A DNA stretch of 64,000 bases. Source: Candidatus Pacearchaeota archaeon. Lineage in GTDB: Archaea; Nanobdellota; Nanobdellia; Pacearchaeales; GW2011-AR1. The DNA is taken from positions 7,581 through 71,580 of the forward strand of contig JBNLCO010000004.1 of the NCBI GenBank assembly GCA_050303855.1. The letters run 5' to 3'. Shown piece after piece: positions 1 through 64,000 of this stretch (position 1 is its first letter; each line of letters opens with the position of its first letter). The notes beneath the pieces are model-generated. The model was not told where the DNA came from. It worked only from the letters and a program-made list of their open reading frames with translations, and searched no databases. Made by a program: the position numbers and the translations under genes.

Positions 1-174
1 AATTATGTCTCCATCAATTCTTTTTGCTTTTTGTTTGTCATAGTTGTTGTTAAAAAGTTCTTTTGCTGTTATTAGAGTTCCATCTGTAAGAGGGATTATT
101 GTATCTCCTGAGACACACTTTCCGTGATCTACATGACCACATACAGTTACAATTGGTTGACGTATCTTTTTCAT
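1..174 (-). CDS. infB: translation initiation factor aIF5B/IF-2, N-terminal fragment (continues past window start), P-loop interrupted by an intein
   Basis: My translation from ATG 174..172 is MKKIRQPIVTVCGHVDHGK/CVSGDTIIPLTDGTLITAKEL... GHVDHGK is the IF2/aIF5B G1 motif. It is followed by a Cys-initiated Hint block-A-like segment instead of the expected TTLLD. Confidence 0.75.
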   Translation of the reverse strand, partial: MKKIRQPIVTVCGHVDHGKCVSGDTIIPLTDGTLITAKELFNNNYDKQKAKRIDGDII

Positions 175-232
175 TAATTCAGAAGAAGTAATTAAGTTAA
201 AAATGTTTTGAAGATCCTAGAAAAGAATAAAT

Positions 233-302
233 GGGAGCGATGAACCGAAGTTCGTGCTCCCGACAACTTAACCGAAGTTAAGAAGATCTAACCGAAGTTA
301 GA
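233..302 (-). repeat. three tandem hairpins sharing the core AAC-UUCG-GUU (minus-strand reading)
   Basis: The core AACCGAAGTT occurs at 243..252, 270..279 and 290..299. Each copy sits in a perfect stem: GGGAGC..GAAC/GTTC..GCTCCC (233..260), CTTAAC/GTTAAG (267..282) and TCTAAC/GTTAGA (287..302). The outer stem bases differ between copies but stay complementary. Confidence 0.5.
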
Positions 303-371
303 CAATTATTGTAAGAATTTAGGGTTTATAAGGCTTTTTTTTAATTATTGTGTCGTGACAAAGTGCTAAAA

Positions 372-656
372 TTAGTAATCTGGGAGTTCTTCTTGACCGT
401 TTGAAGCTTCAGGTTCCTTTGGAACACCTTCGGATTCTAATGGGGCCATGTCTTCGTCACTTACAGACTTAATCATATCTTTGAACGCTTTAAAGTCACT
501 TGAAAGTATTCTCACTCCTGCTTTTGTAAATCCTGTATATCTATCAGAAGTTACATACTCTCTTATTGTAAGGCCTTTTCTTCCTCCAAAATCGTCCACT
601 CTGATTACTATATCTGTTGTATCATTCTTTTTTATTTTTCCTATGTCTTTTTCCAT
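372..656 (-). CDS. PC4/YdbC-like ssDNA-binding protein (putative)
   Basis: DIVIRVDDFGGRKGLTIREYVTSDRYTGFTKAGVRI..FKAFKDMI resembles the PC4/p15 coactivator fold pattern. The track start at 710 is TTG, so I prefer the ATG at 656. Confidence 0.45.
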   Translation of the reverse strand: MEKDIGKIKKNDTTDIVIRVDDFGGRKGLTIREYVTSDRYTGFTKAGVRILSSDFKAFKDMIKSVSDEDMAPLESEGVPKEPEASNGQEELPDY

Positions 657-697
657 GTTTTCATTAAAATAAGTTCTTTTATAAATTTTTGTATGTT

Positions 698-1156
698 TTA
701 TTCTAAACAATAGTTTGTGTAAGGATTAATGTATTGACTAGGATTTACTTTTATTTCAAATTGATTTGTTTTTCCCTTATTTGTTACTTTTCCGTTTTTG
801 TTTATTTTGATTTTATATGGTTCGTATTTATCGTAATAACTGTTCGTTGAGAAATCTTTTTTTATGCAAGGTCCTTTTAAGAAGTAGATTGTAGTCGATG
901 TATCGCTTGGGCTTTGGTTTATAGTTAGAATTGGTGGTTCAGGTATTTTGCTTCCAAACAGATTAAATGCGAAAGAATATATTGTGTCCTTCTTTTCCTT
1001 GTTTGATAAAATGAGGTGGTAATCTATTTTTTCTTGGGAAAAGCATTTTTCTATTGTGTATTTCTTTGTTTCCCAGAATATTGAGTCTTTATTTTGTGCG
1101 TTAAGACCTAGAGATAATCCAATTAGTGGCATTAACATCTTTGATAAAAGATTCAT
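698..1156 (-). CDS. hypothetical secreted protein or lipoprotein
   Basis: ATG start and an N-terminal hydrophobic signal-like segment (MNLLSKMLMPLIGLSLGLNA). I recognised no family. Confidence 0.5.
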   Translation of the reverse strand: MNLLSKMLMPLIGLSLGLNAQNKDSIFWETKKYTIEKCFSQEKIDYHLILSNKEKKDTIYSFAFNLFGSKIPEPPILTINQSPSDTSTTIYFLKGPCIKKDFSTNSYYDKYEPYKIKINKNGKVTNKGKTNQFEIKVNPSQYINPYTNYCLE

Positions 1157-1243
1157 TTTTTTACTTAGAGTTTGGTTTTTTTAACAATTCTTACGTTCCA
1201 ATATATACATTAATTTTTTAACTTGGGTTTTGTTATTTGAGTT

Positions 1244-2185
1244 ATGGTAAAAGGATTGAGGATTGGAAGGATTAAACTGGAGAATCCTTTATTTCTGGCG
1301 CCTATGGTAGATGTTACTGATTTGGCTTTTAGGTTGATTTGTAGGAAGTCTGGGGCTAGTATTGCTTATACTGAGATGTTACAGGCTGAGGCTTTGAAGA
1401 ATGCTTCAAATGAGAAGGCTTTGAAATTGAAAATGTTAACTAATTCCAAGGATAAACCTTTAGGAATACAGGTTACTGGAAGGAAGGTTTCTCATTTTGA
1501 GGATATAGTTCCTGAATTGAAGAAATATGATTTGGTTGATTTGAATTGTGGGTGTCCAGGGCATTTGACAATAGACCATGGATCTGGTTCTTATTTGATG
1601 AAGAGTCCAGACAAGATCGCTAAAATTATTAGGTTGTTGAGGGATAATGGTTTGACTGTAACTGCAAAGATTAGATTAGGTTTTAGTAAGAATAATGTTT
1701 TGGATCTGGCTAAGAAGATTGATGGTGCTGGAGCAGATGCTTTGACTTTACATCCTAGATTAGCTTCTCAAGGAAGAGGAGTTCCTGCTGATTGGAGTTG
1801 GTTTTCAAAAGTTAAAGATCAGATTGGAATTCCTTTGATTGGTAATGGAGATGTGTTTAAGCCTGAAGATGCGGGTAAAATTTTGGAGGTTTGTGATGGA
1901 GTTATGATTGCTAGAGGTGCAATAGGAAATCCCTTGATCTTCAAACAGACGTTAGACTATCTTAGGAAAGGAAGATATAAAGAAAATAATTACAAAGACA
2001 ATTTGAAATTATATGTGGAGTATCTTAAGATCGCTAAGAAGTATGATTTGTTGAAGATGTCTAAGGCCAAATATATTGGAGGTAAGTTTTTAAGAGGTTT
2101 TGATGGGGCTCCTGAGAAAAGAAATAAGTTTATGGGTTTGAAGAGTTTTGATAGTGTTGAGAGTTTTGTTAATGAGCTTATTTGA
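1244..2185 (+). CDS. dus: tRNA-dihydrouridine synthase (Dus family)
   Basis: LAPMVDVTDLAFRLICRK, LNCGCPG and HPR..QG motifs typical of the Dus TIM-barrel flavoenzymes. Confidence 0.85.
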   Translation: MVKGLRIGRIKLENPLFLAPMVDVTDLAFRLICRKSGASIAYTEMLQAEALKNASNEKALKLKMLTNSKDKPLGIQVTGRKVSHFEDIVPELKKYDLVDLNCGCPGHLTIDHGSGSYLMKSPDKIAKIIRLLRDNGLTVTAKIRLGFSKNNVLDLAKKIDGAGADALTLHPRLASQGRGVPADWSWFSKVKDQIGIPLIGNGDVFKPEDAGKILEVCDGVMIARGAIGNPLIFKQTLDYLRKGRYKENNYKDNLKLYVEYLKIAKKYDLLKMSKAKYIGGKFLRGFDGAPEKRNKFMGLKSFDSVESFVNELI

Positions 2186-2204
2186 GTTTATTTTATTAAC
2201 ATTA

Positions 2205-2350
2205 GGTTATGAGAAGTTGGATTCTCCCGTGAGCATGCGAGCTGGATGAGAATTCAATTTGGGAAAATCACGAGCCGAGTATTTTTCCGTTAAATTCTTG
2301 TTATGAGCCCTGACGACCGAAGGAAGGAAAGCGCAGTGGGGCTCGACACC
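2205..2350. ncRNA. unassigned structured RNA candidate (GC-elevated island between convergent genes)
   Basis: Three consecutive stem-loops: ATTCTC(2221..2226)/GAGAAT(2248..2253), GGAAAA(2262..2267)/TTTTCC(2283..2288) and GAGCCC(2304..2309)/GGGCTC(2339..2344). The last encloses a purine-rich GAAGGAAGGAAAGCGCAG. The only ORF here (2207..2392) looks spurious. Confidence 0.35.
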
Positions 2351-2354
2351 AGTA

Positions 2355-2744
2355 TTAGTTTTGAAATGGAAGTAATGCATTAGCATAATCATAAATGAAT
2401 TTCATTGCCTTTATATCTTCGATTACTCCTTTTGATTTCCTAAAATGCAATGTCCCAGTTTGATAATCATTTTGAGTTACTGGGTAAACTTTTGTTCTTC
2501 CAAGTGCAATATTGAAAAGAACCTTTTTATAATCAGTTACTCTATCTAAAATACCTGATTCTAAATCTAAGATAACCCCCTCTCTTGAAGAATAATTACT
2601 GCCATTGCTACAAGCAATTCCAGTAACTCTATAATAAACAACAAATGAACCTGCATCATCATGAGAGATTTTACCATGATTTTGGTTATTATCAAAGTAT
2701 TTCTCAATTGTATTTTTTGAATTTCTGGGGACTAATAAATTCAT
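2355..2744 (-). CDS. hypothetical protein
   Basis: 129-aa ORF with an ATG start. A TTTATAAA box lies about 30 nt upstream on the minus strand. No recognisable domain. Confidence 0.5.
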   Translation of the reverse strand: MNLLVPRNSKNTIEKYFDNNQNHGKISHDDAGSFVVYYRVTGIACSNGSNYSSREGVILDLESGILDRVTDYKKVLFNIALGRTKVYPVTQNDYQTGTLHFRKSKGVIEDIKAMKFIYDYANALLPFQN

Positions 2745-2870
2745 ACTTGAAGGAAATTAAAAGTCGTTTATAAAAGTGCCTCTTTCTTAATTTCCCTTAA
2801 CAAGCTGTACAATTGAATTCTTTTAATAGTGCATAGGATTCAAGGATATAAACCTAAATAATATAAATAA

Positions 2871-3449
2871 TTATTCAATTAAAACAATATTTTTTATAAT
2901 TACTTTTTCTTTTGGCATGTCTTGAGAATTTGTTTGAACTTTTGAGATTTTATCCACAACGTCCATACCTTCAATTACCTTTCCGAATACAGCGTATCCA
3001 TCGTCTCTTACGCCATAATTTAGGAAATCGTTGTCTTGAGTATTTATGAAAAATTGAGATGTTGCTGAATCTGCTACATAAGTTCTTGCCATTGCAAGTG
3101 TTCCTCTGTCGTTTTTTAATCCATTGTTTGACTCTAGTTTAATTGGATCTTTTGTAGGTTTTTCTTGTCCAGTTGAAGCATCAATACCTCCACCTTGGAT
3201 CATGAAACCATCAATTACTCTATGGAATATTGTGTTTGAGTAGAAATCTTCTTCAATGTATGCTTTAAAATTTTGAACTGTTATAGGAGCTTTATCTGGA
3301 TACAATTCTACGATTATGTCTCCATAGTTTGTTTCTATTTTTACTTGGTCGTTTGAACCTGATATTACATTTCCTGTCATTTTTGATATTCCGAATATTA
3401 TACCTGCTATAAGAATAAGTGTTATTAAAAAGGTTATTGATTTGTTCAT
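2871..3449 (-). CDS. cyclophilin-type peptidyl-prolyl cis-trans isomerase with N-terminal membrane anchor
   Basis: [14 protein letters not shown] and SQFFIN cyclophilin signatures. The N-terminus ([17 protein letters not shown]) is a TM or signal segment. Confidence 0.9.
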
Positions 3450-3474
3450 ATTTGGTTAAAGAAATGTTTTGTTT

Positions 3475-3846
3475 TTAAGATTTACGATCAATTTTTCTTT
3501 GTAAAGACATTGCTATTATTATTTTTTCATTATTTTCAATGTCTATTATTGTTTCTATGCCTAAACCCTTTCCTAAAATCGCTGCTCCTTTTTTGGGTAT
3601 CTGGTGATTTTGTGGATCGTTATAGTGTAGGAGTGTAGATTCTAGTTTTCCTTCGTTTGTCTCATAAATTTTATCCACTATTTCATCTATAGAATCATAT
3701 CCATATTCTTTGTCTTTTGGCCTTATTGTTTCCCATTTTTGAGATTTAAGATTTAATCCTTCAAGTCTAAATCCAGAATTGGCCTTGTCCTTTGTTTTGT
3801 GTATTTTGTAGATATTGAATGCGGAATATTTTGGTTCAGAACTCAT
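3475..3846 (-). CDS. hypothetical protein
   Basis: 123-aa ORF starting 1 nt downstream of the uS10 stop codon (3848), on the same strand. No family recognised. Confidence 0.5.
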   Translation of the reverse strand: MSSEPKYSAFNIYKIHKTKDKANSGFRLEGLNLKSQKWETIRPKDKEYGYDSIDEIVDKIYETNEGKLESTLLHYNDPQNHQIPKKGAAILGKGLGIETIIDIENNEKIIIAMSLQRKIDRKS

Positions 3847-3847
3847 T

Positions 3848-4156
3848 TTAATCTTTCATTTCGATCTTTACATTTACAGATTTTGGTATCTGCATTCTCA
3901 TAATATGATGTAGGACTTTTTCGTTTGCTGGAATGTCAATAAGTCTCTTATGGATACGCATTTCAAATCTATCAAAAGTAGCAGTTCCATCTCCACATGG
4001 AGATTTTCTTGTAGTAACTTTAAGCTTCTTAGTAGGTAGAGGGATAGGTCCACGTACAGTTATTCCAGACTTTCTTGCAGTTTCACCAATAAAATTACAA
4101 ATATTGTTAAGTGCGTCTATATCTGTACTATTCAATTTTATTCTTACGATTGCCAT
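3848..4156 (-). CDS. rps10: 30S ribosomal protein uS10
   Basis: MAIVRIKL..GPIPLPTKKLKVTTRKSPCGDGTATFDRFEMRIHKRLIDI is canonical S10. I prefer the ATG at 4156 (102 aa) over the upstream-extended track ORF. Confidence 0.9.
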   Translation of the reverse strand: MAIVRIKLNSTDIDALNNICNFIGETARKSGITVRGPIPLPTKKLKVTTRKSPCGDGTATFDRFEMRIHKRLIDIPANEKVLHHIMRMQIPKSVNVKIEMKD

Positions 4157-4187
4157 AGTAATTTTATTGTGAAATGGTTTAAAAAGC

Positions 4188-4195
4188 TTTTTATA
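4188..4195 (-). promoter_or_regulatory. putative TATA box for rps10
   Basis: The minus strand reads CTATAAAAAG, 32-39 nt upstream of the rps10 ATG. Confidence 0.35.
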
Positions 4196-4231
4196 GGTTA
4201 AATTGTTCTTTTTTTGGAGAGGTTGATATTC

Positions 4232-5944
4232 ATGGAACCAGTATTTATTCAATTAGCAGTCATACTTTTTGCGGCTTTTATAGTTTCGTATGTAGCTAGA
4301 ATGCTAAAACAGCCAATAATTATTGGTTATATTGTTGCAGGTATTATAATTAGTCCTTTTTTGATAAAACTTGGGGCCACTACTGATGTTATTGGTATCT
4401 TCTCTCAGTTTGGTATAGCGTTTTTGTTGTTCATTGTGGGTTTACATCTTAATCCAAAGGTTATAAAGGAGATTGGGTTTCAATCTTTGATAATTGGTCT
4501 TGCCCAAATTATTCTTACTTTTGCGTTAGGTTTTGTAGTCTCGTGGCAGTTGTTGAATTTTTCCTTAGTTGCTAGTGTTTATTTGGGTATTGCTTTAGCT
4601 TTTTCTAGTACGATTATCATTATGAAATTATTATCTGATGAGCAGACATTAGATTCATTGTATGGTAAGATTTCAATAGGTATTTTGATTATCCAGGATT
4701 TAGTTGCAATTGGAGTACTTTTGGTTATTTCTTCAATGTCTTCAGGAGGGGCTCATATTGAGGGTGGTGCTTTGAGAAGTCTTCTTGGAGGGGCTGGGTT
4801 GATTGTTATTTTGTTTTTGTTTGGATTCTTCATATTGCCCAAACTTACAAGGAGTATAGCGAAATCTCAGGAATTATTGTTCTTGTTTTCTATATGTTGG
4901 TGTTTCTTAATTGCTGCCTTATTTAGTTACTTTGGGTTGTCTATTGAAATTGGAGCTTTAGTAGCGGGAGTTATTTTATCTGGAACTCCTTATAGTACTG
5001 AAATAAGTTCTAAGATTAGGCCTCTTAGAGATTTCTTTTTAATCATATTCTTTATAATATTGGGATTGAATATCCAGATCTCGCAATTGAATGCCATTTT
5101 GTTTAATGCAATTGTTTTATCTCTTTTGGTTATTGTTTTCAAGCCAATAATCTTGATGTATCTTGTTGGGAGATTCAAGTATACTAAGAGAACTAATTTT
5201 TTAGTTGGAACGACTTTGGCACAAATTTCAGAATTTTCCCTTATTATTCTAGGATTGGGTGTTGCTTTAGGCCATATTACTCAGAATGTTCTTTATACTT
5301 CAATATTGACAATGGTAATAACTATATTTTTGTCAACGTATATGATCCTTTATTCTAAGGAGTTCTACTTGAAATTATCTGGTTTTGCGGGATTATTTGA
5401 GAGGAAGAAAGTTAAGAAAGACCCTGTTCAAGGGAAGAAATATGATGCTATTTTATTTGGTTATAATAGGATCGGGTTTGGAATATTAAATGCAATGAAA
5501 GCGGCTAGGAAGAAATCTTTAGTTGTGGATTTTAATCCTGATACTATAACTAGTCTTAGTAAGTTTAAGATTCCGTGTTTATATGGGGATGTGGACGATA
5601 CTGAATTCTTGAGAGAACTGCCTTTGGACAAAATAAAAATGGCGGTTTCTACAATTCCAGATTTTGAGGCTAATTTCCTTTTAGTTGAAGAAATAAGACT
5701 TGTTAACCCTGATGCAATTATAATTGTTAGAGCTCATACAATACAGGATGCTCTTGATTTGTATAAGAAAGGTGCGAGTTACGTTCTAACTCCCCACTTC
5801 CTTGGAGGAGAATACATATCTAAGATGATAAAAGATCTTGATGTTAAGGAAAAAAAATACGAATCTGAGAAAGAGAAACACATAAAGATGCTTAATGAAA
5901 TCGCTTCACGTGGAAAAGATCATCCTTATGTAGATAAGGATTAG
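4232..5944 (+). CDS. CPA2-family cation:proton antiporter (Kef-like) with C-terminal RCK/TrkA-N domain
   Basis: About 12 hydrophobic segments, then a Rossmann GYNRIGFG region. The track start at 4214 is TTG, and the in-frame ATG is at 4232. Confidence 0.85.
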   Translation: MEPVFIQLAVILFAAFIVSYVARMLKQPIIIGYIVAGIIISPFLIKLGATTDVIGIFSQFGIAFLLFIVGLHLNPKVIKEIGFQSLIIGLAQIILTFALGFVVSWQLLNFSLVASVYLGIALAFSSTIIIMKLLSDEQTLDSLYGKISIGILIIQDLVAIGVLLVISSMSSGGAHIEGGALRSLLGGAGLIVILFLFGFFILPKLTRSIAKSQELLFLFSICWCFLIAALFSYFGLSIEIGALVAGVILSGTPYSTEISSKIRPLRDFFLIIFFIILGLNIQISQLNAILFNAIVLSLLVIVFKPIILMYLVGRFKYTKRTNFLVGTTLAQISEFSLIILGLGVALGHITQNVLYTSILTMVITIFLSTYMILYSKEFYLKLSGFAGLFERKKVKKDPVQGKKYDAILFGYNRIGFGILNAMKAARKKSLVVDFNPDTITSLSKFKIPCLYGDVDDTEFLRELPLDKIKMAVSTIPDFEANFLLVEEIRLVNPDAIIIVRAHTIQDALDLYKKGASYVLTPHFLGGEYISKMIKDLDVKEKKYESEKEKHIKMLNEIASRGKDHPYVDKD

Positions 5945-5974
5945 ATTTATATTGGTTTGATTGTTTGTTTTAAG

Positions 5975-8614
5975 ATGGTTGAGAAAAAGGGGCTAAGTCA
6001 AGAAAAAGCGGAAAAGAACTTAGAGAAGTATGGTTTTAATGAATTGAAAGATGTTCATTCTTTTTCCGCACTTAAGATTTTATACCATCAGGTAAAGGGA
6101 AACTTTATGTTTTATCTTCTTGTTTGTGCAATGGTTCTTTCATTTATTGTTGAGAAGTCTATTACTGCATATGCTATTTTGGGAGTAATTGTTCTTGTTG
6201 TAGGGATTGGTTTTTTTCAAGAGTATAAGGCTGAAAAGGTGATTAAATCTCTTAGATCTATGCTTATGCCTATTTCAATTGTAGTAAGAGATGGTGTTGA
6301 GAAGGAAATTCCTTCAAAAGAAATAGTTCCAGATGATGTTGTTGTTTTAAGAAGTGGGGAGAAAATTCCTGCTGATTGTGTTGTTTTGGAACAGGTTAAT
6401 CTTAGTGTTGATGAATCTATCTTGACTGGAGAATCAAAAGAAATAAGTAAGATTGTTTTTAAGGGTGGAAAAATCAAAGAAGAGAATTTGCTTTTTATGG
6501 GTTCATTTATTTCTCAAGGAAAGTGTGTTGCAAGGGTTGTAAAAACTGGGATGGATACTAAGTTTGGTCAGATTTCTAAGATGATTTCTAGTGCTGAGAA
6601 AGAATTACCTCTTCAGAAGAAACTTAATCATATTTCTAAGTTTATGGCAATTGTTGCAATTTTGTTTTCTATTGTAACCGGATTTGTCCTTTTATTGGGT
6701 GTTGAAATATCAAACCAGGTTATTGTTGATGCTATAATTTTGGTTATTGCTTTGGCTGTTTCTGCATTTCCCGAATCTTTACCAGTTGTTTTAGTTACCG
6801 CTTTGTCTACTGGAGCTTATAGAATGGCTAAGAAGAACGCAATAGTTAATAGAATGTCTATAATTGAAACTCTTGGAGAGACTACTGTTATTTGTTCTGA
6901 TAAGACTGGGACAATTACAAAGGGAGAGATGACTGTTAAGAAACTTTATGGAGGGGATTCTACTATTGATGTTTCAGGAGTTGGTTATGAGGGTAATGGG
7001 GATTTTTATTCAGAGGGTAGAAAGATAAATGTCTTGAAGGAAAATGTTTTTGGTTTATTAATTAAGGCTTCAGTTATATGTAATGATGCTAGAATACAAA
7101 GAACTGGAGAGGATAAACTCTATCATGTTATTGGAAGTTCTACTGAAGGAGCTTTGTTAGTTATGGCTTCAAAAGCTGGAGTTCATAGTGAAGACTTGAA
7201 ATATGAAAGGATAGAAGAAATTCCTTTTAGTTCTGAAAGAAAGATGATGAGTGTTTTTTGTAAACACGGTTCAGATAAATACGTTTTCTCAAAAGGTGCT
7301 GGAGAATATATTGTTGGCAAGTGTAAATATATACAAAAGAGAAATAATGTCTATAGGCTTACTGAAAAAGAAAGAGAGGCTCTTTTAAAGATTAATAAGA
7401 AATTTGGTAAAGATGGTTTAAGGAATCTGGGATTTGCTTATAAAAAAGTTGATTCATTTAATAAGAAAGATTTTGAAGAGGATTTGGTTTTCTTAGGTTT
7501 TACAGGTATGGAAGATTCTCCTAGAGAAGAAGTTTATGATTCTATTAGGGTTTGCCTTAAGTCTGGAATTAGTGTTAAAATGATTACGGGGGATAATAAG
7601 GAAACTGCTGTTTCTATTGCGAAACAGATTGGTCTCTCGGGGCAGGTTATGGAAGGTTCCGAATTGGATAGAATCAGTGAAAAAGAATTGGCCAAAATTG
7701 TGAAAGATATAATTATTTTTTCAAGAGTTAAACCTGAACACAAATTGAAGATTGTTAGGGCTTTGAAAGCGAATGGTGAAATTGTAACCATGACTGGAGA
7801 TGGTGTTAATGATGCTCCTGCTTTGAAAGAGGCTCATATTGGGGTTGCAATGGGGATTTCTGGAACTGATGTTTCAAGAGAGGTTTCTGATTTAATATTG
7901 AGAGATGATAATTTCTCTACAATTGTTTCTGCAGTTAAAGAAGGGAGAACTATTTTTAATAATATAAGGAAATTTGTTTCATATCAATTGTCATGTAATT
8001 ATGCTGAATTATTTATAATATTTATTGGATTACTTTTGGCCCCATTTTTAGGATGGCAGGTTCCACTTTTACTGTCTTTGCAAATATTGTTTATGAATTT
8101 GGTTACGGATGATTTGCCTGCTATAACTCTTGCTATAACACCTTCCACCAAGGATGTTATGCTTGAGAAACCGATTAAGGATAGAAAGATCTTGAATAAG
8201 TCACTTATTTATTGGTTTGTTTTATCTGGTTTCTTAATGATGATACTTTCTTTAGCTGTGTTTTATGTTACGTTTAATATCTTACATCAGGATTTTGATT
8301 ATGCTAGGACTACTGCTTTGGTAACTTTGATTTTATTGGAGATAGGTAATGCTTATAACTTCCTTTCTTTCAGAGATGGAGTTAAGATAAAGAACTTGTT
8401 ATTGAATAAGTATTTGTTCTACGCTTCAATAATTTCAATAGTGGCTACATTAGTCATAATTTATACTCCTGTTAGGAGTATATTTGGAACTGTGCATATA
8501 ACTTTTATGGATTGGGTTGTTGCATTAATCGCAACATTTGTAATGGTTTTGTTGTTTAATTTATTGAAGAATTTGAATCGAAAGAAGAAGTGGTTTGAGT
8601 TGGAGAAGTTTTAG
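5975..8614 (+). CDS. P-type ATPase, type II (Ca2+/cation-transporting)
   Basis: CSDKTGTIT phosphorylation site, TGES, PESLP, MITGDN and TGDGVNDAPALK. The ATG at 5975 is in frame with the TTG at 5957. Confidence 0.9.
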   Translation: MVEKKGLSQEKAEKNLEKYGFNELKDVHSFSALKILYHQVKGNFMFYLLVCAMVLSFIVEKSITAYAILGVIVLVVGIGFFQEYKAEKVIKSLRSMLMPISIVVRDGVEKEIPSKEIVPDDVVVLRSGEKIPADCVVLEQVNLSVDESILTGESKEISKIVFKGGKIKEENLLFMGSFISQGKCVARVVKTGMDTKFGQISKMISSAEKELPLQKKLNHISKFMAIVAILFSIVTGFVLLLGVEISNQVIVDAIILVIALAVSAFPESLPVVLVTALSTGAYRMAKKNAIVNRMSIIETLGETTVICSDKTGTITKGEMTVKKLYGGDSTIDVSGVGYEGNGDFYSEGRKINVLKENVFGLLIKASVICNDARIQRTGEDKLYHVIGSSTEGALLVMASKAGVHSEDLKYERIEEIPFSSERKMMSVFCKHGSDKYVFSKGAGEYIVGKCKYIQKRNNVYRLTEKEREALLKINKKFGKDGLRNLGFAYKKVDSFNKKDFEEDLVFLGFTGMEDSPREEVYDSIRVCLKSGISVKMITGDNKETAVSIAKQIGLSGQVMEGSELDRISEKELAKIVKDIIIFSRVKPEHKLKIVRALKANGEIVTMTGDGVNDAPALKEAHIGVAMGISGTDVSREVSDLILRDDNFSTIVSAVKEGRTIFNNIRKFVSYQLSCNYAELFIIFIGLLLAPFLGWQVPLLLSLQILFMNLVTDDLPAITLAITPSTKDVMLEKPIKDRKILNKSLIYWFVLSGFLMMILSLAVFYVTFNILHQDFDYARTTALVTLILLEIGNAYNFLSFRDGVKIKNLLLNKYLFYASIISIVATLVIIYTPVRSIFGTVHITFMDWVVALIATFVMVLLFNLLKNLNRKKKWFELEKF

Positions 8615-9279
8615 TTTTCTTCTTTTTCCTCTTTAGATTTTGGAGTTTCGTTATTTATTCCAAGTATTGTGAATAGTAGATCAAAGGCTCTTAGTAATAT
8701 TTCTAATAATATTATGAATATTAGGTATGTTAGTATATTACTGAAGAATGCAGGTAGTTCTGTTAAATGGGATATTACTCTTTGGAAGTCAAAGAATCCT
8801 GCTTTAGTCATAGATACTGCTAATAGCGTGAAAGGAAGAAGCTTTGCAATTTCCTTTGATATCTCTTCTTTGTAGTAAGAAGCCATTCTTATTGCTCCGA
8901 TTACAGTAGCGGATAATATGAGTATTGTTGGGGTAGGTATATCTTCTGTAAGGAAAATTAAGAATAGTGTGAAGACTCCAAACCAGAAGAAGATAAGGAA
9001 TGGCAATATTATTATGTATTCAAGTATATATAGTAAGGAATTCCATATTTTTGATAAGACTGGATGTTCTGAACGATTATATTGTCTTAAATCTAAGGAT
9101 AAAATGTCTTTTTTTGATACGAATCTATAGAACTTCCATATAAAAACTGCATAGATAAAGATTAATAGTACTAGTAAGAACAATCCTATAAAGTTTTGAG
9201 CTCTTCCTGGAAGTAATGCAACCAGATAATCATACATGCTTGTAAGTGCCGTACTAATAGAACTTATCACCTCTGCCAT
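8611..9279 (-). CDS. hypothetical multi-pass membrane protein
   Basis: 222 aa with about 6 hydrophobic helices and an acidic/lysine-rich C-terminal tail. Confidence 0.5.
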   Translation of the reverse strand: MAEVISSISTALTSMYDYLVALLPGRAQNFIGLFLLVLLIFIYAVFIWKFYRFVSKKDILSLDLRQYNRSEHPVLSKIWNSLLYILEYIIILPFLIFFWFGVFTLFLIFLTEDIPTPTILILSATVIGAIRMASYYKEEISKEIAKLLPFTLLAVSMTKAGFFDFQRVISHLTELPAFFSNILTYLIFIILLEILLRAFDLLFTILGINNETPKSKEEKEEN

Positions 9280-9349
9280 GATTTATGGAGTTAATAGGAA
9301 TTTTTAAATGTTTCAATAAATTTAAATATCAGGTTTATTTTTTGAGAGT

Positions 9350-10630
9350 ATGATTGATATAAAGGTTGTAAGAGAGTACCCGGATTTGGTTCGGGACAAT
9401 ATTAAGAAGAAATTTCAGGATTCTAAGTTAAAACTTGTTGATGAAGTTCTTGAATTGGATGAAAAATGGAGGAAAGTTAAGTATGAGGAGGATGGTCTTA
9501 GAAGTGAGAGGAATAAGGTCTCTAAACAGATTAGCGAATTGAAGAAATTAGGTAAAAATGCCGATAAGGAAATGAAGAGGGCTAAAGAAATTCCTGGGAA
9601 AATTGAGAAAATTGAGGTTAGGAGAAAGAAACTTGAAGAGGAGAGAGATATGGTTTTAAGTAAAATTCCCAATTTTATTTCAGATCGAGTTCCTTTTGGT
9701 AAGAGTGATAAAGAAAATGTTGTTGAGAAAGTATTTGGTAAACCTAAAGATTTTGGCTTTAAAGTTAAGAGTCATGGGGATTTGATTGAAGATTTAGGTT
9801 TGGGTGATTTTGATAGTTCTTCTAGAGTTGCTGGAACTGGATTTTATTATTTGCAAGGAGATTTGGCTTTAATGAATCAGGCTTTGATACAGTTTGCTAT
9901 TAGTAAAATGGTTTCTAAAGGATTTACTTATGTTGAAACGCCTTTGATGTTAAGAAATGAGGTAATCAATAGAGTAACTGATTTGAATGATCAAGAGGGC
10001 ATGATTTATAGGATTGCTAATGATGAGGTTTCTTTAATTGGGACTTCAGAACACTCTTTAATTGGAAGATATGTTGATAAAGAAGTTGATTATAATGAGT
10101 TGCCAATAAAACAAACTTCTTATTCTATGTGTTTTAGAAAAGAGATTGGAAGTCATGGTATTGATGAGAAAGGTTTGTTTAGAACTCATCAGTTTAATAA
10201 AGTGGAGATGGTTGTAATCTGTAAACCTGAAGATTCTGATAAGTTCTTTGATAATATGAAAGATCTAACTGTTGAGATCTTTAAGGATTTGGATCTTCCA
10301 GTTAGGGTTTTGAGAATTTGTTCTGGAGATTTGGGTGATTTGAAGAAGGAACAGATTGATGTTGAGGTTTACTCCCCAAGGAAGAAAGATTATTTTGAAG
10401 TTGGTAGTTGTAGCAATTTAACTGACGCCCAAGCAAGAAAGCTTGGTATAAGTTATGTTGAGAAAGGAGTGAGGGTTGTTCCACATACTTTGAACAATAC
10501 TGCTATGGCCACCTCAAGAGCTTTGGTTGCCATTCTTGAGAATAATCAGGATAAGGATGGAAATGTTAAAATTCCTAAAGTTTTGCAACCTTTTATGGGT
10601 GGTAAGAAAGTTTTGAAGAAAATAGTTTGA
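9350..10630 (+). CDS. serS: seryl-tRNA synthetase
   Basis: N-terminal coiled-coil arm. Class II motifs FRTHQFNKVEM and GSCSNLTDAQARKL. Confidence 0.95.
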   Translation: MIDIKVVREYPDLVRDNIKKKFQDSKLKLVDEVLELDEKWRKVKYEEDGLRSERNKVSKQISELKKLGKNADKEMKRAKEIPGKIEKIEVRRKKLEEERDMVLSKIPNFISDRVPFGKSDKENVVEKVFGKPKDFGFKVKSHGDLIEDLGLGDFDSSSRVAGTGFYYLQGDLALMNQALIQFAISKMVSKGFTYVETPLMLRNEVINRVTDLNDQEGMIYRIANDEVSLIGTSEHSLIGRYVDKEVDYNELPIKQTSYSMCFRKEIGSHGIDEKGLFRTHQFNKVEMVVICKPEDSDKFFDNMKDLTVEIFKDLDLPVRVLRICSGDLGDLKKEQIDVEVYSPRKKDYFEVGSCSNLTDAQARKLGISYVEKGVRVVPHTLNNTAMATSRALVAILENNQDKDGNVKIPKVLQPFMGGKKVLKKIV

Positions 10631-10665
10631 ATAAAACTTAAATATTTCCGAATATTTCTTATTTG

Positions 10666-10941
10666 ATGAAAAAGAAAATTAGATATATTAAAGTTGGTTT
10701 TGAGTCTATTCTTGGAAGGCATGATTGGATAATTGCTTTTGGCTTTTTGATGGCTGTAGGAACACTTGTTAAACTCTTAGGGCACTTAGATTTCTCTTCG
10801 GATTGGTTTTGGTTTATTGCTGGTGTGGGTTTATTTATAGAAGGGTTAATTGCTTCAGCTAAACAAAGAAGATTTGATAAAAAGTATAAGATACTTAGCC
10901 AGGAAGAATTTGAGAGATTAGTTGCAAACGATCGGGGTTAA
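10666..10941 (+). CDS. small membrane protein (hypothetical)
   Basis: Two hydrophobic helices. ATG at 10666 directly follows the TTG used by the track. Confidence 0.45.
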   Translation: MKKKIRYIKVGFESILGRHDWIIAFGFLMAVGTLVKLLGHLDFSSDWFWFIAGVGLFIEGLIASAKQRRFDKKYKILSQEEFERLVANDRG

Positions 10942-10942
10942 T

Positions 10943-11292
10943 TTACTGAATTGTTATTATTGGATAACTTTCTGATAAATTGTATTTTATATCTTCTAAC
11001 TCTTGGTTACTAATTTTACTATAGAAATGCTTATCTTTTGAGCCAAGTTCTTCACTATTACTTTTCAAGATTACCTCTAGATCTCCTGAATCGAAATATT
11101 TGAGTGTGTTTTTTATTTCTCCTGCTAATTGGGAGATATCTTCTCCAGCATATCCTCCGGAGTTTCCTTCTTCAGCTACTAAATTGATGAAATAACCCTT
11201 TTTACAGTTTTTTTGTAATTTGCTCTTGATTGAGGGACATGGTCAATATAGTTTTTGTTGTCAATTATGTTTATTGTTACTTTTTTATTCAT
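10943..11292 (-). pseudogene. frameshift-disrupted ORF (two overlapping frames)
   Basis: My translation of frame A (11292..11179) is MNKKVTINIIDNKNYIDHVPQSRANYKKTVKRVISSI*. Frame B is open from 11242 to 10943 and has no ATG: ..KKGYFINLVAEEGNSGGYAGEDISQLAGEIKNTLKYFDSGDLEVILK...ITIQ*. The two frames overlap across A7 and A5 runs. Confidence 0.4.
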
Positions 11293-11310
11293 TTTTTAAT
11301 TTTGGGAGAA

Positions 11311-11640
11311 TCAATATTTATATTTCTCTTTCTTATATTTTATTATTTCTTTCTCAAACTTTAAGTATCGGAGCCAGTTTAATTCCCTTATCCTTTGATT
11401 CCCTCTATTTGTTCTAAAGAGTCCTTTATAATTTCCCGGAAGAGTTTTTGATACTAGCCCGTGCTCGAAACTATCTTGAACTTTTTCGATAAATTCTTTT
11501 GCTAATTTAGGTATATTTTCTTCTTCAACATATCTTTGAAATTCTTTGTTGTTTTCTCTACACAACACTTCATATTTGTTTGGTTTACCTTTTTCGATTA
11601 TTTTTACGGGGGTGTATGTTATTGGGGTTTTTTCTTCCAT
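11311..11640 (-). CDS. hypothetical protein
   Basis: 109-aa lysine-rich ORF ending 18 nt upstream of the disrupted ORF. Confidence 0.45.
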   Translation of the reverse strand: MEEKTPITYTPVKIIEKGKPNKYEVLCRENNKEFQRYVEEENIPKLAKEFIEKVQDSFEHGLVSKTLPGNYKGLFRTNRGNQRIRELNWLRYLKFEKEIIKYKKEKYKY

Positions 11641-11708
11641 TTTATTTTCTTTTTTCTAGAGTTTATAACAATTATTGTATTTTTGAAGATGTTTGGCTAG
11701 GAGTAAGC

Positions 11709-11717
11709 TTTAAAAAT
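11709..11717 (+). promoter_or_regulatory. putative TATA box for tRNA-Asp
   Basis: TTTAAAAAT lies 28-36 nt upstream of the mature tRNA 5' end. Confidence 0.4.
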
Positions 11718-11744
11718 CCGCCAAGATATAGATTTCTATTGTAT

Positions 11745-11816
11745 GCCTCGGTAGTTTAGTGGCTAGAACACGTGCCTGTCGCGCACGAAATCCGGGTTCG
11801 ATTCCCGGTCGGGGCG
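11745..11816 (+). tRNA. tRNA-Asp (anticodon GUC)
   Basis: Hand-folded cloverleaf. Acceptor GCCUCGG/UCGGGGC (two G-U pairs), D stem GUUU/GAAC, anticodon stem CGUGC/GCACG with loop CUGUCGC, T arm CCGGG-UUCGAUU-CCCGG, discriminator G. Confidence 0.9.
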
Positions 11817-11817
11817 T
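11806..11817 (+). repeat. att core copy 1 (tRNA-Asp 3' end)
   Basis: CGGTCGGGGCGT, identical to 22936..22947. Confidence 0.7.
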
Positions 11818-11894
11818 CTCTAGTTTTTGTCTATTTGAAGAAATGTACTCAAAATATACAGACTTCTTTTTAAGAAAGTCTGTTTTAACTACAC

Positions 11895-13049
11895 ATGAAA
11901 ATAGACCCTTACAAACACAAAGAGAGATACTTTAGTTGGAAAGAAAAAGCCATGAAGGATGGAATTCCTGGTTCCTCTGAGACTAATTCTAAGATAATTC
12001 TACAATATCTGAGTGATATGGAGCATGGGATTAATGTTTCTTTGAAAAGTGTTAAAGGCGCTAGAGGTTATCCTAGATTGAATACTCTTAGGGAGAAGAT
12101 GTTGTTTTTCACAAGAAGATTTAAGGAACTTTACGATTTGGACAATATTACGGAAGTTAGTGAGGAACAATTGCTTCTTTTATTTTCAAAGATGAGGAAA
12201 GGGGAGATTTTTAAGAAAGGAGGTCAAAGATATCTTTCTGTGAACTATTTTGTTAAATCATTTAAGTCTTTTTGGCACTGGTGGCAAACTTCTAATAAGA
12301 AGAAAGGGGTTGATGTTCAAGATATAACAATAGACTTAGATTCTAGGGGTGAAAAACCAAAATGGGTTTATTTAACTGAAGAACAAGTTAGAAAACTTTG
12401 TAATAAGGCAAAATATGAATATAGGGTGTTAATCATGTTCTTGTTTGATACTGGAATAAGGGCTCCAACCGAACTGATTAATCTTAAAGTTTCTGATCTG
12501 TATAATGATTGTAAGGAATTGCAGATTAGGGATGAAATTTCTAAAACTTTTGGGAGAAAGATAAAATTAATGCTTTCATCTGATTTGTTGAGACAATATA
12601 TTGCGGATAGGGAATTGAAGGAAAGCGATCACCTCTTTTTAATAAAGCCCGCCACGGTTAATTTGTATTTGAAGAGATTGACTGTTAGAGTTCTTGGTGA
12701 TGGTATGAGTTTGGCAGGTCAGAGATACTCTGAGATAACTATGTATGATTTTAGGCATATTTCCTGTTGTTATTGGTTGCCTAGATATAAATCTGAAAGT
12801 GCTTTGAAGTATCGGTTTGGATGGAAGAAGTCTGATAAAGTGCACTACTATTCGGAACTGCTTGGTATGAAAGACACTATTCAGGAAGAAGATTTATTCA
12901 TAGATAATACTAAAACTGAACTTGAAAGGGAACAAATTAGATTGAGTAAGGAGAATGATATCTTAAAGGAGAAAATGGATGTTATGGGTAGTCAGATGAA
13001 GGAGATCTTTGGTTTAGTTAAGGAAATGGTTGAAAAGACTAAGGTTTGA
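11895..13049 (+). CDS. tyrosine recombinase / phage-type integrase
   Basis: DTGIRAPTEL (Arg box) and YDFRHISCCYW (box II R-H). It lies adjacent to a tRNA, and its N-terminal 120 aa are paralogous to the 24367..24744 fragment. Confidence 0.85.
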   Translation: MKIDPYKHKERYFSWKEKAMKDGIPGSSETNSKIILQYLSDMEHGINVSLKSVKGARGYPRLNTLREKMLFFTRRFKELYDLDNITEVSEEQLLLLFSKMRKGEIFKKGGQRYLSVNYFVKSFKSFWHWWQTSNKKKGVDVQDITIDLDSRGEKPKWVYLTEEQVRKLCNKAKYEYRVLIMFLFDTGIRAPTELINLKVSDLYNDCKELQIRDEISKTFGRKIKLMLSSDLLRQYIADRELKESDHLFLIKPATVNLYLKRLTVRVLGDGMSLAGQRYSEITMYDFRHISCCYWLPRYKSESALKYRFGWKKSDKVHYYSELLGMKDTIQEEDLFIDNTKTELEREQIRLSKENDILKEKMDVMGSQMKEIFGLVKEMVEKTKV

Positions 13050-15135
13050 GCTTGGAAGCTCGTTTTTTAAATTCTTCTCTTAATTCGCTTTCATTTAATA
13101 TTTCTTTTACAATTTCACCTTCAGTTAAATTCTTTTCTAATTCTTCTAAAAGTGATAAATCTTTATTTAAAATTACTTTTTGTGCTTCAGTAAAAAAATT
13201 ATTCTTATATAATTCATCATTAGGGACTCTAAAATATAATTCAGTCAATCTTTTTAAAATATTGAAGTCTAAATAATCTAAAATTACTCCTAAAGGGATT
13301 TTCAAGCTCTTTTTTAATTCTTTAAAATTCTCGTCATCTATTTTTCCAACAATCCAAAACCGCCGAAATTTCCCTATTTCTTTTATTACTTTGCTCATTT
13401 TAGATGAGTTAAGATATCTTTGAAGCTTTGATATTTCTACTTTATTCTTACAAAATGAAGAATCAATCCAATATTTTGAATCCCAAACAGAAATAGATCC
13501 TTCATGATCTATAAAATTTATCCCGTCTGGAATATATTTTCCCCCAAGTTTCTGAGAACTTGGGAAAAATAATCTTAATATTTCCCCTGTATCTCCTTCT
13601 GCAAGATTTCCAAAATTTTCGGGAGTGGCTTCTATAAGCATCTCAATATTTTCTATGGCTTCTCTCCTTGTTTTTTCACTTCTTTCTTTAATTCTTCTAA
13701 AATAAGGGTTTATTACATCCTCTCTAACGCTAAAAGAACTTTCATTTTCAATAAGATCTCCTAGCAAGATTTGTACAAATTCACTATTTTCCAATTTATT
13801 TGTGTCAGACAAACATACAAATATAGGGGTTGTATCTAATTTACTGCATCTATTTAGTATACTTTTTATTGATCTTTTATCATTCTTTTTTATTATAGAA
13901 AGATAAAAAGAAATGAATTTATTTTTTAAAAGATACAAAGATGTTGCCTTTGGATTTAATTTATATAAACCTGTTATTTTTTTACTATTATAACCTTCTT
14001 TTTTAAAAAATTCTAAGATTTTATTTTCTAAGTTTCTGTCGTTTATTTCAAGAGAAAATACATCTTTCTTTTTTGCTATTTGCTCTTTTTCCAATAGACT
14101 TAGAGCTTTTTGGCATAGAAGTATATCGAGCCAAAATAATTGTCCATTGTTTGCAAATAATCTACTTACTTGTGAAGAAAGATCTAGTTTAGAATCTTCT
14201 CCAATAACAATTAAATTATTTTTTATATTATTATTTGTTAGAAATTCTAAATCCCCTTGAGATAGATTTTTATCTGTAAATTTGTATTTTATCCCAATAT
14301 CCTTTGATCCTTTTTTTATTCTTTTTAATGTTCTTTTTATTTTAATCTGAATTAATGAAGATAATCTAAGTTTAAAACTTAATATATACCTTGCATCTTC
14401 AAATAAAAAGGACTTCATCTTATCCACAGCCTCTTTTATTGATTGATTTGTATTAATGGAATTTAATTCTAGTCTAGGTGTTTGTGGGAGATTTGTTTCT
14501 TTGAATCTTATACTTTCTAAATTTTCAAAAGAGACGATCTTATCAAATTCATTTTTCATTTCCTTAATAACAACATTATTTGGAACAAGGATATTAGAAA
14601 TATCTTTAATTTTATTAGATATTTTATTAACTAAACTTACTCCAAACAATCCAGATTGGAAAAAAAGATTAAGTTTGTTCCCTCTTTTTTCAATAATTAT
14701 TGAACGTGTATAATCTATTTTATTATTTGTAGTGAATTTTTGTACTAGTTCTTTTTTTGTAGAATTTTGAACTTTAATTAACGATATAAAATTCTTATTA
14801 TTCCCAAAAATAGAGAATTGTTTGAATCTATGTGTCCCAAGAAATTCTTGCCGGAGTAATTTCAATGTTTTTCTTAATTCTTTAATTCCAAAAGAAAAAT
14901 CTGCCTCAGAAACAAATTGGTTATGGATAAAGCTCCCATAACTTTTTTTCTTAAAAATAAATAATTGTTTTATTAGGTCTTCTACGCCTTTCTTTGTATT
15001 TTGTTGTCTAATTTTTTCTAATAAGGTTTTTTCATCTTCAGTTAAATCTCGGTTATCGTAATAATCCAAGAATTTCTCAAGATTGTCATTAAAAGAACCT
15101 TCTTCTAATAATTCTACATCTTCCCAAAAACCCAT
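13039..15135 (-). CDS. large protein with C-terminal FokI-type (PD-D/ExK) cleavage domain and uncharacterised N-terminal ~500 aa
   Basis: NIEMLIEA..LGGKYIPDGINFIDHEGSISVWDSKYW..EISKLQRYL..RRFWIVGK aligns by eye to FokI YIELIEIA..LGGSRKPDGAIYTV..GVIVDTKAY..ADEMQRYV..FKFLFVSG. Confidence 0.65.
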   Translation of the reverse strand: MGFWEDVELLEEGSFNDNLEKFLDYYDNRDLTEDEKTLLEKIRQQNTKKGVEDLIKQLFIFKKKSYGSFIHNQFVSEADFSFGIKELRKTLKLLRQEFLGTHRFKQFSIFGNNKNFISLIKVQNSTKKELVQKFTTNNKIDYTRSIIIEKRGNKLNLFFQSGLFGVSLVNKISNKIKDISNILVPNNVVIKEMKNEFDKIVSFENLESIRFKETNLPQTPRLELNSINTNQSIKEAVDKMKSFLFEDARYILSFKLRLSSLIQIKIKRTLKRIKKGSKDIGIKYKFTDKNLSQGDLEFLTNNNIKNNLIVIGEDSKLDLSSQVSRLFANNGQLFWLDILLCQKALSLLEKEQIAKKKDVFSLEINDRNLENKILEFFKKEGYNSKKITGLYKLNPKATSLYLLKNKFISFYLSIIKKNDKRSIKSILNRCSKLDTTPIFVCLSDTNKLENSEFVQILLGDLIENESSFSVREDVINPYFRRIKERSEKTRREAIENIEMLIEATPENFGNLAEGDTGEILRLFFPSSQKLGGKYIPDGINFIDHEGSISVWDSKYWIDSSFCKNKVEISKLQRYLNSSKMSKVIKEIGKFRRFWIVGKIDDENFKELKKSLKIPLGVILDYLDFNILKRLTELYFRVPNDELYKNNFFTEAQKVILNKDLSLLEELEKNLTEGEIVKEILNESELREEFKKRASKLKP

Positions 15136-15168
15136 AGAATTATATTCTTTAGAGATATATAGAATTTT

Positions 15169-15771
15169 CTATTTCCACCTAGCTTTCTTCAAAGGCGTTC
15201 CGTTTAGCTTTTTACCTAAAGTATCTTTTAAATTATGGATGTCTTGTTCTTCAGTCCAAACAAAAAACCAATTCTTGTTTTTTTCACACCATTTTTCATA
15301 AGCCTTGATTTTCTTTTCCATTTTTCCATTATAATCATCATTATCTAATCCAAAATGTTCAATAATTATTATGTTGTCCCCATCTTCAATTACAAAATCA
15401 GGACGATATTCTTTATTATCTAATGTAAGCAAATCTTCATATCTTGGATGTAATCCGTTTGCTTCAAAGAAATATAATAAGAGTAATTCGGATTTTGACT
15501 TAACTTTTTGTCCATTAAAATAAAATCTCCCTTCAAATTTATCTCTAAAATCTGTTTCCTTTTTGTTTTTTACATAATCTATTTGTTTTATTTTTTTCTT
15601 TTCTTCTTGTTTTTCTTTCCAATGTTCTTTACAAAGATTATGTCCTTCTGGGACTTCTATTCCGCAAACTTCACAAGTAGGTTTTTGCTTTTCTTTTTCA
15701 TTACAATCAAAACAAAGTTCAAACCAAGGTTTCTTTGGATTTCCACATTTTGGGCATTCTGTTTTTGACAT
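15169..15771 (-). CDS. zinc-ribbon plus PD-(D/E)XK nuclease-fold protein
   Basis: The N-terminus has CPKC..CFDC and CEVC..CKEH pairs. The C-terminus has SKSELLLLYFFEANG..YRPDFVIEDGDNIIIIEHFG, a restriction-endonuclease-like core. Confidence 0.55.
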   Translation of the reverse strand: MSKTECPKCGNPKKPWFELCFDCNEKEKQKPTCEVCGIEVPEGHNLCKEHWKEKQEEKKKIKQIDYVKNKKETDFRDKFEGRFYFNGQKVKSKSELLLLYFFEANGLHPRYEDLLTLDNKEYRPDFVIEDGDNIIIIEHFGLDNDDYNGKMEKKIKAYEKWCEKNKNWFFVWTEEQDIHNLKDTLGKKLNGTPLKKARWK

Positions 15772-15813
15772 TTTATATCTATTAATAGGTATTCATACGT
15801 AGTATAAAAGATT

Positions 15814-16044
15814 ATGTGTAGTTATTCACATATGCATAGGGATATACTTATGATTACAGAGGAAATTCTTAAAACTTTATCTAAGAATAAGGAATTATCA
15901 ACAAGACAAGTATCTTTGAAAGTTAAAACTCATAGGGCAGTTGCTTTAAGATCCCTAGAGTTTCTTAAAAGAATAAATTTGGTTAAAGAAAGAGAAGGTA
16001 CAGAGACGAATCGGGTTGAGAGGCTGTTTAGTTTGAAGAATTAA
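15814..16044 (+). CDS. small winged-helix DNA-binding protein (putative regulator)
   Basis: ILKTLSKNKELSTRQVSLKVKTHRAVALRSLEFLKRINLVKE follows an HTH-plus-wing pattern. The start is uncertain, as several in-frame Met codons are present. Confidence 0.45.
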   Translation: MCSYSHMHRDILMITEEILKTLSKNKELSTRQVSLKVKTHRAVALRSLEFLKRINLVKEREGTETNRVERLFSLKN

Positions 16045-16385
16045 ATTCCCAAATAATTCTTTAAAATTAAGGCGAGGCTGAAAGTTATTATAAATGTAGC
16101 AAATATTTTAATAAGAAACTTTTTGAATTTTTCTTTATCATAGTACATTAATCTTTCTGTTCTTTCTATATTTTGAGAGATATCAATTACCCATTTATAA
16201 GAAGCATAAATCAACAATATATTAAAAATAAATAATATTAATTTTCCTATAGATTCAAAGAGAATCAAAAAACCTGACTCTTTAATTGCTGGTAAAAGAT
16301 AATCTGAAATTATTGATAATTCTGTAGGTAAAGCAAATCCCAAACCAATAGCTTCCTTTATGATTATTTTTTGGGTTTTATTCAT
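16041..16385 (-). CDS. small 3-TM membrane protein translationally coupled to res
   Basis: Its ATG overlaps the res stop codon (ATGA, 16382..16385). Three hydrophobic helices. No family recognised. Confidence 0.55.
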   Translation of the reverse strand: MNKTQKIIIKEAIGLGFALPTELSIISDYLLPAIKESGFLILFESIGKLILFIFNILLIYASYKWVIDISQNIERTERLMYYDKEKFKKFLIKIFATFIITFSLALILKNYLGI

Positions 16386-18652
16386 AGTTCTTTGAGTTTA
16401 TTCAATATTTCGTCAATATTTTTATTATGAACTAAAAAGAAATGGAGGTTTTTATCTAAGGAACTCCAGATATTTCCAATTTCTTCTTTATATTGTGTGT
16501 CTTCATTGCTTATCCTATCTTCTCCTTTCCATTCTAATGCAATAATGTTCCCTTTTTTGGTTAATGCTATAAAATCTGGATAGAATTTATTCTTTTTCCA
16601 CCCTTGGATAAAGAAAGGGTCTTTCTTTTCTCTATTTCTTACCCAAAATTTAATATTATTTAATCCATCCAAATCTAGTCTTTGAACAAAATTCATTTCC
16701 TCTTTGTTTAATTTATCAACATTTTCATAATAGTTTTTGTTCCATTTTCTATCTGGTTCTTGACTTAAAATGATTGTTTCTGGAAATTTATCCAATTTCA
16801 TTACAGATATCTTCTTTTCTTTTAACATCTTTTCGAATTTGCCTTTGGAATAATCTTCTAAAATCTTTAATATTAGATCGCTTAGTTTTTCCAATAGGAT
16901 GAATCTGTTTACTGAGAGTTCTGAGATTGTTTTTTCTTTTAATTGTTCTTCAATTATTTTTCTAATGAACTTTACTTTATCTGGCTTATCTAGTAGTGTA
17001 AATCTCAATTTCTTATCTAACCATTGTATTAGTTCTTCTTTTGAGAAGTTTTTATCTTTGTAGGTTATATGGAGTGTTTGTTGAGCACTTCTTACCCATT
17101 TGTCTTTATCTTGGATATCTATTATTGCCTTGCCATCTCCATCATAAAACATCTCAAATTCAAATTTGTAATTTTGTTTTGAGAGTTCAAAGTCTTCTCC
17201 AATTAATTCTTCAAAGGATAATTTTTCTTTATCAAGGGACATTATTGGGATAAATAAATCTTCTTTGAATGATCTACTTATTTCTAGCTCATATTTTTGA
17301 TTTTTGTCTGTAGAATTAATTAAATCTAGTTTACTATATCCATTATTTTCTAGTCCTGAGATTATTTGATTTGCTGATTCATTAAAATTTTTAGCTGACG
17401 CAAAGATATAGCTTCTATTTAAAACTTCATTTTCCTTTTTTTGAGCATTAGGCATCCTTAAGACCCTTCCAATTATTTGTTCAACTGCAATTTTTGAACC
17501 GATGTTTGCCACTGAAATTAAAACATATGCAAAGGAACAGTCCCAACCTTCTGCTAGGGCATTTATTGTTATAATATATCTAATCTTACATTTTTGACTA
17601 AATAAGTTTATTCCTTCTAATTCATTCTTATTTGAGGTCTTTATTGCTATTTCCTCTTCAGGTATTTTTCTTTCTTTAATTAAAAAATCTTTGATTTTGT
17701 CTACAGTTACGCAATCTTTGTCTTTTTTATCCGATTCCGCTTGTAGAAGGGCTATGGGTCTTATATATTCATTTTTATTTTTCTTTGCTTGTTTTTCTAA
17801 TTCAATTCTTTCATTAACTCCTTTGATTATTGAATTTTGCCATTGTGCTGTACTTTCTAAGACTATTGGGAGTTTTACCATTTGTTCTTCTTTTAATTCT
17901 GAGGAATGTATCTCAACTAAAATATTGCTTTCTGTTCTAGGGGTTGCTGTATATTCTATAATAAAACTAGGATTTAGTTCCTTTAGAAATTCAATTGATA
18001 ATCTTGTTTTTGTTTTATGGCCCTCATCTATAATGATTAATGGGTTTGATATTCTTATTACGTTTGCTAGTGAATTAATTATTGTATTTTCTTCATCTTT
18101 TTCTAAGAATTCTTTTTCTTCTAAGTTTTCAAAATGACTTAGTAATGCCCCATTTTCTTGATAAACTTTATATTTATTTTGAAGTGCTCTTTCTTTTCTA
18201 AATGCTTCTAAACTAGAAATTATTATACATAAGTTGTCTTGCACATCTTCTTTTCTTATTCTTAACGCTTCCTCATTTGAGAAAATTCTTATATTATTAT
18301 CAAAAGCTTCATCCAATACTTTTCTATGCCAATCGTTTTTATCTTTAAACTTTCTTAGGGTTTGAGATTTTATGGATTCTGATGGAACAAACCACATTAT
18401 GATTCCCTTCTCCATTTTATTTTTTAAAACAGAGGACATTATTTCAACAACGGAATGGCATCCTACAAGAGTTTTTCCTCCTCCTGTAGGTATTTTCATG
18501 CAAATGAAAGGTGTTTCGTTAAAGAAATCCGACTTGTAAGGTTTATCTGTAATGCCCATAAATGCATATTTAGTTCCAACCCTTTCTAATTCTTTAAGAT
18601 AATTTCTCAATATTTCAATTGACTTTTGTTGATATTTTTTTAGTTCTACCAT
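16382..18652 (-). CDS. res: Type III restriction enzyme Res subunit (SF2 helicase plus C-terminal PD-ExK nuclease)
   Basis: PTGGGKT (motif I), IIIDEGHK (II), YTATP (III), QIIGRVLR (VI). The C-terminal YPDFIALTKKGNIIALEWKG is the nuclease core. Confidence 0.85.
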   Translation of the reverse strand: MVELKKYQQKSIEILRNYLKELERVGTKYAFMGITDKPYKSDFFNETPFICMKIPTGGGKTLVGCHSVVEIMSSVLKNKMEKGIIMWFVPSESIKSQTLRKFKDKNDWHRKVLDEAFDNNIRIFSNEEALRIRKEDVQDNLCIIISSLEAFRKERALQNKYKVYQENGALLSHFENLEEKEFLEKDEENTIINSLANVIRISNPLIIIDEGHKTKTRLSIEFLKELNPSFIIEYTATPRTESNILVEIHSSELKEEQMVKLPIVLESTAQWQNSIIKGVNERIELEKQAKKNKNEYIRPIALLQAESDKKDKDCVTVDKIKDFLIKERKIPEEEIAIKTSNKNELEGINLFSQKCKIRYIITINALAEGWDCSFAYVLISVANIGSKIAVEQIIGRVLRMPNAQKKENEVLNRSYIFASAKNFNESANQIISGLENNGYSKLDLINSTDKNQKYELEISRSFKEDLFIPIMSLDKEKLSFEELIGEDFELSKQNYKFEFEMFYDGDGKAIIDIQDKDKWVRSAQQTLHITYKDKNFSKEELIQWLDKKLRFTLLDKPDKVKFIRKIIEEQLKEKTISELSVNRFILLEKLSDLILKILEDYSKGKFEKMLKEKKISVMKLDKFPETIILSQEPDRKWNKNYYENVDKLNKEEMNFVQRLDLDGLNNIKFWVRNREKKDPFFIQGWKKNKFYPDFIALTKKGNIIALEWKGEDRISNEDTQYKEEIGNIWSSLDKNLHFFLVHNKNIDEILNKLKEL

Positions 18653-18653
18653 T

Positions 18654-19418
18654 TTAATTAATTGAATCCTCTGCTGATTTAATCATTTCTCTTATAATCT
18701 CCTTTATTTCATTGGCATCTTCATTTTTATAATTTTCAGAATGCACATATCTTGCAGAATCTCTCAAACTTTTTAGTTTAGATAAAATAGTGCTAAATTC
18801 TGGTTTAATGTTTCCTAAATTTGCCCAACTAGTCAATTTTTTCTCTATTTTTCCATGAATGCGGAACGATTTGTCATTTAAAATATCCTTATCTGGCAAT
18901 ATTAACAAAATACTCTTCGCAGATAATTCCGCAGTTGCAAAGGCATTTTCATAGAATGCCCTTAATCTATTCTTTTCTAAACTATCAATAGCAGTTTCAT
19001 AAAATTCTTTTGATGCTTCAATATGCTCTTTTATTTTCTCTTTATTATATCTAGCATCAAAGGAGATAATCCAATTATTTTTAAAAAGCAAGAGAGTTAT
19101 ATGACCACAATTAACATCTTCGTCGGTTAATTCAACTCCCCCAATCTCACCTATATCAGATTCATAGACTAATTCTCCTTTTTGTATGTCTCTAGTGGCT
19201 TTTCCATGTATAATCGCTTTGACTTCTTCATTTAACCTAATATCGTTTTTTCCTTTATCTAAGTTAAAAACAATTTGTATTCTTGTTATCGGGATTCCTT
19301 CTTTTATTGTCCTTCTTTTTATTCTTCTTTCTATCTCAGGGTTAACGAAGATGTCCATTACTTGTTGAAAAACTCTTTGTTTTGTTTCATCATCAAAATT
19401 TAATTTTTCTTCTACCAT
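18654..19418 (-). CDS. HEPN-domain protein embedded between mod and res
   Basis: The C-terminal ~120 aa follow the classic HEPN helical pattern (EASKEFYETAIDSLEKNRLRAFYENAFATAELSAKSILL..HGK..LKSLRDSARYVH). RDSARYVH fits Rx6H. The N-terminal ~130 aa are unassigned. Confidence 0.55.
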   Translation of the reverse strand: MVEEKLNFDDETKQRVFQQVMDIFVNPEIERRIKRRTIKEGIPITRIQIVFNLDKGKNDIRLNEEVKAIIHGKATRDIQKGELVYESDIGEIGGVELTDEDVNCGHITLLLFKNNWIISFDARYNKEKIKEHIEASKEFYETAIDSLEKNRLRAFYENAFATAELSAKSILLILPDKDILNDKSFRIHGKIEKKLTSWANLGNIKPEFSTILSKLKSLRDSARYVHSENYKNEDANEIKEIIREMIKSAEDSIN

Positions 19419-19419
19419 C

Positions 19420-20952
19420 TTAGTAAACTTTCACCTCATAAGGGATTTGTTTAAATTGTATGTTGAATTTTTCTAAAGTGTCCTCATCAACCATACAAAA
19501 GTCGGCATAAATGACTTTTTTATTCCTTGTTTTTTTAATTTTAGATAAGAATGACTTATTTAGAACATTTTTGTATTTTTCTTTATAAATTAAATAATAT
19601 TCTGTTTCTCCAGTTTCCCCTATGAAATTTTTATCAATTTGTTTTTTATCTATGTTTGTTTGAGTTTCTGTAAAGTAAATATAAGTTGCAAATTGGTTAA
19701 AGTCACAAGTTTCTTCTATTTGCCCGTTTTCATCAAATAGGGGTTTATCTAATTCGCAATATTCAAATCCATCTTTATAACCATATTTTTCTATTGCTCT
19801 TTTAATTCTTTCAGCTGTTATTTTTTTTGCAATATCATCTTCCATTTCAATTAAAATAAATTTTCTGTTTCCCCCATCTTCTTTATTTAAATCTAAAACT
19901 GCGTGTCCTGTTGTCCCTGAACCTGCGAAAGAGTCTAAGATTATATCTTCCCCAGAAGAGCTTAAATGAATAATTCTTTTCAAAAATGAAACTGGTTTTG
20001 GTGTGTCGAATTCCTTACTCCCCTCAAAAAGTTTCATTAACTCTTTTGTTCCCTCAGTTGCGGTTCCAACATCATCCCAGATTGTAAAAGGGTTTGTGCC
20101 TTTTTCTAATGCCTCAGACTTAAATCTTTTGTATTGAGGTTTTGAATTACCTGTCTTGCCAAACACAATACGATTGTCATTTAATGCCTCAAGATATTTG
20201 TCTTTTGTAAATCTCCAATGTCTACCTTTTGGAGGGACATAAATTTTCCCTGTGTTTTGATTTTTTATTTCGTATTCTAAATTTGGTCTTATTGCGGGAG
20301 CATCCATTGGATCAGCCACCCAATCCCCTCTAGGATCATTGTCGGGGTTTGAAAATTTACTATCATCTATCCCAAGAGAATTTAACTTCAATCCATTTCT
20401 TTTCTTAGCAAAACAAAGAGTATAATTATGGGATAATGAAACATCTATATCATTCTGGCTCGACTTTCTATGTTTCCAAATAAAATCTGCGATAAAATTT
20501 TCCTCTCCAAAAATCTCATCCATCAAAAGTTTCAGATGTGATTGTTCATGGTCATCAATACTTACAAAAATGACTCCATCCTCACTTAATAAATCTCGAA
20601 GAAGTTTCAATCTTGGGTACATCATACAAAGCCATTTATCATGCCTACATAAATCCTGAGTTTCTCCTCCAACAACTTTTCCAAGCCATTTCTTTATTTT
20701 TGGAGAATTAACTTTGTCATTATAAACCCAATTTTCATTTCCGGTGTTATAAGGGGGATCTATATAGATGCATTTTACTTTTCCAATATAATAAGGCATA
20801 AGTGCTTTAAGCCCTTCTAAATTATCTCCTTTTATAATTAGATTTTGAGAATCCCCTACAGAATGAACTTTAATCTTTTTTAATAGTCTAAATGGTACTT
20901 CTTTGTCATGATTAACAACCGCTTCTTTTCCAATCCAGTTTAAGGTGGGCAT
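19420..20952 (-). CDS. mod: Type III R-M Mod DNA methyltransferase (N6A/N4C, beta class)
   Basis: IYIDPPYNTG (motif IV), HDKWLCMMYPRLKLLRDLLSEDGVIFVSIDD and DSFAGSGTTGHA (motif I). Confidence 0.9.
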   Translation of the reverse strand: MPTLNWIGKEAVVNHDKEVPFRLLKKIKVHSVGDSQNLIIKGDNLEGLKALMPYYIGKVKCIYIDPPYNTGNENWVYNDKVNSPKIKKWLGKVVGGETQDLCRHDKWLCMMYPRLKLLRDLLSEDGVIFVSIDDHEQSHLKLLMDEIFGEENFIADFIWKHRKSSQNDIDVSLSHNYTLCFAKKRNGLKLNSLGIDDSKFSNPDNDPRGDWVADPMDAPAIRPNLEYEIKNQNTGKIYVPPKGRHWRFTKDKYLEALNDNRIVFGKTGNSKPQYKRFKSEALEKGTNPFTIWDDVGTATEGTKELMKLFEGSKEFDTPKPVSFLKRIIHLSSSGEDIILDSFAGSGTTGHAVLDLNKEDGGNRKFILIEMEDDIAKKITAERIKRAIEKYGYKDGFEYCELDKPLFDENGQIEETCDFNQFATYIYFTETQTNIDKKQIDKNFIGETGETEYYLIYKEKYKNVLNKSFLSKIKKTRNKKVIYADFCMVDEDTLEKFNIQFKQIPYEVKVY

Positions 20953-20986
20953 GATTAGTAATATTAATAATCATATTTAATATTTT

Positions 20987-21925
20987 CTACTTAATCCAAT
21001 CTCTTAAATTTGAAGGAGGCTTATTTCTCTTCTCCATTTCTTTTTCAATAATTGTTATCACTTCTTGATCCAAAGTAAATATTATTTCCTGTTTACATAT
21101 AAAACACTCGGAATTTGATGTTTTTACCTTTAATTTATAAAAATATCCAAATGAGCTAATTAATCGGCTTTTTCTTATTGTAACGATGTATTTTGCTATA
21201 TCTAAATCTGTTTGAAAGTCATCTTTATTGGAAGAAATGTATTTCAACATATAATTTAGGGTAAATCTTACCGTTCCTTGCTTTGAAACATGTATATTTA
21301 CTCTTCTTTTTGAAGATTGTTTGAAAAGTCTTACAATTTTGGAATCTTTTTGCGTTCTAACCTTATTATCTATAGATCTCCCGTAAATTATTGCATGTAA
21401 ATGAATATTCCAATTTCCTTCTGTGCCTTTTGTTTCTATTACATATAAGCCTCCTTTTATTCTCTGTTTGATATAGTCATGTCTTAAGAACTTTGAAAAG
21501 GATTGTTTAAGGTGTTTCATTCCTTCTTTTAAGTCTTCATAATTTTTTGGGGATATTGTAAGAAAATATATGAATTCTTTCCTATTTTGATTTATTCCTT
21601 TGAGTAATGGTAGATACTTTCTAGATATCTTTCTTTTTCTTATTTTTGAGCATTTAGGACACGTTCTAAGGTTACAATGATGTTCTAGTGGGAAAATCCT
21701 ATTTCCGCATCCACAAGAAGCCATTGCTCTAAATCCTGATTTTACTCCACACTTCAATAAAGAATTTAGTGATTTCTCTGGATATCCTAATTCCAATAAA
21801 TGTGAAGTTATTGCACTATTACCAAGTAAAAGGTTGGCTTCGCCAACCGGGGGAAAATCTTGAACGCGAGACTCCTGACTAAAGTCTACGGAGTCTCGCT
21901 CTAAAGATATAGAATTTTTTAACAT
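20987..21925 (-). CDS. rep: rolling-circle replication initiator (HUH, Rep_1/pC194-like) with N-terminal zinc finger
   Basis: FIYFLTISP (motif 1), WNIHLHAIIY (HUH), LNYMLKYISS (catalytic Tyr motif) and KCG..CGCG..HHCNLRTCPKC. The track start at 21946 is TTG, and the first ATG is at 21925. Confidence 0.7.
   Translation of the reverse strand: MLKNSISLERDSVDFSQESRVQDFPPVGEANLLLGNSAITSHLLELGYPEKSLNSLLKCGVKSGFRAMASCGCGNRIFPLEHHCNLRTCPKCSKIRKRKISRKYLPLLKGINQNRKEFIYFLTISPKNYEDLKEGMKHLKQSFSKFLRHDYIKQRIKGGLYVIETKGTEGNWNIHLHAIIYGRSIDNKVRTQKDSKIVRLFKQSSKRRVNIHVSKQGTVRFTLNYMLKYISSNKDDFQTDLDIAKYIVTIRKSRLISSFGYFYKLKVKTSNSECFICKQEIIFTLDQEVITIIEKEMEKRNKPPSNLRDWIK
21866..21899. promoter_or_regulatory. perfect 10-bp inverted repeat (candidate RCR origin hairpin) inside the rep 5' end
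   Basis: GCGAGACTCC-N14-GGAGTCTCGC. The loop TGACTAAAGTCTAC contains an inner GACT/AGTC palindrome. A second GC hairpin, GGTTGGC-TTC-GCCAACC, lies at 21832..21848. Confidence 0.4.
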
Positions 21926-21979
21926 AGTCGGAAAACAAGATTCCAACTTATAACCGACCTGTATAAACTTTGTACAAAA

Positions 21980-22180
21980 TTAGTTTTTTTGTAAGATTTT
22001 GTCCATCTTTTTTTCTATTCTCATCAAAATATCTTTCTCTTTTTCTTTGCCTAACCATTCATCAAAGATTTTTCTAATTAATTCCGCGAGAGAAAGTCCT
22101 TCTTCTTTTGCCCTCTCTTTTAATTTTTTCTCGAGAGCAATTTTCATACTTATACGATAAGTATAATTATTCCCGGGCAT
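21980..22180 (-). CDS. ribbon-helix-helix (CopG/Arc-like) protein
   Basis: YRISMKIALEKKLKERAKEEGLSLAELIRKIFDEWL has the beta-alpha-alpha RHH pattern. It lies immediately upstream of rep. Confidence 0.7.
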   Translation of the reverse strand: MPGNNYTYRISMKIALEKKLKERAKEEGLSLAELIRKIFDEWLGKEKEKDILMRIEKKMDKILQKN

Positions 22181-22289
22181 CTTTCAACCCCTGAAAAGCA
22201 TTTAGTAACTCATCTAATTGAGAATTAAGCTCTTTTAATTTAGAAATAATTTCTTGACCAATATCTGTACTGGGATTTTTGTTTTCCAT
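22167..22289 (-). CDS. possible 40-aa coiled-coil ORF overlapping the RHH start
   Basis: My translation is MENKNPSTDIGQEIISKLKELNSQLDELLNAFQGLKDARE*. It overlaps the RHH ATG by 14 nt and is below the track size cutoff. Confidence 0.25.
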   Translation of the reverse strand: MENKNPSTDIGQEIISKLKELNSQLDELLNAFQGLKDARE

Positions 22290-22415
22290 TAGCGTTCTTA
22301 ATAATTTTAATTGAACGCTACCCAGTCGCTATACACGTCGTATTTTTTTGTGTTTGGTAACTCGACCCCGTGTATCCAGTTAATAGAGTTAGTTAAGTTG
22401 TATTTAAAAATTTTA

Positions 22416-22434
22416 TGTGTATAATTGATACACA
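22416..22434. promoter_or_regulatory. perfect 7-bp inverted repeat TGTGTAT-N5-ATACACA
   Basis: Lies in the divergent intergenic region between the RHH-rep operon and the plus-strand membrane-protein genes. Confidence 0.35.
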
Positions 22435-22468
22435 TATCTATAAATATTATTTAATTTTAGGAAGAACA

Positions 22469-22849
22469 ATGGAAGAGTTTATTGAAGATATTGCAGAGAA
22501 GGGTTTGGGTTGGTTGGAAAAGAATTGGAAAAGGGTGTTAATATTTCTAGCAATTGTAATTTTATTTGGAGGTATTTTGGCTTCTATAAAATCTGATGTT
22601 AAAGATACTGAAGAGGAAATGAAAAAAGAATCGGTTGGAGTAATTGTTGAGACTTTTACTGAAACTGGAGATGCATTAACAGAAACTATTGATGATCCTG
22701 CTCTCAAAATGGAAATAAAAGGAATGTGGATATTTTTAGGATTAATGTTTGCGTTAGTTGTTGTTTTAATGATTGCAAAAGCATTCAAACCAATTTATGA
22801 TGCTCTCAGTGCTTGGCAAATTTCTGGAAGAGTTGTGCACAGAATTTAA
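22469..22849 (+). CDS. hypothetical 2-TM membrane protein
   Basis: Hydrophobic helices VLIFLAIVILFGGILASI and MWIFLGLMFALVVVLMIA. I prefer the ATG at 22469 to 22415, which overlaps the inverted repeat. Confidence 0.45.
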   Translation: MEEFIEDIAEKGLGWLEKNWKRVLIFLAIVILFGGILASIKSDVKDTEEEMKKESVGVIVETFTETGDALTETIDDPALKMEIKGMWIFLGLMFALVVVLMIAKAFKPIYDALSAWQISGRVVHRI

Positions 22850-22935
22850 GAAAAATATATAAACTTCTTATGTATTAATCTTGTATAAATAAAGTCGTAG
22901 TACATTTCTATGACTCGACAAAAACTATCTCAGTT

Positions 22936-22947
22936 CGGTCGGGGCGT
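22936..22947 (+). repeat. att core copy 2
   Basis: CGGTCGGGGCGT, identical to tRNA-Asp positions 11806..11817. Confidence 0.65.
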
Positions 22948-23017
22948 TCTCATAGTGTGAAACATTTAGGGTTTTCTTGGAAGTAATCTTTAAATAAATT
23001 AGATTAAGTGTTTTTTC

Positions 23018-23737
23018 ATGAATAATAAATCCAATTCAGAAAAACCTCTTAATTGGAATTGGACAATTTCTCTAATTATTATCACCTTGGTTTTAGCAAT
23101 CTTAATTAATGTATTTCTTGTTCCTGATCGAGAGGTTCCTGACAATTTGCCTAGGATAGTCCAAGATAATATTACTTATATTAATCTTAGTCAAAATGAT
23201 TTAGAAAATAATATTCAAGAAAGTATAAATTCTGGTTCATTTGCTGAAATCTTGTGGAAAATTATTTATCTTGGTTCTGGAAGGGATAAGCTTTGTTTTG
23301 AAAGCTTTGGAGGTTCCCCTGAATTTAACGTTTCAGTTAACAATGACTTTGGAGAATTTTATAATTTGACCAATAAAAAGTGTTTTAGCATTCCTAAACG
23401 AAAGGATAAGACTACTTTTAATTTAAAATATCATCTAATGTTAACTATTCCTCAAATTGAGTCTGGGAAAATTGTTGATAAAAGTGAGTGCCTACCAGAA
23501 ACAATAGATGAAAGCATAAATGAAACTTGTATTTTAGATGGAGTTTCTTATATTTGTCACCCTTGTTATACTTCTCCTGTGAGAGTTGAGTACGGGCCCT
23601 TGCCTGAAATAAAGACTTATTTTGAAGCTAATCTTTTCCATAAATTTATTAAATTCCTTTTTGTTTTTATTGTAACATCTATGTTTATTAAAGAATTGGT
23701 TGAAACTTTTGATTTTTTTAAAAAAAAAGAAAAATGA
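23018..23737 (+). CDS. hypothetical membrane-anchored Cys-containing protein
   Basis: N-terminal TM (WTISLIIITLVLAILINVFLV), a Cys-bearing ectodomain and a C-terminal TM. Confidence 0.5.
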   Translation: MNNKSNSEKPLNWNWTISLIIITLVLAILINVFLVPDREVPDNLPRIVQDNITYINLSQNDLENNIQESINSGSFAEILWKIIYLGSGRDKLCFESFGGSPEFNVSVNNDFGEFYNLTNKKCFSIPKRKDKTTFNLKYHLMLTIPQIESGKIVDKSECLPETIDESINETCILDGVSYICHPCYTSPVRVEYGPLPEIKTYFEANLFHKFIKFLFVFIVTSMFIKELVETFDFFKKKEK

Positions 23738-24324
23738 ATCTGGACAAAATAAATAACCTTTGGAAGAAACTTGTTTCTTGGTATGAAAAGAGAACAAAGG
23801 ATAGCAAGAAGGAAATCAATAGAAGTTTAGATTTTCTTGAATCTGATCTTTTCTATTTTTTGAAGTTGATCTTTACCAAAAAGGAAATTTATGAGGATGA
23901 TCTAATTACTAAGAGGCATTTGAGCCTTGAGCGGTTTAATTTATTGAGGGATTTATCAATATCTAGAGGTTATGTTATTCCAATGGTTGCCTCTGTCCCT
24001 CGTTTTGGGACCGTTTATGGGATTACTTCTGAAGGAATTGATTATCTCTTGGGATCTGAAAAAATACGCGCTGAGAGTAAAAGTTCGGATACTATAAAAT
24101 GGGCTACAATTGTTTTGGCAATCTCCGCTTTTGTTCAATTGGTGGATATATGGGTCAATAAACCTGAGACTAAGAGTGCTGTTCTAAATTTGATCTGGAA
24201 AACAATTGGCTTAATACTTGAGATCATTAGACAAGCTTTACCTTTTATAATTGTTTTCTCTATTTTGATTTTAATCTTAAAGATTATTAAAAAAAGGAGG
24301 AGCAAAAAAGTATTACTTAACTAG
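23734..24324 (+). CDS. hypothetical protein with C-terminal TM helices
   Basis: Its start overlaps the previous stop (ATGA). There are two C-terminal hydrophobic helices. Confidence 0.5.
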   Translation: MNLDKINNLWKKLVSWYEKRTKDSKKEINRSLDFLESDLFYFLKLIFTKKEIYEDDLITKRHLSLERFNLLRDLSISRGYVIPMVASVPRFGTVYGITSEGIDYLLGSEKIRAESKSSDTIKWATIVLAISAFVQLVDIWVNKPETKSAVLNLIWKTIGLILEIIRQALPFIIVFSILILILKIIKKRRSKKVLLN

Positions 24325-24366
24325 ATTTTATACAACCTAGATAATAGCCTTCTTCACATGAATGTT

Positions 24367-24744
24367 CTATTTGAGGTTGATCATAACAAAATAGTTTGTA
24401 GAAAGATATCTTTCTCCATTTTGCTTAACTATTTCCCCTTTTTGCATTTTTGAAAATAGTAAGACCAATTGGTCTTCTGTTATTTTGGTTATATTGTCCA
24501 AACCATATATTTCCTTAAATTTTCTAGAGTAAAAAATCATCTTTTCCCTTAATGTGTTAAGCCTAATATAACTTATTCCACCTTTTACGTTTTTTAGAGA
24601 TACATTTAGCCCGTGTTCCATATCTGAGAGGTATTGAATTGTTAAATCCGAATTTTCCTTACTCATTTCTGGGATTCCCGTTTCTCTAACCTTTTGCATC
24701 CATGCTTTGAATCTCTCTTCATGTTTGTAGGGATCAATTTTCAT
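24367..24744 (-). pseudogene. truncated tyrosine-integrase N-terminal fragment
   Basis: MKIDPYKHEERF..IQYLSDMEHGLNVSLKNVKG..LNTLREKMIFYSRKFKEIYGLDNIT.. is collinear with residues 1-~120 of the 11895..13049 integrase. It ends before any catalytic motif. Confidence 0.75.
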
Positions 24745-24846
24745 AAATAATTTTGGTGAATTTCTTTATAAGAAACTTGTAGCAAGGTTGTACATGTACC
24801 TGGTTTGTATGGGAAAATTTAAGTATATTCTTATACCAAAAAAATA

Positions 24847-25662
24847 ATGGATAATGCCCAAACTTATTATATTTTCTCAGACGAATCTGGATATTTTGAT
24901 AAGAATAATTTTTATTTAAGATCTAGTTTTATGATTCTTGCAAAGGAATATCAAGAGTTAACTAGAGATTTTTTGTCTTTGAAGGATCAATTTAATATTC
25001 CTCGAAATAAAGAATTTAAGTACCATTTTTTGTACCAGGTTAAACAGTATCAAGAAAAAGGGGTGAATAAGATGAGTAAAGATGTAGAATATTTTAAAGA
25101 TATTCCTTATGCTAGTTTAATGGATTTTGTTAGATCTTCTATAAGATTGTTATCTAAATATGATGTTCAAATCCATAATATTTTTACTAAGTTTGTTCTT
25201 AAAAGATTTAAAACTCAGGAGGATATAGAAACGGATTTTATGAAAGTTCTTTTAAGTCAAATTGAAATGGATCTTCAAAATAAGACTACTCCTTCTTTTG
25301 GAGTTGTTTTTTATGATGATACCGAAATAAGAGATACTCTTTGTAAAGCATATAATCAGATATTTATGGAGGCTAAGTTTATTGAAAAATATTCTCAAAT
25401 AAAGGATTCTCTATCTTTTGATATATCTACTTACTCTACAGGAATACAACTTGTCGATTACATTGTTGGAACAATTCATAGTTTTCTTAGAGGTTATAAA
25501 GAAGGAACAGAAATATTTCATGAAGATATTTCTCCTAGATTGAGAAGAAAGAAAGGCTATACTTTAGATAAAGTGGGTTTTATTCCAAGATATCTTGCAG
25601 GAGCTCCATTTTTAGAGGAGGTTTCTAATGAAATCTTTACTAGGATAGAGAATAAATCTTGA
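24847..25662 (+). CDS. DUF3800-family protein
   Basis: N-terminal YYIFSDESGY and C-terminal GIQLVDYIVGTIHSF match the DUF3800 hallmark (DESG ... Q-x-x-D). Confidence 0.55.
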   Translation: MDNAQTYYIFSDESGYFDKNNFYLRSSFMILAKEYQELTRDFLSLKDQFNIPRNKEFKYHFLYQVKQYQEKGVNKMSKDVEYFKDIPYASLMDFVRSSIRLLSKYDVQIHNIFTKFVLKRFKTQEDIETDFMKVLLSQIEMDLQNKTTPSFGVVFYDDTEIRDTLCKAYNQIFMEAKFIEKYSQIKDSLSFDISTYSTGIQLVDYIVGTIHSFLRGYKEGTEIFHEDISPRLRRKKGYTLDKVGFIPRYLAGAPFLEEVSNEIFTRIENKS

Positions 25663-25692
25663 TTATTAACTTGGGATAATAATCTTTATAAT

Positions 25693-26238
25693 ATGTTGTT
25701 TGTAGAATTATTAATGAATAAAAAAGGTCAAGAAGACATAGGAAAGATTCTTGGAGCAATATTTGGAATTTTTATTCTTTTTATTTTTGTAATTATAATA
25801 ATCAATACTTTTGCTACAGTTAATAATTCAATAACTCAAGATCAATGTAGACCTATTCAAGAACAATTGGGAAATTGTCAAATACAACTTAATTCTACTT
25901 TAATAGCGGTCAATCAAACTGAAGGTCTTTTGGATCAATGCAATAGGGATTATGGGGAATTGGAGAATAACACAATAACAAGAAAAGATTTTGAAGAGAT
26001 TAAAGGATATTTTGATTTGACTAAGAATGAAATAAATTCTATCAATAACAAAATAAGTGAGGTAAATAGAGTTTATAATTTTTATACTATCAAAAACTAT
26101 TCTTTTGCTCTAAATATTGTACTTGGGATTGAAATTATAAGTTTGTTATTCTTCAAGAACGAAGTATTTTTGATAATTATTAACTGGGTAAAAAGAAAGA
26201 GAAAGAAAAAACAAAAAAAAGAAGAGCCAAAGGAATAA
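25693..26238 (+). CDS. hypothetical membrane protein with central coiled coil
   Basis: N-terminal TM, a heptad-like middle region, a C-terminal TM and a K/R tail. Confidence 0.5.
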   Translation: MLFVELLMNKKGQEDIGKILGAIFGIFILFIFVIIIINTFATVNNSITQDQCRPIQEQLGNCQIQLNSTLIAVNQTEGLLDQCNRDYGELENNTITRKDFEEIKGYFDLTKNEINSINNKISEVNRVYNFYTIKNYSFALNIVLGIEIISLLFFKNEVFLIIINWVKRKRKKKQKKEEPKE

Positions 26239-26267
26239 ATCCCGAATGTTTCACACTATGCTAACCT

Positions 26268-26275
26268 GCGGTCGG
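26268..26275 (+). repeat. att core copy 3 (degenerate)
   Basis: GCGGTCGG followed by AA instead of GG. It lies 8 nt after the AATGTTTCACACTATG motif. Confidence 0.4.
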
Positions 26276-26333
26276 AATACCTGTACATGTCTTGTACAAT
26301 AAATTATAAAAGGTTAAAGTTACTAAGTTATCT

Positions 26334-27137
26334 ATGAAAACTCAACTAGTAGAATTCAAAAATACAAAAAATGAAACTCTTAGGGGAATATTATTAAATC
26401 CTAAAAAAGAATCTTCTAAAGGAGTTATTTTTATTAGTGGATTTGAAAGAAATGGAACAACGGAACCAAAATTTAAAGATTTATCCGATAGATTATATAA
26501 TTTGGGAGTCCCTTCAATGAGATTTGATTTTACGGGATTAGGTCTCTCAGATGGAGATTTTAAAGATACTACTTTAGGAAACTGGACAGAGGAATTTACA
26601 AATGCTTATGGCTTCTTTAAGTCTACTACAAAGGTTGAAGAAATCTATATTGTAGGTCATAGTTTAGGAACTTGTGTGTTAGGAAAATACCTAGAACAAC
26701 ATCCAGAAAAGATAGAGAAAGCTATTTTAATATCCCCTGCACTTAATCAAAAAGATTTAATGAGGTATTGGTTTGTTTCTGGAAAAATGAAAAAAGAAGA
26801 TCCAAATAAACTAATTGATTGGAATAATTATGAAGAGTTTCTAGATGAAAAAGAATTTCAAAAAGATGCTAATAAGGCGGATAAAATGTCTAAATATAAT
26901 TTCATTGAGGCAGAATATTTTAAAGAGTGTAGTAAACTAGATTTATCAAAAAACTTTCTAGATTATAAGAATAAATTTTTACATATTCATGGAGAAAAAG
27001 ATATTGCTGTTCCAATTGAAAGTTTAGAAATTGAATTTTCTAATAAAATTATTGTTAGTGATGGAGACCATGATATGGAAAGACCAAATCAAAGAATTCA
27101 ATGGATTGATAAAGCTGTTAAATATTTAATTGAATAA
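26334..27137 (+). CDS. alpha/beta-fold hydrolase
   Basis: Nucleophile elbow VGHSLG, a late HGEKD and a GDHD His region. Confidence 0.8.
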   Translation: MKTQLVEFKNTKNETLRGILLNPKKESSKGVIFISGFERNGTTEPKFKDLSDRLYNLGVPSMRFDFTGLGLSDGDFKDTTLGNWTEEFTNAYGFFKSTTKVEEIYIVGHSLGTCVLGKYLEQHPEKIEKAILISPALNQKDLMRYWFVSGKMKKEDPNKLIDWNNYEEFLDEKEFQKDANKADKMSKYNFIEAEYFKECSKLDLSKNFLDYKNKFLHIHGEKDIAVPIESLEIEFSNKIIVSDGDHDMERPNQRIQWIDKAVKYLIE

Positions 27138-27166
27138 AAATCCTTAATGTTTCACGATATACTTGT

Positions 27167-27177
27167 TTCGGTCGGGG
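27167..27177 (+). repeat. att core copy 4
   Basis: TTCGGTCGGGG, identical to 22934..22944. CGGTCGGGG matches the tRNA-Asp 3' end. Confidence 0.5.
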
Positions 27178-27220
27178 TTTTCTTTAATTTATCTTGTTTT
27201 TGTAATATTGATGCACACTT

Positions 27221-27240
27221 AGTGTATATAATACATATAC
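27221..27240. promoter_or_regulatory. candidate NrtR operator 1
   Basis: AGTGTATATAATACATATAC contains GT-N7-AC (GTATATAATAC) and the inverted repeat GTATAT-N5-ATATAC. Confidence 0.35.
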
Positions 27241-27262
27241 TACAGCACAATAATGTTTATAA

Positions 27263-27279
27263 AGTGTATAATATACACT
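27263..27279. promoter_or_regulatory. candidate NrtR operator 2 (17-bp perfect palindrome)
   Basis: AGTGTATAATATACACT has a central GT-N7-AC and lies 53 nt upstream of the pncB ATG. Confidence 0.45.
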
Positions 27280-27331
27280 ATTACAACTAAAGGTGGATAA
27301 TAACCACATAAAATAAAAATCAAAATAAAAA

Positions 27332-28600
27332 ATGACACTCGAAAACATTGAATACGAAGTAAAAAGGCCAATCATAAACTCTATACTTGACCTTGATATG
27401 TATAAGCTTACTATGGGACAATTTGCTTACCATAGATATCCTAATGTTCCTGTAAAGTATGCCTTCAAAAATAGAACTTCAAAGGTTAAATTAGCTAATA
27501 TTGTGGATGAAGCTGACTTGAGAACCGAACTAGATCATATAAGAAAGTTGAAACTTACAGACTATGAGGCTAATTATCTTTCTACTTTGAAAAACGGTGA
27601 TGGTCCAATGTTTAAGAAGGATTATATTGGGTTTTTGAAGGAGATGGATCTTCCTGATTATAATCTTGGAAAAGAAGATGGAAATTATGTTCTTGAATTT
27701 GAAGGAGATTGGTCAAAAGCAATATACTGGGAGACTCTTGCACTCTCTACAATGAATGAACTTTATTATAAGTCTTTGACAAAAGATATGAACCCTGAGG
27801 ATATGGCTTCTGTTTACCGTGAAGGTCAGAGGAGGCTTGAGGCAAAAGTTAAGATCCTCTCCGATAACCCAGGGGTAAGATTTATTGAATTTGGTACGAG
27901 GAGAAGATTTAGTCAGGAATGGCAGGAAAGAGTTGTTTCTTATCTTAAAGAAAACACTCCTAATAATATTATTGGAACTTCAAATGTTTATCTTGCTATG
28001 AAGCACGGTCTTGTGCCTAAAGGCACTATTGCTCATGAACATGATATGGTGCTTTCAGGGATAATGCATGGAAGTGATGATGAAATAAGGGCTTCTCATA
28101 ATAGGGCTTTAAGAGAATGGTGGGATGAATATGGGCCCGGTTTGTCAATTGCACTTACCGATACTTATGGAAGTAATTTTTTCTTCAAAGATTTTACTCC
28201 AGAACAAGCAAAAAATTGGATTGGTCTAAGACAGGATTCTGGAAGGCCGGAAGAATTTGCAAGAAGACAGATTGATTTTTATGAGAATCTTAAAATAAAT
28301 CCTAAAGACAAATTGTTTGTTCCAAGCGATGGCCTTGAAATTAATAAAATTGTTGACTTGCACAATGAGTTTAACGATAAAATAAATGTAGTTGCGGGAT
28401 GGGGAACAAGCCTTACAAATGATCTTGGATTTGACTCACTTTCTCTTGTTGTAAAGGCTGTTGAGTCTAATGGGCATGGAACTGTAAAACTAAGTGATAA
28501 CCCTGCAAAGAAAACAGGAAAACCCGAAGATGTTGAGAGATTCGTAAAAATATTTGGTTATGATGAAAATGAGCATGAGATGCAGGAGTGTAAATATTAA
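27332..28600 (+). CDS. pncB: nicotinate phosphoribosyltransferase
   Basis: LDLDMYKLTMGQFAYHRYP at the N-terminus, FGTRRR, and a length typical of PncB. Confidence 0.9.
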   Translation: MTLENIEYEVKRPIINSILDLDMYKLTMGQFAYHRYPNVPVKYAFKNRTSKVKLANIVDEADLRTELDHIRKLKLTDYEANYLSTLKNGDGPMFKKDYIGFLKEMDLPDYNLGKEDGNYVLEFEGDWSKAIYWETLALSTMNELYYKSLTKDMNPEDMASVYREGQRRLEAKVKILSDNPGVRFIEFGTRRRFSQEWQERVVSYLKENTPNNIIGTSNVYLAMKHGLVPKGTIAHEHDMVLSGIMHGSDDEIRASHNRALREWWDEYGPGLSIALTDTYGSNFFFKDFTPEQAKNWIGLRQDSGRPEEFARRQIDFYENLKINPKDKLFVPSDGLEINKIVDLHNEFNDKINVVAGWGTSLTNDLGFDSLSLVVKAVESNGHGTVKLSDNPAKKTGKPEDVERFVKIFGYDENEHEMQECKY

Positions 28601-28601
28601 A

Positions 28602-29432
28602 ATGAAAACAAAATATGGTGCTTTGGTAGATTTTAGTAAGTCTTTTACAGATTCTAATGGTAGTTTTTATGCTGGGACAACTGAAGAACAAAAGGATAAT
28701 GCTGTTGAAGTTATGAAGTTTATGGATAAGAATTTGTATCTTGTGGATGTTCATACAAGACAAAGTCCAGAATTCTTGACTAATGGAGGGGTTTATCCTG
28801 CTCACAATCTTATATCTAAAGATGATTATGGTCTTGATACCTTGGGAGTTGAAGGAAAGACTGTTAGTCCTCAGTTAACAGGTAAATTGTATGATGTTGT
28901 TAAAGATAAAAAATCTGGGTTAATTGTTCCTAGACATGTCTTTTTCCAGAACTATAATGGAGAACCAAATCCTCGGCCTGGTTTTGAGTTTAAAGATGTA
29001 GAAGAAACATTTGGTATTGAAAAATTGGTTTCTCAAGAGTTTTTAGACGGGGGTTTAGATTATGTTGTTAATGCCAAACATATGTTCAATGGATCTGCAA
29101 TTCAGGCAACGGATTGGATGGGTAATTTCAAAGGAGTTCCGGATAAAGAAATGAATGTATTTTCTTTAATGAAACAAAAATATGGCCAGGGAGAAAACTT
29201 GGAATTCAATATTGAAGGAGTTGTTGTGGGTATTTGTATATATCAAACTGCTTCTGGCCTTAGACAGTTGTTTCCAAAATCTCAGATAAACGTTATTGCT
29301 GATGCTTCTACTCATCTGATTTATGCTCCACTTGGTTTTGAAAATGAAGACGATGCTAATAAGGCAGCTAAAGCTATGTGTTCTCAGGTTGGAATAAATT
29401 ATCTTACTACAAAGGAGTTTTTAGGAAAATGA
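28602..29432 (+). CDS. pncA: isochorismatase-family hydrolase, putative nicotinamidase
   Basis: ALVDFSKSF (Asp), LVDVHT (metal His) and VVVGICIYQTA (nucleophile Cys context). ATG at 28602 follows the pncB stop. It is longer than a typical PncA. Confidence 0.55.
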   Translation: MKTKYGALVDFSKSFTDSNGSFYAGTTEEQKDNAVEVMKFMDKNLYLVDVHTRQSPEFLTNGGVYPAHNLISKDDYGLDTLGVEGKTVSPQLTGKLYDVVKDKKSGLIVPRHVFFQNYNGEPNPRPGFEFKDVEETFGIEKLVSQEFLDGGLDYVVNAKHMFNGSAIQATDWMGNFKGVPDKEMNVFSLMKQKYGQGENLEFNIEGVVVGICIYQTASGLRQLFPKSQINVIADASTHLIYAPLGFENEDDANKAAKAMCSQVGINYLTTKEFLGK

Positions 29433-31141
29433 AACTTTCTTTAGTTCAGATGAGTCCTGTTACAGGAGATTTGAAAGGTAATTTTGAGAAAATTTGTAGG
29501 GAAATAGATAATGCTAAGATAAAATCTGCGGACATTGTTGTTTTTCCTGAGATGGCTCTTACTGGTTATTGTATTTCTGATTTGATTGAAGATAATTTAT
29601 TTGTTAAAAGAAATAAGAATTTGTTAGATGAAATCTCTCAAAAAACTCAAGACATTATTGCAATTGTTGGTTTTGTGGACTATGATTCTGAAAAGATAAA
29701 TCAGGATGGGCGTTTAAGAAAGTATAATGCTGCGGCAGTTTTTCAGAATGGAAAACTTTTGAGTATTGTACATAAAACACTTTTGCCTAATTACAGATAT
29801 TTTGATGATAAAAGGTATTTTGTGTCTGGTGAAGAGAGAAAACCTGTTGAAGTTGAGATCAATGGTAAAAAAATTAATTTAGGGGTTTCTATATGTGAAG
29901 ATATGTGGGACCAAGATTATGATCTTAAACCTATAAAGGAACTCTCCCACAAGGGGGCAGACATTATAATTAATATTAATGCATCTCCTTTTTATCCAGG
30001 AAAAATTAATCAGAGAGAAGAGATAATAAAAAGACATGTGGCTTCTAATGGATTGCCTTTTGTTTATGTTAATACTGTTGGTTCTGCAGATAATGGAAAA
30101 AATATTATTCCTTTTGATGGCCAGAGTTTAGTTTATGATTCAAGTGGTAATTTAATTGCAATTGGTAAACAGTTTGAGGAAGAGAGTTTAATTGTGGATT
30201 TGGATGATAGAATCATTACTAAACCTTTTTTTAATAGAGAAAAAGAACTATTTGAAGCGTTAGTTATGGGTTTGAAAGATTATTCAAAACAAACTGGTTT
30301 TAAGAAAGCAATTTTGCCTTTATCTGGAGGTATAGATTCTGCTTTGGGTTTGGTTATTGCTGCTGAGGCTTTGGGTAGTGAAAATGTTGTTGCTTATAAT
30401 TTGCCTTCAAAGTTCAATACAGATATAACAAAAAGTATTGCAGAGAGATTGGCAAATAATCTAGATATTGAGTATAAGATTATTCCTATACAAGAAATAG
30501 ATAATAAGTTAAGGGAAGTTTTTGAAAAAGAGGTTCATGAAATCCGTAATGGTGTTTCAAAGGAAAATCTTCATGCTAGAATAAGAGGTATCTTGATGAT
30601 GTTAGAATCAAATGATGGTGGCTCTTTACTTATCTCTAATGGAAATAAAACTGAAATTGCATTGGGATATTCTACTTTGTATGGAGATATGTGCGGGGGG
30701 ATTTCGGTTATAGGAGATTTATCTAAAATAGATGTGTATAATATTTGTAGGTACTTGAATGCAAGGTATGGAAAGGAAATTATTCCGAAAGAAATCTTTG
30801 AAATAAAACCTTCTGCTGAATTGAGTGAGGGCCAGGCTGATCCTTTTGATTATGAAATTGTATCGCCTATTGTAGATTTGTTTGTTGAGGAAAGATATTC
30901 TCCTGAGGAAATATTGGACAAATTTGATAAAAATCTTCTTGGAGAGAGATTTGGAAATGATTTATACCAAAAACATAATAGAGAAAGTTTTGATAAGCTG
31001 GTTTATGATCTTTACAGACTTCTTAGAAGGTCTGTTTACAAAAGATTGCAAGGCCCTCCAATTATCGCAGTTACTGGAAGATCTTTTGGTTTTGACTTGA
31101 GAGAGACTTTGATAAATAAGTGGGATGGTAAAAATGAGTGA
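29429..31141 (+). CDS. nadE: glutamine-dependent NAD+ synthetase (nitrilase domain plus NadE domain)
   Basis: The CN-hydrolase domain has FPEMALTGY and SICEDMW. The PP-loop is LSGGIDSA. Its ATG overlaps the previous stop (ATGA). Confidence 0.9.
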   Translation: MKLSLVQMSPVTGDLKGNFEKICREIDNAKIKSADIVVFPEMALTGYCISDLIEDNLFVKRNKNLLDEISQKTQDIIAIVGFVDYDSEKINQDGRLRKYNAAAVFQNGKLLSIVHKTLLPNYRYFDDKRYFVSGEERKPVEVEINGKKINLGVSICEDMWDQDYDLKPIKELSHKGADIIININASPFYPGKINQREEIIKRHVASNGLPFVYVNTVGSADNGKNIIPFDGQSLVYDSSGNLIAIGKQFEEESLIVDLDDRIITKPFFNREKELFEALVMGLKDYSKQTGFKKAILPLSGGIDSALGLVIAAEALGSENVVAYNLPSKFNTDITKSIAERLANNLDIEYKIIPIQEIDNKLREVFEKEVHEIRNGVSKENLHARIRGILMMLESNDGGSLLISNGNKTEIALGYSTLYGDMCGGISVIGDLSKIDVYNICRYLNARYGKEIIPKEIFEIKPSAELSEGQADPFDYEIVSPIVDLFVEERYSPEEILDKFDKNLLGERFGNDLYQKHNRESFDKLVYDLYRLLRRSVYKRLQGPPIIAVTGRSFGFDLRETLINKWDGKNE

Positions 31142-31559
31142 ATATATTAATCCTGCAAGCACGGTGGATTTAATTGTTAAGGATGAATCAGATAAAATTT
31201 TGCTAATAAAAAGAAAGCATGATCCTTTCAAAGAGTTTTGGGCTCTTCCAGGAGGATTTTTGGATTATGGAAAGGAAACTCTAGAACATGCGGGTGTAAG
31301 AGAATTGAGGGAAGAAACTTGTTTGAAAACTGAAGAGAAATACTTGAGGCTTATCGGAGTTTATTCTGATCCTAAGAGAGATCCGCGAGGACATGTAATT
31401 GCTCATGCATATGAAGTTACAAAACATTCTGGGATTGAAAAGGCAGCTGATGATGCTAAGGAACTAGGTTGGTTTTCATTAGACTCTTTACCTAATCTTG
31501 CTTTTGATCATGATAAGATTTTGGAGGATTATATAAAGTCTAAAGGAAGTAGGTTTTAG
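31125..31559 (+). CDS. Nudix hydrolase (possible ADP-ribose pyrophosphatase)
   Basis: Nudix box LPGGFLDYGKETLEHAGVRELREETCL. Confidence 0.8.
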   Translation: MVKMSEYINPASTVDLIVKDESDKILLIKRKHDPFKEFWALPGGFLDYGKETLEHAGVRELREETCLKTEEKYLRLIGVYSDPKRDPRGHVIAHAYEVTKHSGIEKAADDAKELGWFSLDSLPNLAFDHDKILEDYIKSKGSRF

Positions 31560-31560
31560 A

Positions 31561-32478
31561 ATGTTATTAGAATTAGCGATCGGAGATGCTTATGGGGCAA
31601 GTTATGAGTTCTTTTCTAAGAATAGGGAAGATTTCCAGAAATTGGACTTTACAAAATATATAGAAAACCCAAATGGGGATTTTTCAACAGTTTCTCCAGG
31701 GAATTACACAGATGATACTCAAATGTCAATTGCAATAGCAGAACTTTTGTTGTGTGGTAAGGGCTATAATAAGGAGAATTTGGCAGAATCTTTTGTTAGG
31801 TGTTATAAGAGAGACCCCATTCCTGGATATGCGGGAGGTTTTCAGAAGTTTTTGGATTTTATTGGTTCTGGGGAAGAATTCTTGGAAAAGATTAAGCCTT
31901 ACTCTGAAAGAAATGGTGCTGCTATGAGATCTTTGCCTTTGGGTTTTGTTAAAGATCCTCAGAAAGTTATCGATTATGCAAAGATTAACGCTTCTTTAAC
32001 ACATGATACTCCTAAAGGTATCGCCTCTTCTGTAGCTATCGCTTTAATGGCACATTATAATATTTACAATAAAGGCCTTGATGATTTAAATTCCCATTTA
32101 TTTTCCGAAATTAAGAACATTGATGTCGAGAGTTTTGATTACTTCAAAAAAGTTAAAAATATGAGGGGTTTGGATTCGAAATTGCTCTTTGGAGAAAAGG
32201 ATGAATTAAAAGGGGTGCCTTGTGATGGTATGAGGACTGTTGGAGCAGTTATGCATATTTTGTCTAATTATTCTAATGCAAAAGATGTTCTTTTGGAATC
32301 CGTTAAGCTTGGAGGGGATACGGATAGCACTGCATCAATTGCTTTGGGACTCTTTTCAATTAATAATAAAATAGATGACCTTCCCGAGTTTTTATCTAGG
32401 GATTTGATTAATAATAAATATGGAAAAGATTATTTAATAAACTTAGATGAACAGCTAAAAAAGAAATTTAATTTGTAA
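31561..32478 (+). CDS. ADP-ribosylglycohydrolase family protein
   Basis: AIGDAYGASYEF near the N-terminus and GGDTDSTASIALGL near the C-terminus. Confidence 0.85.
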   Translation: MLLELAIGDAYGASYEFFSKNREDFQKLDFTKYIENPNGDFSTVSPGNYTDDTQMSIAIAELLLCGKGYNKENLAESFVRCYKRDPIPGYAGGFQKFLDFIGSGEEFLEKIKPYSERNGAAMRSLPLGFVKDPQKVIDYAKINASLTHDTPKGIASSVAIALMAHYNIYNKGLDDLNSHLFSEIKNIDVESFDYFKKVKNMRGLDSKLLFGEKDELKGVPCDGMRTVGAVMHILSNYSNAKDVLLESVKLGGDTDSTASIALGLFSINNKIDDLPEFLSRDLINNKYGKDYLINLDEQLKKKFNL

Positions 32479-32479
32479 A

Positions 32480-33253
32480 ATGTTTGATAAAATAATATTT
32501 GTAGTCAAGGAAGGGATTGTTCTTGAAGAAGATTTTATAAGTAGGATTAATGAACTATCTGGAAATAAAGAGATTGTCTTTGTGAATTTTTGCGATTTGA
32601 ATAAAACTCATTTTGATGAAAATTCTCTTGTTGTGACTTTTGGAGGAGACGGTACCTTCGTAAAAGCTGCTAATTTGATGGACGAGGGTTATATTGTTGG
32701 TATAAATTCTTCTCCTAGTTCTAGTGTGGGTGCTCTTACAAGTTTGGAGATCGATGATTTGGAAAGGTTAAAGGAAGTTCTTGAAGGTAATTTTGACGTT
32801 TTATTAAGGCAAAGGGTGAAAGTTACCTTGAATGGAGAAGTTCTTAACGAACACGCTTTGAATGAAGTTTATGTTGGTGCTTTTTCGCAGTTTCATAGTT
32901 CTAGATATAGGATAAAGTATAACGGCTTTGAAGAGGAACATAGGAGTTCTGGGATTATTGTTTCTACTGGAACTGGTTCTCCAGCTTGGTTTTATTCTGC
33001 TGGAGGAGATGTTTTTGACCCAAGTGAAGAGAAGATTTCTTTTGTGGTTAGGGAGCCTTATTTTGCTAAGAGACTTTTTACTCCAACAATTTTGAAAGGA
33101 GACTTGAAAATTGGAGAAAAACTTATTATGGAATCTGAGAGAGTTTCTGGAGGATTGATTTCTATAAATGAATCAACTTATGATTTTAACAAAGGAGATA
33201 TTGTGAAATTGGAACTTTCGGATAAACCTTTGAAGACGATTAAATTAAAATAA
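32480..33253 (+). CDS. nadK: NAD+ kinase
   Basis: TFGGDGTF (GGDG motif), NEVYV and STGTGSPAW. Confidence 0.85.
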   Translation: MFDKIIFVVKEGIVLEEDFISRINELSGNKEIVFVNFCDLNKTHFDENSLVVTFGGDGTFVKAANLMDEGYIVGINSSPSSSVGALTSLEIDDLERLKEVLEGNFDVLLRQRVKVTLNGEVLNEHALNEVYVGAFSQFHSSRYRIKYNGFEEEHRSSGIIVSTGTGSPAWFYSAGGDVFDPSEEKISFVVREPYFAKRLFTPTILKGDLKIGEKLIMESERVSGGLISINESTYDFNKGDIVKLELSDKPLKTIKLK

Positions 33254-33290
33254 TCTTAAGGTTTAAATATCTTAATGTCTTTAGAACACT

Positions 33291-33965
33291 ATGGAAGAGG
33301 ACAACATTCATGATTTTGAGAAACCTTCTGTTACTACAGACATAGTCATATTTACAATACAAGATGGAATTTTGAAAGTACTTCTTGTTAAAAGAGATAT
33401 TGATCCCTTTAAGGGAAAGTGGGCTCTTCCAGGAGGATTTGTAAGAATTAATGAGTCTTTAGAAGAGTCTGCTAAAAGAGAACTTGATGAAGAAACAGGG
33501 GTTAAGAATGTCTATCTTGAACAACTATATAGTTTTGGTGAGCCTAAGAGAGATCCTAGAGGGAGAGTTATAACCGTTTCTTATATGGCTTTGATTAATC
33601 ATGAAAATATCAACCTTAAAGCTTCAACAGATGTTTCGGATGCTAAATGGTTTCCAATTAATTCCATTCCTGGTTTGGCTTTTGATCATAGAAAAATTTT
33701 GGATTATGCTTTGAAGAGATTGAAATGGAAGTTTGAGTACACATTGGTGGCTTTTTCTTTATTGCCTAAGAAATTTACAATAAGTCAAATAAAACAAATA
33801 TATGAAATTGTTTTTAATAAGAAATTTGATAAAAGGAATTTTGTTAAAAAAATATTATCTTTAGATATACTTAAAGAGGAAGGGTTGAATAATGATGTCC
33901 CTTATAGGCCTCCTATGATGTATTCGTTGAAGAAGAATATTAGTGAAATTGTTGCAATTATTTAA
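33291..33965 (+). CDS. nrtR: NrtR-like regulator (Nudix domain fused to C-terminal winged HTH)
   Basis: Nudix box LPGGFVRINESLEESAKRELDEETGV. The C-terminal FTISQIKQIYEIVFNKKFDKRNFVKKI matches the NrtR wHTH signature (..DKRNFRRK..). Confidence 0.75.
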   Translation: MEEDNIHDFEKPSVTTDIVIFTIQDGILKVLLVKRDIDPFKGKWALPGGFVRINESLEESAKRELDEETGVKNVYLEQLYSFGEPKRDPRGRVITVSYMALINHENINLKASTDVSDAKWFPINSIPGLAFDHRKILDYALKRLKWKFEYTLVAFSLLPKKFTISQIKQIYEIVFNKKFDKRNFVKKILSLDILKEEGLNNDVPYRPPMMYSLKKNISEIVAII

Positions 33966-34125
33966 TCTGTTTTTTAGCGACTCTAGCTTTGTTTTCTTCT
34001 CTTTGTTTTTCTTTCATCTTTTTTCGAGCTTCTTTTTCTTCTGCGCTCATAGGTTTCTTACCTCTTGCTAGACGCCTATTCATTCCTCTTTGCTTATTAG
34101 CTTTTGGTCTTCTTTTATTTCCCAT
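33958..34125 (-). CDS. possible 55-aa highly basic protein
   Basis: My translation is MGNKRRPKANKQRGMNRRLARGKKPMSAEEKEARKKMKEKQREENKARVAKKQIK*. It is below the track cutoff and fills an otherwise empty 250-nt gap. Confidence 0.3.
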   Translation of the reverse strand: MGNKRRPKANKQRGMNRRLARGKKPMSAEEKEARKKMKEKQREENKARVAKKQIK

Positions 34126-34216
34126 TATTTTTTTAGAAAACTTGCCTATTTAGATGTTTGCTTTGAAATTATTGGTTTTTCAACACCTATAAATAATCTT
34201 TTTTTATATTGTTTTT

Positions 34217-34462
34217 ATGGAAAAGACTTGGTATGTTTATATTCTTGAGTGTATGGATGGTTCTTTCTATACTGGTGTGACTAATGATATTGATTCTAGA
34301 ATGAAGGCCCATGCAAAGGGTAAAGGTAGTAAATATGTTCGTAAAAAAGGTTTCAAAGAACTTCTTAGGGCTAAACCTTGTAAAGATAAGTCAGATGCTT
34401 GCAAATGTGAATATTTCATAAAGAAGCTACCTAGAAATGAGAAATTGACTTGGTTTGATTAA
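34217..34462 (+). CDS. GIY-YIG nuclease-superfamily small protein
   Basis: WYVYILECMDGSFYTGVTNDIDSRMKAHAKGKGSKY. Confidence 0.85.
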   Translation: MEKTWYVYILECMDGSFYTGVTNDIDSRMKAHAKGKGSKYVRKKGFKELLRAKPCKDKSDACKCEYFIKKLPRNEKLTWFD

Positions 34463-34665
34463 TGCATAGTCTTATAAACCTCCATTTTGATCATATTATG
34501 TAGCAAATAGAATATGTTAGCGAGTCTTGAGCGGGAATTGTCTCTTATGACTTGCACTCAGGAATCAAAGTATAGTAATATAGTAAATTTCTTGAATATT
34601 GGATTTTTGTTAACTATCTGGCTTTGCCAGTTGAATATAGAATGGATGGAGAAAAACAAATAAAA

Positions 34666-34857
34666 ATGAAAGGAAAAGTTAAGTTTTTTAATTTAGAGAA
34701 GGAATTCGGTTTCATAACTGGAGATGACGGAAAAGATTATTTCGTTCATAAGTCTGGTCTTGAAGATGGATTAACTATTGATAAAGACGATTCTGTAGAG
34801 TTTTCTGTTGAAGAAGGCGATAGAGGATTAAAAGCAGTTAAAGTGTCAAAAGCGTAA
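34666..34857 (+). CDS. csp: cold-shock domain protein (CspA family)
   Basis: MKGKVKFFNLEKEFGFITGDDGKDYFVHKSGL carries RNP1/RNP2-like motifs. The ATG at 34666 gives the typical ~63 aa. Confidence 0.85.
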   Translation: MKGKVKFFNLEKEFGFITGDDGKDYFVHKSGLEDGLTIDKDDSVEFSVEEGDRGLKAVKVSKA

Positions 34858-34875
34858 ATTTGTATAGTTCTTAAA

Positions 34876-36258
34876 ATGGAAAAGTTCACAGCATTAGGAT
34901 TAAGTAAGGAATTAACAGATGTTCTAAAACAAAATGGTTTCAAAGAACCTTCTGAAATTCAATCAAAAACAATACCTTTAGCTTTAGCTGGGAGAGATGT
35001 TATAGGAGGATCTTATACGGGTTCTGGTAAGACTTTAGCTTTTGCTTCTTCTATTATTGAGAATTTAAGGCCTGGAAACCAAATTAAGGCTTTGGTTTTA
35101 ACACCTACAAGAGAACTCGCAGAACAAGTTGCAACTTCAATAAGGAATTTTGGTAAAAATAAGAATCTTAATGTTTTAGCAGTTTATGGTGGAGTAAATA
35201 TTAATTCTCAGATGAAGAAGATTCCTTTAGCAGATATTCTTGTTGGAACTCCTGGGAGAATTATAGATCACTTAAATAGGGGCTCTTTGAGATTAGGGGG
35301 AGTTAGATTTTTGGTTTTAGATGAAGTAGATAGAATGTTTGATATGGGATTTAGAAAAGATGTTGAAAAAATAATCCATGAATGTCCAAAAGAGAGACAA
35401 ACTATGTTATTTTCAGCTACTATTTCTCCAGATATAGATTATCTTTCTAAAAAATACACTAAGAATCCTGTTGAAGTTTCTGTAAAGTCTTATGTTGATC
35501 CTTCTAAACTTAAACAAGTATATTATGATGTTCCCGATTACCAAAAGTTTTCTTTACTAGTTAGTTTATTGAAGAAAGAAAATTCAGATCTGGTTATGGT
35601 CTTTTGTAATACTAGAAGAAATGTTGATTTTGTTACAACTAATCTGTCCAAATCTGGGATAAATGCAAAGGCAATACATGGAGGTATTGATCAGAATAAG
35701 AGGATAAGGGTTTTAGAGGAGTTTCATAGAAAAGGTCTTGGGGTTTTAGTTTGTACTGATGTTGCAGCTAGAGGTTTGGATATAAAAGGAGTTAGTCATG
35801 TGTATAATTATGATGTTCCTGAGGATCCTAAAGATTACATCCATAGGATAGGTAGAACTGCCAGAGCTGGAAAAGATGGAAAGGCTGTAATGATTTTGGC
35901 TAGTAGAGATTATGATAATTTTAGATATCTGATGAGAACTCAGGATATTGATATTGAAGCTTTAGAATTGCCTGAGATCGAGAGTGTTAACATAAAGATC
36001 AACACTCCTAGAGGAAATAATAGATTTATTAGAGGATCAAAGAAAGACGTTAGTCGTGGAAGAGGATTTGATAAAAACCCTGATAGGGAATCTAATCGAG
36101 AAAGATCTCCAAGATCTAGTGGAAGAAGTTTTGGTGCTCGGAGAGATAGTAGGGATTCAAGAAGACCTAATTCAGGAAGAAATAATGGTTTTAGAGGTAG
36201 AAGTAATTCAAGATCAAATGGTCCTAGAAGAAGTTTTAGTGCTAGGCCTAGATATTAG
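34876..36258 (+). CDS. DEAD-box ATP-dependent RNA helicase with Arg/Ser/Gly-rich C-terminal tail
   Basis: Q-motif region, GSGKTLAF, VLDEVDRM, SAT and HRIGRTARAG. The tail is RGRGFDKNPDRESNRERSPRSSGRSFGARRDSRDSRR.. Confidence 0.9.
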   Translation: MEKFTALGLSKELTDVLKQNGFKEPSEIQSKTIPLALAGRDVIGGSYTGSGKTLAFASSIIENLRPGNQIKALVLTPTRELAEQVATSIRNFGKNKNLNVLAVYGGVNINSQMKKIPLADILVGTPGRIIDHLNRGSLRLGGVRFLVLDEVDRMFDMGFRKDVEKIIHECPKERQTMLFSATISPDIDYLSKKYTKNPVEVSVKSYVDPSKLKQVYYDVPDYQKFSLLVSLLKKENSDLVMVFCNTRRNVDFVTTNLSKSGINAKAIHGGIDQNKRIRVLEEFHRKGLGVLVCTDVAARGLDIKGVSHVYNYDVPEDPKDYIHRIGRTARAGKDGKAVMILASRDYDNFRYLMRTQDIDIEALELPEIESVNIKINTPRGNNRFIRGSKKDVSRGRGFDKNPDRESNRERSPRSSGRSFGARRDSRDSRRPNSGRNNGFRGRSNSRSNGPRRSFSARPRY

Positions 36259-37182
36259 TTATTCCAAATTATTTTTTATTTTTATTCTGTATGCTTCAGC
36301 ATCTCCTGCTCCAATGTAAATGTCGATTGTTTCATCTTCATTAATGTTTAGGCCTCCTGGGAAGATCACATCTTTTAGATTCTGATTTTTTGATTGTCCT
36401 TCTTGTATATCTTTTCTTTGAAATAATATCTTTATTTTAGAATGCTCCCTTGTCTCTGGATTAATTGTGAAATACATAGGATAGTAGGATAGACTTTCAT
36501 CTGGATTTTTTCTCGCAATATGTCCTAAAACAAACAATTCTCCTTTACTTAATAAATGGATTTCATTTGCTCCTCCCCATTCTTCATCGCTAAAATGAGA
36601 AAGTAGGGGCGCTTTACTTAGTATTTCATGGGAAAGTTCATCTAAAGAGTTTATAACTGTAAATCCTATTTTCCCTCTTCCTGCGATATTTCCTTGAGGT
36701 CTCGAGAATATTGCTATTTTGTTATTTGGTAGTTCTATGAATCTGATATCTTTCATTTTCCATGGCCCTTCAAAAATTCTCTTTGGTTCTTTTAGATTTT
36801 CTATTTCATATAAAACTGTCCTATAGTTTAGGGTGTTTTCTGGATCAAATTCATGAGCTTTATCCATTTTTATTACTTCTACACATCCAAGCATTAGTTT
36901 GTTATTAATTTTTGATATAAAGGGGTCTTCAGAATTTTCTAATGGTGGAAAGTTCTCTTCTGGAACCCAAATTTCATTATTTTTCTTGAAAAGAAATACT
37001 TTTGATAGTTCTGAATTATCTCTTGGTTCAACTCTTCCAAACAAATATTCTTTATTATCTATTTTAAACTTCTTACTTATATTGTAAACGTCTTTGTTAT
37101 TTATATCCTTGAATCTTAGTTTTTCGGATATAATTATTTCTGTTTTTGGAGATTCACTCATTATTTCTTTTATACTTTTCAT
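36259..37182 (-). CDS. beta-propeller-like protein, possibly DUF1861 / glycoside-hydrolase related
   Basis: Family recalled from overall pattern only. It is adjacent to GH130-like and GT4 genes. Confidence 0.4.
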   Translation of the reverse strand: MKSIKEIMSESPKTEIIISEKLRFKDINNKDVYNISKKFKIDNKEYLFGRVEPRDNSELSKVFLFKKNNEIWVPEENFPPLENSEDPFISKINNKLMLGCVEVIKMDKAHEFDPENTLNYRTVLYEIENLKEPKRIFEGPWKMKDIRFIELPNNKIAIFSRPQGNIAGRGKIGFTVINSLDELSHEILSKAPLLSHFSDEEWGGANEIHLLSKGELFVLGHIARKNPDESLSYYPMYFTINPETREHSKIKILFQRKDIQEGQSKNQNLKDVIFPGGLNINEDETIDIYIGAGDAEAYRIKIKNNLE

Positions 37183-37256
37183 ATCAATTTTTGTTCGCTT
37201 TTCTTTAAATCTTTTATTATAATAATGCTTAAAAGGGCAGAAAATGTGTTGTTTTT

Positions 37257-38426
37257 ATGGGAAATAGAATTTCTCCTAAACCTTTTCTTCGAAAAGTAAT
37301 TGCTTCACCGGAGGATTATAATCCTCTATCTGATAAATGTCAGGTTTTAGGGTCTTTTAATCCAGGGGCAGTTATGGTTAAGAATGATGAGGGAGATTTG
37401 GAAACACTGCTTATGGTAAGAGTTGCAGAATCTCCTAAAACAAATCTTACGAGTAATTATAGCGATAGAGTCTTTTTGCCTTACTTTAATATTCATAATA
37501 AGGTAAATCAACAATTGGAGATGAAGTTTGATGAAGTTTTAGATAAAGATATCTTATCTGAAGGTAAGAAAGAAGTGAGAATAAAGAATGGTACTTTTAG
37601 ACTTAAACATATATCTCTTCCAAGGTTTTTGCATTTAGATGACAAGGGGGATGTACTAAGTAGAGAACAAAATCCAGCTTTGTATCCTGCTTTTGAATAT
37701 GAACGGTTTGGTATGGAGGACTTTAGGATTACTCCTTTTGAAGATGGCAGGTTTATTTTAACTTACGTTTCTCCTCATAGGGATTTTGGAGTTTCAACAC
37801 CTTTCTTAATAACAAATGACTTTAAGGAATACAAGCATTTTCCTGAAGATAACACTCCAAGGCCTATAATGACTGGGATAAAGGATGTAATCATCTTTCC
37901 TGAAAAGATTCCTAGCCCTTCAAAGACCGAGATAATTCAGAAAGGTCAAAAAATGTATGCGGGTTTCATAAGACCCAATGCATTTTATGATGTTAGTAAA
38001 CCAGGGGTTTGGGTTTCTTATTCTCCTGATTTAGTTCATTGGGGACAGGATCATAGATTGACTATTTCTAAAAATGGGGAGACTACTGGTTCTGGTACTC
38101 CTGCTATAAAATTAGGAAAATCATGGATTTCTGCTTACCATGAGACTAACCATAATAATAAGGGAGAGGGTGTCTACAAAACAAAACTTATGAGAATGAA
38201 TCATAATGAGCCTTGGAAAAATTTTAAGTCTTCGGGAGTTCTTTTGGATAGGAAGGATTATTTGGATCTTCTTCCAAGATCAGGTTATGTTCCTAATGTG
38301 GTTTTTACTTCGGGGATAACAAATAAGGATGGGATTGTTACGTTGTATTCGGGTATTGATGATACTTGGACTGTCATGGATAAGTTTTATGAAGAGGACT
38401 TGGTTAAATTTTTAAATAAATCTTAA
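37257..38426 (+). CDS. GH130-like glycosidase/phosphorylase (DUF377-type)
   Basis: SFNPGAVMV and GMEDFRITPFEDGRFILTYV are typical of GH130 beta-propellers. Confidence 0.6.
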   Translation: MGNRISPKPFLRKVIASPEDYNPLSDKCQVLGSFNPGAVMVKNDEGDLETLLMVRVAESPKTNLTSNYSDRVFLPYFNIHNKVNQQLEMKFDEVLDKDILSEGKKEVRIKNGTFRLKHISLPRFLHLDDKGDVLSREQNPALYPAFEYERFGMEDFRITPFEDGRFILTYVSPHRDFGVSTPFLITNDFKEYKHFPEDNTPRPIMTGIKDVIIFPEKIPSPSKTEIIQKGQKMYAGFIRPNAFYDVSKPGVWVSYSPDLVHWGQDHRLTISKNGETTGSGTPAIKLGKSWISAYHETNHNNKGEGVYKTKLMRMNHNEPWKNFKSSGVLLDRKDYLDLLPRSGYVPNVVFTSGITNKDGIVTLYSGIDDTWTVMDKFYEEDLVKFLNKS

Positions 38427-38481
38427 TTTAATAGTAATAAATCACGAGAAAATTTATAAATGGATCTCTATCTGAATTTGT

Positions 38482-39570
38482 ATGGACAAACAAATTAATT
38501 ATTTGAGGAAATTGACTGATGATTTTGGAATTATTCAATTTTCCAATAAAGACAATCCGGATATAAAGACTGGTTATACTATTGATGATGTTTCTAGAGC
38601 TTTAATTGTTTCTTCAAAGTTAGGTTTGGAAGATCTTTCTAAGACATATTTTGATTTTATCAAAAATGCTCAAATTGGGGATGGAAGGTTTGTTAATGTT
38701 TATTCCGGGGAGAGAAAACCTTTAGAGAAAGTTGGAAGTGAAGATTCTTTTGGAAGAACTTTGTGGGCTTTGGGAGATTATATGGATAATACTGGAAAAG
38801 GGGAGGAAGTTTCTTATAAAGCGGTAAAGGCACTTGAGGATCATGGTGTTCATTGGCCTATTTCTGAATCTTTTGCTTTGTTAGGTTTGACTAAAATGTA
38901 TGATTTGGGATTTGAGAAAAAGAAAACTGGAGATTTGATTGGTAAATTAGGTAATTCTTTGGTTGGTAGGGCAAAATCGCATTTTGGTCCAGGATGGTTT
39001 TGGGTTTCTGATGAAATGTCATATGAAAATGCAAGAATTCCTCAGGCTTTGTTAAGATCTGGACAATCTATCGAAAATATGAATTTCTATGATTATGGTG
39101 AAGCTTTCAGAACCTTCTTGGCTCAAAATGTATTCGAGAGGGATTCTAATGGAAATGAATTCTTGAATGTTATAGGAAATAATACTAGCGGTTTAGAGGG
39201 AACTTGGTATAAGAAAGGGTTTGTTAAACCTAAATTTGATGAACAACCAGTTGATGCGGGAGGCATGGTCGAATTATATTTGGATCGTTTTAATATTAAG
39301 AGGAATTCTGGTGATCTTGATTGGGCAAAAATATCTCTAGACTGGTTTAGTGGAAGGAATAGATTGGCGTTAAATATGATTTCTCCTGAAGGAGGGGTTT
39401 ATGATGGGCTTAATGAGGATAGAGTTAATCCTAATCAGGGAGCGGAGTCTTTGTTAGCATATATGATGGCTAGATCTAAATTTGATGAAATTGTGGGTAA
39501 AGATTTATATAATAATGGTAATGAAAGAGAAGAACAATTAAAAATTAATGAAAATGGACAGAGAAAATAA
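38482..39570 (+). CDS. hypothetical protein of the glycan cluster
   Basis: 362-aa ORF between the GH130-like and GT4 genes. No motif recognised with confidence. Confidence 0.45.
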   Translation: MDKQINYLRKLTDDFGIIQFSNKDNPDIKTGYTIDDVSRALIVSSKLGLEDLSKTYFDFIKNAQIGDGRFVNVYSGERKPLEKVGSEDSFGRTLWALGDYMDNTGKGEEVSYKAVKALEDHGVHWPISESFALLGLTKMYDLGFEKKKTGDLIGKLGNSLVGRAKSHFGPGWFWVSDEMSYENARIPQALLRSGQSIENMNFYDYGEAFRTFLAQNVFERDSNGNEFLNVIGNNTSGLEGTWYKKGFVKPKFDEQPVDAGGMVELYLDRFNIKRNSGDLDWAKISLDWFSGRNRLALNMISPEGGVYDGLNEDRVNPNQGAESLLAYMMARSKFDEIVGKDLYNNGNEREEQLKINENGQRK

Positions 39571-39571
39571 A

Positions 39572-40912
39572 ATGGCATTTGATATTTATACTGTGAGCAG
39601 TTATGCACCAAGACCTTGCGGTATCGCTACTTTTACTAGAAGTTTTCTTGGAGGTCTGAATTCTTATACGGGGGAGATTGGTTCTAAATATGTTTTTGCT
39701 ATAGATAATGCTTCTGAATCTGAGATAAGTTATGACCCTCTTGTTGAGAGTGTTATCGATCAATCTGATTCTAATTCCTGGGTTAGAAATGCTGGAAAAT
39801 TGTTAGTTAGATCTTCTGAAAGAAGGCCTAGAAAGCCAGTGGTTGTTTTGCAGCATGAATTTGGATTGGATGGAAAAGATGCTAAGGGAGGTAATTATGT
39901 TACCTTTGCTAAAATAATGAATTCTGCAAATGTTCCTGTTTATACTTATTTGCATACTGTTTTGGATGAACCTAATAAACATCAATTAAAGACTACCCAA
40001 GACCTTGCTAATTATTCTGACAGGCTTATTGTTACAACTGAAAGTGCGATTGATATTTTATCTGAAAAATATGGTATTGATCCTAATAAAGCAAAACATA
40101 TAGATCATGGTATTAGGATGCTTAATCCTTCAAAATATAGTAGGGAAGATATGAAGAAAAAGTATGGTGTTGAAAAGAAAGTTGTTTCTACGTTGGGTTT
40201 GAAATCTTTGAATAAAGGTTTGGATTATGGTTTGGAAGCTTTTTCTAAGTTTATGGGTGATACTTCAAATAAAGACGTAACTTATTTGATTGCAGGACAA
40301 TTTCATCCTGGTTTTGTAAAGCAGGATGGAGGTAGATATTATCAGGAATATACCTCTAAACTAGAGAATATTGTTAAGAAATCTGGACTTAAATCCGTTA
40401 ATTTAGAGAATCTGGAACAGGATTCTGATTTGGGAGAGGCAATTAATAATAATGCCGTTGTTTTCTTAGATAAATTCCTTGGAGAAGATTTATTGTTGGA
40501 GCTTTACGGTTTGACTGATGTTAAACTTCTTCCCTATAGAAATCCTCAACAGATTTCAAGTGGTATTTTAGCTGATACGATTGGTTCTGGAAGGACTGCC
40601 ATTTCCACAAAATTCCTTTATGCTTTGGATATGCTTTCTGATGATCCAAAAAAAGCTAAGGAAAAAGGTTTATTTGTAGATGAGGTTAGGGGTAGAGGAA
40701 TTTTGGTTGATCTAAACAAGGGAGAAGATAAGTATTTGTCTGATCCAGATGTGGAACAAATGGCGGAAGGTATTGATTACATGGTTTCAAATGACAAAGA
40801 AAGAATTGATATGGAAAGAAGGGCTTTTGAGAGAGGTCATAGGATGAGATGGGATATTGTTGCTGGAGATTTTATTAGGGATGTTCAATTTCTAGATAAT
40901 CTTAGAAAGTAA
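39572..40912 (+). CDS. glycosyltransferase (GT4 / group 1-like)
   Basis: SSYAPRPCGIATFT at the N-terminus and a GT-B-like C-terminal half. The ATG at 39572 follows the previous stop. Confidence 0.7.
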   Translation: MAFDIYTVSSYAPRPCGIATFTRSFLGGLNSYTGEIGSKYVFAIDNASESEISYDPLVESVIDQSDSNSWVRNAGKLLVRSSERRPRKPVVVLQHEFGLDGKDAKGGNYVTFAKIMNSANVPVYTYLHTVLDEPNKHQLKTTQDLANYSDRLIVTTESAIDILSEKYGIDPNKAKHIDHGIRMLNPSKYSREDMKKKYGVEKKVVSTLGLKSLNKGLDYGLEAFSKFMGDTSNKDVTYLIAGQFHPGFVKQDGGRYYQEYTSKLENIVKKSGLKSVNLENLEQDSDLGEAINNNAVVFLDKFLGEDLLLELYGLTDVKLLPYRNPQQISSGILADTIGSGRTAISTKFLYALDMLSDDPKKAKEKGLFVDEVRGRGILVDLNKGEDKYLSDPDVEQMAEGIDYMVSNDKERIDMERRAFERGHRMRWDIVAGDFIRDVQFLDNLRK

Positions 40913-40914
40913 AT

Positions 40915-41160
40915 CTATTTTATTTTTTTAAAATTATATTTTTTTAGTTTTATTTCTTCTGTAATTTTGAATGCATTATGTACTTGTATGGAAGTGTTGT
41001 TTGAATTTGGATCTTGAACTATTTTTTCTAATTTTTCCTCAACGACTTGGTTTATTTCTTCGCCATTTTCTAGCATCAAACGAATATAATCCTCTTTAGA
41101 CTGGGGAATGTCCATGTGGTTTCTTGAATTTAGTGTGTAGTGAACAATATAATCTGCCAT
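40915..41160 (-). CDS. hypothetical protein
   Basis: 81-aa ORF with an ATG start. No domain recognised. Confidence 0.4.
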   Translation of the reverse strand: MADYIVHYTLNSRNHMDIPQSKEDYIRLMLENGEEINQVVEEKLEKIVQDPNSNNTSIQVHNAFKITEEIKLKKYNFKKIK

Positions 41161-41251
41161 GGTATTTTTAGGAATACTTTGTTTAAATAAATGATTGTGT
41201 TGTATTACTTGTTTCTAAAAATCTATAAAGTATATTTTCTTGTTTTTTGGT

Positions 41252-42094
41252 ATGGTAAAGCCAAGATATAGTTTTTCATCAAGACATACAAGAAATGTAT
41301 CCAATATTAGAAAACAAAAGAAAAAATATCCTTCTATAGCTGAGACTATAATTGAGAATTCAGATATTATTTTGGAGGTTCTTGATGCTAGATTTACAGA
41401 AGAAACTAGAAATAAGGAGTTTGAGAAACAGATATTTGATAAAAGAAGGAGGATTATTTATGTTATTAACAAATCTGATTTGGTTTTAAAGAGAAATTTG
41501 GATAAAATTCATTTGTATCCAAGAGTTTTTGTTTCTTGTACTAAAAGGAAAGGCATTGCTGATTTGAGGAATTTAATAAAGAGAGAGGCTAGGGAAGTAG
41601 AGAATATCATTAATAAAGATAAATCTGGGAAGGTAACTGTTGGAATTATAGGTTATCCTAATACGGGTAAGAGCTCTTTGATAAATATTCTTGTAGGTAA
41701 GAGCTCTGCTGGGGTTTCGGCTCAATCTGGTTTTACAAAAGCTTTACAAAAATTAAGGTTAACTGAAGAAATCCAGTTATTGGATAGTCCAGGGGTTATA
41801 CCTGAAAATGAGTATTCTAATATTGATAAAATTAAGATTGCTCAGCATGCTAAATTAGGTGCTAGGGATTATAGCAAGGTTAGAGATCCTGAAATTGCTA
41901 TTGCTGAACTTATGAGAGATTATTCGAAAGCGTTGGAGAGTCATTATAAGATTAAGAGTGAAGGGGATTCTGAAATGTTTATTGAGAATTTAGGTAAGAA
42001 AAAAGGATTTTTCAAAAAAGGCGGAATTGTTGATGAAGATAAAACTGCAAGGTTTGTTTTGAAAGAATGGCAAACTGGTGAGATTAAGATTTAG
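41252..42094 (+). CDS. circularly permuted GTPase (YlqF/RbgA-like ribosome-biogenesis GTPase)
   Basis: G4 NKSDL precedes G1 GYPNTGKSSLIN and G3 DSPG. The ATG at 41252 is downstream of the TTG used by the track. Confidence 0.8.
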   Translation: MVKPRYSFSSRHTRNVSNIRKQKKKYPSIAETIIENSDIILEVLDARFTEETRNKEFEKQIFDKRRRIIYVINKSDLVLKRNLDKIHLYPRVFVSCTKRKGIADLRNLIKREAREVENIINKDKSGKVTVGIIGYPNTGKSSLINILVGKSSAGVSAQSGFTKALQKLRLTEEIQLLDSPGVIPENEYSNIDKIKIAQHAKLGARDYSKVRDPEIAIAELMRDYSKALESHYKIKSEGDSEMFIENLGKKKGFFKKGGIVDEDKTARFVLKEWQTGEIKI

Positions 42095-42245
42095 CTGTTT
42101 CGTATGTTCTTGGAGTATAGCATGGGCACTTCTTGTTTTCTTGGGGATCGTAATTACATATCTTACAATCTCCAGCGTATTTTTTCCCTGGAAAGTACCC
42201 TTTTTGTAATGAAATCTGGTTTAGACACCTCTCGATTGTTCCCAT
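42084..42245 (-). CDS. possible 53-aa Cys-rich small protein
   Basis: My translation is MGTIERCLNQISLQKGYFPGKKYAGDCKICNYDPQENKKCPCYTPRTYETAKS*, with CxxC and CxC pairs. It is the alternative to the implausible plus-strand ORF 42104..42301. Confidence 0.3.
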   Translation of the reverse strand: MGTIERCLNQISLQKGYFPGKKYAGDCKICNYDPQENKKCPCYTPRTYETAKS

Positions 42246-42325
42246 TTTTATTAGTCTCTTTGGAGGTATTTAACCATTATTCTTTTTGGAGATATATATA
42301 AAAATTCTATATTTGTATATTCCTT

Positions 42326-43498
42326 ATGGTTTTGTCAAAAAAGAGGGAGGGGATATCTTCAAAAGTCAAAGAATTAGGTCTAGTCAATTTGGTTATTTCC
42401 TTGGCTATTGCTCTTGTTGGAACTATTTGGGCTATTTATTTTGAATCACTTACACATAATGCCTCTCAGGTTGGTTTTATCAATACTTTGTTCGGTTTGG
42501 TGGGAATAATCTCTTTTTTGGTATTTATTCCTTTGATTGAGAGGAGTAGTAAGACTCGTATTCTTGCTTTTGTTATTTGGATGTATCTTGTTTCTTACTT
42601 TTTGTTTTATTTTGTTAAGGATTTAGGTTTAGCTATTTTGTTGGGTGTTGTTCTGTATATTGTTGGTTCCTTAAGAGTAAATGTTTCTGGAATAATTCTG
42701 AGGGATAAATCTAAGGACGGCCAGGTTTCTGAGAATACTGGTTTTATGTATGTTTTGTTTAATCTTGCTTGGCTTATTGGTCCTTTGGCTGCAGGTTTCA
42801 TATCCCAGAAATATGGAATAAATTTTGTTTTTATTGTTTCTGGATGTCTTATGCTTTTAGGGTTTATTTTGTTAAAGAGATTTAAGATTAAAGATGATAG
42901 GAAAACTAGGAATGTTGAAAATAATATCTTTAAATTGGTTAAAAGTTATTTTTCTCATAGGAAATTTATATTGAGTTATTTCGTTAGTGGAGGTATTTCG
43001 TTTTGGTGGGCTTTTATTTACATTTATATTCCAGTATATATTATTGAATCTGGTTTGAATGATCTTGTTGTAGGTTATTTTTTGGCTGGAATAATTGCCC
43101 CTTTGATTTTGTTGGAGTATCTTTTTGGTAAGACTGCTGGAAAAGTTGGTTTTAGGAAGATGTTTGTAAAGGGTTATTTGATCCTTTTTGCTGTGGCTGT
43201 TTTATGTTTCTTTATCAATGATCTTATGGGAATTCTTGTTCTATTGGTTTTAGGAAGTGTGGGGGCAGCAATGCTTGAACCCACGACAGAAGCTCATTTC
43301 TTTAGTATAGCTTCAAGAGAGGAACGTGATAAGTATTATGGAGTCTATAATACAGCCATCGACCTTAATTATATGGTTTCTTTGCTTTTAGTTGCGATCT
43401 TGCTTAGATTTTTAGAGTTTAAGTATTCGTTCATTTTAATTGGAGTGTTTATGTTAATATTCGCTTTGGTTTCTTTGAAGGTTAAAGATAAGAATTAA
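42326..43498 (+). CDS. MFS-type transporter
   Basis: About 12 hydrophobic helices arranged 6+6 around a basic central loop. Confidence 0.75.
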   Translation: MVLSKKREGISSKVKELGLVNLVISLAIALVGTIWAIYFESLTHNASQVGFINTLFGLVGIISFLVFIPLIERSSKTRILAFVIWMYLVSYFLFYFVKDLGLAILLGVVLYIVGSLRVNVSGIILRDKSKDGQVSENTGFMYVLFNLAWLIGPLAAGFISQKYGINFVFIVSGCLMLLGFILLKRFKIKDDRKTRNVENNIFKLVKSYFSHRKFILSYFVSGGISFWWAFIYIYIPVYIIESGLNDLVVGYFLAGIIAPLILLEYLFGKTAGKVGFRKMFVKGYLILFAVAVLCFFINDLMGILVLLVLGSVGAAMLEPTTEAHFFSIASREERDKYYGVYNTAIDLNYMVSLLLVAILLRFLEFKYSFILIGVFMLIFALVSLKVKDKN

Positions 43499-43908
43499 TT
43501 TATATCGCCTTTTTCTATTAGGAAATAAATGTTGGGGGCCACATTGTGTTTCTTTTGTTTGATTTCTTCTATGTCTAGCCAAGTTACTTCTTTTATCGGA
43601 GGCATCGGTTTTAGGTCTTCTTTGTTTGTTAATTTTGCAAGATAGTGGATCAATATTATGCACATTTCGTCTTTTGTTTGCGGATTTTTCCAGAGTATCA
43701 TTGGATGGAGAGGTTTAATTATCTCTATCTCTCCGTTGTTTTCTTCTTTTGTTTCTCTATGGCATGCTTCCTCTAAATCTTCTATTCCAGTTTCTACAGT
43801 TCCTCCGGGAAGTTTATAGAATTCATCTTTGTCATCTTTATTAACAAGCAATTTACCCCCTTCAAGTATTACAGGTCCAGATGCAACAATATATTTTCCT
43901 TCTGCCAT
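43495..43908 (-). CDS. Nudix hydrolase
   Basis: Nudix box LPGGTVETGIEDLEEACHRETKEENNGEI. Confidence 0.8.
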   Translation of the reverse strand: MAEGKYIVASGPVILEGGKLLVNKDDKDEFYKLPGGTVETGIEDLEEACHRETKEENNGEIEIIKPLHPMILWKNPQTKDEMCIILIHYLAKLTNKEDLKPMPPIKEVTWLDIEEIKQKKHNVAPNIYFLIEKGDIN

Positions 43909-43928
43909 GTTTGTTTATGTTTTTTCTA

Positions 43929-45329
43929 CTATAAAACTTTTTCCATATAGATTTTTTCTTTATCTAACTTATATCCGAGTTTTTTGTAGTATTCTCTAAC
44001 TCCTACCCCTGAGATAACTTTTATTATTTTACAAGAATGATCTTTTGTAATTTTCTCTGCTTCAAACATTAATTGTTTTCCTAGTCCGATATGTTGCGAG
44101 GTTATGCCTTCTCGTCCTTGTTCTTCAAGGTTTAGTGTTTTTCCATAAACGTGTAATTCTCTTACCATTACTTCTTCTGGCTTTTCTGGATTTAATCTTA
44201 GTCTTAATAGTCCGTATAAAACATCCTCTTGGTTTGTTATTTCTAAAAAATATTCTTTTCCTTCGGATGCAGGATATTCAATTGTTTTTAGTTTTAGTGT
44301 GTTTTTTGAATTGTTTAGTTGATTGAAACCTACCTCTCTCATACGGATTTCGTTTATTTTGATTCCTTGTTTCTTTAGGTTTTCTTCGATATCTTTTCTT
44401 ATGTCTAATTTTATTGGTTCAGATCCCAACATTTTTTCTTTTGGTATTTCCCTCATGATTCTCATAATTCTGCAATATTCGGGTATTAGAGGTATTGCTT
44501 TTCTGAGGAAATCTTTTGTTTCTTCTGTGGTGTATGGTTTGAATTTTAGTATTTCATGGGTTTTTGCTAGAGGGGAATCATCAACTATTTGACAAGGATA
44601 TATCTTTAATTGATCGGGTCTGAAATCTTCCGAACTGAATAGTTTTTTGAATAGTTCAAAATCTTTTTCTTTTGTTGAATGAGGCAATCCTGGCATATAA
44701 TGATATCCTACTTTAAATCCTACATTTTTTAGTCTTTTAGTAGCATCAATTACATCTTGGACTGTGTGGCCTCGGTTTATTTTTTTGTAAATTTCATCAT
44801 CTGGTATTTGAACACCAATTTCTACTCTTGTGCAACCAAATTCCAACATTCTTTTAATTTCTTCATTTGAGCAGTTATCTGGACGATTTTCAATACATAG
44901 TGCTACGCATCTGTGTTTTGCGGTTTCGTTTATTTTCTTAGCCTCTTCAAGATCTTTAGATGGTTTTCCATTAAGAGCATCAAAACATCCTTTTATGAAT
45001 TCGTATTGATAGTCTAGTTCGTATTGTAGGAATGTTCCCCCTAAAACAATTATTTCTATTTTATCTGTTGGATGGCCCATTTTTGTTAGCACTTTTAATC
45101 TGTTTAGCACTTGTTCTTTTGGGTCGAATTTTAATGCTAGAGCTCTCATTATTGCTGGACTTTTGTCTGTATAAGATTGTGGAACATGTTCTCCTCCAGG
45201 GCAGTAAATGCAAGTTCCGTGATCACATTTTCTTGGTTTTAGAACTACTGTTAAAGGTGTAACTCCAGATACACTTCTTACTGGTTTTTTAGGAGCTTCT
45301 TTTGGATATGTTTTATTTGAGAGTGCCAT
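43929..45329 (-). CDS. elp3: Elp3-type radical SAM / GNAT tRNA-modification enzyme
   Basis: CDHGTCIYCPGG radical-SAM cluster region and a C-terminal GNAT (QHIGLGKQLMFEAE). Confidence 0.9.
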   Translation of the reverse strand: MALSNKTYPKEAPKKPVRSVSGVTPLTVVLKPRKCDHGTCIYCPGGEHVPQSYTDKSPAIMRALALKFDPKEQVLNRLKVLTKMGHPTDKIEIIVLGGTFLQYELDYQYEFIKGCFDALNGKPSKDLEEAKKINETAKHRCVALCIENRPDNCSNEEIKRMLEFGCTRVEIGVQIPDDEIYKKINRGHTVQDVIDATKRLKNVGFKVGYHYMPGLPHSTKEKDFELFKKLFSSEDFRPDQLKIYPCQIVDDSPLAKTHEILKFKPYTTEETKDFLRKAIPLIPEYCRIMRIMREIPKEKMLGSEPIKLDIRKDIEENLKKQGIKINEIRMREVGFNQLNNSKNTLKLKTIEYPASEGKEYFLEITNQEDVLYGLLRLRLNPEKPEEVMVRELHVYGKTLNLEEQGREGITSQHIGLGKQLMFEAEKITKDHSCKIIKVISGVGVREYYKKLGYKLDKEKIYMEKVL

Positions 45330-45352
45330 ACAAATCTGAGAAAAAGTTGTTA

Positions 45353-46063
45353 TTAAAGCTTAACTGTTGGCACACCGTTCTTCCAATTTTTGTTTGAGTC
45401 GCTTTCTTTTCCAACTATGAAATGGCTTCCAGATTTTAACTTCTCTGCGTTTTTGAGGATATCTATATATTTTTTTGCTACTAAGACTGGAGAGTTTCCA
45501 TGGAATTTAGACATTCCTGTTGCAATACTTCTTGGAGTTACGGCAAAAACCCTTATCTTAGGATATAATTCTTTAGCAAGGGATTCTGTTAACCCTATTA
45601 TTGCAAATTTTGAGGAAGAGTATACTGTTAGATTTGGCTTTCCGAATAATCCGACATCAGAAGAAGCATTTACAATTACTCCTTTTTTAATGTATTTTTC
45701 TGCTAGTTTGCATCCGATAAACTCTCCTCTAACATTAACTTTGAAAACTTGATCAAATTCTTTGTAATCTATATTGCTGATTGGTTTAGATATGAGAATT
45801 CCTGCGTTGTTTATTACCGCGTTAATTTTTTTGAATTTTTGTTTCGTCTTCTTGAAAACATTTTCCATTTGTTTTTCGTTTGAAACATCTGCTTTCATCC
45901 ATATAGCTTTTCCTTCGGAATTATTAATTTCTTCAACAACTTTTGCTGGAGATCTTGATACTGCCACAACTATAGCTTTTTCTTTTGATAATAATGCACA
46001 TATTTCTCTCCCAACCCCTTGTGAAGCCCCAGTTATGATTATAACACTTTCTTTTAACTTCAT
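45353..46063 (-). CDS. short-chain dehydrogenase/reductase
   Basis: ITGASQGVG, NNAG and YSSSKFA. Confidence 0.9.
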   Translation of the reverse strand: MKLKESVIIITGASQGVGREICALLSKEKAIVVAVSRSPAKVVEEINNSEGKAIWMKADVSNEKQMENVFKKTKQKFKKINAVINNAGILISKPISNIDYKEFDQVFKVNVRGEFIGCKLAEKYIKKGVIVNASSDVGLFGKPNLTVYSSSKFAIIGLTESLAKELYPKIRVFAVTPRSIATGMSKFHGNSPVLVAKKYIDILKNAEKLKSGSHFIVGKESDSNKNWKNGVPTVKL

Positions 46064-46141
46064 AAGTTTACTAAATGTTTTACACTTTTATAATTTTTGG
46101 AGAATTGATAAATTTTTAAGTGAAGTTTCTTAATTTATTCT

Positions 46142-46750
46142 ATGGAAAATCAAGAGAAAGTATGGGATGCAATAGCATGTGAATGGGACGAGTTTAAAGA
46201 AATTCCTTCAGAGTTTAGCAAAGAGTTTTTAGATAGTTGTATTGGTAAAGTTTTAGATTTGGGTAGTGGAAGTGGAAGACATCTTACTAAGATTAATAAT
46301 GGGAAGATGTTCCTTGTTGATTTTTCTCGAGAGATGTTAGATCTTGCTGAAAAGAAGGCTAAGAAATTAGGTGTTGATGCTGAGTTTAAGAAAGGGGATT
46401 TATGGGATATTCCTTATGAAGATGATTTCTTTGATTATGGTATTTGTGTTTCTGCTTTGCATTGTATAAATCCAGAATATCATAAGAAAGTTGCTGAAGA
46501 AATTTATCGGGTTTTGAAGACTGGAGGTAAGGCTTTAATTGGTGTTTGGAATTATAATTCTAAGAGGTTTAAGAGCAAGAGGAAAAAAGGTAAAGAGCAA
46601 GAAATTGGGTGGAGAGATAAAGGAAAGAGATATTATTACTTGTTTGAGGAAGATGAAGTTCATAAATTGTTTGAAGAGGCGGGTTTTAATATTGTTAAGG
46701 AAAGAAACTCTGAAATGATGATTAATTTTGTTGTTGAAAAACTTCAGTAA
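46142..46750 (+). CDS. class I SAM-dependent methyltransferase
   Basis: VLDLGSGSGRH (motif I). Confidence 0.85.
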   Translation: MENQEKVWDAIACEWDEFKEIPSEFSKEFLDSCIGKVLDLGSGSGRHLTKINNGKMFLVDFSREMLDLAEKKAKKLGVDAEFKKGDLWDIPYEDDFFDYGICVSALHCINPEYHKKVAEEIYRVLKTGGKALIGVWNYNSKRFKSKRKKGKEQEIGWRDKGKRYYYLFEEDEVHKLFEEAGFNIVKERNSEMMINFVVEKLQ

Positions 46751-46781
46751 TGCTTAAATATACCTTTTTTATTTGTCTTTT

Positions 46782-47042
46782 ATGAGGATAACACCTTTAT
46801 ATAAATTAGCTAAAGATTTGGATGGTTTGGGTGTGGAAGGACCTGAAAGAAGGGTGCTTATTGAGAATTGTTATAGTTGTCTTGGAAGGACTTTGGGTTT
46901 TAATAGTAATTTAAAAGATAACATTAAAGTTGCTTATGAAAAGAACTTATATGGGAAGGATGCGTATAAATTTCTTGAGAAGAAAATAAAGCAGCGTGAT
47001 GAGACCTTTGCACTTAATTTTATTGGAAGTAATTTCTTCTAA
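46782..47042 (+). CDS. hypothetical protein
   Basis: Small ORF. ATG at 46782 lies downstream of the TTG at 46773. Confidence 0.4.
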   Translation: MRITPLYKLAKDLDGLGVEGPERRVLIENCYSCLGRTLGFNSNLKDNIKVAYEKNLYGKDAYKFLEKKIKQRDETFALNFIGSNFF

Positions 47043-47593
47043 TTTTTCTTTTTCATTATTCTTATAAAATCAAAGAATGATTTCTTTTCAAAATTAGTTA
47101 GTTCTTTTGTGTCTAAATTGAATGTTACTTTTAACATTCCTAGGTTTGATAAAAAGATTGTTCCAATTAAGAATGATTGATTGTCTTTGCTTTGTAGGCT
47201 CCATAATATTTTTTCTACTTTGTTTTTTACCTTTTCTTTTTCCATTCTTTCTGTGATTACTTTTTCTAATTCATTAAAATCAAAATCAAAGTTATCCGAT
47301 ATTTTCTCTGGCTTTAGTTCTTTTCCTTCTTCATCTGCCGATTTGGAGAAATTTTCAACGTTAGTCATTTCTATTGGATTTTGATTAAGTTTGAAACTGA
47401 ACATTTTGTTTAATTCTGGTATGAAGAAATCTAAATGTTGTTGATTGTCTGCCTTTGACTGGCTTTCGGGCGAGGTATTTTTCTTGTCTATTGAGAAGAA
47501 TCCTGAGCAGAGGAATGCCGTTGGATTTTCTTTTTTGAACTTTAGAAATTCCTCTGAATCAAACAGCTTTTCTATGTAAAATTGGAAATTCAT
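47039..47593 (-). CDS. hypothetical protein
   Basis: 184-aa ORF. No domain recognised. Confidence 0.45.
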   Translation of the reverse strand: MNFQFYIEKLFDSEEFLKFKKENPTAFLCSGFFSIDKKNTSPESQSKADNQQHLDFFIPELNKMFSFKLNQNPIEMTNVENFSKSADEEGKELKPEKISDNFDFDFNELEKVITERMEKEKVKNKVEKILWSLQSKDNQSFLIGTIFLSNLGMLKVTFNLDTKELTNFEKKSFFDFIRIMKKKN

Positions 47594-47667
47594 AAAAAAA
47601 GGATATTATTCTGATTTATAAGTTTTGGTATATAAATCATTTTAAAGGGGAGATTTGTTGTTGATTT

Positions 47668-48018
47668 ATGGTTAGGCATAAAGAGAAGAGAGTTGTTCGT
47701 GATTCTAGAGAGAACGTTGTTATTACATATTCCAACATTGCTACTGGGAAAATTGTGAGTATCGATAAAGATAAGTTTGTTGTTAAGAGTTCTGTTGACA
47801 AACAAGATAAAGGTTTAGTTGAGATCATGCATGTTATTGAGCGTAATCCCAAAGATTATAGTTATTTCCAACTCCCAGACATAAAATATGATGTTTTATT
47901 GAAATACGAGGATAAAGATGCAAAGTTTGGAAAACATGAAGATGCCTATGATAATCTTCCCGCCCAAATAATCACTCGTAGTGGCAAGCTTCTTTATAGA
48001 AAAAATATAATTGGTTAA
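47668..48018 (+). CDS. hypothetical protein
   Basis: 116-aa ORF. No domain recognised. Confidence 0.45.
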   Translation: MVRHKEKRVVRDSRENVVITYSNIATGKIVSIDKDKFVVKSSVDKQDKGLVEIMHVIERNPKDYSYFQLPDIKYDVLLKYEDKDAKFGKHEDAYDNLPAQIITRSGKLLYRKNIIG

Positions 48019-49727
48019 TTCCTTTCTGAGATTTCTTTATTAATCTTTTCTATGAATTTATTAACTTCTAGAGATTCAAGTTTTCTTTCACCTTTATATC
48101 TTACAGAGACTGAGTTGTTTTCTTCCTCCTTATCTCCTACCAGAATTACCCAAGGGATTTTTAATTCTTCTGCAGATTTAACTTTTGACTGTACTGTTGT
48201 TTGTGAGAAATCTGAGTCAATTCTTATCCCCGGGATTTCTTCTTTTATTTGGTTAAGTATTTTTTCTGATGCTTTTGTATTTCTGTCTGTGAAGTTTAAT
48301 ACTCTTACTTGTATTGGAGCTAACCAAGTTGGAAGTCTCCCGCTAAAGTGTTCCAATACAATTCCCATGAATCTTTCTAGAGATCCGTATATAACTCTGT
48401 GAAGCATTATTGGTCTTTTTTTGGAGTTGTCTTTGTCTATATATTCGAGGTCGAATCTCTCTGGCATTAGGAAATCTAATTGTATTGTTGCACATTGCCA
48501 GGTTCTGTTTAGTGAATCTTTAAGATGGAAATCAATCTTTGGACCGTAGAATGCCCCATCTCCTTTGTTTACTTTGAATTTTATCTTTTTCTTCTCAAGT
48601 GCTTTTTGAAGAGTTCTTTCTGCTAAGTCCCATACCTTTTCTTCTCCTATCCTTTTTTCTGGACGTGTTGAGAGTTCTACTGTGTAATTGAACTCGAATT
48701 TCTTATACATTTTATCTACTAAATCCATTATCCCAAATATTTCATTTTCTATGTCTTCTTCCCTACAAAATAGATGTGCATCGTCTTGGGTAAATTGGAT
48801 AACTCTAAATAATCCTCCTAAAACTCCTGATAATTCTTGTCTATGAACTATTCCTAATTCTCCAACTCTTAATGGGAGGTCTTTGTAAGATTTAGGTGAG
48901 CTTTTGTATACTAACATTCCTCCTGGACAGTTCATAGGTTTTACAGCAAATACTCTTTTTTCATATTCTGTAAGGAAGATGTTGTCCTTATATTTTTCCC
49001 AGTGTCCTGATATTTGCCAGAGTTTTTTATCTAATATTTGAGGGGTTTGAATTTCTTCATAATTGGCTTCTTGGTGTAGTTCTCTCCAGTATTTTATTAG
49101 TTCGTTTCTTATAACAAGTCCGTTGTTGTGCCAAAATACCATTCCGGGAGCAACTTCGTTGAAAGAAAATAGATCCATTTTCTTAGCTAATATTCTATGG
49201 TCGTTATCTTTTAGTTTGGAAGCATCTAATCTAGATTTTGAAATTTCTTTTAGAAGTCTTTTTGGATCGTATTCTTCTGTTACTTCGGGTGTTTCGGTTC
49301 CTTGGACTGTTATCTCTCTAGATAATTCACTTAACGGATGACCTTTTACTTTTAATTCAAATGTTTTGTAATACCCAAATGGTGCTCTAGAGACTTTAAA
49401 TTTCTCTTTTTTTAGTTTTTCTTCAAGAAGATCCAAGATCTTTATTGCTGTTTGTGGGCTTCCAAGGTTTTTCGATAGGTGTGCATAAGGATATAATACA
49501 ATATTCTTTGTCTTTATTTGATCCGATATTGATTTCGTGTTTTTTATGAATTCTTCAATAAATTCTTTTGAAGGGGAATCATCTTTTTCAACTGCTGTAA
49601 GAATTACTAGCGCATCTTCAACTTTTTTCTTTGAAGTATCTTGTTTTTTTAGTTCATCAATGTTTTTTAGGGCTTTTTTCAGTCCTTCCCATTCAATATA
49701 ATCAACATGGAGATTTAGTGTCTTCAT
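48015..49727 (-). CDS. thrS: threonyl-tRNA synthetase (archaeal type with N-terminal editing domain)
   Basis: Class II core FTQDDAHLFC and an anticodon-binding C-terminus. The N-terminal HVDYIEW..IVLYPYAHLS resembles the archaeal DTD-like editing domain. Confidence 0.95.
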   Translation of the reverse strand: MKTLNLHVDYIEWEGLKKALKNIDELKKQDTSKKKVEDALVILTAVEKDDSPSKEFIEEFIKNTKSISDQIKTKNIVLYPYAHLSKNLGSPQTAIKILDLLEEKLKKEKFKVSRAPFGYYKTFELKVKGHPLSELSREITVQGTETPEVTEEYDPKRLLKEISKSRLDASKLKDNDHRILAKKMDLFSFNEVAPGMVFWHNNGLVIRNELIKYWRELHQEANYEEIQTPQILDKKLWQISGHWEKYKDNIFLTEYEKRVFAVKPMNCPGGMLVYKSSPKSYKDLPLRVGELGIVHRQELSGVLGGLFRVIQFTQDDAHLFCREEDIENEIFGIMDLVDKMYKKFEFNYTVELSTRPEKRIGEEKVWDLAERTLQKALEKKKIKFKVNKGDGAFYGPKIDFHLKDSLNRTWQCATIQLDFLMPERFDLEYIDKDNSKKRPIMLHRVIYGSLERFMGIVLEHFSGRLPTWLAPIQVRVLNFTDRNTKASEKILNQIKEEIPGIRIDSDFSQTTVQSKVKSAEELKIPWVILVGDKEEENNSVSVRYKGERKLESLEVNKFIEKINKEISERN

Positions 49728-50063
49728 TCTACTCCTAACTTTAAGATATTTATAAAATTATATCTTTTTTTGGTTTTTTGCTTAGAATGGAAAATCTTGG
49801 CAATAAAATATATAAAGATAAATGTTGATTTGATTACCGAAAATGATCAATAAACAAATTTTATCGGGAGGGGAATTGTAATGGAAGAAGCGGATAGCGA
49901 TAGTCATCAAATTTTTGGAGAATTTGTCTTTAGATGACTATTATTTTAATTTGTTTGTGGTAAGGAGATATTCTCTCAATAATTTTGGAAATTGCTTGTA
50001 AATTCTATTACATAACATTTAAAAAGTGTTACTATGCAGTGATAATATATTAAAGGAGTTAAA

Positions 50064-50666
50064 ATGGGAAAAAATCTATTAAAAATACTTGGAACTGGCT
50101 TACTAGCTGGAGCTTTCACAATTGGAGGTATTAACCCTGTTTCCTCTTACTCTTCTGAGAAATTTATCGATTACAATGAACTAAAAGAGAAAATGTGGGA
50201 CAAAGCAGTTGATGAACAAACCGTAGTTAATCCTTTTGTTCCAAACTACTGTATTCCCTCTAGTCATTGTTCAAGATATGCTAGGTTATCTACCCAAGAA
50301 CTATTTGATAAAAATTATAGGGGAGCAGATGCTTGGGATTTGCAATATAAAAATTCTGTCATAGGTCATTTTGATAGCTTTAAAGAAGTAAAAGATCTTA
50401 TTGCAGAGGGAACTCTCAAGCCGGGTATGCTTATTGGTGCTAAACATCCTGTAAAGAATATTAAGACCTATGGCGATAATGGTTTTGATGCTAGAGGTAA
50501 ACTTATTGAGTATACTCATGTTGTTGCATATTATGGTCTTGATAAGAATGAGACTCCTATTTTCTTGCATCAGTGGGGAAGGAAAAAAGAAATTAGGACT
50601 CAGGAACAACTTAAGGAAGAATACGGTCTTGAATTTGTTGAGATCATAAATGATCGAGAGAAATAG
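50064..50666 (+). CDS. secreted hypothetical protein (possible Cys/His papain-like hydrolase)
   Basis: Signal-like N-terminus. SSHCSRYA and YTHVVAYYG could form a Cys-His pair, which is weak evidence. Confidence 0.4.
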   Translation: MGKNLLKILGTGLLAGAFTIGGINPVSSYSSEKFIDYNELKEKMWDKAVDEQTVVNPFVPNYCIPSSHCSRYARLSTQELFDKNYRGADAWDLQYKNSVIGHFDSFKEVKDLIAEGTLKPGMLIGAKHPVKNIKTYGDNGFDARGKLIEYTHVVAYYGLDKNETPIFLHQWGRKKEIRTQEQLKEEYGLEFVEIINDREK

Positions 50667-50711
50667 TTTTTCCTCACAAATATTTATAAATAAAAGTTCA
50701 TTAATTTTTTG

Positions 50712-52754
50712 ATGGAAAAAAGATGGTTGATGTTGTTTGCAGTTGGAATACTTGTTTTAACGACTTTTAGTGTTTCCGCAGAGGTTATTTTTAATCAGCA
50801 ACCTAAGGATGTTTATAATGTGGGAGATTCAATTACCGTTCCTGTTACAGTTAAGGCACTTTCTGATCTTTCTGGGAATTTGATTTTGACTTTGTTTTGT
50901 GAGGGTAAGCAGGTTAAGTTCTTTGAAAATGGTGTTGATTTGTCTTCGGGGCAGGAAGTAAAGATGTCTGCGGTTTTAAGTAAGGATAAGCTTAATTTCC
51001 CTGCTGATGGGTGTAGGGTTAAGGCGGTTCTTGGAGAGGATTATGTTTTGAGTGATGAGTTTTCTGTTTCTAATCAAATTGTTGTGCAGTCAAAGATAGA
51101 TAAAACTGATTATAACCCTGGGGAGGCTGTTGTGTTTAAAGGAGATGCTTTTAAGAGTAATGGAGAGGGAGCTAATGGTTTTGTTAAATTTACAATTGTT
51201 ACTGGAAATGATACTGCTAATTTAGAGGTTTTAGAGACTGTTAATGAAGGTTATTTTTCTGTGAGTCTTGATTTGCCTTCTGGATTAAGGGCTGGAGCTT
51301 ATTTGGTTAAAGTGGATGTTTATGAACTTAATTCTAAGGAAGAGGAAATAAATAGGGGTTATATGAATTACAATATTAATGTTGCTCAAGTTCCTGCAAG
51401 CCTTGAGATAATATTGGAAAGTGAAGAAGGTATTGTTCCTGGAACACAGGTTAATGCTAGAGCAATACTTCATGACCAGACTGGAGAGGTTATTGCAACA
51501 GATTCAATCCTTACCCTTAAGAGATCCAATAATGAAATTTTAAAACAGGTTGAAGTGGGTCCAGACGAATCTTTGATTTATGATGTCCCTTATAATCATC
51601 CTCCTGCAAATTGGACTATTTTCGCTGTTTCAAATTTATTGGATTCTGAAAAGATATTTTCAGTTATAGAGAAGAGAGATGTTGAAGTTAGTGTTGCTAA
51701 TGGAACTGTTTTGTTTACTAATAAAGGAAATGTTCTCTATAATGATTCTGTTTTGGTTAAGATTGGGGAAAACTCATCTTTGACTGTGGATATAATCCTA
51801 GCTGTTGATGAGTCAATTGAGTATAAGATTAATGCCCCTAACGGAGAGTATTCTGTTGAAGTTATAAGTGACGGTCAAAGTAGGTTTAGTGATACTGTTC
51901 TTTTGACAGGTAAGAGTATTGACCTTAAGGAAGTTAAGAATTTTGGAGTGGGTGTTAGCCCTATTATTTGGGTTTTTGTTATACTTGTTTTAGGATTTGT
52001 TGTTTTATTAACTGTTAAGAAAGGCTATAGAAAAACTTTCTTTGGTAAATTTAAAGGTTTTAAAAAAAAACGTAAATCTTTGAGGCCTTCTAGTGAATCT
52101 AAGCCCTCTAAATCTGGTTTCTTGTTTAATACCAAGAATAGAGCTAAACTTTCTCTTTCGTTAAAAGGCGAGAAACAAGAATCTGCAATTGTTTGCTTTA
52201 GAATTAAGAATATGGATTCTTTGGGTAAGAGTGGCATTAGCGAAACTGTTGGTAAGATCACTGGATATGCTGAAGATAAGAAAGCTATGATTTATGAGAA
52301 TGGGGACTGTGTATTTTTTGTATTCTCTCCTTTGAAAACTAAGACCTTCAAGAATGAGAAGGCTGCAATTTCTTTAGCACAACAAATAGAGGTACTATTG
52401 GCTTATCATAATAAGATCTTTAAGGATAAATTTGATTATGGTCTTTCTATAGACACAGGATATGCGGTTTCTAAGATGAATTCTCAGGGTGAGTTAGAGT
52501 TTGTTACAATGGGCAATTTTATACCTAACTTGAAGAAGATAGCTGCGTTCTCAAAAGGAGAAATTCTTCTTAGTAAAGCTTTCAAAGAGAGATCTGGGAG
52601 TATGGTTAAGACTCAAGATAAGAATATGGATGATGTAAAAGTCTATATGGTTCGGGAAATGAGGGATAGGGAACAATATTCAAAGTTTATTGGAAACTTC
52701 CTTAATAATCTAGAAAAGGATAAGAAGGAAAGAGAAAAGAGAGATAAAAGATAA
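50712..52754 (+). CDS. large single-pass surface protein with cytoplasmic C-terminal domain
   Basis: Signal peptide, a ~400-aa beta-rich ectodomain, TM PIIWVFVILVLGFVVLLTV and a ~240-aa cytoplasmic region. Confidence 0.6.
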   Translation: MEKRWLMLFAVGILVLTTFSVSAEVIFNQQPKDVYNVGDSITVPVTVKALSDLSGNLILTLFCEGKQVKFFENGVDLSSGQEVKMSAVLSKDKLNFPADGCRVKAVLGEDYVLSDEFSVSNQIVVQSKIDKTDYNPGEAVVFKGDAFKSNGEGANGFVKFTIVTGNDTANLEVLETVNEGYFSVSLDLPSGLRAGAYLVKVDVYELNSKEEEINRGYMNYNINVAQVPASLEIILESEEGIVPGTQVNARAILHDQTGEVIATDSILTLKRSNNEILKQVEVGPDESLIYDVPYNHPPANWTIFAVSNLLDSEKIFSVIEKRDVEVSVANGTVLFTNKGNVLYNDSVLVKIGENSSLTVDIILAVDESIEYKINAPNGEYSVEVISDGQSRFSDTVLLTGKSIDLKEVKNFGVGVSPIIWVFVILVLGFVVLLTVKKGYRKTFFGKFKGFKKKRKSLRPSSESKPSKSGFLFNTKNRAKLSLSLKGEKQESAIVCFRIKNMDSLGKSGISETVGKITGYAEDKKAMIYENGDCVFFVFSPLKTKTFKNEKAAISLAQQIEVLLAYHNKIFKDKFDYGLSIDTGYAVSKMNSQGELEFVTMGNFIPNLKKIAAFSKGEILLSKAFKERSGSMVKTQDKNMDDVKVYMVREMRDREQYSKFIGNFLNNLEKDKKEREKRDKR

Positions 52755-53630
52755 TTATTTTTTAGGCTTTGATTTGATATTCTTTTCTAACATTTTTGTT
52801 TTTGTTTCTAGTTGTTTTATTTTGTTCTTGTTGTTTATATTTTCAATCTTTTGACTTATCTTCATTCCTATTCCTGTTAATTTCAAGACTATTCCGGCTG
52901 CTATAACTATTATTCCTGCTATAAACATCCACAAGAATACTTTTGTTGATTCAGAGAAGAATATGTTTACAATGCCCTTTACCAAATCATTTGAGCTTGT
53001 TTCTGATAGTGCTTGGGATATAGGAGATATTATTGCTTTTGCAATTGCTGTTCCTATTCCGGTTAGTTTCAGTATTATGAAAGAAGATGCTATTGAAAGA
53101 GAACCAGCAATGATTAACCCGTTTGATTTTTTCTCAGCTAAGAGAATAAGTAACGCCGTTAGTATTATTATTGCTAAGAATGTTTTGTAGAATGAACCTT
53201 TCCAATAGTTTTTTGCGTGAAGTGATATTAAAAAGAAAGGAGTATCTGATTCTTTAAAACAATCTGCAAATTTACAGTTGTATTCTTTATAATAAAAATC
53301 TTTAATGAAATAATCTATGGAGTAGCTTATTATACTTTCTTCACCAAGATATACTGTTTCACAGGGGATTGCTAATGTGAAATTTCCTAGATCTTTTACT
53401 ATTTCTGTTCCATTTTGGCATACTGTTTTTGATAGATCCGTTAATTGAGGAACAATATTTTGTGTTCCTATTTGGTCTTCAACAAATTGCGTTGCTAAAG
53501 GGTTAATGTTCTTTTGGACGTTTTCGAACGTTAAGGAGTTATTTAATGTTGCAAAAGTTCCTGCTGAAATTAATATTAAAAATAATGCTACTGAACATAT
53601 TACAATTCCAAAGCCCCTTAGTACACCCAT
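52755..53630 (-). CDS. hypothetical multi-pass membrane protein
   Basis: N-terminal TM, a Cys-containing ectodomain and a cluster of C-terminal helices. Confidence 0.55.
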   Translation of the reverse strand: MGVLRGFGIVICSVALFLILISAGTFATLNNSLTFENVQKNINPLATQFVEDQIGTQNIVPQLTDLSKTVCQNGTEIVKDLGNFTLAIPCETVYLGEESIISYSIDYFIKDFYYKEYNCKFADCFKESDTPFFLISLHAKNYWKGSFYKTFLAIIILTALLILLAEKKSNGLIIAGSLSIASSFIILKLTGIGTAIAKAIISPISQALSETSSNDLVKGIVNIFFSESTKVFLWMFIAGIIVIAAGIVLKLTGIGMKISQKIENINNKNKIKQLETKTKMLEKNIKSKPKK

Positions 53631-53662
53631 TTTAATAGAGGGATGTTTGATGAGTTTTTAAA

Positions 53663-54907
53663 TTATTTGGAGATTATTCCTTTCCCTTTTAGATAATATC
53701 TTATAAACTTGGGAAGAACTCTAAAATTGAATACACCGCTTGAGATAACTTTATTTATTTCAACGATGTTCTTATTGTAATTTTCTTCTCCTATCTCTTC
53801 TTTTATTTCGTTTAATATTTTCTTTAATATTTTTAATCCAAGAGGATATGTCGCATCTCTTAACGCAGAGAAAGGGGTTAGATTTGATTGAGAATATAGT
53901 ATTGCAAGCCCATGGTTGTTTGTTATTTTCTTGAATTCTTCATTTTGATTGAAATCATTTTGCTCTATCTTCTTCAATCCAAGATATTTGTAGTAAGAAC
54001 TAAAATTTGCTATTTCGTTTTCTGTTTCTGAGAATATTCTTTGAGTTATGTAATCGTCAATTATATTGTATTTTTCTTTGAATTTTTTCATGAAGTCTAT
54101 TGATTCTTTTTCTGATAACTGAGAAACTCCTTCAAAATGTACATGTAATGGTTCAATTGAAGTGTTTATTGAATTGTCTTGCATAGCTAATGGAAAATCT
54201 TTTGAATATATTTCATGTCTACCGTGACCTATTAATTCGTGGAACATAACTTGGATAACTGCTGTTACGTTCATTTTTAGTTCGTTATCCTCCTTGTATA
54301 TGAAAAATGCTCCTGGTGAGATTTCCATTCTTCTGTTTGTAGGGTGGAAGAAGGTCCTTTGAGAGTAAGGCTGTCCTAAAACTAGGTCAAAATCATAGTC
54401 CTCTGGGAATCCATAGTATTTTGTTGCATACTCCAGTATATCCTTTTTTAGTTCATTTAAGGTTTCTCTCATTTTCTCCCTTATATTTTCATCATCTACT
54501 GGAATGCTTTTATGGGCGTATTCTTGATATGATAAGTAATAGTCCCATAATTTTTTGTAATCAAAATTCTTTATGTTTTCTCTTAAAATATCAAGTGATT
54601 CTTCTCCAAGTATTTCTTTAAATAATTCTTCTGCATTTATCCCTCCTTTTGAGAAATACTCCAAGAATATTTTCTGAGATTTCAAATTGTAAGTTGAATT
54701 TTCAATGAATATTGCTTCAAATTCATCATCCGTTTCAATTTTCTCTAGTTTTCCTAGAAGATCATTTGCTATTTTTAGGAATTCTTCCACTGCGTAGAAA
54801 TTTGGGAAATTTCCTAATGAACGTCCTGCTAAACTATAGAATTTGTTTGCATTGAATATTTCTTCATCCAGTTTTATTAATTCGGGGTTTTTTAGCTCAG
54901 TTTTCAT
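53663..54907 (-). CDS. putative HExxH metallopeptidase
   Basis: MFHELIGHGRHE is the only recognisable motif. Confidence 0.5.
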   Translation of the reverse strand: MKTELKNPELIKLDEEIFNANKFYSLAGRSLGNFPNFYAVEEFLKIANDLLGKLEKIETDDEFEAIFIENSTYNLKSQKIFLEYFSKGGINAEELFKEILGEESLDILRENIKNFDYKKLWDYYLSYQEYAHKSIPVDDENIREKMRETLNELKKDILEYATKYYGFPEDYDFDLVLGQPYSQRTFFHPTNRRMEISPGAFFIYKEDNELKMNVTAVIQVMFHELIGHGRHEIYSKDFPLAMQDNSINTSIEPLHVHFEGVSQLSEKESIDFMKKFKEKYNIIDDYITQRIFSETENEIANFSSYYKYLGLKKIEQNDFNQNEEFKKITNNHGLAILYSQSNLTPFSALRDATYPLGLKILKKILNEIKEEIGEENYNKNIVEINKVISSGVFNFRVLPKFIRYYLKGKGIISK

Positions 54908-54941
54908 AGAATTCTTTTGTTCTGGGGGTTTTTAAGATTTT

Positions 54942-55862
54942 TTACATTCTCTCTAATGCAGAAATCCTTTTTTCTATTGGAGGATGTGTGCTCCCAAGAT
55001 TCTTGAAAGGGTTTGCAAAGAACATTGGTGCTAAAGCTTTACTTGGCTTTTTCTCTCTTTTTTCATTTAGAGTTGGGTGTTCGTAATCTTGTTTTATCTT
55101 TTTTAGAGCGTTAATTAGTCCTCCAGGATATCTTGTGAATTTAACCGCTGTAGCATCTGCAGAATATTCATGTTTTCTTGATATGGATAGTTGGACTAGT
55201 GCAACTACAATTGGAGCTAATATTGCTAGGATTATTCCTATTATGAGGTATATTGATTGAGCTTTTCCTCCTTCAGAGCTTCTTGATCCTCCAGAGAACC
55301 ATAAACTTCTTAGAAATATTTCTGAAGCTATTGCAATCATCCCAACCATTACAGAGACTATTGTCATGTATCTGATATCATAGTTTCCTATATGTCCTAA
55401 TTCGTGTGCTAATACTCCTTCAAGTTCTCTTTTATCTAGTTTCTCTAGGCAGCCTTCTGTTACACAAATTACTGCGTGTTTAGGGTCTCTTCCAGAGGCA
55501 AAGGCGTTTATTTGTTTGGAAGGCATTACGTATAATTTTGGCATTGGAAGTCCTGAGGCTATTGTTAATCCTTCAACTAGATCATAGAACATTTTATGTT
55601 CTGTCCGTGAGGCGCGTTTAGCCCTAACACTTGCTATAGCTATTTTATCCGAATTGTAGTAACTAATTGAAACGTATAGTATTGATACAATAATTGATAT
55701 TATCATAATGAAGAAAAAAATTCCTTGAGAATCTGCGTAGAATGCTGAGATGACATACCCTAGTAGGAGAAACATTATGAATATGAAAACTATCATAAAA
55801 AAGGATTTTCTTTTATTCTTTGATATTTGGTCTCTGAAGTCCACTCTAGTGTATTGATCCAT
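54942..55862 (-). CDS. htpX: HtpX-like M48 zinc protease
   Basis: Two N-terminal TMs, HELGHIGNYD, two more TMs and EYSAD. Confidence 0.9.
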   Translation of the reverse strand: MDQYTRVDFRDQISKNKRKSFFMIVFIFIMFLLLGYVISAFYADSQGIFFFIMIISIIVSILYVSISYYNSDKIAIASVRAKRASRTEHKMFYDLVEGLTIASGLPMPKLYVMPSKQINAFASGRDPKHAVICVTEGCLEKLDKRELEGVLAHELGHIGNYDIRYMTIVSVMVGMIAIASEIFLRSLWFSGGSRSSEGGKAQSIYLIIGIILAILAPIVVALVQLSISRKHEYSADATAVKFTRYPGGLINALKKIKQDYEHPTLNEKREKKPSKALAPMFFANPFKNLGSTHPPIEKRISALERM

Positions 55863-55912
55863 GTTTGACTGTAATAAATAAACTTAATAAACCTAATTAT
55901 TTTTGTTTTATC

Positions 55913-56194
55913 ATGGAAGATAAAATTACTAAGGAGAAAATTGATAAGTATTTCAATTTGACAGAGACAGCTTTATCTGAAGTTAAGAAGAATATAATTC
56001 CTGGGAAAGAAGCTTATGCTAAAGAAATAATTGATATGGTTGAGAATTACATTTCAGATGCTAAACATTTTGAAGAAAAAGGAGATTATGTTAATTGTTT
56101 TGCTGCTTTGAATTATGCTCATGGGTGGCTTGATTCTGGAGTAAGATTGGATGTTTTTGATGTTCACGACAGCAATTTATTCACTATAAAATAA
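55913..56194 (+). CDS. DUF357-family protein
   Basis: The pattern YISDAKHFEEKGDYVNCFAALNYAHGWLDSGVRL. The ATG at 55913 is preferred. Confidence 0.6.
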   Translation: MEDKITKEKIDKYFNLTETALSEVKKNIIPGKEAYAKEIIDMVENYISDAKHFEEKGDYVNCFAALNYAHGWLDSGVRLDVFDVHDSNLFTIK

Positions 56195-56224
56195 CTGTCG
56201 TGTTAAGATTTTACTGTTAAATAA

Positions 56225-56941
56225 TTATTGAATACAATAACCTTCATCTACTTTTGTGTAAGGAATGGTAAATTTGAATTCTGTACCTTCTCCCAATTTT
56301 GTTTCTACGCTCATTTCTCCGCCGTTTTTCTCTACAAATTCTTTTGCTCCCCATAACCCTATCCCGTGATCTGTTGTTTTGTCATTTTTGGTTGAGAAAC
56401 CTTTTTTGAATATGTTTTCTAGGTGTTGTTCTTTAATCCCAAATCCATTGTCTTTCATAGTCACTATATAATTTCCTTTTTCTGCAGGTTTCTTAAGATC
56501 TTTAATTTGTTTATTCTTTGCAGGAATCTCTTTTTCTGGCTTCCCTTCAATTTCTACTATTTTGTAGAAATCCTCTTTGTTTGTTCTCTTTTTTATATCA
56601 TTCTCGGGATTGAAAGCGTGTTCTTTAATATTCCATGCAAGTTGTTCTATGACATTGTGAACATAATCTGTGTTAGTTATCATTCTATCTATACGTGTAT
56701 ACATTATCCCTATATTCTCTTCTTCAAAATCTTTTTTGAAATTTGTCCAGAAGCTCCATATATCTTCTTCAAAATAGTATTTGTCTCTTTTGAAATTTGG
56801 ACTAAAAAATCTATTTGCAACATAATTTAGTATTTTTCCTGATTTGTCCGCACTTTTGCAAAGTCTTGTTTGGATTTCATTTAGTTTTGTAACATCTTTT
56901 AGCTTTGGGGTTATTGGCATGTACATATTCAATGTCTTCAA
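56225..56941 (-). CDS. histidine-kinase-like ATPase (HATPase_c) domain protein
   Basis: N-box-like VIEQLAWNIKEHAF, G1 DNGFGI and G2 GIGLWGAKEFVEKNGG. Confidence 0.75.
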   Translation of the reverse strand: MKTLNMYMPITPKLKDVTKLNEIQTRLCKSADKSGKILNYVANRFFSPNFKRDKYYFEEDIWSFWTNFKKDFEEENIGIMYTRIDRMITNTDYVHNVIEQLAWNIKEHAFNPENDIKKRTNKEDFYKIVEIEGKPEKEIPAKNKQIKDLKKPAEKGNYIVTMKDNGFGIKEQHLENIFKKGFSTKNDKTTDHGIGLWGAKEFVEKNGGEMSVETKLGEGTEFKFTIPYTKVDEGYCIQ

Positions 56942-56954
56942 ACTTCTATAACAG

Positions 56955-57335
56955 TTATCTGCTAATTCTTCTAAATTTTTTTTTGCTAATGTTTTCTTTT
57001 TGGCTTGTTACCTCTTTGAATATCTCGACCATAGAATTTACGTAATTTTTTCCTAAATTATGTAAGTTTTGGATATAGGCTCTTGCGAATATATCTTCAA
57101 CAAAATATCTGTCTCTTAACTCTTTGTTTTCTTCCTCAGGTGTAATCGCTAAACTACTTATATCTCGAATTCCATAAAAGGGGGATAAAAAAGTGTGGGA
57201 AACAATTGCGTTTATCCAAGTTATCGCTTCTTCACTTTTTTTACTTTCCTCCATCCAATTTGTTATAACTTTTTGTACGTCCTTTGGTTTGAATTGAATC
57301 AGGTATTCTTTCATTCTTTTTTTGCTCTTCTTCAA
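56955..57335 (-). CDS. possible DHp/H-box fragment of a split histidine kinase
   Basis: VSHTFLSPFYGIRDISSL resembles the H-box SHELRTPL. It ends 13 nt upstream of the HATPase ORF and is in a different frame. Confidence 0.4.
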   Translation of the reverse strand: MKKSKKRMKEYLIQFKPKDVQKVITNWMEESKKSEEAITWINAIVSHTFLSPFYGIRDISSLAITPEEENKELRDRYFVEDIFARAYIQNLHNLGKNYVNSMVEIFKEVTSQKENISKKKFRRISR

Positions 57336-57414
57336 TATTTAATCTTTATTGTTTTGCTAAATAACTCTTTTTTAGCACAATAATTCTTTTAAAGATCTAG
57401 TTTGTTTCCAATTT

Positions 57415-57717
57415 ATGCCGTGCATACCTTTTAACAAGTTGGAATCAGGAAAGGTTAGAATTCTTGATGGGGAATTGAATCTTTTAAGATTGAAAGAGGA
57501 TAAACATTATTTGGTGGATGATTCTTTATTGGATGCAATAAGTTCCAAAATGCCTTACAATTCTGTTTTTGAAAATAATTCTTTGTCTTATATAGTTATT
57601 GGTTGGACTGCAGATAAGTCTCAAGGTATTGCCGGAAAGGTAAATGGTAGCGAATTTAAGGACGCTTTTGAAGAAATCCTTAGTTATGAAACTTTTTTAG
57701 TTAATCCTAAAGTATAA
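57415..57717 (+). CDS. hypothetical protein
   Basis: 100-aa ORF. No domain recognised. Confidence 0.4.
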   Translation: MPCIPFNKLESGKVRILDGELNLLRLKEDKHYLVDDSLLDAISSKMPYNSVFENNSLSYIVIGWTADKSQGIAGKVNGSEFKDAFEEILSYETFLVNPKV

Positions 57718-57741
57718 AAACATATTTCTCTTTATCTTAAA

Positions 57742-58269
57742 ATGAGGTTAGCGATAATTGGGATACAAGGAAGTGGAAAGGGAACCCAAGCAAAACTTAT
57801 TGCAAAAAAGTTTAAACTTAAGAGAATTACTGTTGGAGAAATTTTAAGGAAGGAAGTAAAAAAAGGATCAAGAGAAGGGAAGATTTTGGCTAAGTATATG
57901 AATAAAGGGTTGATGGCTCCGAATAGAATCGTGAATAAATTACTTTTGAGAAGCTTGCCGAAAGACAATTTTATAATTGATGGGTTTCCGAGAGATTCGA
58001 AGCAACTAAAAGTAGCAGATAAGCTTAATTTGGAAAAAGTTATTATTTTAACGCTTCCTAAGCGGGAAGTTCATAGAAGAATAAAATTAAGGCGGAAATT
58101 AGAGAATCGTGTTGATGATCAAGAAAAATCCTTGGAAGTTCGTTTGAAGTTATTTTACAAATACTCTCCAAAAATTATTAAACATTTTAAAGATAGATTA
58201 ATAAAAATAAATGGAAATCAATCAATAAGAAAAGTATTTTCAGATATTGAAAAAGTATTGAAGAAATAA
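57742..58269 (+). CDS. adk: adenylate kinase (short form)
   Basis: IIGIQGSGKGTQAKLIAKKF P-loop and DGFPR. Confidence 0.9.
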   Translation: MRLAIIGIQGSGKGTQAKLIAKKFKLKRITVGEILRKEVKKGSREGKILAKYMNKGLMAPNRIVNKLLLRSLPKDNFIIDGFPRDSKQLKVADKLNLEKVIILTLPKREVHRRIKLRRKLENRVDDQEKSLEVRLKLFYKYSPKIIKHFKDRLIKINGNQSIRKVFSDIEKVLKK

Positions 58270-58270
58270 G

Positions 58271-58738
58271 ATGGAATCGAATGAAACAATAATCACTCAG
58301 ACAGAATTTAACAAATTGAAGAATGAGGTTAAGAAGGCTAAATCTGAGAAGAAGAAAATAATTTATTCTTCAAGTGATGATGAACTTAATAGAAAAGTTA
58401 TTGAGAAATTGCCTGTAGATATTTTGTTGGTTAATTTGTCTGGGAGAAAAGATTATCAGAAGCAAAGAAATTCTGGGTTTAATCAGGTTATGGCCAAAGT
58501 AATGAAGAAGAAAGGTATTGTATTAGGAATCAATTTTGATGAAATCATTGAAGCGAGGGATTTGTATGCTAAGGTTGAGATTTTATCTAGAATAAAGCAG
58601 AATATCTTTTTATGTAATAAAAATAAAGTTAAAATGACTTTTATAATCCAAGATGATAAGAATCAGAGAAGTATATATGATCTAAAAGCTCTTGGATTGG
58701 TTTTGGGAATGCCAACTTGGATGACCAAACAATTTTAA
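58271..58738 (+). CDS. short Rpp30-like (RNase P protein component 3) candidate
   Basis: FNQVMAKVMKKKGIVLGINFDEII..RIKQNIFLCNKNKVKMTFIIQDD..DLKALGLVLGM resembles the C-terminal half of the Rpp30 TIM-barrel pattern. It is shorter than usual. Confidence 0.4.
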   Translation: MESNETIITQTEFNKLKNEVKKAKSEKKKIIYSSSDDELNRKVIEKLPVDILLVNLSGRKDYQKQRNSGFNQVMAKVMKKKGIVLGINFDEIIEARDLYAKVEILSRIKQNIFLCNKNKVKMTFIIQDDKNQRSIYDLKALGLVLGMPTWMTKQF

Positions 58739-58760
58739 ATCCTCTTATTTTATAGTTTAA

Positions 58761-60302
58761 ATGGCCGATAATAAATTAGATAGTAAGGAATTAAGCAAGG
58801 CGATTGATTCTCTTAGTCCTCATGAAAGAAAAATACTGCCTTTTTTGAATGAGAAGGATATAATTGAGATCTGTAAGAAGTCCAATTTGGATAAAGTTTC
58901 TGTTTTAAGAGCTCTTGATTATCTTCAGAATAAGGATGTTGTTAAAATCAATTCAGTTAAAAAGAAAATGGTGGAATTGGGGGTTAATGGTGCATTGTAT
59001 CTTAAGAAAGGGCTTCCTGAGAGAAGATTGTTGAATTTGTTGAATGAGAAGAGAATTATCTCTTTAAAGGATGCTCAGGCTGAAAGTAAGCTTTCAAATG
59101 ATGAATTTAAGGCTTCCTTAGGTGCTTTGAAGAAAAGAGCTTTAATCGAACTAAATAAGGGAAAGATTGTATTTAGCGGCCAACCTTCAGATATAGCTAA
59201 GAAAACTCTTGAAGAGCAGTTTATTGAGGCTTTGCCTTTAGATGCGGATAATTTGACTCCAGAACAGGATTTTGCTTTGAAGAATTTACGTTCTAGGAAA
59301 GGCATAATTCTAATTGAAGAAGATAAGGAGATTTCTTTTGAGGTTACAGGTTTTGGAAAGAAGCTTATGAACCTTAAAGTTAGGGAAGAAGATTTGATTG
59401 AACAAATAACTCCTGAATTACTTAAGTTGGATAAGAATTGGAAAGGAAAGAAGTTTAGAAGGTATGATGTTGTTTCTCCTTTACCTGATTTGAATGGAGG
59501 TAAGAGACATTTTGTTAATCAATCAATAGATTATGTTAGAAAGATTTGGACTGATATGGGTTTCAGAGAGGTTTCAGGAAGTATGATTCAGCAGAGTTTC
59601 TGGAATTTTGATGCTTTGTTCCAGCCTCAAGATCATCCTGCTAGGGAGTTAGCAGATACGTTCTTCATAAATAAGAAGATTGATTTGCCTCATGATAAGA
59701 AGATTGTTGAAGCGGTAAGAAAGGCTCATGAATCTGGTGTTGAAGGAAGTAAGGGTTGGGGATATAAATGGAACGATGAGGTTGCCAAACAGTTGGTTTT
59801 GAGAACTCATACAACTTCTTTGTCTGCTATGGAACTTACAAGAATAAAAGAAGAAGATCTTCCCGTGAAGATTTTTGCTTTGGGTAAGAATTTTAGAAAT
59901 GAAACTGTTGATTGGGCACATGGTTTTGAATTTTATCAGACAGAAGGTATTGTTATAGATAAAAACGTTAATTTCAGACATCTGTTGGGATATTTGAAAC
60001 AGTTCTATAAGAAGATGGGATTCGATAAAATAAGATTTAGACCTTCATATTTCCCTTATACAGAACCTTCTGTAGAAGTTGATGTTTGGCATCCTGAAAG
60101 AAATATGTGGTTGGAGTTAGGTGGAGCGGGTATCTTTAGACCTGAAGTTTCAGTTACTTTGCTTGGAAAGAATATACCTATTTTAGCTTGGGGTCAGGGA
60201 GTTGATAGGATTATCATGGATTATTATAAAATAAAAGATCTTAGGGAGTTATATAAGAATGATTTAACTCAATTAAGAAAGATCAAATATTGGATGAAAT
60301 AG
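58761..60302 (+). CDS. pheS: phenylalanyl-tRNA synthetase alpha subunit (archaeal/eukaryal type)
   Basis: HPARELADTFF, FRNETVDWAHGFEFYQTEG and GAGIFRPEV. Confidence 0.95.
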   Translation: MADNKLDSKELSKAIDSLSPHERKILPFLNEKDIIEICKKSNLDKVSVLRALDYLQNKDVVKINSVKKKMVELGVNGALYLKKGLPERRLLNLLNEKRIISLKDAQAESKLSNDEFKASLGALKKRALIELNKGKIVFSGQPSDIAKKTLEEQFIEALPLDADNLTPEQDFALKNLRSRKGIILIEEDKEISFEVTGFGKKLMNLKVREEDLIEQITPELLKLDKNWKGKKFRRYDVVSPLPDLNGGKRHFVNQSIDYVRKIWTDMGFREVSGSMIQQSFWNFDALFQPQDHPARELADTFFINKKIDLPHDKKIVEAVRKAHESGVEGSKGWGYKWNDEVAKQLVLRTHTTSLSAMELTRIKEEDLPVKIFALGKNFRNETVDWAHGFEFYQTEGIVIDKNVNFRHLLGYLKQFYKKMGFDKIRFRPSYFPYTEPSVEVDVWHPERNMWLELGGAGIFRPEVSVTLLGKNIPILAWGQGVDRIIMDYYKIKDLRELYKNDLTQLRKIKYWMK

Positions 60303-60303
60303 A

Positions 60304-61965
60304 ATGGCTTCAATAAAATTTAGTAAAAAAGTATTTGAAAGAGAAATAGGAAAGCTTACTTCTGAGATGCAGGAAAAGATAGCTTTGTTTGGAACTCCTG
60401 TTGAAGGTATTGACGAGGAAGAAGTTGAATTAGACGTGACTCCAGATAGACCCGATTTGTTATCTTATCAGAATTTTAGGAGAAGCTTCTTAGCATTTTT
60501 AGGAAAGAAAACTGGTCTTAAGATTTATAAGATTCATAAGCCTGAGAAAGGATATAAGGTTAAGATAGATTCTTCTGTTCGAAATGTAAGGCCTTACACC
60601 GCTTGTGCAATTGTTAGAGGGTTAAGATTGGATGATGAAAAAATAAAAGAAATTATTGATATACAAGAGAAGTTACATATTACTGTAGGACGTAGAAGAA
60701 AGAAGTTAGCAATTGGTATTTATCCTTTGGATAAGATTAAGTTACCTATAATACTTAAGGCAATGGAGCCTGATAAAATAAAATTCGTTCCTTTAGAAAT
60801 GGATCGGGAAATGTCTGGTTTGCAGATTCTTCAAAGACATCCAAAAGGAAAAGATTATGCTCACCTACTTGCAGGAAAATCTAGTTTCCCTGTTTTTGTT
60901 GATGCAGATAATAATGTATTAAGTATGCCTCCAGTTATAAATTCCCAAATGACTGGAAAGGTTACAAGTAAAACAAGAGATGTTTTTGTTGAATGTTCTG
61001 GTTTCGATTATGCTGTTTTGAGAAAGTGTTTGAATATTTTAGTAAGCTCTTTTGCAGAGATGGGTGGGAAGATTTACCAGATGGATGTTTCTGGTTTACC
61101 AAACGGAGAGAAATCTTCTCCAAATATGTCTTCAGAAAGTATAAAGATTTCGTTGGATAATGTGAATAAACTTTTAGGTTTAGATTTAGATGAGAAGACT
61201 TTGAAGGTTTTGCTTGAAAGAATGGGCCATAATTACAATCTGGGCAAGAATCTTGTTGAGGTTGGATGTTGGAGGATGGATATCTTACATGAAGTTGATT
61301 TGATTGAGGATGTTGCTATAGCTTATGGTTATGATAAACTTGTTCCAGAGATTCCTTCCTTGTCTACGATTGGAGAGGAAAATCATAGGGAGAATACTAA
61401 GAAAAGATTTGCTAATATACTTGCGGGCTTGGGATTACTTGAAGTTTCAAATTTCCATTTGACCACTAAGGATGATATGTTGGAGAATATGGGCTTGTCA
61501 GATAAGATTTCTAAGAGTATTATTGCGCTTGAAGAATCTAAGACAGAATATAATCTACTTAGAAGAGATTTAACACATTATGTTATGAAAGTCTTTTCAA
61601 ACAATGTTGATTCTGAATACCCTCAGAAGATTTTTGAGATGGGAAGAGTTTTTGAGAATAATTCAGATGGAAGTATCTCTGAAAGTGAAAGACTTTCTTT
61701 AGGAATAACTCCTGGTAACTTTACTGAAGCCAAACAGATTTTGGAATATTTGTTTAGAATGATTGGTCTTAAATTGGATTTTAAAGAATCAGAGAATTTC
61801 CCCGGATATTTTATTGATGGGAGAGTTGCTGAAATTGTTTATGATGGTAAAAAGATTGGATTTTTGGGGGAGATACATCCAAGAATATTAAGGAATTGGA
61901 AGATTAAGATGCCTGTTGCTCTTTTAGAAATTGATTTAGAAGATATTTTTGGTGGTTTGAAATAA
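60304..61965 (+). CDS. pheT: phenylalanyl-tRNA synthetase beta subunit (archaeal type)
   Basis: Follows pheS by 1 nt. B3/4 and B5 patterns (TPDRPDLLSYQNF, DLIEDVAIAYGYD). Confidence 0.95.
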   Translation: MASIKFSKKVFEREIGKLTSEMQEKIALFGTPVEGIDEEEVELDVTPDRPDLLSYQNFRRSFLAFLGKKTGLKIYKIHKPEKGYKVKIDSSVRNVRPYTACAIVRGLRLDDEKIKEIIDIQEKLHITVGRRRKKLAIGIYPLDKIKLPIILKAMEPDKIKFVPLEMDREMSGLQILQRHPKGKDYAHLLAGKSSFPVFVDADNNVLSMPPVINSQMTGKVTSKTRDVFVECSGFDYAVLRKCLNILVSSFAEMGGKIYQMDVSGLPNGEKSSPNMSSESIKISLDNVNKLLGLDLDEKTLKVLLERMGHNYNLGKNLVEVGCWRMDILHEVDLIEDVAIAYGYDKLVPEIPSLSTIGEENHRENTKKRFANILAGLGLLEVSNFHLTTKDDMLENMGLSDKISKSIIALEESKTEYNLLRRDLTHYVMKVFSNNVDSEYPQKIFEMGRVFENNSDGSISESERLSLGITPGNFTEAKQILEYLFRMIGLKLDFKESENFPGYFIDGRVAEIVYDGKKIGFLGEIHPRILRNWKIKMPVALLEIDLEDIFGGLK

Positions 61966-62481
61966 TTATCCAAAGTAACCACTTTTCTTTACTGAGACTT
62001 CTGAGTTTGAGTTGAAGTTCTTTTCTGCGTAATCAATAACTTCGTATAGTTCTTCCTTTATTTCATTCCAAAGTTTGAATGAATCTTTAATGAATTCTGC
62101 TTCTGAAGATTCATCTGATTTTAGATCCAATTTTATTAGTTTTATTTCAAATTCTGACATCTTTGTGTATATTTCTGATAGTGTTTTTCTCTTTCCGTTG
62201 TCAAGAATCTTTACGAGTGAGAAGATAAACATTGAAGCACTTGAAGGGTTTACTATGTTTTCAAGGAATCTCATATAGTTTTGTATTTTATCTGCTATGT
62301 TATGGATAACCTCTCTTAGAAGGAATTCTGCATCTTCATCTAATTTCTCTATTCCAAATTCTTTGTTTAGATCTGTAAACTCCGGTAGGGAATATTTTTC
62401 TTTAAGTTCATTATACTTTTCTTTAAGACTATCTTTCTTTTCTTTTTCGTTCTCTGAGTCAGTTTTCTCTTGATTTTCCAT
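61966..62481 (-). CDS. hypothetical acidic coiled-coil protein
   Basis: The ATG at 62481 is preferred to the TTG at 62484. No domain recognised. Confidence 0.45.
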   Translation of the reverse strand: MENQEKTDSENEKEKKDSLKEKYNELKEKYSLPEFTDLNKEFGIEKLDEDAEFLLREVIHNIADKIQNYMRFLENIVNPSSASMFIFSLVKILDNGKRKTLSEIYTKMSEFEIKLIKLDLKSDESSEAEFIKDSFKLWNEIKEELYEVIDYAEKNFNSNSEVSVKKSGYFG

Positions 62482-62501
62482 CAAAAGCTTTAATAAAAAG
62501 A

Positions 62502-62510
62502 TTTTATAAA
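62502..62510 (+). promoter_or_regulatory. putative TATA box for tRNA-Thr
   Basis: TTTTATAAA lies 29-37 nt upstream of the tRNA 5' end. Confidence 0.4.
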
Positions 62511-62538
62511 GTTATTGTAGTTATGCAGATTGATTATT

Positions 62539-62613
62539 GCCGCAGTAGCTCAGTTTTGGTAGAGTGCTACCTTGGTAAGGTAGAGGTCCCGAGTTCAAAT
62601 CTCGGCTGTGGCT
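62539..62613 (+). tRNA. tRNA-Thr (anticodon GGU)
   Basis: Hand-folded. Acceptor GCCGCAG/CUGUGGC, D stem GCUC/GAGU, anticodon stem CUACC/GGUAG with loop UUGGUAA, T arm CCGAG-UUCAAAU-CUCGG, discriminator U. Confidence 0.9.
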
Positions 62614-62618
62614 CTTAT
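62601..62618 (+). repeat. direct repeat copy 1 (tRNA-Thr 3' end)
   Basis: CTCGGCTGTGGCTcTTAT. The first 13 nt are identical to 63814..63826, and the match is 17/18 overall. Confidence 0.7.
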
Positions 62619-63826
62619 AATATGTCCTTAAACCAAGGGTTTGCCATATATAATTTTATTAAGTTTGAATATATGGGGCTTTTATGGGAACTGAACCAGA
62701 AACTAGTAAGGGGATTATGTTTTACTCAATTCATGATGCTAAAAAAGTTGATTCTTTCAAGAAATCTGAATCTTTTTCAAAGATTGATATAGATAAAGAA
62801 TTAATTCAAATCTTGTTGGTTAGAGACAATAATTGGAATGATTATAGCGTTGTCTCTAGTTTTGATGCTTATTACTTTGAGAAAAAGGATAATAATTGGA
62901 CTTTTTTGGGAAGCGTTAAAATAATAAAGAACCCTGAAGAAGATATGTGGGATGAGAAGGGTCTTTGTTGCACAGTTCTTCCCGAAAATTTTGAAAGTTT
63001 AGATAAAAAGACCTATTTTTCTAGGGGAACAATCTCTTTTTACTCTAAGATTAAATCTTTGTTGGGAAAAAAGAAAGAAATACTTTCCTCTTTAAATGAT
63101 GTTGAATATAATAATATTTCCCAAATAGATGTGTCTGCTATAAACCCTTCATTGGCCCACCACTATCAGAGCTCTTTGTATAGGGATTTTAATGAAAGTC
63201 TTACAACTTCTTCAGAATATGCTGCTAATTCTTTGGAAATTATAAATAATATTCATGATGCTGTGCTTTTCCTAATGAAGTCAGAGGAATCTGGAGGAAA
63301 AGATATAATGATTCGACTTTTATATGGTTCAGTTATATCTGCGTTGGAAGCTTATTTGGGTGATGCCTTTAAGTATAATGTAATAAACTCCCAAGAACAT
63401 TTGGAGAATTTTATAAAAAAATATCTATCAAAGATAAAGGGTGAGAAGATTGAATGGAAAGATTTAATGTCTGAGAAAGGGAGTATTAATGATTTTGTTA
63501 AAAAAAGAGTGAAAGAAACAATGGACGATATGATCTTCCATAAAGTAAAAGAGGTTTATGATTTGTATAAAGAGGTTTTAGGTATTGAATTGCCCCAATC
63601 TTTATTTTCTTTTATACAGCCAATACAAAATAGGCATGTTATTTTTCATGGGGGCAAGAAAACTCGGGCAGGAGAAGACTTAGTAATTAGTATACATGAT
63701 GTTCTTACATTAACTAAAGACGTTAGGGAATTTATTGGTGGTGCTGAAAAGGTTATCTTACCTCGACTTGATTAATGGCTATAAGTCCTTAAAAAAATGA
63801 CAAATTGTTGAAGCTCGGCTGTGGCT
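62614..63826. mobile_element. 1.2-kb integrase-less insertion at the tRNA-Thr 3' end
   Basis: Flanked by the 13-nt (17/18) direct repeat of the tRNA T-stem/acceptor 3' strand. It contains a single ORF. Confidence 0.55.
62684..63775 (+). CDS. hypothetical protein with C-terminal HEPN-like Rx4H motif
   Basis: IQPIQNRHVIFHGGKK (R-HVIF-H) is preceded by a helical region (LLYGSVISALEAYLGDAFKY). The N-terminal ~170 aa are unassigned. Confidence 0.45.
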   Translation: MGTEPETSKGIMFYSIHDAKKVDSFKKSESFSKIDIDKELIQILLVRDNNWNDYSVVSSFDAYYFEKKDNNWTFLGSVKIIKNPEEDMWDEKGLCCTVLPENFESLDKKTYFSRGTISFYSKIKSLLGKKKEILSSLNDVEYNNISQIDVSAINPSLAHHYQSSLYRDFNESLTTSSEYAANSLEIINNIHDAVLFLMKSEESGGKDIMIRLLYGSVISALEAYLGDAFKYNVINSQEHLENFIKKYLSKIKGEKIEWKDLMSEKGSINDFVKKRVKETMDDMIFHKVKEVYDLYKEVLGIELPQSLFSFIQPIQNRHVIFHGGKKTRAGEDLVISIHDVLTLTKDVREFIGGAEKVILPRLD

Positions 63827-63831
63827 TTTAT
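63814..63831 (+). repeat. direct repeat copy 2
   Basis: CTCGGCTGTGGCTtTTAT. It overlaps the stop codon of the downstream minus-strand gene. Confidence 0.7.
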
Positions 63832-64000
63832 TTCTTTTTCATTGCTTTCATAAGAACAAGTACTAGAACTGCCACAAGGAATGCAAGCGCTATAAATCCT
63901 AAGATTATACTTACAACCCCAAAGAATTGTTCATATAGTGTATTTCCAGATACAGTGTATATTAAGTAGGAAACCATTGATAGGATTACGAATAATAATA
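63828..64000 (-). CDS. membrane protein, C-terminal fragment (continues past window end)
   Basis: My translation is ..LLFVILSMVSYLIYTVSGNTLYEQFFGVVSIILGFIALAFLVAVLVLVLMKAMKKK*. Confidence 0.5.
   Translation of the reverse strand, partial: LLFVILSMVSYLIYTVSGNTLYEQFFGVVSIILGFIALAFLVAVLVLVLMKAMKKK

Follow-up and report, generated by a model that had tools for sequence, protein, structure and literature searches.

Genes and core repeats at the tRNA-Asp locus

The window analysed here is a 64,000-nucleotide stretch of a Candidatus Pacearchaeota archaeon contig, and it carries the sole tRNA-Asp(GTC) gene of the genome at 11744–11818 on the + strand (all coordinates are those of the window). ARAGORN calls this tRNA complete. 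The exact 12-mer CGGTCGGGGCGT lies within the tRNA gene at 11806–11817 (core copy 1), where it runs from the end of the T-stem through the 3′ acceptor strand and the discriminator base to one base beyond, and it recurs at 22936–22947 (core copy 2). Further downstream follow GCGGTCGGAA at 26268–26277, a degenerate copy 3 that has only CGGTCGG (26269–26275) in common with the core, and TTCGGTCGGGG at 27167–27177, which holds core copy 4, the 9-mer CGGTCGGGG at 27169–27177. All four copies, which a sequence-only reading had listed in one orientation, were found on the + strand at those positions. The possibility that such repeats merely reflect background frequency does not apply to the 12-mer, which occurs five times in the 758-kb genome against 0.004 expected copies, with no dinucleotide-shuffled window containing two copies; it does apply to copy 3 taken alone, because CGGTCGG has 11 genome copies against 12 expected. 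Three of the five 12-mers are tRNA 3′ ends (tRNA-Asp, tRNA-Glu(TTC) and the intron-containing tRNA-Glu(CTC)), and the other two each follow one of these tRNAs in the same orientation; the 9-mer has a sixth genome copy, which is copy 4. Elsewhere in the host genome, a 1.5-kb unit flanked by CGGTCGGGGCGT and lacking an integrase follows tRNA-Glu(TTC).

The first segment, E1 (11818–22947, 11.1 kb), is intact, with the exact repeat at both borders. The full-length tyrosine integrase that had been placed next to the tRNA is there (384 aa; 11895–13049, +; PF00589, E = 5e-10, 39.9 bits against a cut-off of 27.1); its gene is non-partitioned and starts 78 nt past the core. We found 171 relatives of this protein at 57–67% identity, many of them aligned over residues 1–384; it bears little sequence resemblance to solved or curated recombinases (best PDB match Pyrococcus XerA, E = 0.003). 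The cargo comprises a 698-aa protein without a family match above threshold (13039–15135, −), a 200-aa zinc-ribbon protein with a PD-(D/E)XK-like C-terminal part (15169–15771, −; DZR; PADLOC PDC-S68 and HEAT_CxxC_PDDEXK), which has a homologue in the related element L033, and a 76-aa ORF (15814–16044, +) common to related elements (tblastn: L033, L035, L055). A type III restriction-modification block (16041–20952, −; Pfam and PADLOC) consists of Mod (19420–20952, −; MTase_III, 1e-176), a HEPN protein (18654–19418, −), Res (16382–18652, −; REase_III, 1e-82) and a 114-aa membrane protein (16041–16385, −). It is followed by a rolling-circle replication initiator of the HUH type (Rep_1; 20987–21946, −; PF01446, 46 bits against a cut-off of 33.2), in whose translation HLHAII and YMLKY are visible, a ribbon-helix-helix, CopG-like protein (21980–22180, −; PF01402, weak, E = 0.002) and a 144-aa ORF from the ORF list without a family match (22415–22849, +). 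The earlier description of E1 as an apparently intact 11.1-kb element with integrase, defence genes and rep is thereby borne out.

Judged by this gene content, E1 is best described as a putative integrative plasmid-like element, with a rolling-circle Rep, a ribbon-helix-helix protein, type III restriction-modification and nuclease-like cargo. Without its integrase gene E1 has a GC content of 28.4%, about equal to the lowest value among 10-kb windows of the genome (28.6%; the median is 32.6%). We rejected a provirus, as there is no capsid, portal, terminase or other virion hallmark gene. A PHROG search with ten E1 and E2 proteins gave no family match except one weak unknown, no relatives of the E1 integrase and Rep were found in IMG/VR, and the 21-mer of the E1 attL/attP junction matched neither viral nor metagenome contigs (0 hits in each).

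The second segment, E2 (22948–26275, 3.3 kb), opens with two orphan ORFs of 239 and 196 aa (23018–24324, +). The first of these starts 71 nt past the core, the position expected for an integrase gene, and its product has one distant match only among 5.8 billion proteins, without context. An N-terminal integrase fragment of 125 aa lies inverted in the middle of the element (24367–24744, −), on the strand opposite to the E1 integrase, and has kept some 100 nt of the sequence that preceded it (24745–24850); it is 66% identical to residues 1–120 of the E1 integrase over 120 aa, with 71% nucleotide identity over 271 nt. Because of this fragment, E2 must once have carried an integrase gene. The truncated paralogue and the decayed state attributed to E2 were thus both recovered, the fragment being all that is left of the integrase; its minus-strand, inverted position was absent from the earlier note. 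Further cargo is a DUF3800 protein (24847–25662, +; PF12686) and a 181-aa ORF (25693–26238, +). A core-like AAGTTTGGGCAT upstream of the inverted fragment was discarded, since it matches no tRNA end in the genome and is also the coding start of the DUF3800 gene. The last segment, E3 (26276–27177, 0.9 kb), holds one gene, for a 267-aa alpha/beta hydrolase (26334–27137, +; Pfam Hydrolase_4, Abhydrolase_1).

Inverted arms and the att sites of the integrase family

Inverted-repeat arms sit just inside the cores of E1 and E2. The left arm of E1, TAGTTTTTGTCTATTTGAAGAAATGTACT (11821–11849, +), carries the family motif TTTTTGTCTA and is an inverted repeat of the right arm (22899–22927, +; 24 of 29 positions complementary), which stops 8 nt short of core copy 2. 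In E2 the left arm, CATAGTGTGAAACATTTAGGGTTT (22951–22974, +), pairs at 21 of 24 positions with the right arm, AAATCCCGAATGTTTCACACTATG (26237–26260, +), which likewise ends 8 nt before CGGTCGG of copy 3, and a second E2-type right arm, AAATCCTTAATGTTTCACGATATA (27138–27161, +), ends 7 nt before copy 4. The arm pairs of E1 and of E2 each score 16.5, which 0 of 20000 random genome pairs reach; between the copy-4 arm and the left arm of E2 the score is 14, a value reached by 2 of 20000; the arms occur nowhere else in the genome. Copy 3 is rescued from its background frequency by the 24-nt arm that precedes it: the pattern TGTTTCACNNTATN{5,11}GGTCGG matches copies 3 and 4 only in the host genome, with 0 matches in 400 other genomes of the order and 0 in the reversed control. 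On the family reading GCGT|AATACC after the core, copy 3 reads as what may be a full core minus GGCGT.

To the left of copy 2 lies the E1 right arm and to its right the E2 left arm, and each pairs with its own distal partner, not with the other, so that the site has the hybrid form predicted by accretion: attR of E1 and attL of E2 at once. This backs the proposal of a tandem array of integrated elements at tRNA-Asp. For E3 the case is weaker. The single hydrolase gene is as previously described, and the standing of E3 as a separate element would rest on the second E2-type right arm and on a family-like left end at copy 3, AATACCTGTACATGTCTTGTACAA (26276–26299, +), which is without an inverted partner; a matching left arm is missing. 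The left core is down to 7 nt. The ends of E3 were not significant as inverted repeats of each other, so E3 may be a deletion chimera. E2-type arms were found in no other genome or metagenome searched, and no intact E2-type element is therefore known. A 15-mer of the E2 arm had 34 matches in IMG/VR and the arm-plus-core pattern 61 in metagenomes, with no related att-site context on inspection; where examined, these matches were unrelated, mostly higher-GC or coding sequence.

Related integrases use the same architecture. Among 66 related loci, 33 have a co-oriented tRNA just upstream of the integrase (Asp 10, Glu 10, Ser 6, Gly 3, Gln 2, Tyr 1, Leu 1), and 7 have a core without a tRNA between inverted arms, an attP-like form (L112 scores 30.5); these putative free forms have the arm-core-arm layout seen here. 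Complete att pairs with 12–14-nt cores delimit elements of 6.9 kb (L100) and 5.3 kb (L081), and another MAG has, at a tRNA-Glu, an element of 12.1 kb that resembles E1 (int, orf76, res, mod, rep). The family is present in well over 100 Pacearchaeota and Woesearchaeota MAGs, and we found no published description of it; it is a large, little-described, DPANN-wide archaeal family.

Together these data make it probable that 11806–27177 arose as a tandem array, through successive site-specific integrations into the 3′ end of the one tRNA-Asp gene. The gene content supports this, as the elements appear increasingly decayed with distance from the tRNA, which is what successive integration at a regenerated 3′ end predicts. 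The inverted, mid-element position of the integrase fragment is not predicted by a simple accretion model.

Relatives and competing readings of the island

None of the E1–E3 genes was found at tRNA-Asp in 11 same-genus loci, no orthologue of the hydrolase was found in the genus, the DUF3800 protein is absent from 24 same-genus genomes and the integrase is present in 2 of 15. In the closest syntenic relative, G015, the order is serS, orf93, tRNA-Asp, one ORF, GIY-YIG, CSD and DEAD helicase, with ~1.3 kb where the host genome has 22.4 kb; from tRNA-Asp to these conserved neighbours the distance is 1.3–2 kb in G015, G009 and G017. The comparison is at genus level (55–77% amino acid identity), and absence in relatives this distant cannot date the insertions. 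The absence of the genes from relatives speaks for the array; no near-identical strain with an empty tRNA-Asp site was found. The only other assembly of the strain is a Logan contig, from the sole sample returned by exact-protein look-ups; it is 100% identical in an unchanged arrangement, breaks at 26336/26347 and 35351, and has no variant path. Neither an empty site nor an excised circle was seen.

The extra DNA relative to G015 extends beyond copy 4 to ~34.2 kb and includes a NAD-salvage cluster (27332–33965). The cluster could be the oldest member of the array, or part of a composite reaching to ~34.2 kb, given that G015 passes from tRNA-Asp through ~1.3 kb directly to homologues of GIY-YIG (34217), CSD (34666) and DEAD helicase (34876) and that pncB is absent in 30 of 30 relatives searched. 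We think this unlikely. No att site was found at the far end of the cluster and no core-like copy (≤3 mismatches in 12) within 27180–60191; its GC content is host-like (33.1%), and neither an integrase nor an arm belongs to it. To the right of copy 4 there is a stretch that resembles an arm weakly and does not align in register, and the cluster as an 'E4' with this stretch as its left arm (14/20 match, 16-nt offset) was discarded as unsupported.

The same att ends allow another reading of E2 and E3, as integrase-less cassettes with functional att ends that an E1-type integrase installed in trans, or moved together with a neighbour, instead of decay products. E2 does keep its ends without a working integrase, its left core being exact and its arms as well preserved as those of E1 (21/24 and 24/29). 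An ORF begins 55–75 nt past the core in E2, E3 and a G005 cassette, the slot of the integrase in E1, and the 1.5-kb unit after tRNA-Glu(TTC) is att-flanked with the same 12-nt core. Bacteria offer documented cases of accretion and of cis-mobilisation (PMC5704250). On the other side, an intact element at the tRNA with remnants distal to it is the prediction of plain accretion and decay, the fragment in E2 points to a former integrase gene there, copy 3 is damaged, E3 is without a matching arm pair, and E2-type arms are in no other genome searched. We regard such cassettes, which would resemble bacterial CIME-like elements mobilisable in cis or in trans, as quite unlikely.

In another reading E2 and E3 are a single 4.2-kb element (22948–27177), with copy 4 as its true attR and copy 3 as an internal duplicate or pseudo-att. 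For it speak the one E2-type left arm facing two right arms of that type, the pairing of this left arm with the arm at copy 4 at a level reached by 2 of 20000 random pairs, and the right flank of copy 3, which is without an inverted partner. However, the E2 left arm fits the copy-3 arm better (21/24 against 19/24), the core-proximal CACACTATG is identical with copy 3 only, and AATACCT right of copy 3 resembles a family left end directly past the core, which makes a single element very unlikely. That only E1 is real, copies 3 and 4 and their arms being chance or post-gene regulatory or terminator motifs, is hardly credible: CGGTCGG is at background frequency and both arms come right after stop codons, but three 24-nt arm copies, unique in the genome and absent from 400 others, each lie at a fixed 3–8 nt from a co-oriented core (p ≤ 1e-4).

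Proposed history and known systems

We return to the tandem array as the preferred reading. In the mechanism we propose, a DPANN-wide tyrosine integrase would recombine a short attP core, carried on a circular element with inverted arms on both sides, with the ~12 nt at the end of the tRNA, which are identical to it. Integration would restore the tRNA, the displaced copy of the core would come to lie at the distal border of the element, and newcomers would land between the tRNA and older residents because the regenerated tRNA end is reused. E1 would then be the newest member, and may still be mobile today; E2 would be older, its integrase cut to the inverted N-terminal fragment, and E3 what remains of an E2-like element older still, probably cut short by a deletion that took 5 nt of core copy 3 as well, with copy 4 as the distal attR that ends the array. 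The predicted circle of E1 has the attP junction ...GACAAAAACTATCTCAGTT-CGGTCGGGGCGT-CTCTAGTTTTTGTC..., and once E1 is lost the site should read tRNA...GATTCC CGGTCGGGGCGT TCTCATAGTGTGAAAC...; in a circle of E2, ...TTTCACACTATGCTAACCTG CGGTCGG... would be joined to TCTCATAGTGTG..., and at a fully empty site the tRNA core would be joined to TTTTCTTTAATTTATC.

The DPANN cells here have ~0.75 Mb, so that the 15-kb array makes up ~2% of the genome; the type III restriction-modification system of the cell lies in it, together with further candidate defence genes. Catalogues of mobile elements in DPANN archaea are poor, and the locus offers an annotated example of att anatomy, a 12-nt core with inverted arms, for this integrase family. 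Such anatomy can be used to delimit islands in MAGs that carry the family and to spot free forms by an arm-core-arm attP, and it may account for frequent assembly breaks at tRNA-Asp and tRNA-Glu. The accepted view of how such elements work is unchanged by the array. tRNA-Asp, tRNA-Glu(TTC) and tRNA-Glu(CTC) hold one 12-nt core in common in this genome. A tentative and rather improbable extension is that in Pacearchaeota-type DPANN archaea a few tRNA 3′ ends are exchange platforms, at which one integrase family installs plasmids and handles integrase-less cassettes. If this were true, cassettes with their arm-core ends kept and their first gene in the usual integrase slot would be stacked, swapped and perhaps re-mobilised in trans by a conserved, DPANN-specific integrase family, which would be the archaeal equivalent of accretion and cis-mobilisation or, loosely, something like a cassette array.

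Arrays of tyrosine-recombinase elements that arise by re-use of one att site are described for archaea and bacteria by Krupovic et al. 2019 (PMC6563490), with reference to Krupovic & Bamford 2008, Krupovic et al. 2010 and Das et al. 2013. The present locus resembles these arrays in its tRNA 3′-end target, short direct repeats and one stacking orientation, and E1 resembles cryptic integrated elements in combining an integrase, a replication protein and a restriction-modification system. It differs in its DPANN, Pacearchaeota-type host, its integrase family, a 12-nt core common to three tRNA genes and the inverted arms around this core. The same paper gives a median of 17 bp for thaumarchaeal att sites, which go down to 8 bp; crenarchaeal ones measure 29–69 bp, against the 12 nt found here. 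It also describes NitAQ6f-E2, a thaumarchaeal cryptic integrated element with a rolling-circle Rep homologous to that of sphaerolipovirus SNJ1. Like E1, it is an integrated archaeal element in which a tyrosine integrase and an HUH rolling-circle initiator occur together; the E1 Rep matches Pfam Rep_1, to which pC194 and pUB110 belong, the Rep of NitAQ6f-E2 is SNJ1-type by description, and the host phylum differs.

In Streptococcus, accretion of ICESt1/ICESt3 with decayed CIMEs (Pavlovic et al. 2004; Bellanger et al. 2011), reviewed in PMC5704250, also places an intact element beside integrase-less remnants with att sites and produces hybrid internal att junctions. Unlike ICESt1/ICESt3, the array here has no conjugation module. 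Integrases of the archaeal pNOB8 type ('type II', non-partitioning) are not disrupted when their plasmid-like element integrates, and they target a tRNA gene; E1 is similar to these integrative plasmids on all three counts. Tandem accretion at a tRNA gene is an already known mode; here it is seen in a DPANN archaeon and for a little-described integrase family.

The tRNA-Asp target, its core repeats and their arms

The window covers 7581–71580 of contig C4. The genome (758 kb in 11 contigs, 32.7% GC, an estimated ~91% complete) has one tRNA-Asp that we could find, tRNA-Asp(GTC) at 11744–11818. The sequence-only reading had placed four direct copies of its 3′ end (cores; copies 1–4) at 11806–11817, 22936–22947, 26268–26277 and 27167–27177, and had proposed from them a tandem array of integrated elements, E1, E2 and E3 (delimited here as 11818–22947, 22948–26275 and 26276–27177). 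All four copies are indeed there, on the + strand. The 12-mer CGGTCGGGGCGT occurs five times in the whole genome against 0.004 expected, and three of these occurrences are the 3′ ends of tRNA-Asp, tRNA-Glu(TTC) and tRNA-Glu(CTC), the last of which contains a 103-nt intron and escaped a tRNA scan run with default settings. Of the two outside tRNAs, one is copy 2 at 22936 and the other sits 1.5 kb beyond tRNA-Glu(TTC), a short way past the window; each follows, in the same orientation, a tRNA with the identical 12-nt end. One further genome copy of the 9-mer CGGTCGGGG, beyond those within the 12-mers, is copy 4. That the repeats exceed background frequency therefore holds for the 12-mer but not for copy 3 taken alone, as CGGTCGG, all that it has in common with the core, is present 11 times in the genome against 12 expected.

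Inverted repeats (arms) lie directly inside E1 (11821–11849 and 22899–22927; 29 nt, 24/29 complementary), 3 nt past core 1 and 8 nt ahead of core 2, and directly inside E2 (22951–22974 and 26237–26260; 24 nt, 21/24 complementary), 3 nt past core 2 and 8 nt ahead of the CGGTCGG of core 3. A third E2-type arm (27138–27161, 19/24) ends 7 nt ahead of core 4. Scored against 20000 random pairs of 45-nt genome segments, neither the E1 nor the E2 arm pair was equalled once (0/20000), and the copy-4 arm paired with the E2 left arm was equalled twice (2/20000); pairing of the copy 3 right flank with the copy-4 arm was not above random. The arms were found nowhere else in the genome, where the arm-plus-core pattern TGTTTCACNNTATN{5,11}GGTCGG matches copies 3 and 4 only, with 0 matches across 400 further genomes from the order and 0 in a reversed control. 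Copy 2 is a hybrid junction, as it has the E1 right arm on one side and the E2 left arm on the other; such a junction would arise if a newcomer integrated into the tRNA end serving as the attL of a resident element.

E2 and E3

Besides an N-terminal integrase fragment, E2 encodes a DUF3800 protein, two orphan ORFs and an ORF of 181 aa without assigned function. The fragment corresponds to the truncated integrase paralogue first noticed in this segment, being 66% identical to residues 1–120 of the E1 integrase and retaining ~100 nt of its native upstream sequence. Its minus-strand position in mid-E2 requires an inversion or an independent event.

Copy 3 reads CGGTCGG followed by AATACCTG, and many members of the integrase family read GCGT and then AATACC directly after the tRNA, so copy 3 fits a full core minus GGCGT that continues into a left end genuinely of the family type. 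The E3 hydrolase gene starts 59 nt past CGGTCGG, i.e. at the usual position of the integrase gene, and at its right end E3 has an E2-type arm that does not pair with E3's own left end. On the simplest reading E3 is a third, older insertion that deletion has shortened, and it may be a chimera of two insertions. E2 and E3 might instead be a single element whose right end was duplicated, which is less likely because, of the copy-3 and copy-4 arms, the former is the better match to the E2 left arm. E2 or E3 may conceivably be mobilised.

Palindromes of the GTACATGTAC type occur at 24745–24850 and 26276–26310 (CCAGGTACATGTACAACC; CCTGTACATGTCTTGTACAA), upstream of the inverted E2 integrase fragment and to the right of copy 3. 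In the closest relatives similar motifs precede integrase genes (e.g. CCTGTACATGTACAGG at locus L040). These palindromes are candidate integrase operators or arm-type sites.

E1 and its integrase family

The proposed E1 content of integrase, defence genes and rep was borne out. E1 encodes a full-length tyrosine integrase (the only full-length one of this family in the genome), a 76-aa ORF that related elements also have, a type III R-M block (Mod match 1e-176, Res match 1e-82) with a HEPN protein between Mod and Res and a small membrane protein after them, and a rolling-circle initiator (Rep_1, score above the Pfam cut-off), together with a 698-aa protein of no assigned function, a zinc-ribbon / PD-(D/E)XK-like protein, an RHH protein (weak match) and a 144-aa ORF. 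Its GC content without the integrase gene is 28.4%, compared with 28.6% for the lowest 10-kb genome window and a median of 32.6%. No virion gene was detected in E1 and IMG/VR holds no relatives of its integrase or Rep, so we read E1 not as a provirus but as an integrative plasmid-like element, one that may still excise today.

The genome collection contains 171 confirmed relatives of the integrase (57–67% identity among the best 80 of the 171), almost all from MAGs labelled Pacearchaeota, Woesearchaeota or Nanoarchaeota, which places the host among the DPANN archaea of that group. Att layout was surveyed at the 66 of these best 80 with sufficient upstream sequence. A co-oriented tRNA ends ≤260 nt from the integrase start at 33 of the 66 loci (Asp 10, Glu 10, Ser 6, Gly 3, Gln 2, Tyr 1, Leu 1). 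Seven have a tRNA-like core without a tRNA and inverted arms on both sides, near-perfect at L112, which is the appearance of attP (the free-form arm-core-arm site) in a free element or within a tandem of like elements. Four look like hybrid junctions, and the remaining 22 were not classed by this simple search. The family-conserved sequence after the tRNA is GCGT or GCAT, ~5 nt (often AATAC), TTTTTGTCTA or TTTTGGCAT, and then a GGG run. Complete att pairs, with 12–14-nt cores and inverted arms, are present at L100 (tRNA-Gly, 6.9 kb) and L081 (tRNA-Gln, 5.3 kb), and the E1 gene order (int, orf76, res, mod, rep) recurs in a probable 12.1-kb element at tRNA-Glu in another MAG. The arm-core-arm layout is thus a trait of this integrase family, for which we found no published description.

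At L048, a locus in another MAG, two att cores ~90 nt apart, each followed by a family left arm (CGGTTCGGGCGT-AATACCTTTCTGGCAT ... CGGTGCGGGCGT-ATTACCTTCTTGGTAT), lie ~60–200 nt ahead of the integrase gene, which starts at 2355, and look like an almost empty slot of a tandem array. In the genome under study, tRNA-Glu(TTC) and the second exact 12-mer downstream of it (G000:C4:72686-74286, 1.1–2.7 kb past the window end) have short inverted arms beside the cores (GTTACTATTTCGAACG / CGTTCGGAAATGTAAC) and enclose two ORFs (176 and 278 aa) with no integrase, a further integrase-less, att-flanked unit. At L025 (G005:C14) a family-type left arm, AGTATCATTATGGTATTTTAATGAGA, comes just after tRNA-Asp and a 292-aa non-integrase ORF starts 75 nt after the tRNA, thus an integrase-less cassette in the tRNA-proximal position; a different contig of G005 carries a second copy of tRNA-Asp next to an integrase.

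Relatives at tRNA-Asp and comparison with known arrays

Comparison with related genomes agrees with the proposed integrations: no homologue of any E1–E3 ORF of at least 90 aa occurs at 11 same-genus tRNA-Asp loci, and same-genus orthologues are lacking for both the hydrolase gene and the DUF3800 gene. The integrase is present in 2/15 same-genus genomes, in one again adjoining tRNA-Asp. No near-identical strain was found in which the site is empty or holds other DNA, and the sole other assembly of the strain is identical. The order in the same-genus genome G015 is serS, orf93, tRNA-Asp, one 253-aa ORF, GIY-YIG, CSD and DEAD helicase, with ~1.3 kb in place of the 22.4 kb of the present genome, so the extra DNA extends past copy 4 and takes in a seven-gene NAD salvage / ADP-ribose cluster (27332–33965) that begins right after the last att copy: pncB, a 292-aa unknown, nadE, NUDIX, ADP-ribosylglycohydrolase, NAD kinase and an NrtR-like regulator. 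pncB is absent from 30 relatives. As the cluster is host-like in GC (33.1%) and has no core or arm at its far end, we do not count it in the array, yet it is within the same hypervariable interval.

The orientation of tRNA-Asp relative to serS varies within the genus (window 9350–11818 against L024, L025, L027 and L030): the two point the same way here and in G015 and are opposed, separated by 0.7–6.7 kb of variable DNA, in G012, G011, G005 and G001, which suggests inversions around the hotspot. Several assemblies also end exactly at tRNA-Asp. A small lysine/arginine-rich ORF at 33970–34170 (minus strand) is conserved in relatives; its G009 homologue immediately precedes tRNA-Asp, with the relative orientation of the two reversed, again pointing to rearrangement around the tRNA.

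Together, the original observation is confirmed and its interpretation as a tandem array of integrated elements at tRNA-Asp is supported. New here are the lineage of the host, the family to which the integrase belongs and some details of anatomy, namely a 12-nt core that three tRNA genes have in common and inverted arms lying ~3 and 8 nt away from it. Elements that integrate at the 3′ ends of tRNAs, the short att sites of mesophilic archaea and arrays from a re-used site are documented (PMC6563490). Streptococci provide well-described cases of accretion, in which an intact element is joined to decayed remnants that keep their att sites (CIMEs; PMC5704250). This locus fits these schemes.

What the first reader, a model, noticed from the sequence alone, without database searches (positions are those of the whole stretch)
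13039..15135. 698-aa protein with a FokI-type cleavage domain, a novel N-terminal region and no adjacent methyltransferase
Seen in sequence: the last ~170 aa align by eye with the FokI catalytic domain. The matches are LIEA / LGG..PDG / D-S-K-Y in place of D-T-K-A-Y / LQRYL in place of MQRYV / FWIVGK in place of FLFVSG. The first ~500 aa are Lys/Asn/Ile-rich with no motif I can place. Established knowledge: FokI-type domains cut non-specifically after dimerisation and depend on a separate recognition module, and Type IIS enzymes normally sit beside cognate methyltransferases. The only methyltransferase nearby is the Type III Mod 4 kb away in a different operon. Inference: this could be a modification-dependent (Type IV-like) nuclease, or a defence nuclease with a new sensing domain carried by the integrated element.
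Basis: partly seen in the sequence, partly recalled or inferred. Interest (0 to 1): 0.7.

Follow-up and report, generated by a model that had tools for sequence, protein, structure and literature searches.

The report
Orphan archaeal FokI-like nuclease on island
A real 698-residue gene on a small mobile element in a DPANN archaeon joins a DNA-cutting domain, most similar to that of the restriction enzyme FokI, to a large front part seen almost nowhere else; it is probably a stand-alone defence nuclease, which is of moderate interest.

Summary
The ORF is real: 13039-15135, minus strand, 698 aa. The last ~190 aa form a PD-(D/E)XK nuclease core (E513, D537, D552, K554) that is conserved in all four full-length relatives.

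FokI_cleav_dom is the best Pfam match for three related queries. All three fall below the curated cut-off of 25 bits (13-20 bits; E 0.06 to 5e-4). A profile-profile alignment to a FokI family scores 26.6, against a maximum of 20.3 in 150 column shuffles. The fold test was inconclusive: AF2 gave pLDDT 64, and Foldseek returned only weak hits to restriction-endonuclease-like folds, not FokI itself.

The N-terminal ~470 aa match nothing in Pfam, PDB, PADLOC, NCBIfam or PHROGs.

The family is tiny, with five clusters among 1.84 billion representatives. At least three of the five are archaeal, and one of those three and the other two may be.

The host is a Woesearchaeota-like DPANN archaeon. The gene is the first cargo gene beside a tyrosine integrase in a ~11 kb element at tRNA-Asp. 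No methyltransferase partner is conserved across relatives.

Best reading: a methyltransferase-independent, Type IIS-like restriction or defence nuclease with a new recognition region. Dependence on DNA modification is untested.

The parts
13039..15135 (-). Whole gene: 698 codons plus stop. Member of an orphan family of ~700-aa proteins.
   Evidence: ORF list and translation. An exhaustive phmmer search found only 4 other clusters: P0002-P0005.
13726..15135 (-). N-terminal region, residues 1-470. It has three predicted modules (about 1-185, 186-312 and 313-470), no detectable homology, and is the presumed target-recognition part.
   Evidence: No Pfam, NCBIfam, PADLOC, PHROGs or PDB hits, even with consensus sequences. 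No internal repeats. Identity to P0004 and P0005 is only 18-27%, against 30-36% for the nuclease core. AF2 predicts alpha+beta modules with pLDDT from about 40 to 85.
13606..13725 (-). Long connecting helix, residues 471-510.
   Evidence: AF2 secondary structure gives a helix at 471-502. hhalign aligns it to the N-terminal helices of the FokI cleavage domain.
13216..13605 (-). PD-(D/E)XK nuclease core, residues 511-640, with predicted order alpha-beta-beta-beta-alpha-alpha-beta-alpha-beta.
   Evidence: Predicted secondary structure. Residues conserved in 4 of 4 full-length relatives. FokI_cleav_dom is the top Pfam hit but sub-threshold. hhalign score against shuffles. PADLOC REase_II PDLC03477 at E 4.6e-4, profile positions 403-517 of 616.
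13474..13527 (-). Catalytic codons: D537 (13525-13527, in 'IPDG'), D552 (13480-13482) and K554 (13474-13476, in 'WDSKYW'). The upstream acidic residue E513 is at 13597-13599.
   Evidence: Codon coordinates checked. D537, D552 and K554 are invariant in alignments A2 and A4. hhalign aligns them with the FokI PD...D-T-K motif.
13039..13215 (-). C-terminal helical tail, residues 641-698, plus stop. It overlaps the 3' end of the integrase gene by 11 nt in convergent orientation.
11895..13049 (+). Tyrosine integrase of the element (384 aa).
   Evidence: Pfam Phage_integrase, E 5e-10. It is 61%, 57% and 49% identical to the integrases in L007, L013 and L003.
11744..11818 (+). tRNA-Asp(GTC), the integration target. 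Its 3' end at 11806-11817 is the candidate attL core.
   Evidence: ARAGORN and Rfam. A 12-nt exact repeat with 0 expected in shuffles.
22936..22947 (+). Candidate attR core, CGGTCGGGGCGT. It is an exact copy of the tRNA-Asp 3' end and bounds an element of about 11.1 kb.
15169..15771 (-). Upstream neighbour, 33 bp away on the same strand: a 200-aa protein with two zinc ribbons and a small PD-(D/E)XK domain. It is not conserved beside the relatives.
   Evidence: Pfam DZR at sub-threshold scores. PADLOC PDC-S68 at 2e-13 and HEAT_CxxC_PD-DEXK at 3e-6. No tblastn match in L002, L003, L004 or L007.
16382..20952 (-). Type III restriction-modification module of the same element: Mod (19420-20952), a HEPN protein (18654-19418) and Res (16382-18652). 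It is a separate and complete system.

Best explanation
The gene encodes a stand-alone DNA endonuclease with no dedicated methyltransferase. It is built like a Type IIS enzyme and is carried as accessory cargo by a ~11 kb integrative element at tRNA-Asp in a Woesearchaeota-like DPANN archaeon.

Proposed mechanism:
1. The fast-evolving N-terminal ~470 aa recognise the target, which would be a DNA sequence, structure or modification absent from host DNA.
2. A long helix (residues 471-502) tethers that region to a C-terminal PD-(D/E)XK cleavage domain of the FokI type. The domain has one active site (E513, D537, D552, K554).
3. Like FokI, the domain would have to pair with a second copy to cut both strands near the bound site.
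4. The biological role would be defence of the host and element against viruses or rival mobile elements, alongside the element's Type III restriction-modification system.

Shown here: the gene and family are real; the catalytic motif is conserved; FokI is the nearest detectable relative; the N-terminus is novel; the gene is variable cargo next to an integrase; no methyltransferase partner is conserved.

Inferred: DNA binding by the N-terminus, dimerisation, what is recognised, and the defence role.
For: - Real gene with a conserved start and 4 related clusters.
- GG-x3-PD ... W-D-[SA]-K-x-W ... E-x2-K-x3-Y is invariant in four full-length relatives.
- FokI_cleav_dom is the top Pfam hit for three related queries, with E values from 0.062 to 5e-4.
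- hhalign against the FokI family scores 26.6, P 0.0034, and 0 of 150 shuffles reach it.
- PADLOC Type II REase model PDLC03477 matches at E 4.6e-4, in the C-terminal region of a 616-position profile.
- The weak Foldseek hits include several restriction-endonuclease-like folds: Bax1, EcoT38I and the FokI-like Nt.BspD6I. [quoted passage not shown]
- The nuclease core is 30-43% identical between relatives. The N-terminal modules are 18-27% identical to the distant relatives (P0004, P0005). This is the pattern expected for a conserved catalytic module joined to a diversifying specificity module.
- Context is always a defence or restriction-modification island next to a tyrosine integrase. The window has Type III R-M. 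L002 has a DpnII cassette. L003 has GmrSD, two methyltransferases and an HNH nuclease.
- A related element at the same tRNA-Asp site (L013, integrase 57% identical) carries an orphan methyltransferase in this slot instead. The gene is therefore accessory cargo.
- No methyltransferase is conserved beside relatives, and none lies within 10 kb in L088.
- The FokI mechanism (N-terminal recognition, C-terminal single-site cleavage domain, dimerisation) is as summarised in PMC3479186.
Against: - The FokI link is below Pfam's curated threshold, and hhalign gives a probability of only 9.5%.
- Two distant relatives (P0004, P0005) do not hit PF09254 on their own.
- The AF2 model is of modest quality (pLDDT 64, pTM 0.34). 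Foldseek gave no hit at E below 1e-3 and FokI was not in the top 50.
- Nothing shows that the N-terminus binds DNA.
- No hit to any known defence-system model.
- Only 4-5 lineages exist, so the context statistics are thin.
- In one lineage the gene is split by a frameshift. Selection to keep it is therefore not universal.
Confidence: 0.45

Rival explanations
1. It is an ordinary Type IIS (or other Type II) restriction endonuclease that depends on a cognate methyltransferase. That methyltransferase is either one of the nearby ones or has been lost, leaving an orphan or decaying gene.
For: Methyltransferases lie close to two relatives. In L002 a D12-class methyltransferase is the divergent neighbour 200 bp away. 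In L003 a C5 and a D12 methyltransferase lie three and two genes upstream on the same strand. The P0002/P0027 copy, which has no methyltransferase within 10 kb, is frameshifted, as expected for an unprotected restriction gene. The best PADLOC hit is a Type II REase model.
Against: The L002 and L003 D12 methyltransferases share no detectable similarity with each other. They are already accounted for by complete cassettes: DpnII with its two methyltransferases, and an HNH nuclease with methyltransferases. The window element has only a Type III Mod, paired with its own Res. The window gene is intact with all catalytic residues. No FokI-type recognition domains (PF02980, PF02981, PF16902) are detectable in the N-terminus.
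Confidence: 0.12
2. It is an infection- or stress-triggered effector of the abortive-infection or toxin type rather than a restriction enzyme. The N-terminal region would sense a protein or nucleic-acid cue and release a non-specific FokI-like nuclease that degrades DNA indiscriminately.
For: The gene is solitary in defence-island contexts. A large uncharacterised N-terminus joined to a generic nuclease effector is a common layout for such systems (general knowledge). A PemK toxin-antitoxin pair lies nearby in L088. Weak Foldseek resemblances include RnlA NRD-HEPN and lambda RexA, both components of phage-exclusion systems.
Against: Those Foldseek hits are not significant and the model is weak. 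There is no NTPase, STAND, TIR, CARF or other known sensor module. No antitoxin or partner gene is conserved.
Confidence: 0.2
3. It serves the mobile element itself, not host defence. It could be a nuclease working with the integrase lineage in excision, replication or stabilisation (addiction), or a selfish homing-type nuclease.
For: It is adjacent to a tyrosine integrase in 4 of 5 lineages: window, L002, L003 and L007/L090. Three of those integrases are 49-61% identical. The family's divergence follows the same rank order as the integrases'. The element also carries a Rep_1 rolling-circle initiator.
Against: A related element at the same tRNA-Asp site, with an integrase of the same lineage, lacks the gene (L013). 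The L002 integrase is unrelated. Position and orientation relative to the integrase differ in every locus. The L088 copy has no integrase nearby.
Confidence: 0.12

Closest known systems
FokI and other Type IIS restriction endonucleases with a FokI-type cleavage domain (Pfam PF09254; also the BstF5I/BtsCI group and the Nt.BspD6I/Nt.BstNBI group)
   Same: The overall layout matches: a large N-terminal part followed by a ~200-aa C-terminal PD-(D/E)XK domain. The motifs E...LGG-x3-PDG...D-[ST]-K...RY...hydrophobic strand-G are co-linear with nearly the same spacing. FokI_cleav_dom is the best Pfam hit, and the profile-profile score is well above shuffles. Nt.BspD6I appears among the weak Foldseek hits over 520-580 columns.
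   Different: Scores are below the curated family threshold. The N-terminal region shows no similarity to the FokI D1-D3 recognition domains. There is no cognate methyltransferase. The host is a DPANN archaeon and the gene rides on an integrative element. The segment between the RY helix and the next strand is about 10 residues shorter than in FokI.
MspJI-family Type IV (modification-dependent) enzymes
   Same: [quoted passage not shown] MspJI cuts at a fixed distance, and this FokI-like organisation is described in PMC3479186.
   Different: No SRA-like or other modification-reader domain was detected. There is no sequence similarity to MspJI family models in Pfam or PADLOC. The protein is much larger (698 aa). 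Modification dependence is untested. Relatives sit beside m6A and m5C methyltransferases, which argues against a broad m6A- or m5C-dependent specificity.
Bax1 (archaeal XPB-associated nuclease) and other multidomain proteins with a restriction-endonuclease-like nuclease domain
   Same: Bax1 gives the top Foldseek PDB hits: 7 chains from two species, best E 1e-3, about 500 aligned columns. [quoted passage not shown]
   Different: TM-scores are about 0.1-0.17, identity is about 10%, and no sequence signal exists. There is no XPB helicase partner. The genomic context is a mobile defence island, not DNA repair.

Membership tests
PD-(D/E)XK (restriction-endonuclease-like) nuclease superfamily | Catalytic signature: an acidic residue in helix 1, (P)D at the start of strand 2, and (D/E)-x-K in strand 3. 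| tested here: met
   E513, P536-D537 and D552-S-K554 are present. D537, D552 and K554 are invariant in all 4 full-length relatives.
PD-(D/E)XK (restriction-endonuclease-like) nuclease superfamily | [quoted passage not shown] | tested here: inconclusive
   AF2 predicts secondary structure in the right order: H511-523, E528-532, E535-542, E548-556, H559-575, E590-597. pLDDT is only about 56-82. Foldseek hits to REase-like folds are all above E 1e-3.
FokI cleavage domain family (Pfam PF09254) | Score at or above the curated gathering threshold of 25 bits. | tested here: not met
   13.2 bits (window), 17.0 bits (repaired P0002) and 19.9 bits (family consensus). It is the top Pfam hit each time, but sub-threshold. 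P0004 and P0005 alone give no hit.
FokI cleavage domain family (Pfam PF09254) | Profile-level homology to bona fide FokI-domain proteins. | tested here: inconclusive
   hhalign of the 4-sequence family against a 21-sequence FokI alignment: score 26.6, P 0.0034, probability 9.5%, 72 columns. 0 of 150 column shuffles reach it; their maximum is 20.3.
FokI cleavage domain family (Pfam PF09254) | Structural superposition on FokI (1FOK, 2FOK), including the dimerisation helices. | tested here: inconclusive
   FokI is not among the top 50 Foldseek PDB hits for a full-length model of modest quality.
Type IIS restriction-modification system (FokI-like) | Recognition domains of the FokI type (PF02980, PF02981, PF16902). 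| tested here: not met
   No Pfam hit at E below 10 for the N-terminal region or its consensus modules.
Type IIS restriction-modification system (FokI-like) | A cognate methyltransferase encoded beside the endonuclease and conserved among relatives. | tested here: not met
   The window element has only a Type III Mod, paired with its own Res. The methyltransferases near L002 and L003 are unrelated to each other. None lies within 10 kb in L088.
Type IV (modification-dependent) restriction enzymes | Cleavage requires modified DNA. | not testable with these tools
   This needs biochemistry on modified versus unmodified substrates.
Type IV (modification-dependent) restriction enzymes | A known modification-reader or Type IV module (SRA-like, Mrr_N/Mrr_cat, McrB-N, GmrSD, EVE/YTH and similar). 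| tested here: not met
   No such Pfam, NCBIfam or PADLOC hit.
Known anti-phage defence systems (PADLOC-DB v2, including Lamassu effector variants) | A significant match to a system component model. | tested here: not met
   0 hits for the window protein, P0004 and P0005. The consensus C-terminus gives only a weak hit to REase_II.

The most novel reading that the evidence does not exclude
The ~470-aa N-terminal region is a previously undescribed DNA-recognition or sensing architecture, confined to a few lineages that appear to be DPANN archaea. It would direct a FokI-type cleavage module without any protective methyltransferase. This would be a new class of solitary archaeal restriction or defence nuclease, either modification- or structure-dependent, or with a new mode of sequence reading. 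It could also supply a new recognition scaffold fused naturally to the nuclease used in genome-editing chimeras.
Probability: 0.25. Interest if true: 0.6.

Novelty: new variant of a known kind. Interest (0 to 1): 0.38.

Why it matters
Defence systems of DPANN archaea are poorly known. These are tiny, host-dependent cells with reduced genomes, and they cannot yet be studied genetically.

This gene shows that a small integrative element at tRNA-Asp carries two things into such a genome. One is a Type III restriction-modification system. The other is an orphan modular nuclease whose catalytic end resembles FokI and whose recognition end has no known relative.

If the N-terminus proves to be a new DNA-recognition or modification-sensing module, it would add a new solitary restriction type. 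It would also give a naturally FokI-coupled binding scaffold.

If it is simply a divergent Type II/IV enzyme, the finding is a routine though rare addition to the restriction enzyme catalogue.

Tried and rejected
**Sequence and family searches**
- Direct phmmer searches against PDB with the protein, the C-terminal profile and the full-length profile found nothing, or only a chance TIM-3 hit at E 1.7.
- The word-indexed 5.8-billion-protein search returned only the query itself, both with the single sequence and with the 5-sequence profile. Lys-, Asn- and Ile-rich words probably saturated the candidate list.
- tblastn against the phage and plasmid collections found no match.
- Four IMG/VR scans (P0001, P0004, P0005 and the integrase alignment) found no relatives.
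- The genome-contig scan with P0001 found none.
- The alignment-based locus search failed because no 7-10-column block is conserved enough.

**Structure**
- Single-sequence AF2 was useless, at pLDDT 34.6.
- The repaired full-length P0002 could not be included in the structure job's alignment.
- Foldseek against BFVD gave nothing interpretable.

**Hypotheses tested and rejected**
- *Internal domain duplication, or a second degenerate nuclease domain in residues 313-470.* hhalign between modules found nothing except an artefact of overlapping segment boundaries.
- *A two-gene system with the upstream 200-aa zinc-ribbon/PD-(D/E)XK protein.* That protein is absent from all loci carrying relatives.
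- *A shared Dam-like methyltransferase partner in L002 and L003.* The two D12 methyltransferases are not similar.

**Controls**
- Single-sequence hhalign controls against other nucleases of these loci scored 11-17, against 18.6 for FokI. The margin is small, so only the profile-level test carries weight.


Full report

The window holds an uninterrupted ORF on the minus strand at 13039..15135, with an ATG start and 698 codons. In a genome of about 31% G+C, where stop codons are frequent, an ORF of this length is not a chance event. The protein also has relatives that share its N-terminus, 'MG[FIL]WED[VL]E'.

- LIEA at 500-503
- LGGKYIPDG at 530-538
- DSKY at 552-555
- LQRYL at 571-575
- FWIVGK at 593-598

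I checked the FokI cleavage-domain sequence that I supplied. It is 98% identical to a deposited zinc-finger-nuclease FokI domain and retrieves 21 PF09254-annotated proteins.

**2. How good is the FokI similarity?**

Pairwise methods give little:
- BLASTP finds only the LGG..PDG segment, at E 0.11.
- phmmer against PDB finds nothing.

Profile methods give a consistent but sub-threshold signal. FokI_cleav_dom (PF09254) is the top Pfam hit in each case below, and all scores lie under the curated 25-bit cut-off.

| Query | E-value | Bits |
|---|---|---|
| Window C-terminus | 0.062 | 13.2 |
| Frame-repaired P0002 C-terminus | 0.0041 | 17.0 |
| Four-sequence family consensus (aligned to profile positions 6-103 of 188) | 5.2e-4 | 19.9 |

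The two most distant relatives do not hit PF09254 on their own.

hhalign of the four-sequence family against a 21-sequence FokI-domain alignment gives score 26.6, P 0.0034 and probability 9.5% over 72 columns. Those columns span E...GG-x3-PDG...D-x-K...RY. In 150 column shuffles of the family alignment the mean score was 13.1, the sd 2.4 and the maximum 20.3. The reversed alignment scored 13.4.

PADLOC's Type II REase model PDLC03477 matches the consensus at E 4.6e-4. The match falls at positions 403-517 of a 616-position profile, which is where a FokI-type enzyme carries its catalytic core.

FokI is the nearest detectable family. Membership by curated criteria is not met.

**3. The nuclease core**

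Three full-length relatives were available: P0004, P0005 and the repaired P0002. All of them keep GG-x3-[IV]PD, W-D-[SA]-K-x-W, E-x2-K-x3-Y and the hydrophobic strand followed by G.

An AF2 model built on the 5-row alignment has mean pLDDT 64 and pTM 0.34, with about 56-82 in the C-terminal domain. It places the key residues as follows:
- E513 on a helix (511-523)
- LGG on strand 528-532
- P536-D537 at the start of strand 535-542
- D552 and K554 on strand 548-556
- then helices 559-575 and 578-587, strand 590-597, helix 601-610 and strand 618-623

This is the canonical PD-(D/E)XK order.

Foldseek against PDB gave no hit below E 1e-3, and FokI itself was not in the top 50. The weak hits are nonetheless enriched for restriction-endonuclease-like folds:
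- seven Bax1 chains, best E 1e-3
- EcoT38I, probability 1.0 and E 0.017
- the FokI-like Nt.BspD6I, E 0.12 over 520-580 columns

It does not contradict the reading.

**4. The N-terminal ~470 residues**

Nothing significant turned up in Pfam, NCBIfam, PADLOC or PHROGs, or in sequence searches of PDB. This holds for the native sequence and for consensus sequences of three predicted modules. There are no internal repeats and there is no second nuclease-like module.

The region evolves faster than the nuclease core. Identity to P0004 and P0005 is 18-27%, against 30-36% for the core. That pattern is expected for a specificity module.

Some Foldseek hits of moderate probability but non-significant E-value point to TBP-like or RdgC-like alpha+beta folds: CENP-N, RnlA NRD, lambda RexA and KA1 domains. 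I treat these only as a lead.

**5. Rarity and host**

An exhaustive HMMER search of 1.84 billion cluster representatives found four related clusters:
- P0002: 36% identity, N-terminal 507 aa
- P0003: a 191-aa remnant
- P0004: 728 aa, 28% identity
- P0005: 719 aa, 26% identity

Each cluster has 1-3 members, annotated 'hypothetical protein' or left unnamed.

The window's seryl-tRNA synthetase is most similar to those of Candidatus Woesearchaeota MAGs (70%, 61% and 58% identity) and then to other Nanoarchaeota and Pacearchaeota. The host is therefore a DPANN archaeon.

The loci holding P0027 and P0029 carry archaeal markers: S3Ae, thermosome and aEF-1alpha. The hosts of L002 (P0004) and L003 (P0005) were not identified, so those two clusters are not shown to be archaeal.

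**6. Genomic setting**

The gene order around the target is:
- serS (9350-10630)
- tRNA-Asp (11744-11818)
- tyrosine integrase (11895-13049, plus strand)
- the target (minus strand, convergent with the integrase, 11-nt overlap)
- a 200-aa zinc-ribbon/PD-(D/E)XK protein
- a 76-aa ORF on the opposite strand, with a weak winged-helix signal
- a 114-aa ORF
- Type III Res
- a HEPN protein
- Type III Mod
- a Rep_1 rolling-circle initiator
- an Arc/RHH-like protein

The last 12 nt of the tRNA (CGGTCGGGGCGT, 11806-11817) recur exactly at 22936-22947, with 0 occurrences expected in shuffles. This gives candidate att sites bounding an element of about 11.1 kb. G+C falls to 26-28% inside the element.

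Two comparisons support the element's mobility:
- A Woesearchaeota relative (L010) has serS and tRNA-Asp without an integrase.
- A Nanoarchaeota MAG (L013) has an integrase 57% identical at the same tRNA-Asp. The slot beside it holds an orphan N6/N4 methyltransferase plus an RHH protein instead of the target.

The target is therefore variable cargo, not a core gene of the element.

**7. Context of relatives, and the methyltransferase question**

- P0004 (L002) lies between a DpnII cassette (DpnII plus D12 and N6/N4 methyltransferases) and an unrelated integrase.
- P0005 (L003) follows GmrSD, DUF2779, a C5 methyltransferase, a D12 methyltransferase, an HNH nuclease and a 284-aa unknown protein. 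It precedes an integrase 49% identical to the window's.
- The P0003 remnant (L007, L090, L091) directly follows an integrase 61% identical to the window's, in an element that also has Rep_1.
- P0002/P0027 (L004-6, L088-9) lies in an archaeal chromosome between SRP54 and FtsY. No integrase or methyltransferase lies within 10 kb.

The two D12 methyltransferases share no detectable similarity, and the window's neighbours are absent from the other loci. No methyltransferase or other partner is conserved.

One caution applies. Two of the four informative contexts do have methyltransferases within 0.2-3 kb, and the sample is very small.

**8. Most likely mechanism**

Shown:
- a real, rare gene
- a conserved single PD-(D/E)XK active site, closest to the FokI cleavage domain
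- a large, fast-evolving and novel N-terminus joined to it by a long helix
- accessory cargo in defence and restriction-modification islands on integrative elements
- no conserved methyltransferase

Inferred: the N-terminus recognises DNA, whether by sequence, structure or modification. The cleavage domain then acts after pairing with a second copy, as in FokI (mechanism summarised in PMC3479186). The protein works as a methyltransferase-independent restriction or defence nuclease.

Modification dependence (Type IV) is one way to achieve self-tolerance without a methyltransferase. Relatives sit beside m6A and m5C methyltransferases, which argues against a broad m6A or m5C specificity. I give the Type IV sub-hypothesis about 0.2.

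The rivals are a conventional Type IIS enzyme with a lost or nearby methyltransferase, a triggered abortive-infection-type effector, and a function serving the element itself. They are scored in the report sections.

**9. Comparison and novelty**

In architecture the protein works like a Type IIS or MspJI-style modular nuclease. It is not a demonstrated member of PF09254, of any Type IIS restriction-modification system, of any Type IV family, or of any PADLOC system.

I class it as a new variant of a known kind: a modular restriction-type nuclease with a FokI-like catalytic end and an unprecedented recognition end, found in DPANN archaeal mobile elements.

A specialist would find it plausible rather than startling. 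Its value lies in the orphan N-terminal region and in what it says about the DPANN defence repertoire.

Noticed in passing
L004 2604-2614 (also L005, L006); L088 11544-11553; L089: The P0002/P0027 relative is split exactly at the linker before the nuclease domain by a poly-A tract. The tract is A11 in three ENA assemblies and A10 in a JGI and a Logan assembly. The DNA is otherwise identical over 3.4 kb. Both lengths are out of frame, and A9 or A12 would restore a ~690-aa protein. The downstream frame still encodes an intact nuclease core (40% identity to the window's). Possible explanations are phase variation, rescue by transcriptional slippage, decay, or homopolymer assembly error.
   Followed up: partly
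window 11806-11817 and 22936-22947: A 12-nt exact direct repeat of the tRNA-Asp 3' end (CGGTCGGGGCGT), with 0 occurrences expected by chance. These are candidate attL and attR sites of a ~11.1 kb integrative element carrying an integrase, a Rep_1 initiator, an Arc/RHH-like protein, Type III restriction-modification and two extra nucleases. Related genomes show an empty site (L010) and a differently loaded element (L013).
   Followed up: partly
window 18654-19418 (-): A 254-aa protein with a HEPN domain (Pfam E 2.3e-4, just under threshold) is encoded between the Type III Mod and Res genes with tight spacing. This is an unusual insertion into a Type III operon.
   Followed up: no
window 15169-15771 (-): A 200-aa protein with two CxxC zinc ribbons and a small C-terminal PD-(D/E)XK domain (motif 'RPDF...IIIEHFG'). 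It matches the C-terminal 100 positions of the PADLOC candidate PDC-S68 (E 2e-13) and HEAT_CxxC_PD-DEXK (E 3e-6). It lies 33 bp upstream of the target but is not conserved beside the target's relatives.
   Followed up: partly
window 16041-16385 (-) and 15814-16044 (+): A 114-aa ORF overlaps the end of Res by 4 nt and has no family match. A 76-aa ORF on the opposite strand, with weak winged-helix hits (E about 0.06), separates the Type III unit from the two downstream nuclease genes.
   Followed up: no
window 15136-15168: The 33-bp spacer before the target's ATG contains TATATAT at about -26 to -20, preceded by AAAA. This fits an archaeal TATA/BRE promoter for a leaderless transcript, but such a match is weak evidence in an AT-rich genome.
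   Followed up: no
window 24847-25662 (+): A DUF3800 protein and several ORFs without family matches (22415-24324) lie just at or outside the candidate attR. The true right-hand boundary of the foreign DNA may extend beyond 22947.
   Followed up: no
L007 5758-7515; L090 and L091 62-1819: Only the first ~153 residues of a family member survive (P0003/P0029). They start 10-30 bp after the stop of an integrase 61% identical to the window's, and in the opposite orientation relative to the integrase compared with the window. This may be a rearrangement or a remnant of a tandem or older element.
   Followed up: partly

Follow-up and report, generated by a model that had tools for sequence, protein, structure and literature searches.

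We found that a Type III restriction-modification (R-M) operon of a Candidatus Pacearchaeota archaeon, located within the 64,000-nt stretch of DNA analysed here (the window), holds two extra genes, and that one of them, coding for a 254-aa protein that we call X, has relatives embedded in R-M operons of several types. The best overall explanation, in which our confidence is evenly divided, is a Type III operon residing on an integrated element and carrying two independent embedded accessories, with X acting as a second-layer RNase module.

At least 16 clades of HEPN genes were tied to R-M operons, and a PrrC-like second-line model was proposed for them, already in 2013 (Anantharaman et al. 2013, PMC3710099); Table 1 of that paper lists several instances of PF05168-type HEPN genes clustering with R-M operons (PMC3710099). 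'Embedded' defence genes were later generalised by Payne et al. 2024 (bioRxiv 10.1101/2024.01.29.577857). The locus in the window is a new example of this known habit of HEPN genes, not a new kind of system. The sequence-only reading did not recognise the layout as a described system. The four-gene order was seen in the window only, but conceptually the layout is not undescribed, R-M-linked HEPN genes and the PrrC-like model both being present in PMC3710099. Overall, the observation it made was confirmed and its interpretation was partly supported.

The operon and its carrier element

The ORF list and direct reading of the sequence gave four packed minus-strand ORFs in the order mod, X, res and membrane protein gene, with gaps of 1, 1 and -4 nt, exactly at the coordinates and junctions reported earlier. 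The mod gene (19420..20952) codes for a 510-aa Type III DNA methyltransferase that matched PADLOC MTase_III over residues 1-509 (1.1e-176) and Pfam N6_N4_Mtase (PF01555, 4.2e-41). Its TAA (19422-19420) is separated by a single base from the ATG of X (18654..19418, 254 aa) at 19418, and the TAA of X (18656-18654) is separated, again by a single base, from the ATG of res at 18652. The 756-aa product of res (16382..18652), the restriction subunit, matched PADLOC REase_III (1.2e-82) as well as Pfam ResIII (2.5e-13) and Helicase_C, an SF2 helicase; a PD...ExK-like nuclease motif, YPDF...ALEWK, was located by eye at its C-terminus. The res TGA and the ATG of the small membrane protein gene (16041..16385, 114 aa; defined by the ORF list and hydropathy) overlap as ATGA at 16385-16382.

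An amino-methyltransferase Mod encoded 5' of res, and a Res combining a helicase/ATPase with an endonuclease motif, are what characterises Type III systems. Judged by its sequence, the operon represents an intact Type III system to which two further, closely packed genes have been added. The packing is not a chance arrangement, since mod-X-res with equally tight junctions was found in 12 non-redundant loci and both extra genes have conserved homologues. Among the surveyed loci with X relatives, the full order including the membrane protein gene was found in the window alone; the nearest locus (L001) has no membrane gene. Synteny is recurrent for mod-X-res and not for all four genes; the notion of a single four-gene unit is not supported, each of the two extra genes also occurring without the other.

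The 114-aa protein was previously assigned three transmembrane (TM) segments. A hydropathy scan identified two strong ones (residues 41-59 and 90-108), while the third (residues ~12-34) appeared by eye to be weakly hydrophobic; hence, we count two to three. Its four homologues are 54-65% identical to it, and the five-sequence family has 40 invariant columns. All five members are positioned directly behind a restriction subunit, Res in three cases and HsdR in two. The homologues were observed behind HsdR in L095-L100 and L102 and, in L101 and L103, behind the Res of a Type III system. Together with the 12 mod-X-res loci, homologues of both extra genes co-occur with Type III systems elsewhere, as the sequence-only reading required. 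We regard the membrane protein as a separate add-on trailing the R-subunit; candidate roles are anchoring of the restriction subunit to the membrane or action as a small exclusion or effector protein.

The genes around the operon indicate that it is carried by an integrated plasmid-like element. A tRNA-Asp gene (11744-11818, plus strand; ARAGORN and Rfam) followed by a tyrosine integrase gene (11895-13049, plus strand; Pfam Phage_integrase 5e-10, NCBIfam XerA 4e-11) makes up one border of the element (11744..13049). Immediately upstream of mod, on the same minus strand (20987..22180), are the genes of a rolling-circle Rep_1-type replication protein (20987-21946; Pfam Rep_1 6e-12, REP_ORF2-G2P) and an RHH protein (21980-22180; Pfam RHH_1 0.0022). 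The host is a tiny DPANN (Nanoarchaeota-type) archaeon.

Domains and conserved residues of X

The AF2 model of X had a pLDDT of 90.3. In this model the C-terminal half (residues ~129-254; 18654..19034, minus strand) is an all-alpha up-down helical bundle, a real HEPN fold of the AF0298-like 'HEPN-T' type. The top Foldseek matches in the PDB were all HEPN domains (2hsb, 4nqf, 3o10, which is the sacsin HEPN, 2q00, 1o3u and 1wol), the best being 2hsb (AF_0298) with a TM-score of 0.79 on the target. The score against Pfam HEPN PF05168 was a borderline 21.8 bits, the gathering cut-off being 22; many homologues of X carry precomputed PF05168 matches, and the JGI name is UPF0332. The division of X into an unassigned N-terminal half and a C-terminal HEPN domain, drawn originally from the sequence, thus agreed with the model.

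The proposed catalytic motif did not hold. The 'Rx6H' of RDSARYVH (R219x6H226) was rejected as a canonical Rx4-6H motif because H226 varies across relatives: this position is E, R, S, K, N or Q in the 102 diverse representatives and H, S, C, N, Y or A in close relatives, and V225 is likewise not conserved. The conserved part is the preceding basic motif, R219-D-S-A-R223-Y224 (18747..18764, minus strand), with R219 present in 93%, A222 in 88%, R223 in 96% and Y224 in 96% of the 102 representatives. To this are added H188 (18855..18857, minus strand), an 'alternative' histidine found in 103 of 103 sequences and placed by the AF2 model at the beginning of helix 187-200, right after the 172-186 insert, and E164 (18927..18929, minus strand; E in 102 of 103), which belongs to an E-x3-K motif (ELSAK, E164-K168) in HEPN helix 2. 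The resulting signature, E164-x3-K, H188 and R219xxA-R223-Y224, was conserved across 27-49% identity.

PMC3710099 describes an Ex3[KR] motif with a conserved acidic residue in helix 2 of HEPN domains, and an AF0298-type variant that keeps the basic residue of Rx4-6H, loses the histidine and has a second strongly conserved histidine located N-terminally, in the helix-2/helix-3 region; catalysis in this class is presented there as a prediction only. At the sequence level, the conserved pattern of X matches this known 'alternative histidine' variant.

The N-terminal domain (residues 1-128; 19035..19418, minus strand) was modelled as an alpha/beta domain (pLDDT 90) with a long helix at 10-34 followed by six beta-strands, and its near-invariant polar residues are E28, R32, Q48, R61, N63, E65 and H106. 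Modelled alone, it had a pLDDT of 56. This domain had zero matches in Pfam, NCBIfam, PADLOC or PHROG, and the structural search of PDB and BFVD produced no match outside the HEPN half. A profile search collected 851 clusters, nearly all of ~250 aa with this alpha/beta domain N-terminal to HEPN. The family to which X belongs is large, unstudied and mainly archaeal (DPANN); its members are single genes, and their two-domain architecture is fixed.

The AF0298-like HEPN-T proteins (PF05168; UPF0332; 2hsb) share with X the motif pattern and are its best structural match. Those described either stand alone, at ~120-130 aa, or have a minimal nucleotidyltransferase (MNT) fused to them or encoded next to them; X, by contrast, has a fixed 125-aa alpha/beta N-domain with invariant polar residues of its own. 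With HEPN-MNT type II/VII toxin-antitoxin systems X has the HEPN toxin fold in common; an NTP_transf_2 gene beside X was not found in the window, and an MNT gene occurred in loci L030, L060 and L068 only, directly behind X in the first two. In other loci X is a single-gene module, unlike HEPN-MNT.

Genomic settings of X and what they favour

R-M genes were located at most three genes away from X in 43 of the 77 non-redundant loci (12 Type III, 10 Type I, 10 Type II, 10 Type IIG or N6-MTase and 1 other), and 34 had no recognisable R-M gene near; since many of the latter were short contigs or had unannotated neighbours, the true association could be stronger or weaker than these counts suggest. 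A same-strand neighbour was within 20 nt of X in 52 of the 77 loci. The Type II hosts were MTase+HNH operons. Close relatives among the X proteins (>=60% identity) occurred in Type I, II, IIG and III operons, and lineages of X mix the R-M types.

In Type II, IIG and III loci X comes after the methyltransferase-bearing gene, directly or one small ORF later; this does not hold in L078/L079, with X divergent from res-mod, or in L014, whose neighbouring genes are on the opposite strand. Distant members adjoin AbiEi/AbiEii or are found in TA-rich or stand-alone settings outside R-M loci. Given the mixed R-M hosts, the mixing of lineages and the distant members near AbiE or alone, X has the look of a cassette that is embedded yet autonomous rather than of a subunit of the Type III enzyme; it is not specific to Type III. 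Nor is X a hitchhiking two-gene toxin-antitoxin, on which point the sequence-only reading stands, because no conserved partner ORF was found across loci and the small ORFs upstream of X were mutually unrelated.

A comparison of junctions across loci indicated how X is accommodated. The conserved C-terminus of mod, ...YEVKVY*, encodes a GAGGTGA Shine-Dalgarno-like element just 5' of the start codon that follows. Where no X is embedded, as in L078, the mod stop and the res ATG overlap; where X is present, its own ATG fills the res-start slot behind the same GAGGTGA element. X and the gene that follows it begin with the same codons (ATGGTAGAA twice in the window; pairs of ATGGAA in other loci).

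The embedded genes of Payne et al. 2024 (HEC/PDC) resemble X in being on the same strand and lodged between genes of a host defence system, and several validated examples are HEPN RNases, e.g., HEC-08 (bioRxiv 10.1101/2024.01.29.577857). The host systems surveyed there were Hachiman, BREX, DISARM and Type I R-M; Types III, II and IIG were outside its scope. Neither X nor the membrane protein had a match in PADLOC-DB v2 (including PDC/HEC) at E<=0.1.

Alternative readings and the proposed role

In the prr locus prrC is positioned between hsdS and hsdR, and the Type I loci L007, L046 and L049 have the same order, hsdS-X-hsdR. PrrC of the EcoprrI Type Ic hsd locus and X are alike as HEPN genes between modification/specificity and restriction genes. 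X could, like PrrC, be a latent RNase that the Type III Mod/Res complex physically binds and keeps silent, and that is freed when a virus inhibits restriction. PMC3710099, which describes prrC as embedded among hsdMSR genes, explicitly puts forward such a guard for HEPN genes linked to R-M systems. The 1-nt spacers between mod, X and res, which imply co-expression, and the retention of mod-X-res down to 52% X identity are also in its favour. On the other hand, X proteins at least 60% identical serve R-M types whose subunits are non-homologous beyond the methyltransferase fold, and hosts so varied argue against a subunit-specific contact. That X is embedded equally often in operons of Type I, IIG and II, and that distant members have no R-M system near, weakens the idea that the Type III enzyme physically holds X latent. 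PrrC is bacterial, nearly exclusive to Type I loci, and combines an ABC-ATPase at its N-terminus with a canonical Rx4-6H site; X is mainly archaeal (DPANN), is hosted by four R-M types, lacks the canonical site and had no ATPase domain in Pfam, NCBIfam or PADLOC searches. We judge the guard reading unlikely.

It is also unlikely that X is a selfish mobile gene, of a toxin-like or addiction type, for which R-M junctions serve as safe, co-transferred sites and which contributes nothing to defence, along the lines of the 'genomic sink' discussed for embedded genes (bioRxiv 10.1101/2024.01.29.577857). Consistent with this reading, X has moved from one R-M type to another, enters precisely at start-codon junctions with first codons common to the downstream gene, and in the window resides on a mobile element. 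Against it, no transposase, integrase or antitoxin partner travelling with X was found in the loci, and IMG/VR viral contigs yielded no X relative; moreover, the whole protein, polar N-domain pocket included, is under strong purifying selection, and the embedded arrangement persists over deep divergence.

Finally, the HEPN domain could be non-catalytic, as the canonical histidine is missing and AF0298-type catalysis is itself predicted, with X binding nucleotide, RNA or protein and modulating R-M expression or activity (e.g., the timing of restriction versus methylation), a role in line with its usual place after the methyltransferase-bearing gene, with the non-catalytic sacsin HEPN among its structural neighbours (cf. 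C-terminal domains of nucleotidyltransferases) and with the suggestion in PMC3710099 that MNT-linked HEPN domains may be non-catalytic; we consider it likewise unlikely, since the near-invariant H188, R223, Y224 and E164 are more in keeping with an active site than with a binding surface, and match the predicted alternative AF0298-class site, and X is also found away from R-M systems.

With X as an embedded second-layer module, the preferred explanation, the family in DPANN archaea habitually inserts at R-M gene junctions of all types, usually behind a methyltransferase-bearing gene, where X occupies the start position of the downstream gene and is co-expressed with the operon. The module would be self-contained. 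Its HEPN domain, probably a dimer, is a predicted metal-independent RNase that relies on H188, R219/R223 and E164; the N-domain may, as a guess at its role, restrain HEPN until infection or R-M failure is signalled, and cleavage of RNA would then lead to dormancy or abortive infection. Gene order, folds, conservation and the repeated embedding across R-M types are what the analysis established, whereas RNase activity, control by the N-domain and a part in defence are inferred.

A bolder reading of the single protein, to which we assign little probability, is that X represents a new widespread immune or toxin module in which an N-domain sensor or second enzyme acts on a HEPN RNase, and that R-M operons of DPANN archaea, organisms with few other defences, are multi-layered. 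If true, the pocket of E28, R32, Q48, R61, N63, E65 and H106 would detect a generic signal of R-M failure, candidates being a depleted cofactor, an anti-restriction protein or DNA ends that lack methylation, and this signal would switch on a non-canonical His188/Arg223 HEPN RNase. The R-M operons of DPANN archaea would then be routinely built into multi-layer units, in which small membrane proteins, too, are recruited to the restriction subunit.

The operon and its mobile element

Four minus-strand ORFs make up the operon in the window: mod (19420-20952), X (18654-19418, coding for 254 aa), res (16382-18652) and the gene of a 114-aa membrane protein (16041-16385). The ORF listing and our reading of the sequence agreed with the sequence-only reading on all coordinates and junctions, with TAA-G-ATG between mod and X, TAA-A-ATG between X and res, and an ATGA overlap between res and the 114-aa gene. 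The assignment of mod and res to a Type III R-M system was confirmed as well. The mod gene codes for a full-length Type III methyltransferase (PADLOC MTase_III, 1e-176; Pfam N6_N4_Mtase, 4e-41) and res for a Type III restriction subunit (REase_III, 1e-82; ResIII and Helicase_C), with a nuclease-like motif YPDF...ALEWK at the C-terminus. X had a borderline Pfam HEPN match (21.8 bits vs a cut-off of 22), and the 114-aa protein had no matches in Pfam, PADLOC and NCBIfam.

Two genes of the same strand lie immediately upstream of mod, coding for a Rep_1 rolling-circle protein (20987-21946, minus strand, at a 34-nt gap) and an RHH protein. A tRNA-Asp (11744-11818) directly precedes a tyrosine integrase (11895-13049). 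The G+C content is 26-30%, and the closest relatives are from MAGs of Nanoarchaeota, Woesearchaeota and Pacearchaeota. Therefore, given the tRNA-Asp, the integrase, the Rep_1 and RHH proteins and these relatives, the operon belongs to a DPANN archaeon and is carried by a plasmid-like element integrated into its genome. We looked for att repeats that would delimit the element, but direct repeats of the tRNA-Asp region were absent at lengths of 13 nt or more; Rfam detected two tRNAs and nothing else over the window.

In the Rep_1 protein a zinc-binding region resembling that of IS91 was also recognised (Zn_Tnp_IS91, 1e-4; NCBIfam IS91 transposase, 1e-6), and so the R-M operon may be co-transcribed or co-mobilised with an RCR-type replicon. 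A 125-aa ORF (24367-24744, minus strand) is a diverged, inverted copy of the integrase N-terminus with ~74% DNA identity. This ORF may have been left behind by a second, related element, or it may mark the far boundary; no att repeat to go with it was found. Downstream of the operon, a convergent wHTH gene (15814-16044, plus strand) separates it from two minus-strand genes, one for a 200-aa zinc-ribbon protein (15169-15771), whose C-terminal half matches the PADLOC candidates PDC-S68 (2e-13) and HEAT_CxxC_PD-DExK, and one for a 698-aa protein (13039-15135) with no family matches. These two genes may be additional defence cargo of the element.

For the 114-aa protein, earlier described as having three transmembrane segments, we found two strong hydrophobic segments, while the third is weak. 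Four homologues with 54-65% identity were detected among 5.8 billion clusters. Since the family has 40 invariant columns, including the N-terminus MNKTQKIIIxE, the protein is, judged by conservation, the product of a real gene. For each of the five members, the gene immediately upstream codes for a restriction subunit, either a Type III Res (the window and the homologue loci L101, with an overlap, and L103) or a Type I HsdR (L095-L100, with a 5-nt gap, and L102). The gene is absent from L001, which of the mod-X-res loci is closest to the window, and so the four genes cannot be taken as an established unit. A tblastn search of the 94 loci fetched for X (L001-L094), including the membrane ORFs between mod and X in L022-L024, gave no match to the 114-aa protein. 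Membrane proteins nevertheless recur in DPANN R-M operons beyond this family: mutually unrelated small or multi-pass ones are tightly inserted into sister operons, between mod and X (L022:346-1386, L023:7462-8013, L024:1693-2160), after res (L032:11010-11699, L078:1741-2169) and between hsdM and hsdS (L095:1446-1937).

The two domains of X

The AlphaFold2 model of X, built with 44 homologues (pLDDT 90.3, pTM 0.80), consists of a long helix (residues 10-34), six strands (46-123) and a helical domain (126-253). In a Foldseek search of the PDB, the top matches of the helical half were all HEPN domains. The best was AF_0298 (2hsb, TM 0.79 on target), and 4nqf, sacsin HEPN 3o10, 2q00, 1o3u and 1wol were also matched. 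Thus, the earlier description of X as an unclassified N-terminal half joined to a HEPN domain stands with respect to the fold. The proposed Rx6H motif does not, as its histidine H226 is not conserved: the position holds H, S, C, N, Y or A in close homologues and E, R, S, K, N or Q in 102 diverse representatives. The positions that stay conserved across 27-49% identity are E164, which is part of E-x3-K, H188 (103/103), R219 (93%), A222, R223 (96%) and Y224 (96%).

The account of the AF0298-type HEPN-T clade in Anantharaman et al. 2013 (PMC3710099) describes loss of the motif histidine with the basic residue kept, and a second strongly conserved histidine in the helix-2/helix-3 insert, which is predicted to form an alternative active site. 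Because X has the conserved-residue pattern of this clade, catalysis by its HEPN domain is plausible, yet prediction-based, the alternative site being itself a prediction.

Searches of the PDB with the X sequence and the X profile gave no meaningful match, and X had no match in PADLOC-DB v2. Scans with NCBIfam, PADLOC and PHROGs returned nothing informative for X or the 114-aa protein, and the full X model had no credible match in BFVD by Foldseek, with none for the N-domain (residues 1-128).

The N-domain had no sequence or structure match in Pfam, NCBIfam, PADLOC, PHROGs, PDB or BFVD. Its profile recovered 851 clusters at 50% identity, of which 510 had E<=1e-10. Since almost all of them are 240-290 aa long with the domain at the N-terminus, the domain is, by its architecture, a fixed partner of this HEPN domain and not a promiscuous sensor. 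Near-invariant polar residues (E28, R32, Q48, R61, N63, E65, H106) suggest a binding or catalytic pocket. A model of the N-domain only, from 13 sequences, was unusable (pLDDT 56).

Genomic contexts of X

Among the 94 loci fetched for X, 77 were non-redundant, and in these X occurred in other R-M types just as often as in Type III. Tight mod-X-res spacing was seen in 12 non-redundant loci, with X identity down to 52%. Ten loci had a Type IIG (Eco57I/MmeI-like) enzyme or an N6-MTase, with X typically overlapping the Type IIG enzyme stop by 4 nt; ten were Type II, typically with an arrangement of N6_N4 methyltransferase, X and a convergent HNH endonuclease; ten were Type I, for example hsdS-X-hsdR or EcoEI-type hsdR...X...hsdS; and one had another restriction enzyme. 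R-M genes were located within three genes of X in 43/77 loci, many of the remaining loci being short contigs, and a same-strand neighbour was located within 20 nt in 52/77. Some of the loci without nearby R-M genes had other defence-type neighbours, namely DUF262-like (by eye), SIR2, Mrr and a PLD-SNF2 restriction enzyme. Clustering of X mixes the R-M types, as a group at >=60% identity holds Type I, II, IIG and III hosts; in 32/43 cases an X and its nearest typed neighbour have the same host type. Distant members (~30-35% identity) are found next to AbiEi/AbiEii, within an island rich in TA genes, or by themselves. No relatives of X were present on IMG/VR viral contigs, and none of Res either. 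We rejected the idea that X is preceded by a conserved small ORF of antitoxin type, as the upstream ORFs are mutually unrelated.

For the distant members P0160 (L105:3732-6593) and P0144 (L108:1059-2647), the stop codon overlaps the start of a downstream gene for a 269-aa protein, which in L105 is weakly AbiEi_4-like and has AbiEii next to it; these loci point to another recurrent partnership, outside DPANN. In many related loci X directly adjoins uncharacterised proteins of 260-457 aa with overlaps of -4 to -11 nt (L073:4483-5259, L026:7187-8011, L027:8729-10102), and the same type of neighbour occurs in L035, L076, L085 and L086. These proteins have no Pfam matches and carry a canonical HEPN-like RNxxxH (e.g., LRNKVLHADY, LRNPIAHEDW), and X may pair with canonical HEPN proteins. 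A neighbour of this kind is absent from the window.

The last residues encoded by mod, ...YEVKVY*, are conserved, and their codons include GAGGTGA. Where X is not embedded, as in L078, res starts with an ATG that overlaps the stop of mod. X-bearing loci have the ATG of X at this site instead, and a second conserved junction, TCAATTAANTAAAATGG, precedes res. In the window X and res share their first 9 nt, ATGGTAGAA (MVE), at 19410-19418 and 18644-18652 on the minus strand. ATGG(T/A)A is common to X and res in other mod-X-res loci, with ATGGAA pairs elsewhere, and the second codon (V or E) agrees in all readable loci except L024, though these loci are not independent. The shared first codons hint that the X cassette entered just after the res start, and they may represent an insertion scar or a target duplication at that site.

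Interpretation and precedent

The evidence best supports a reading of X as an autonomous single-gene cassette lodged in R-M operons and co-expressed with them. Most likely it is a second layer of the HEPN RNase type within the R-M operon, in which the protein's own N-domain would gate the RNase. Two other readings, X as a selfish cassette and X as a non-catalytic accessory, are less likely. The strict analogy with PrrC, where X would be held latent through contact with the Type III enzyme, is weakened by the variety of hosts, by the existence of non-R-M contexts, and by the lack in X of the ATPase domain and canonical motif that PrrC has.

The four-gene layout had not been recognised as a described system; however, HEPN genes in R-M operons and the PrrC analogy are already published. 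The 2013 paper (PMC3710099) links at least 16 HEPN clades to R-M systems, reports that HEPN genes of the PF05168 type cluster with R-M operons, and proposes a PrrC-like model. Embedded defence genes have been generalised, and partly validated in Hachiman, BREX, DISARM and Type I R-M (Payne et al. 2024). The principle and the analogy are thus established, and our finding extends a known theme. One lead worth pursuing is the very large two-domain family of X, with its fixed N-domain without a match and its non-canonical HEPN site.

The strict placement of the 114-aa protein after Res or HsdR, as a tiny membrane-protein family always trailing restriction subunits, gives a separate, second lead, on membrane association of restriction enzymes. 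X itself lends itself to testing whether HEPN domains of the AF0298 type, with their "alternative histidine", are genuine RNases, as was predicted in 2013. The genomes of DPANN archaea are tiny, with few recognised defences besides R-M, and X, embedded within DPANN in all four R-M types, is a testable candidate for layered immunity in these organisms.
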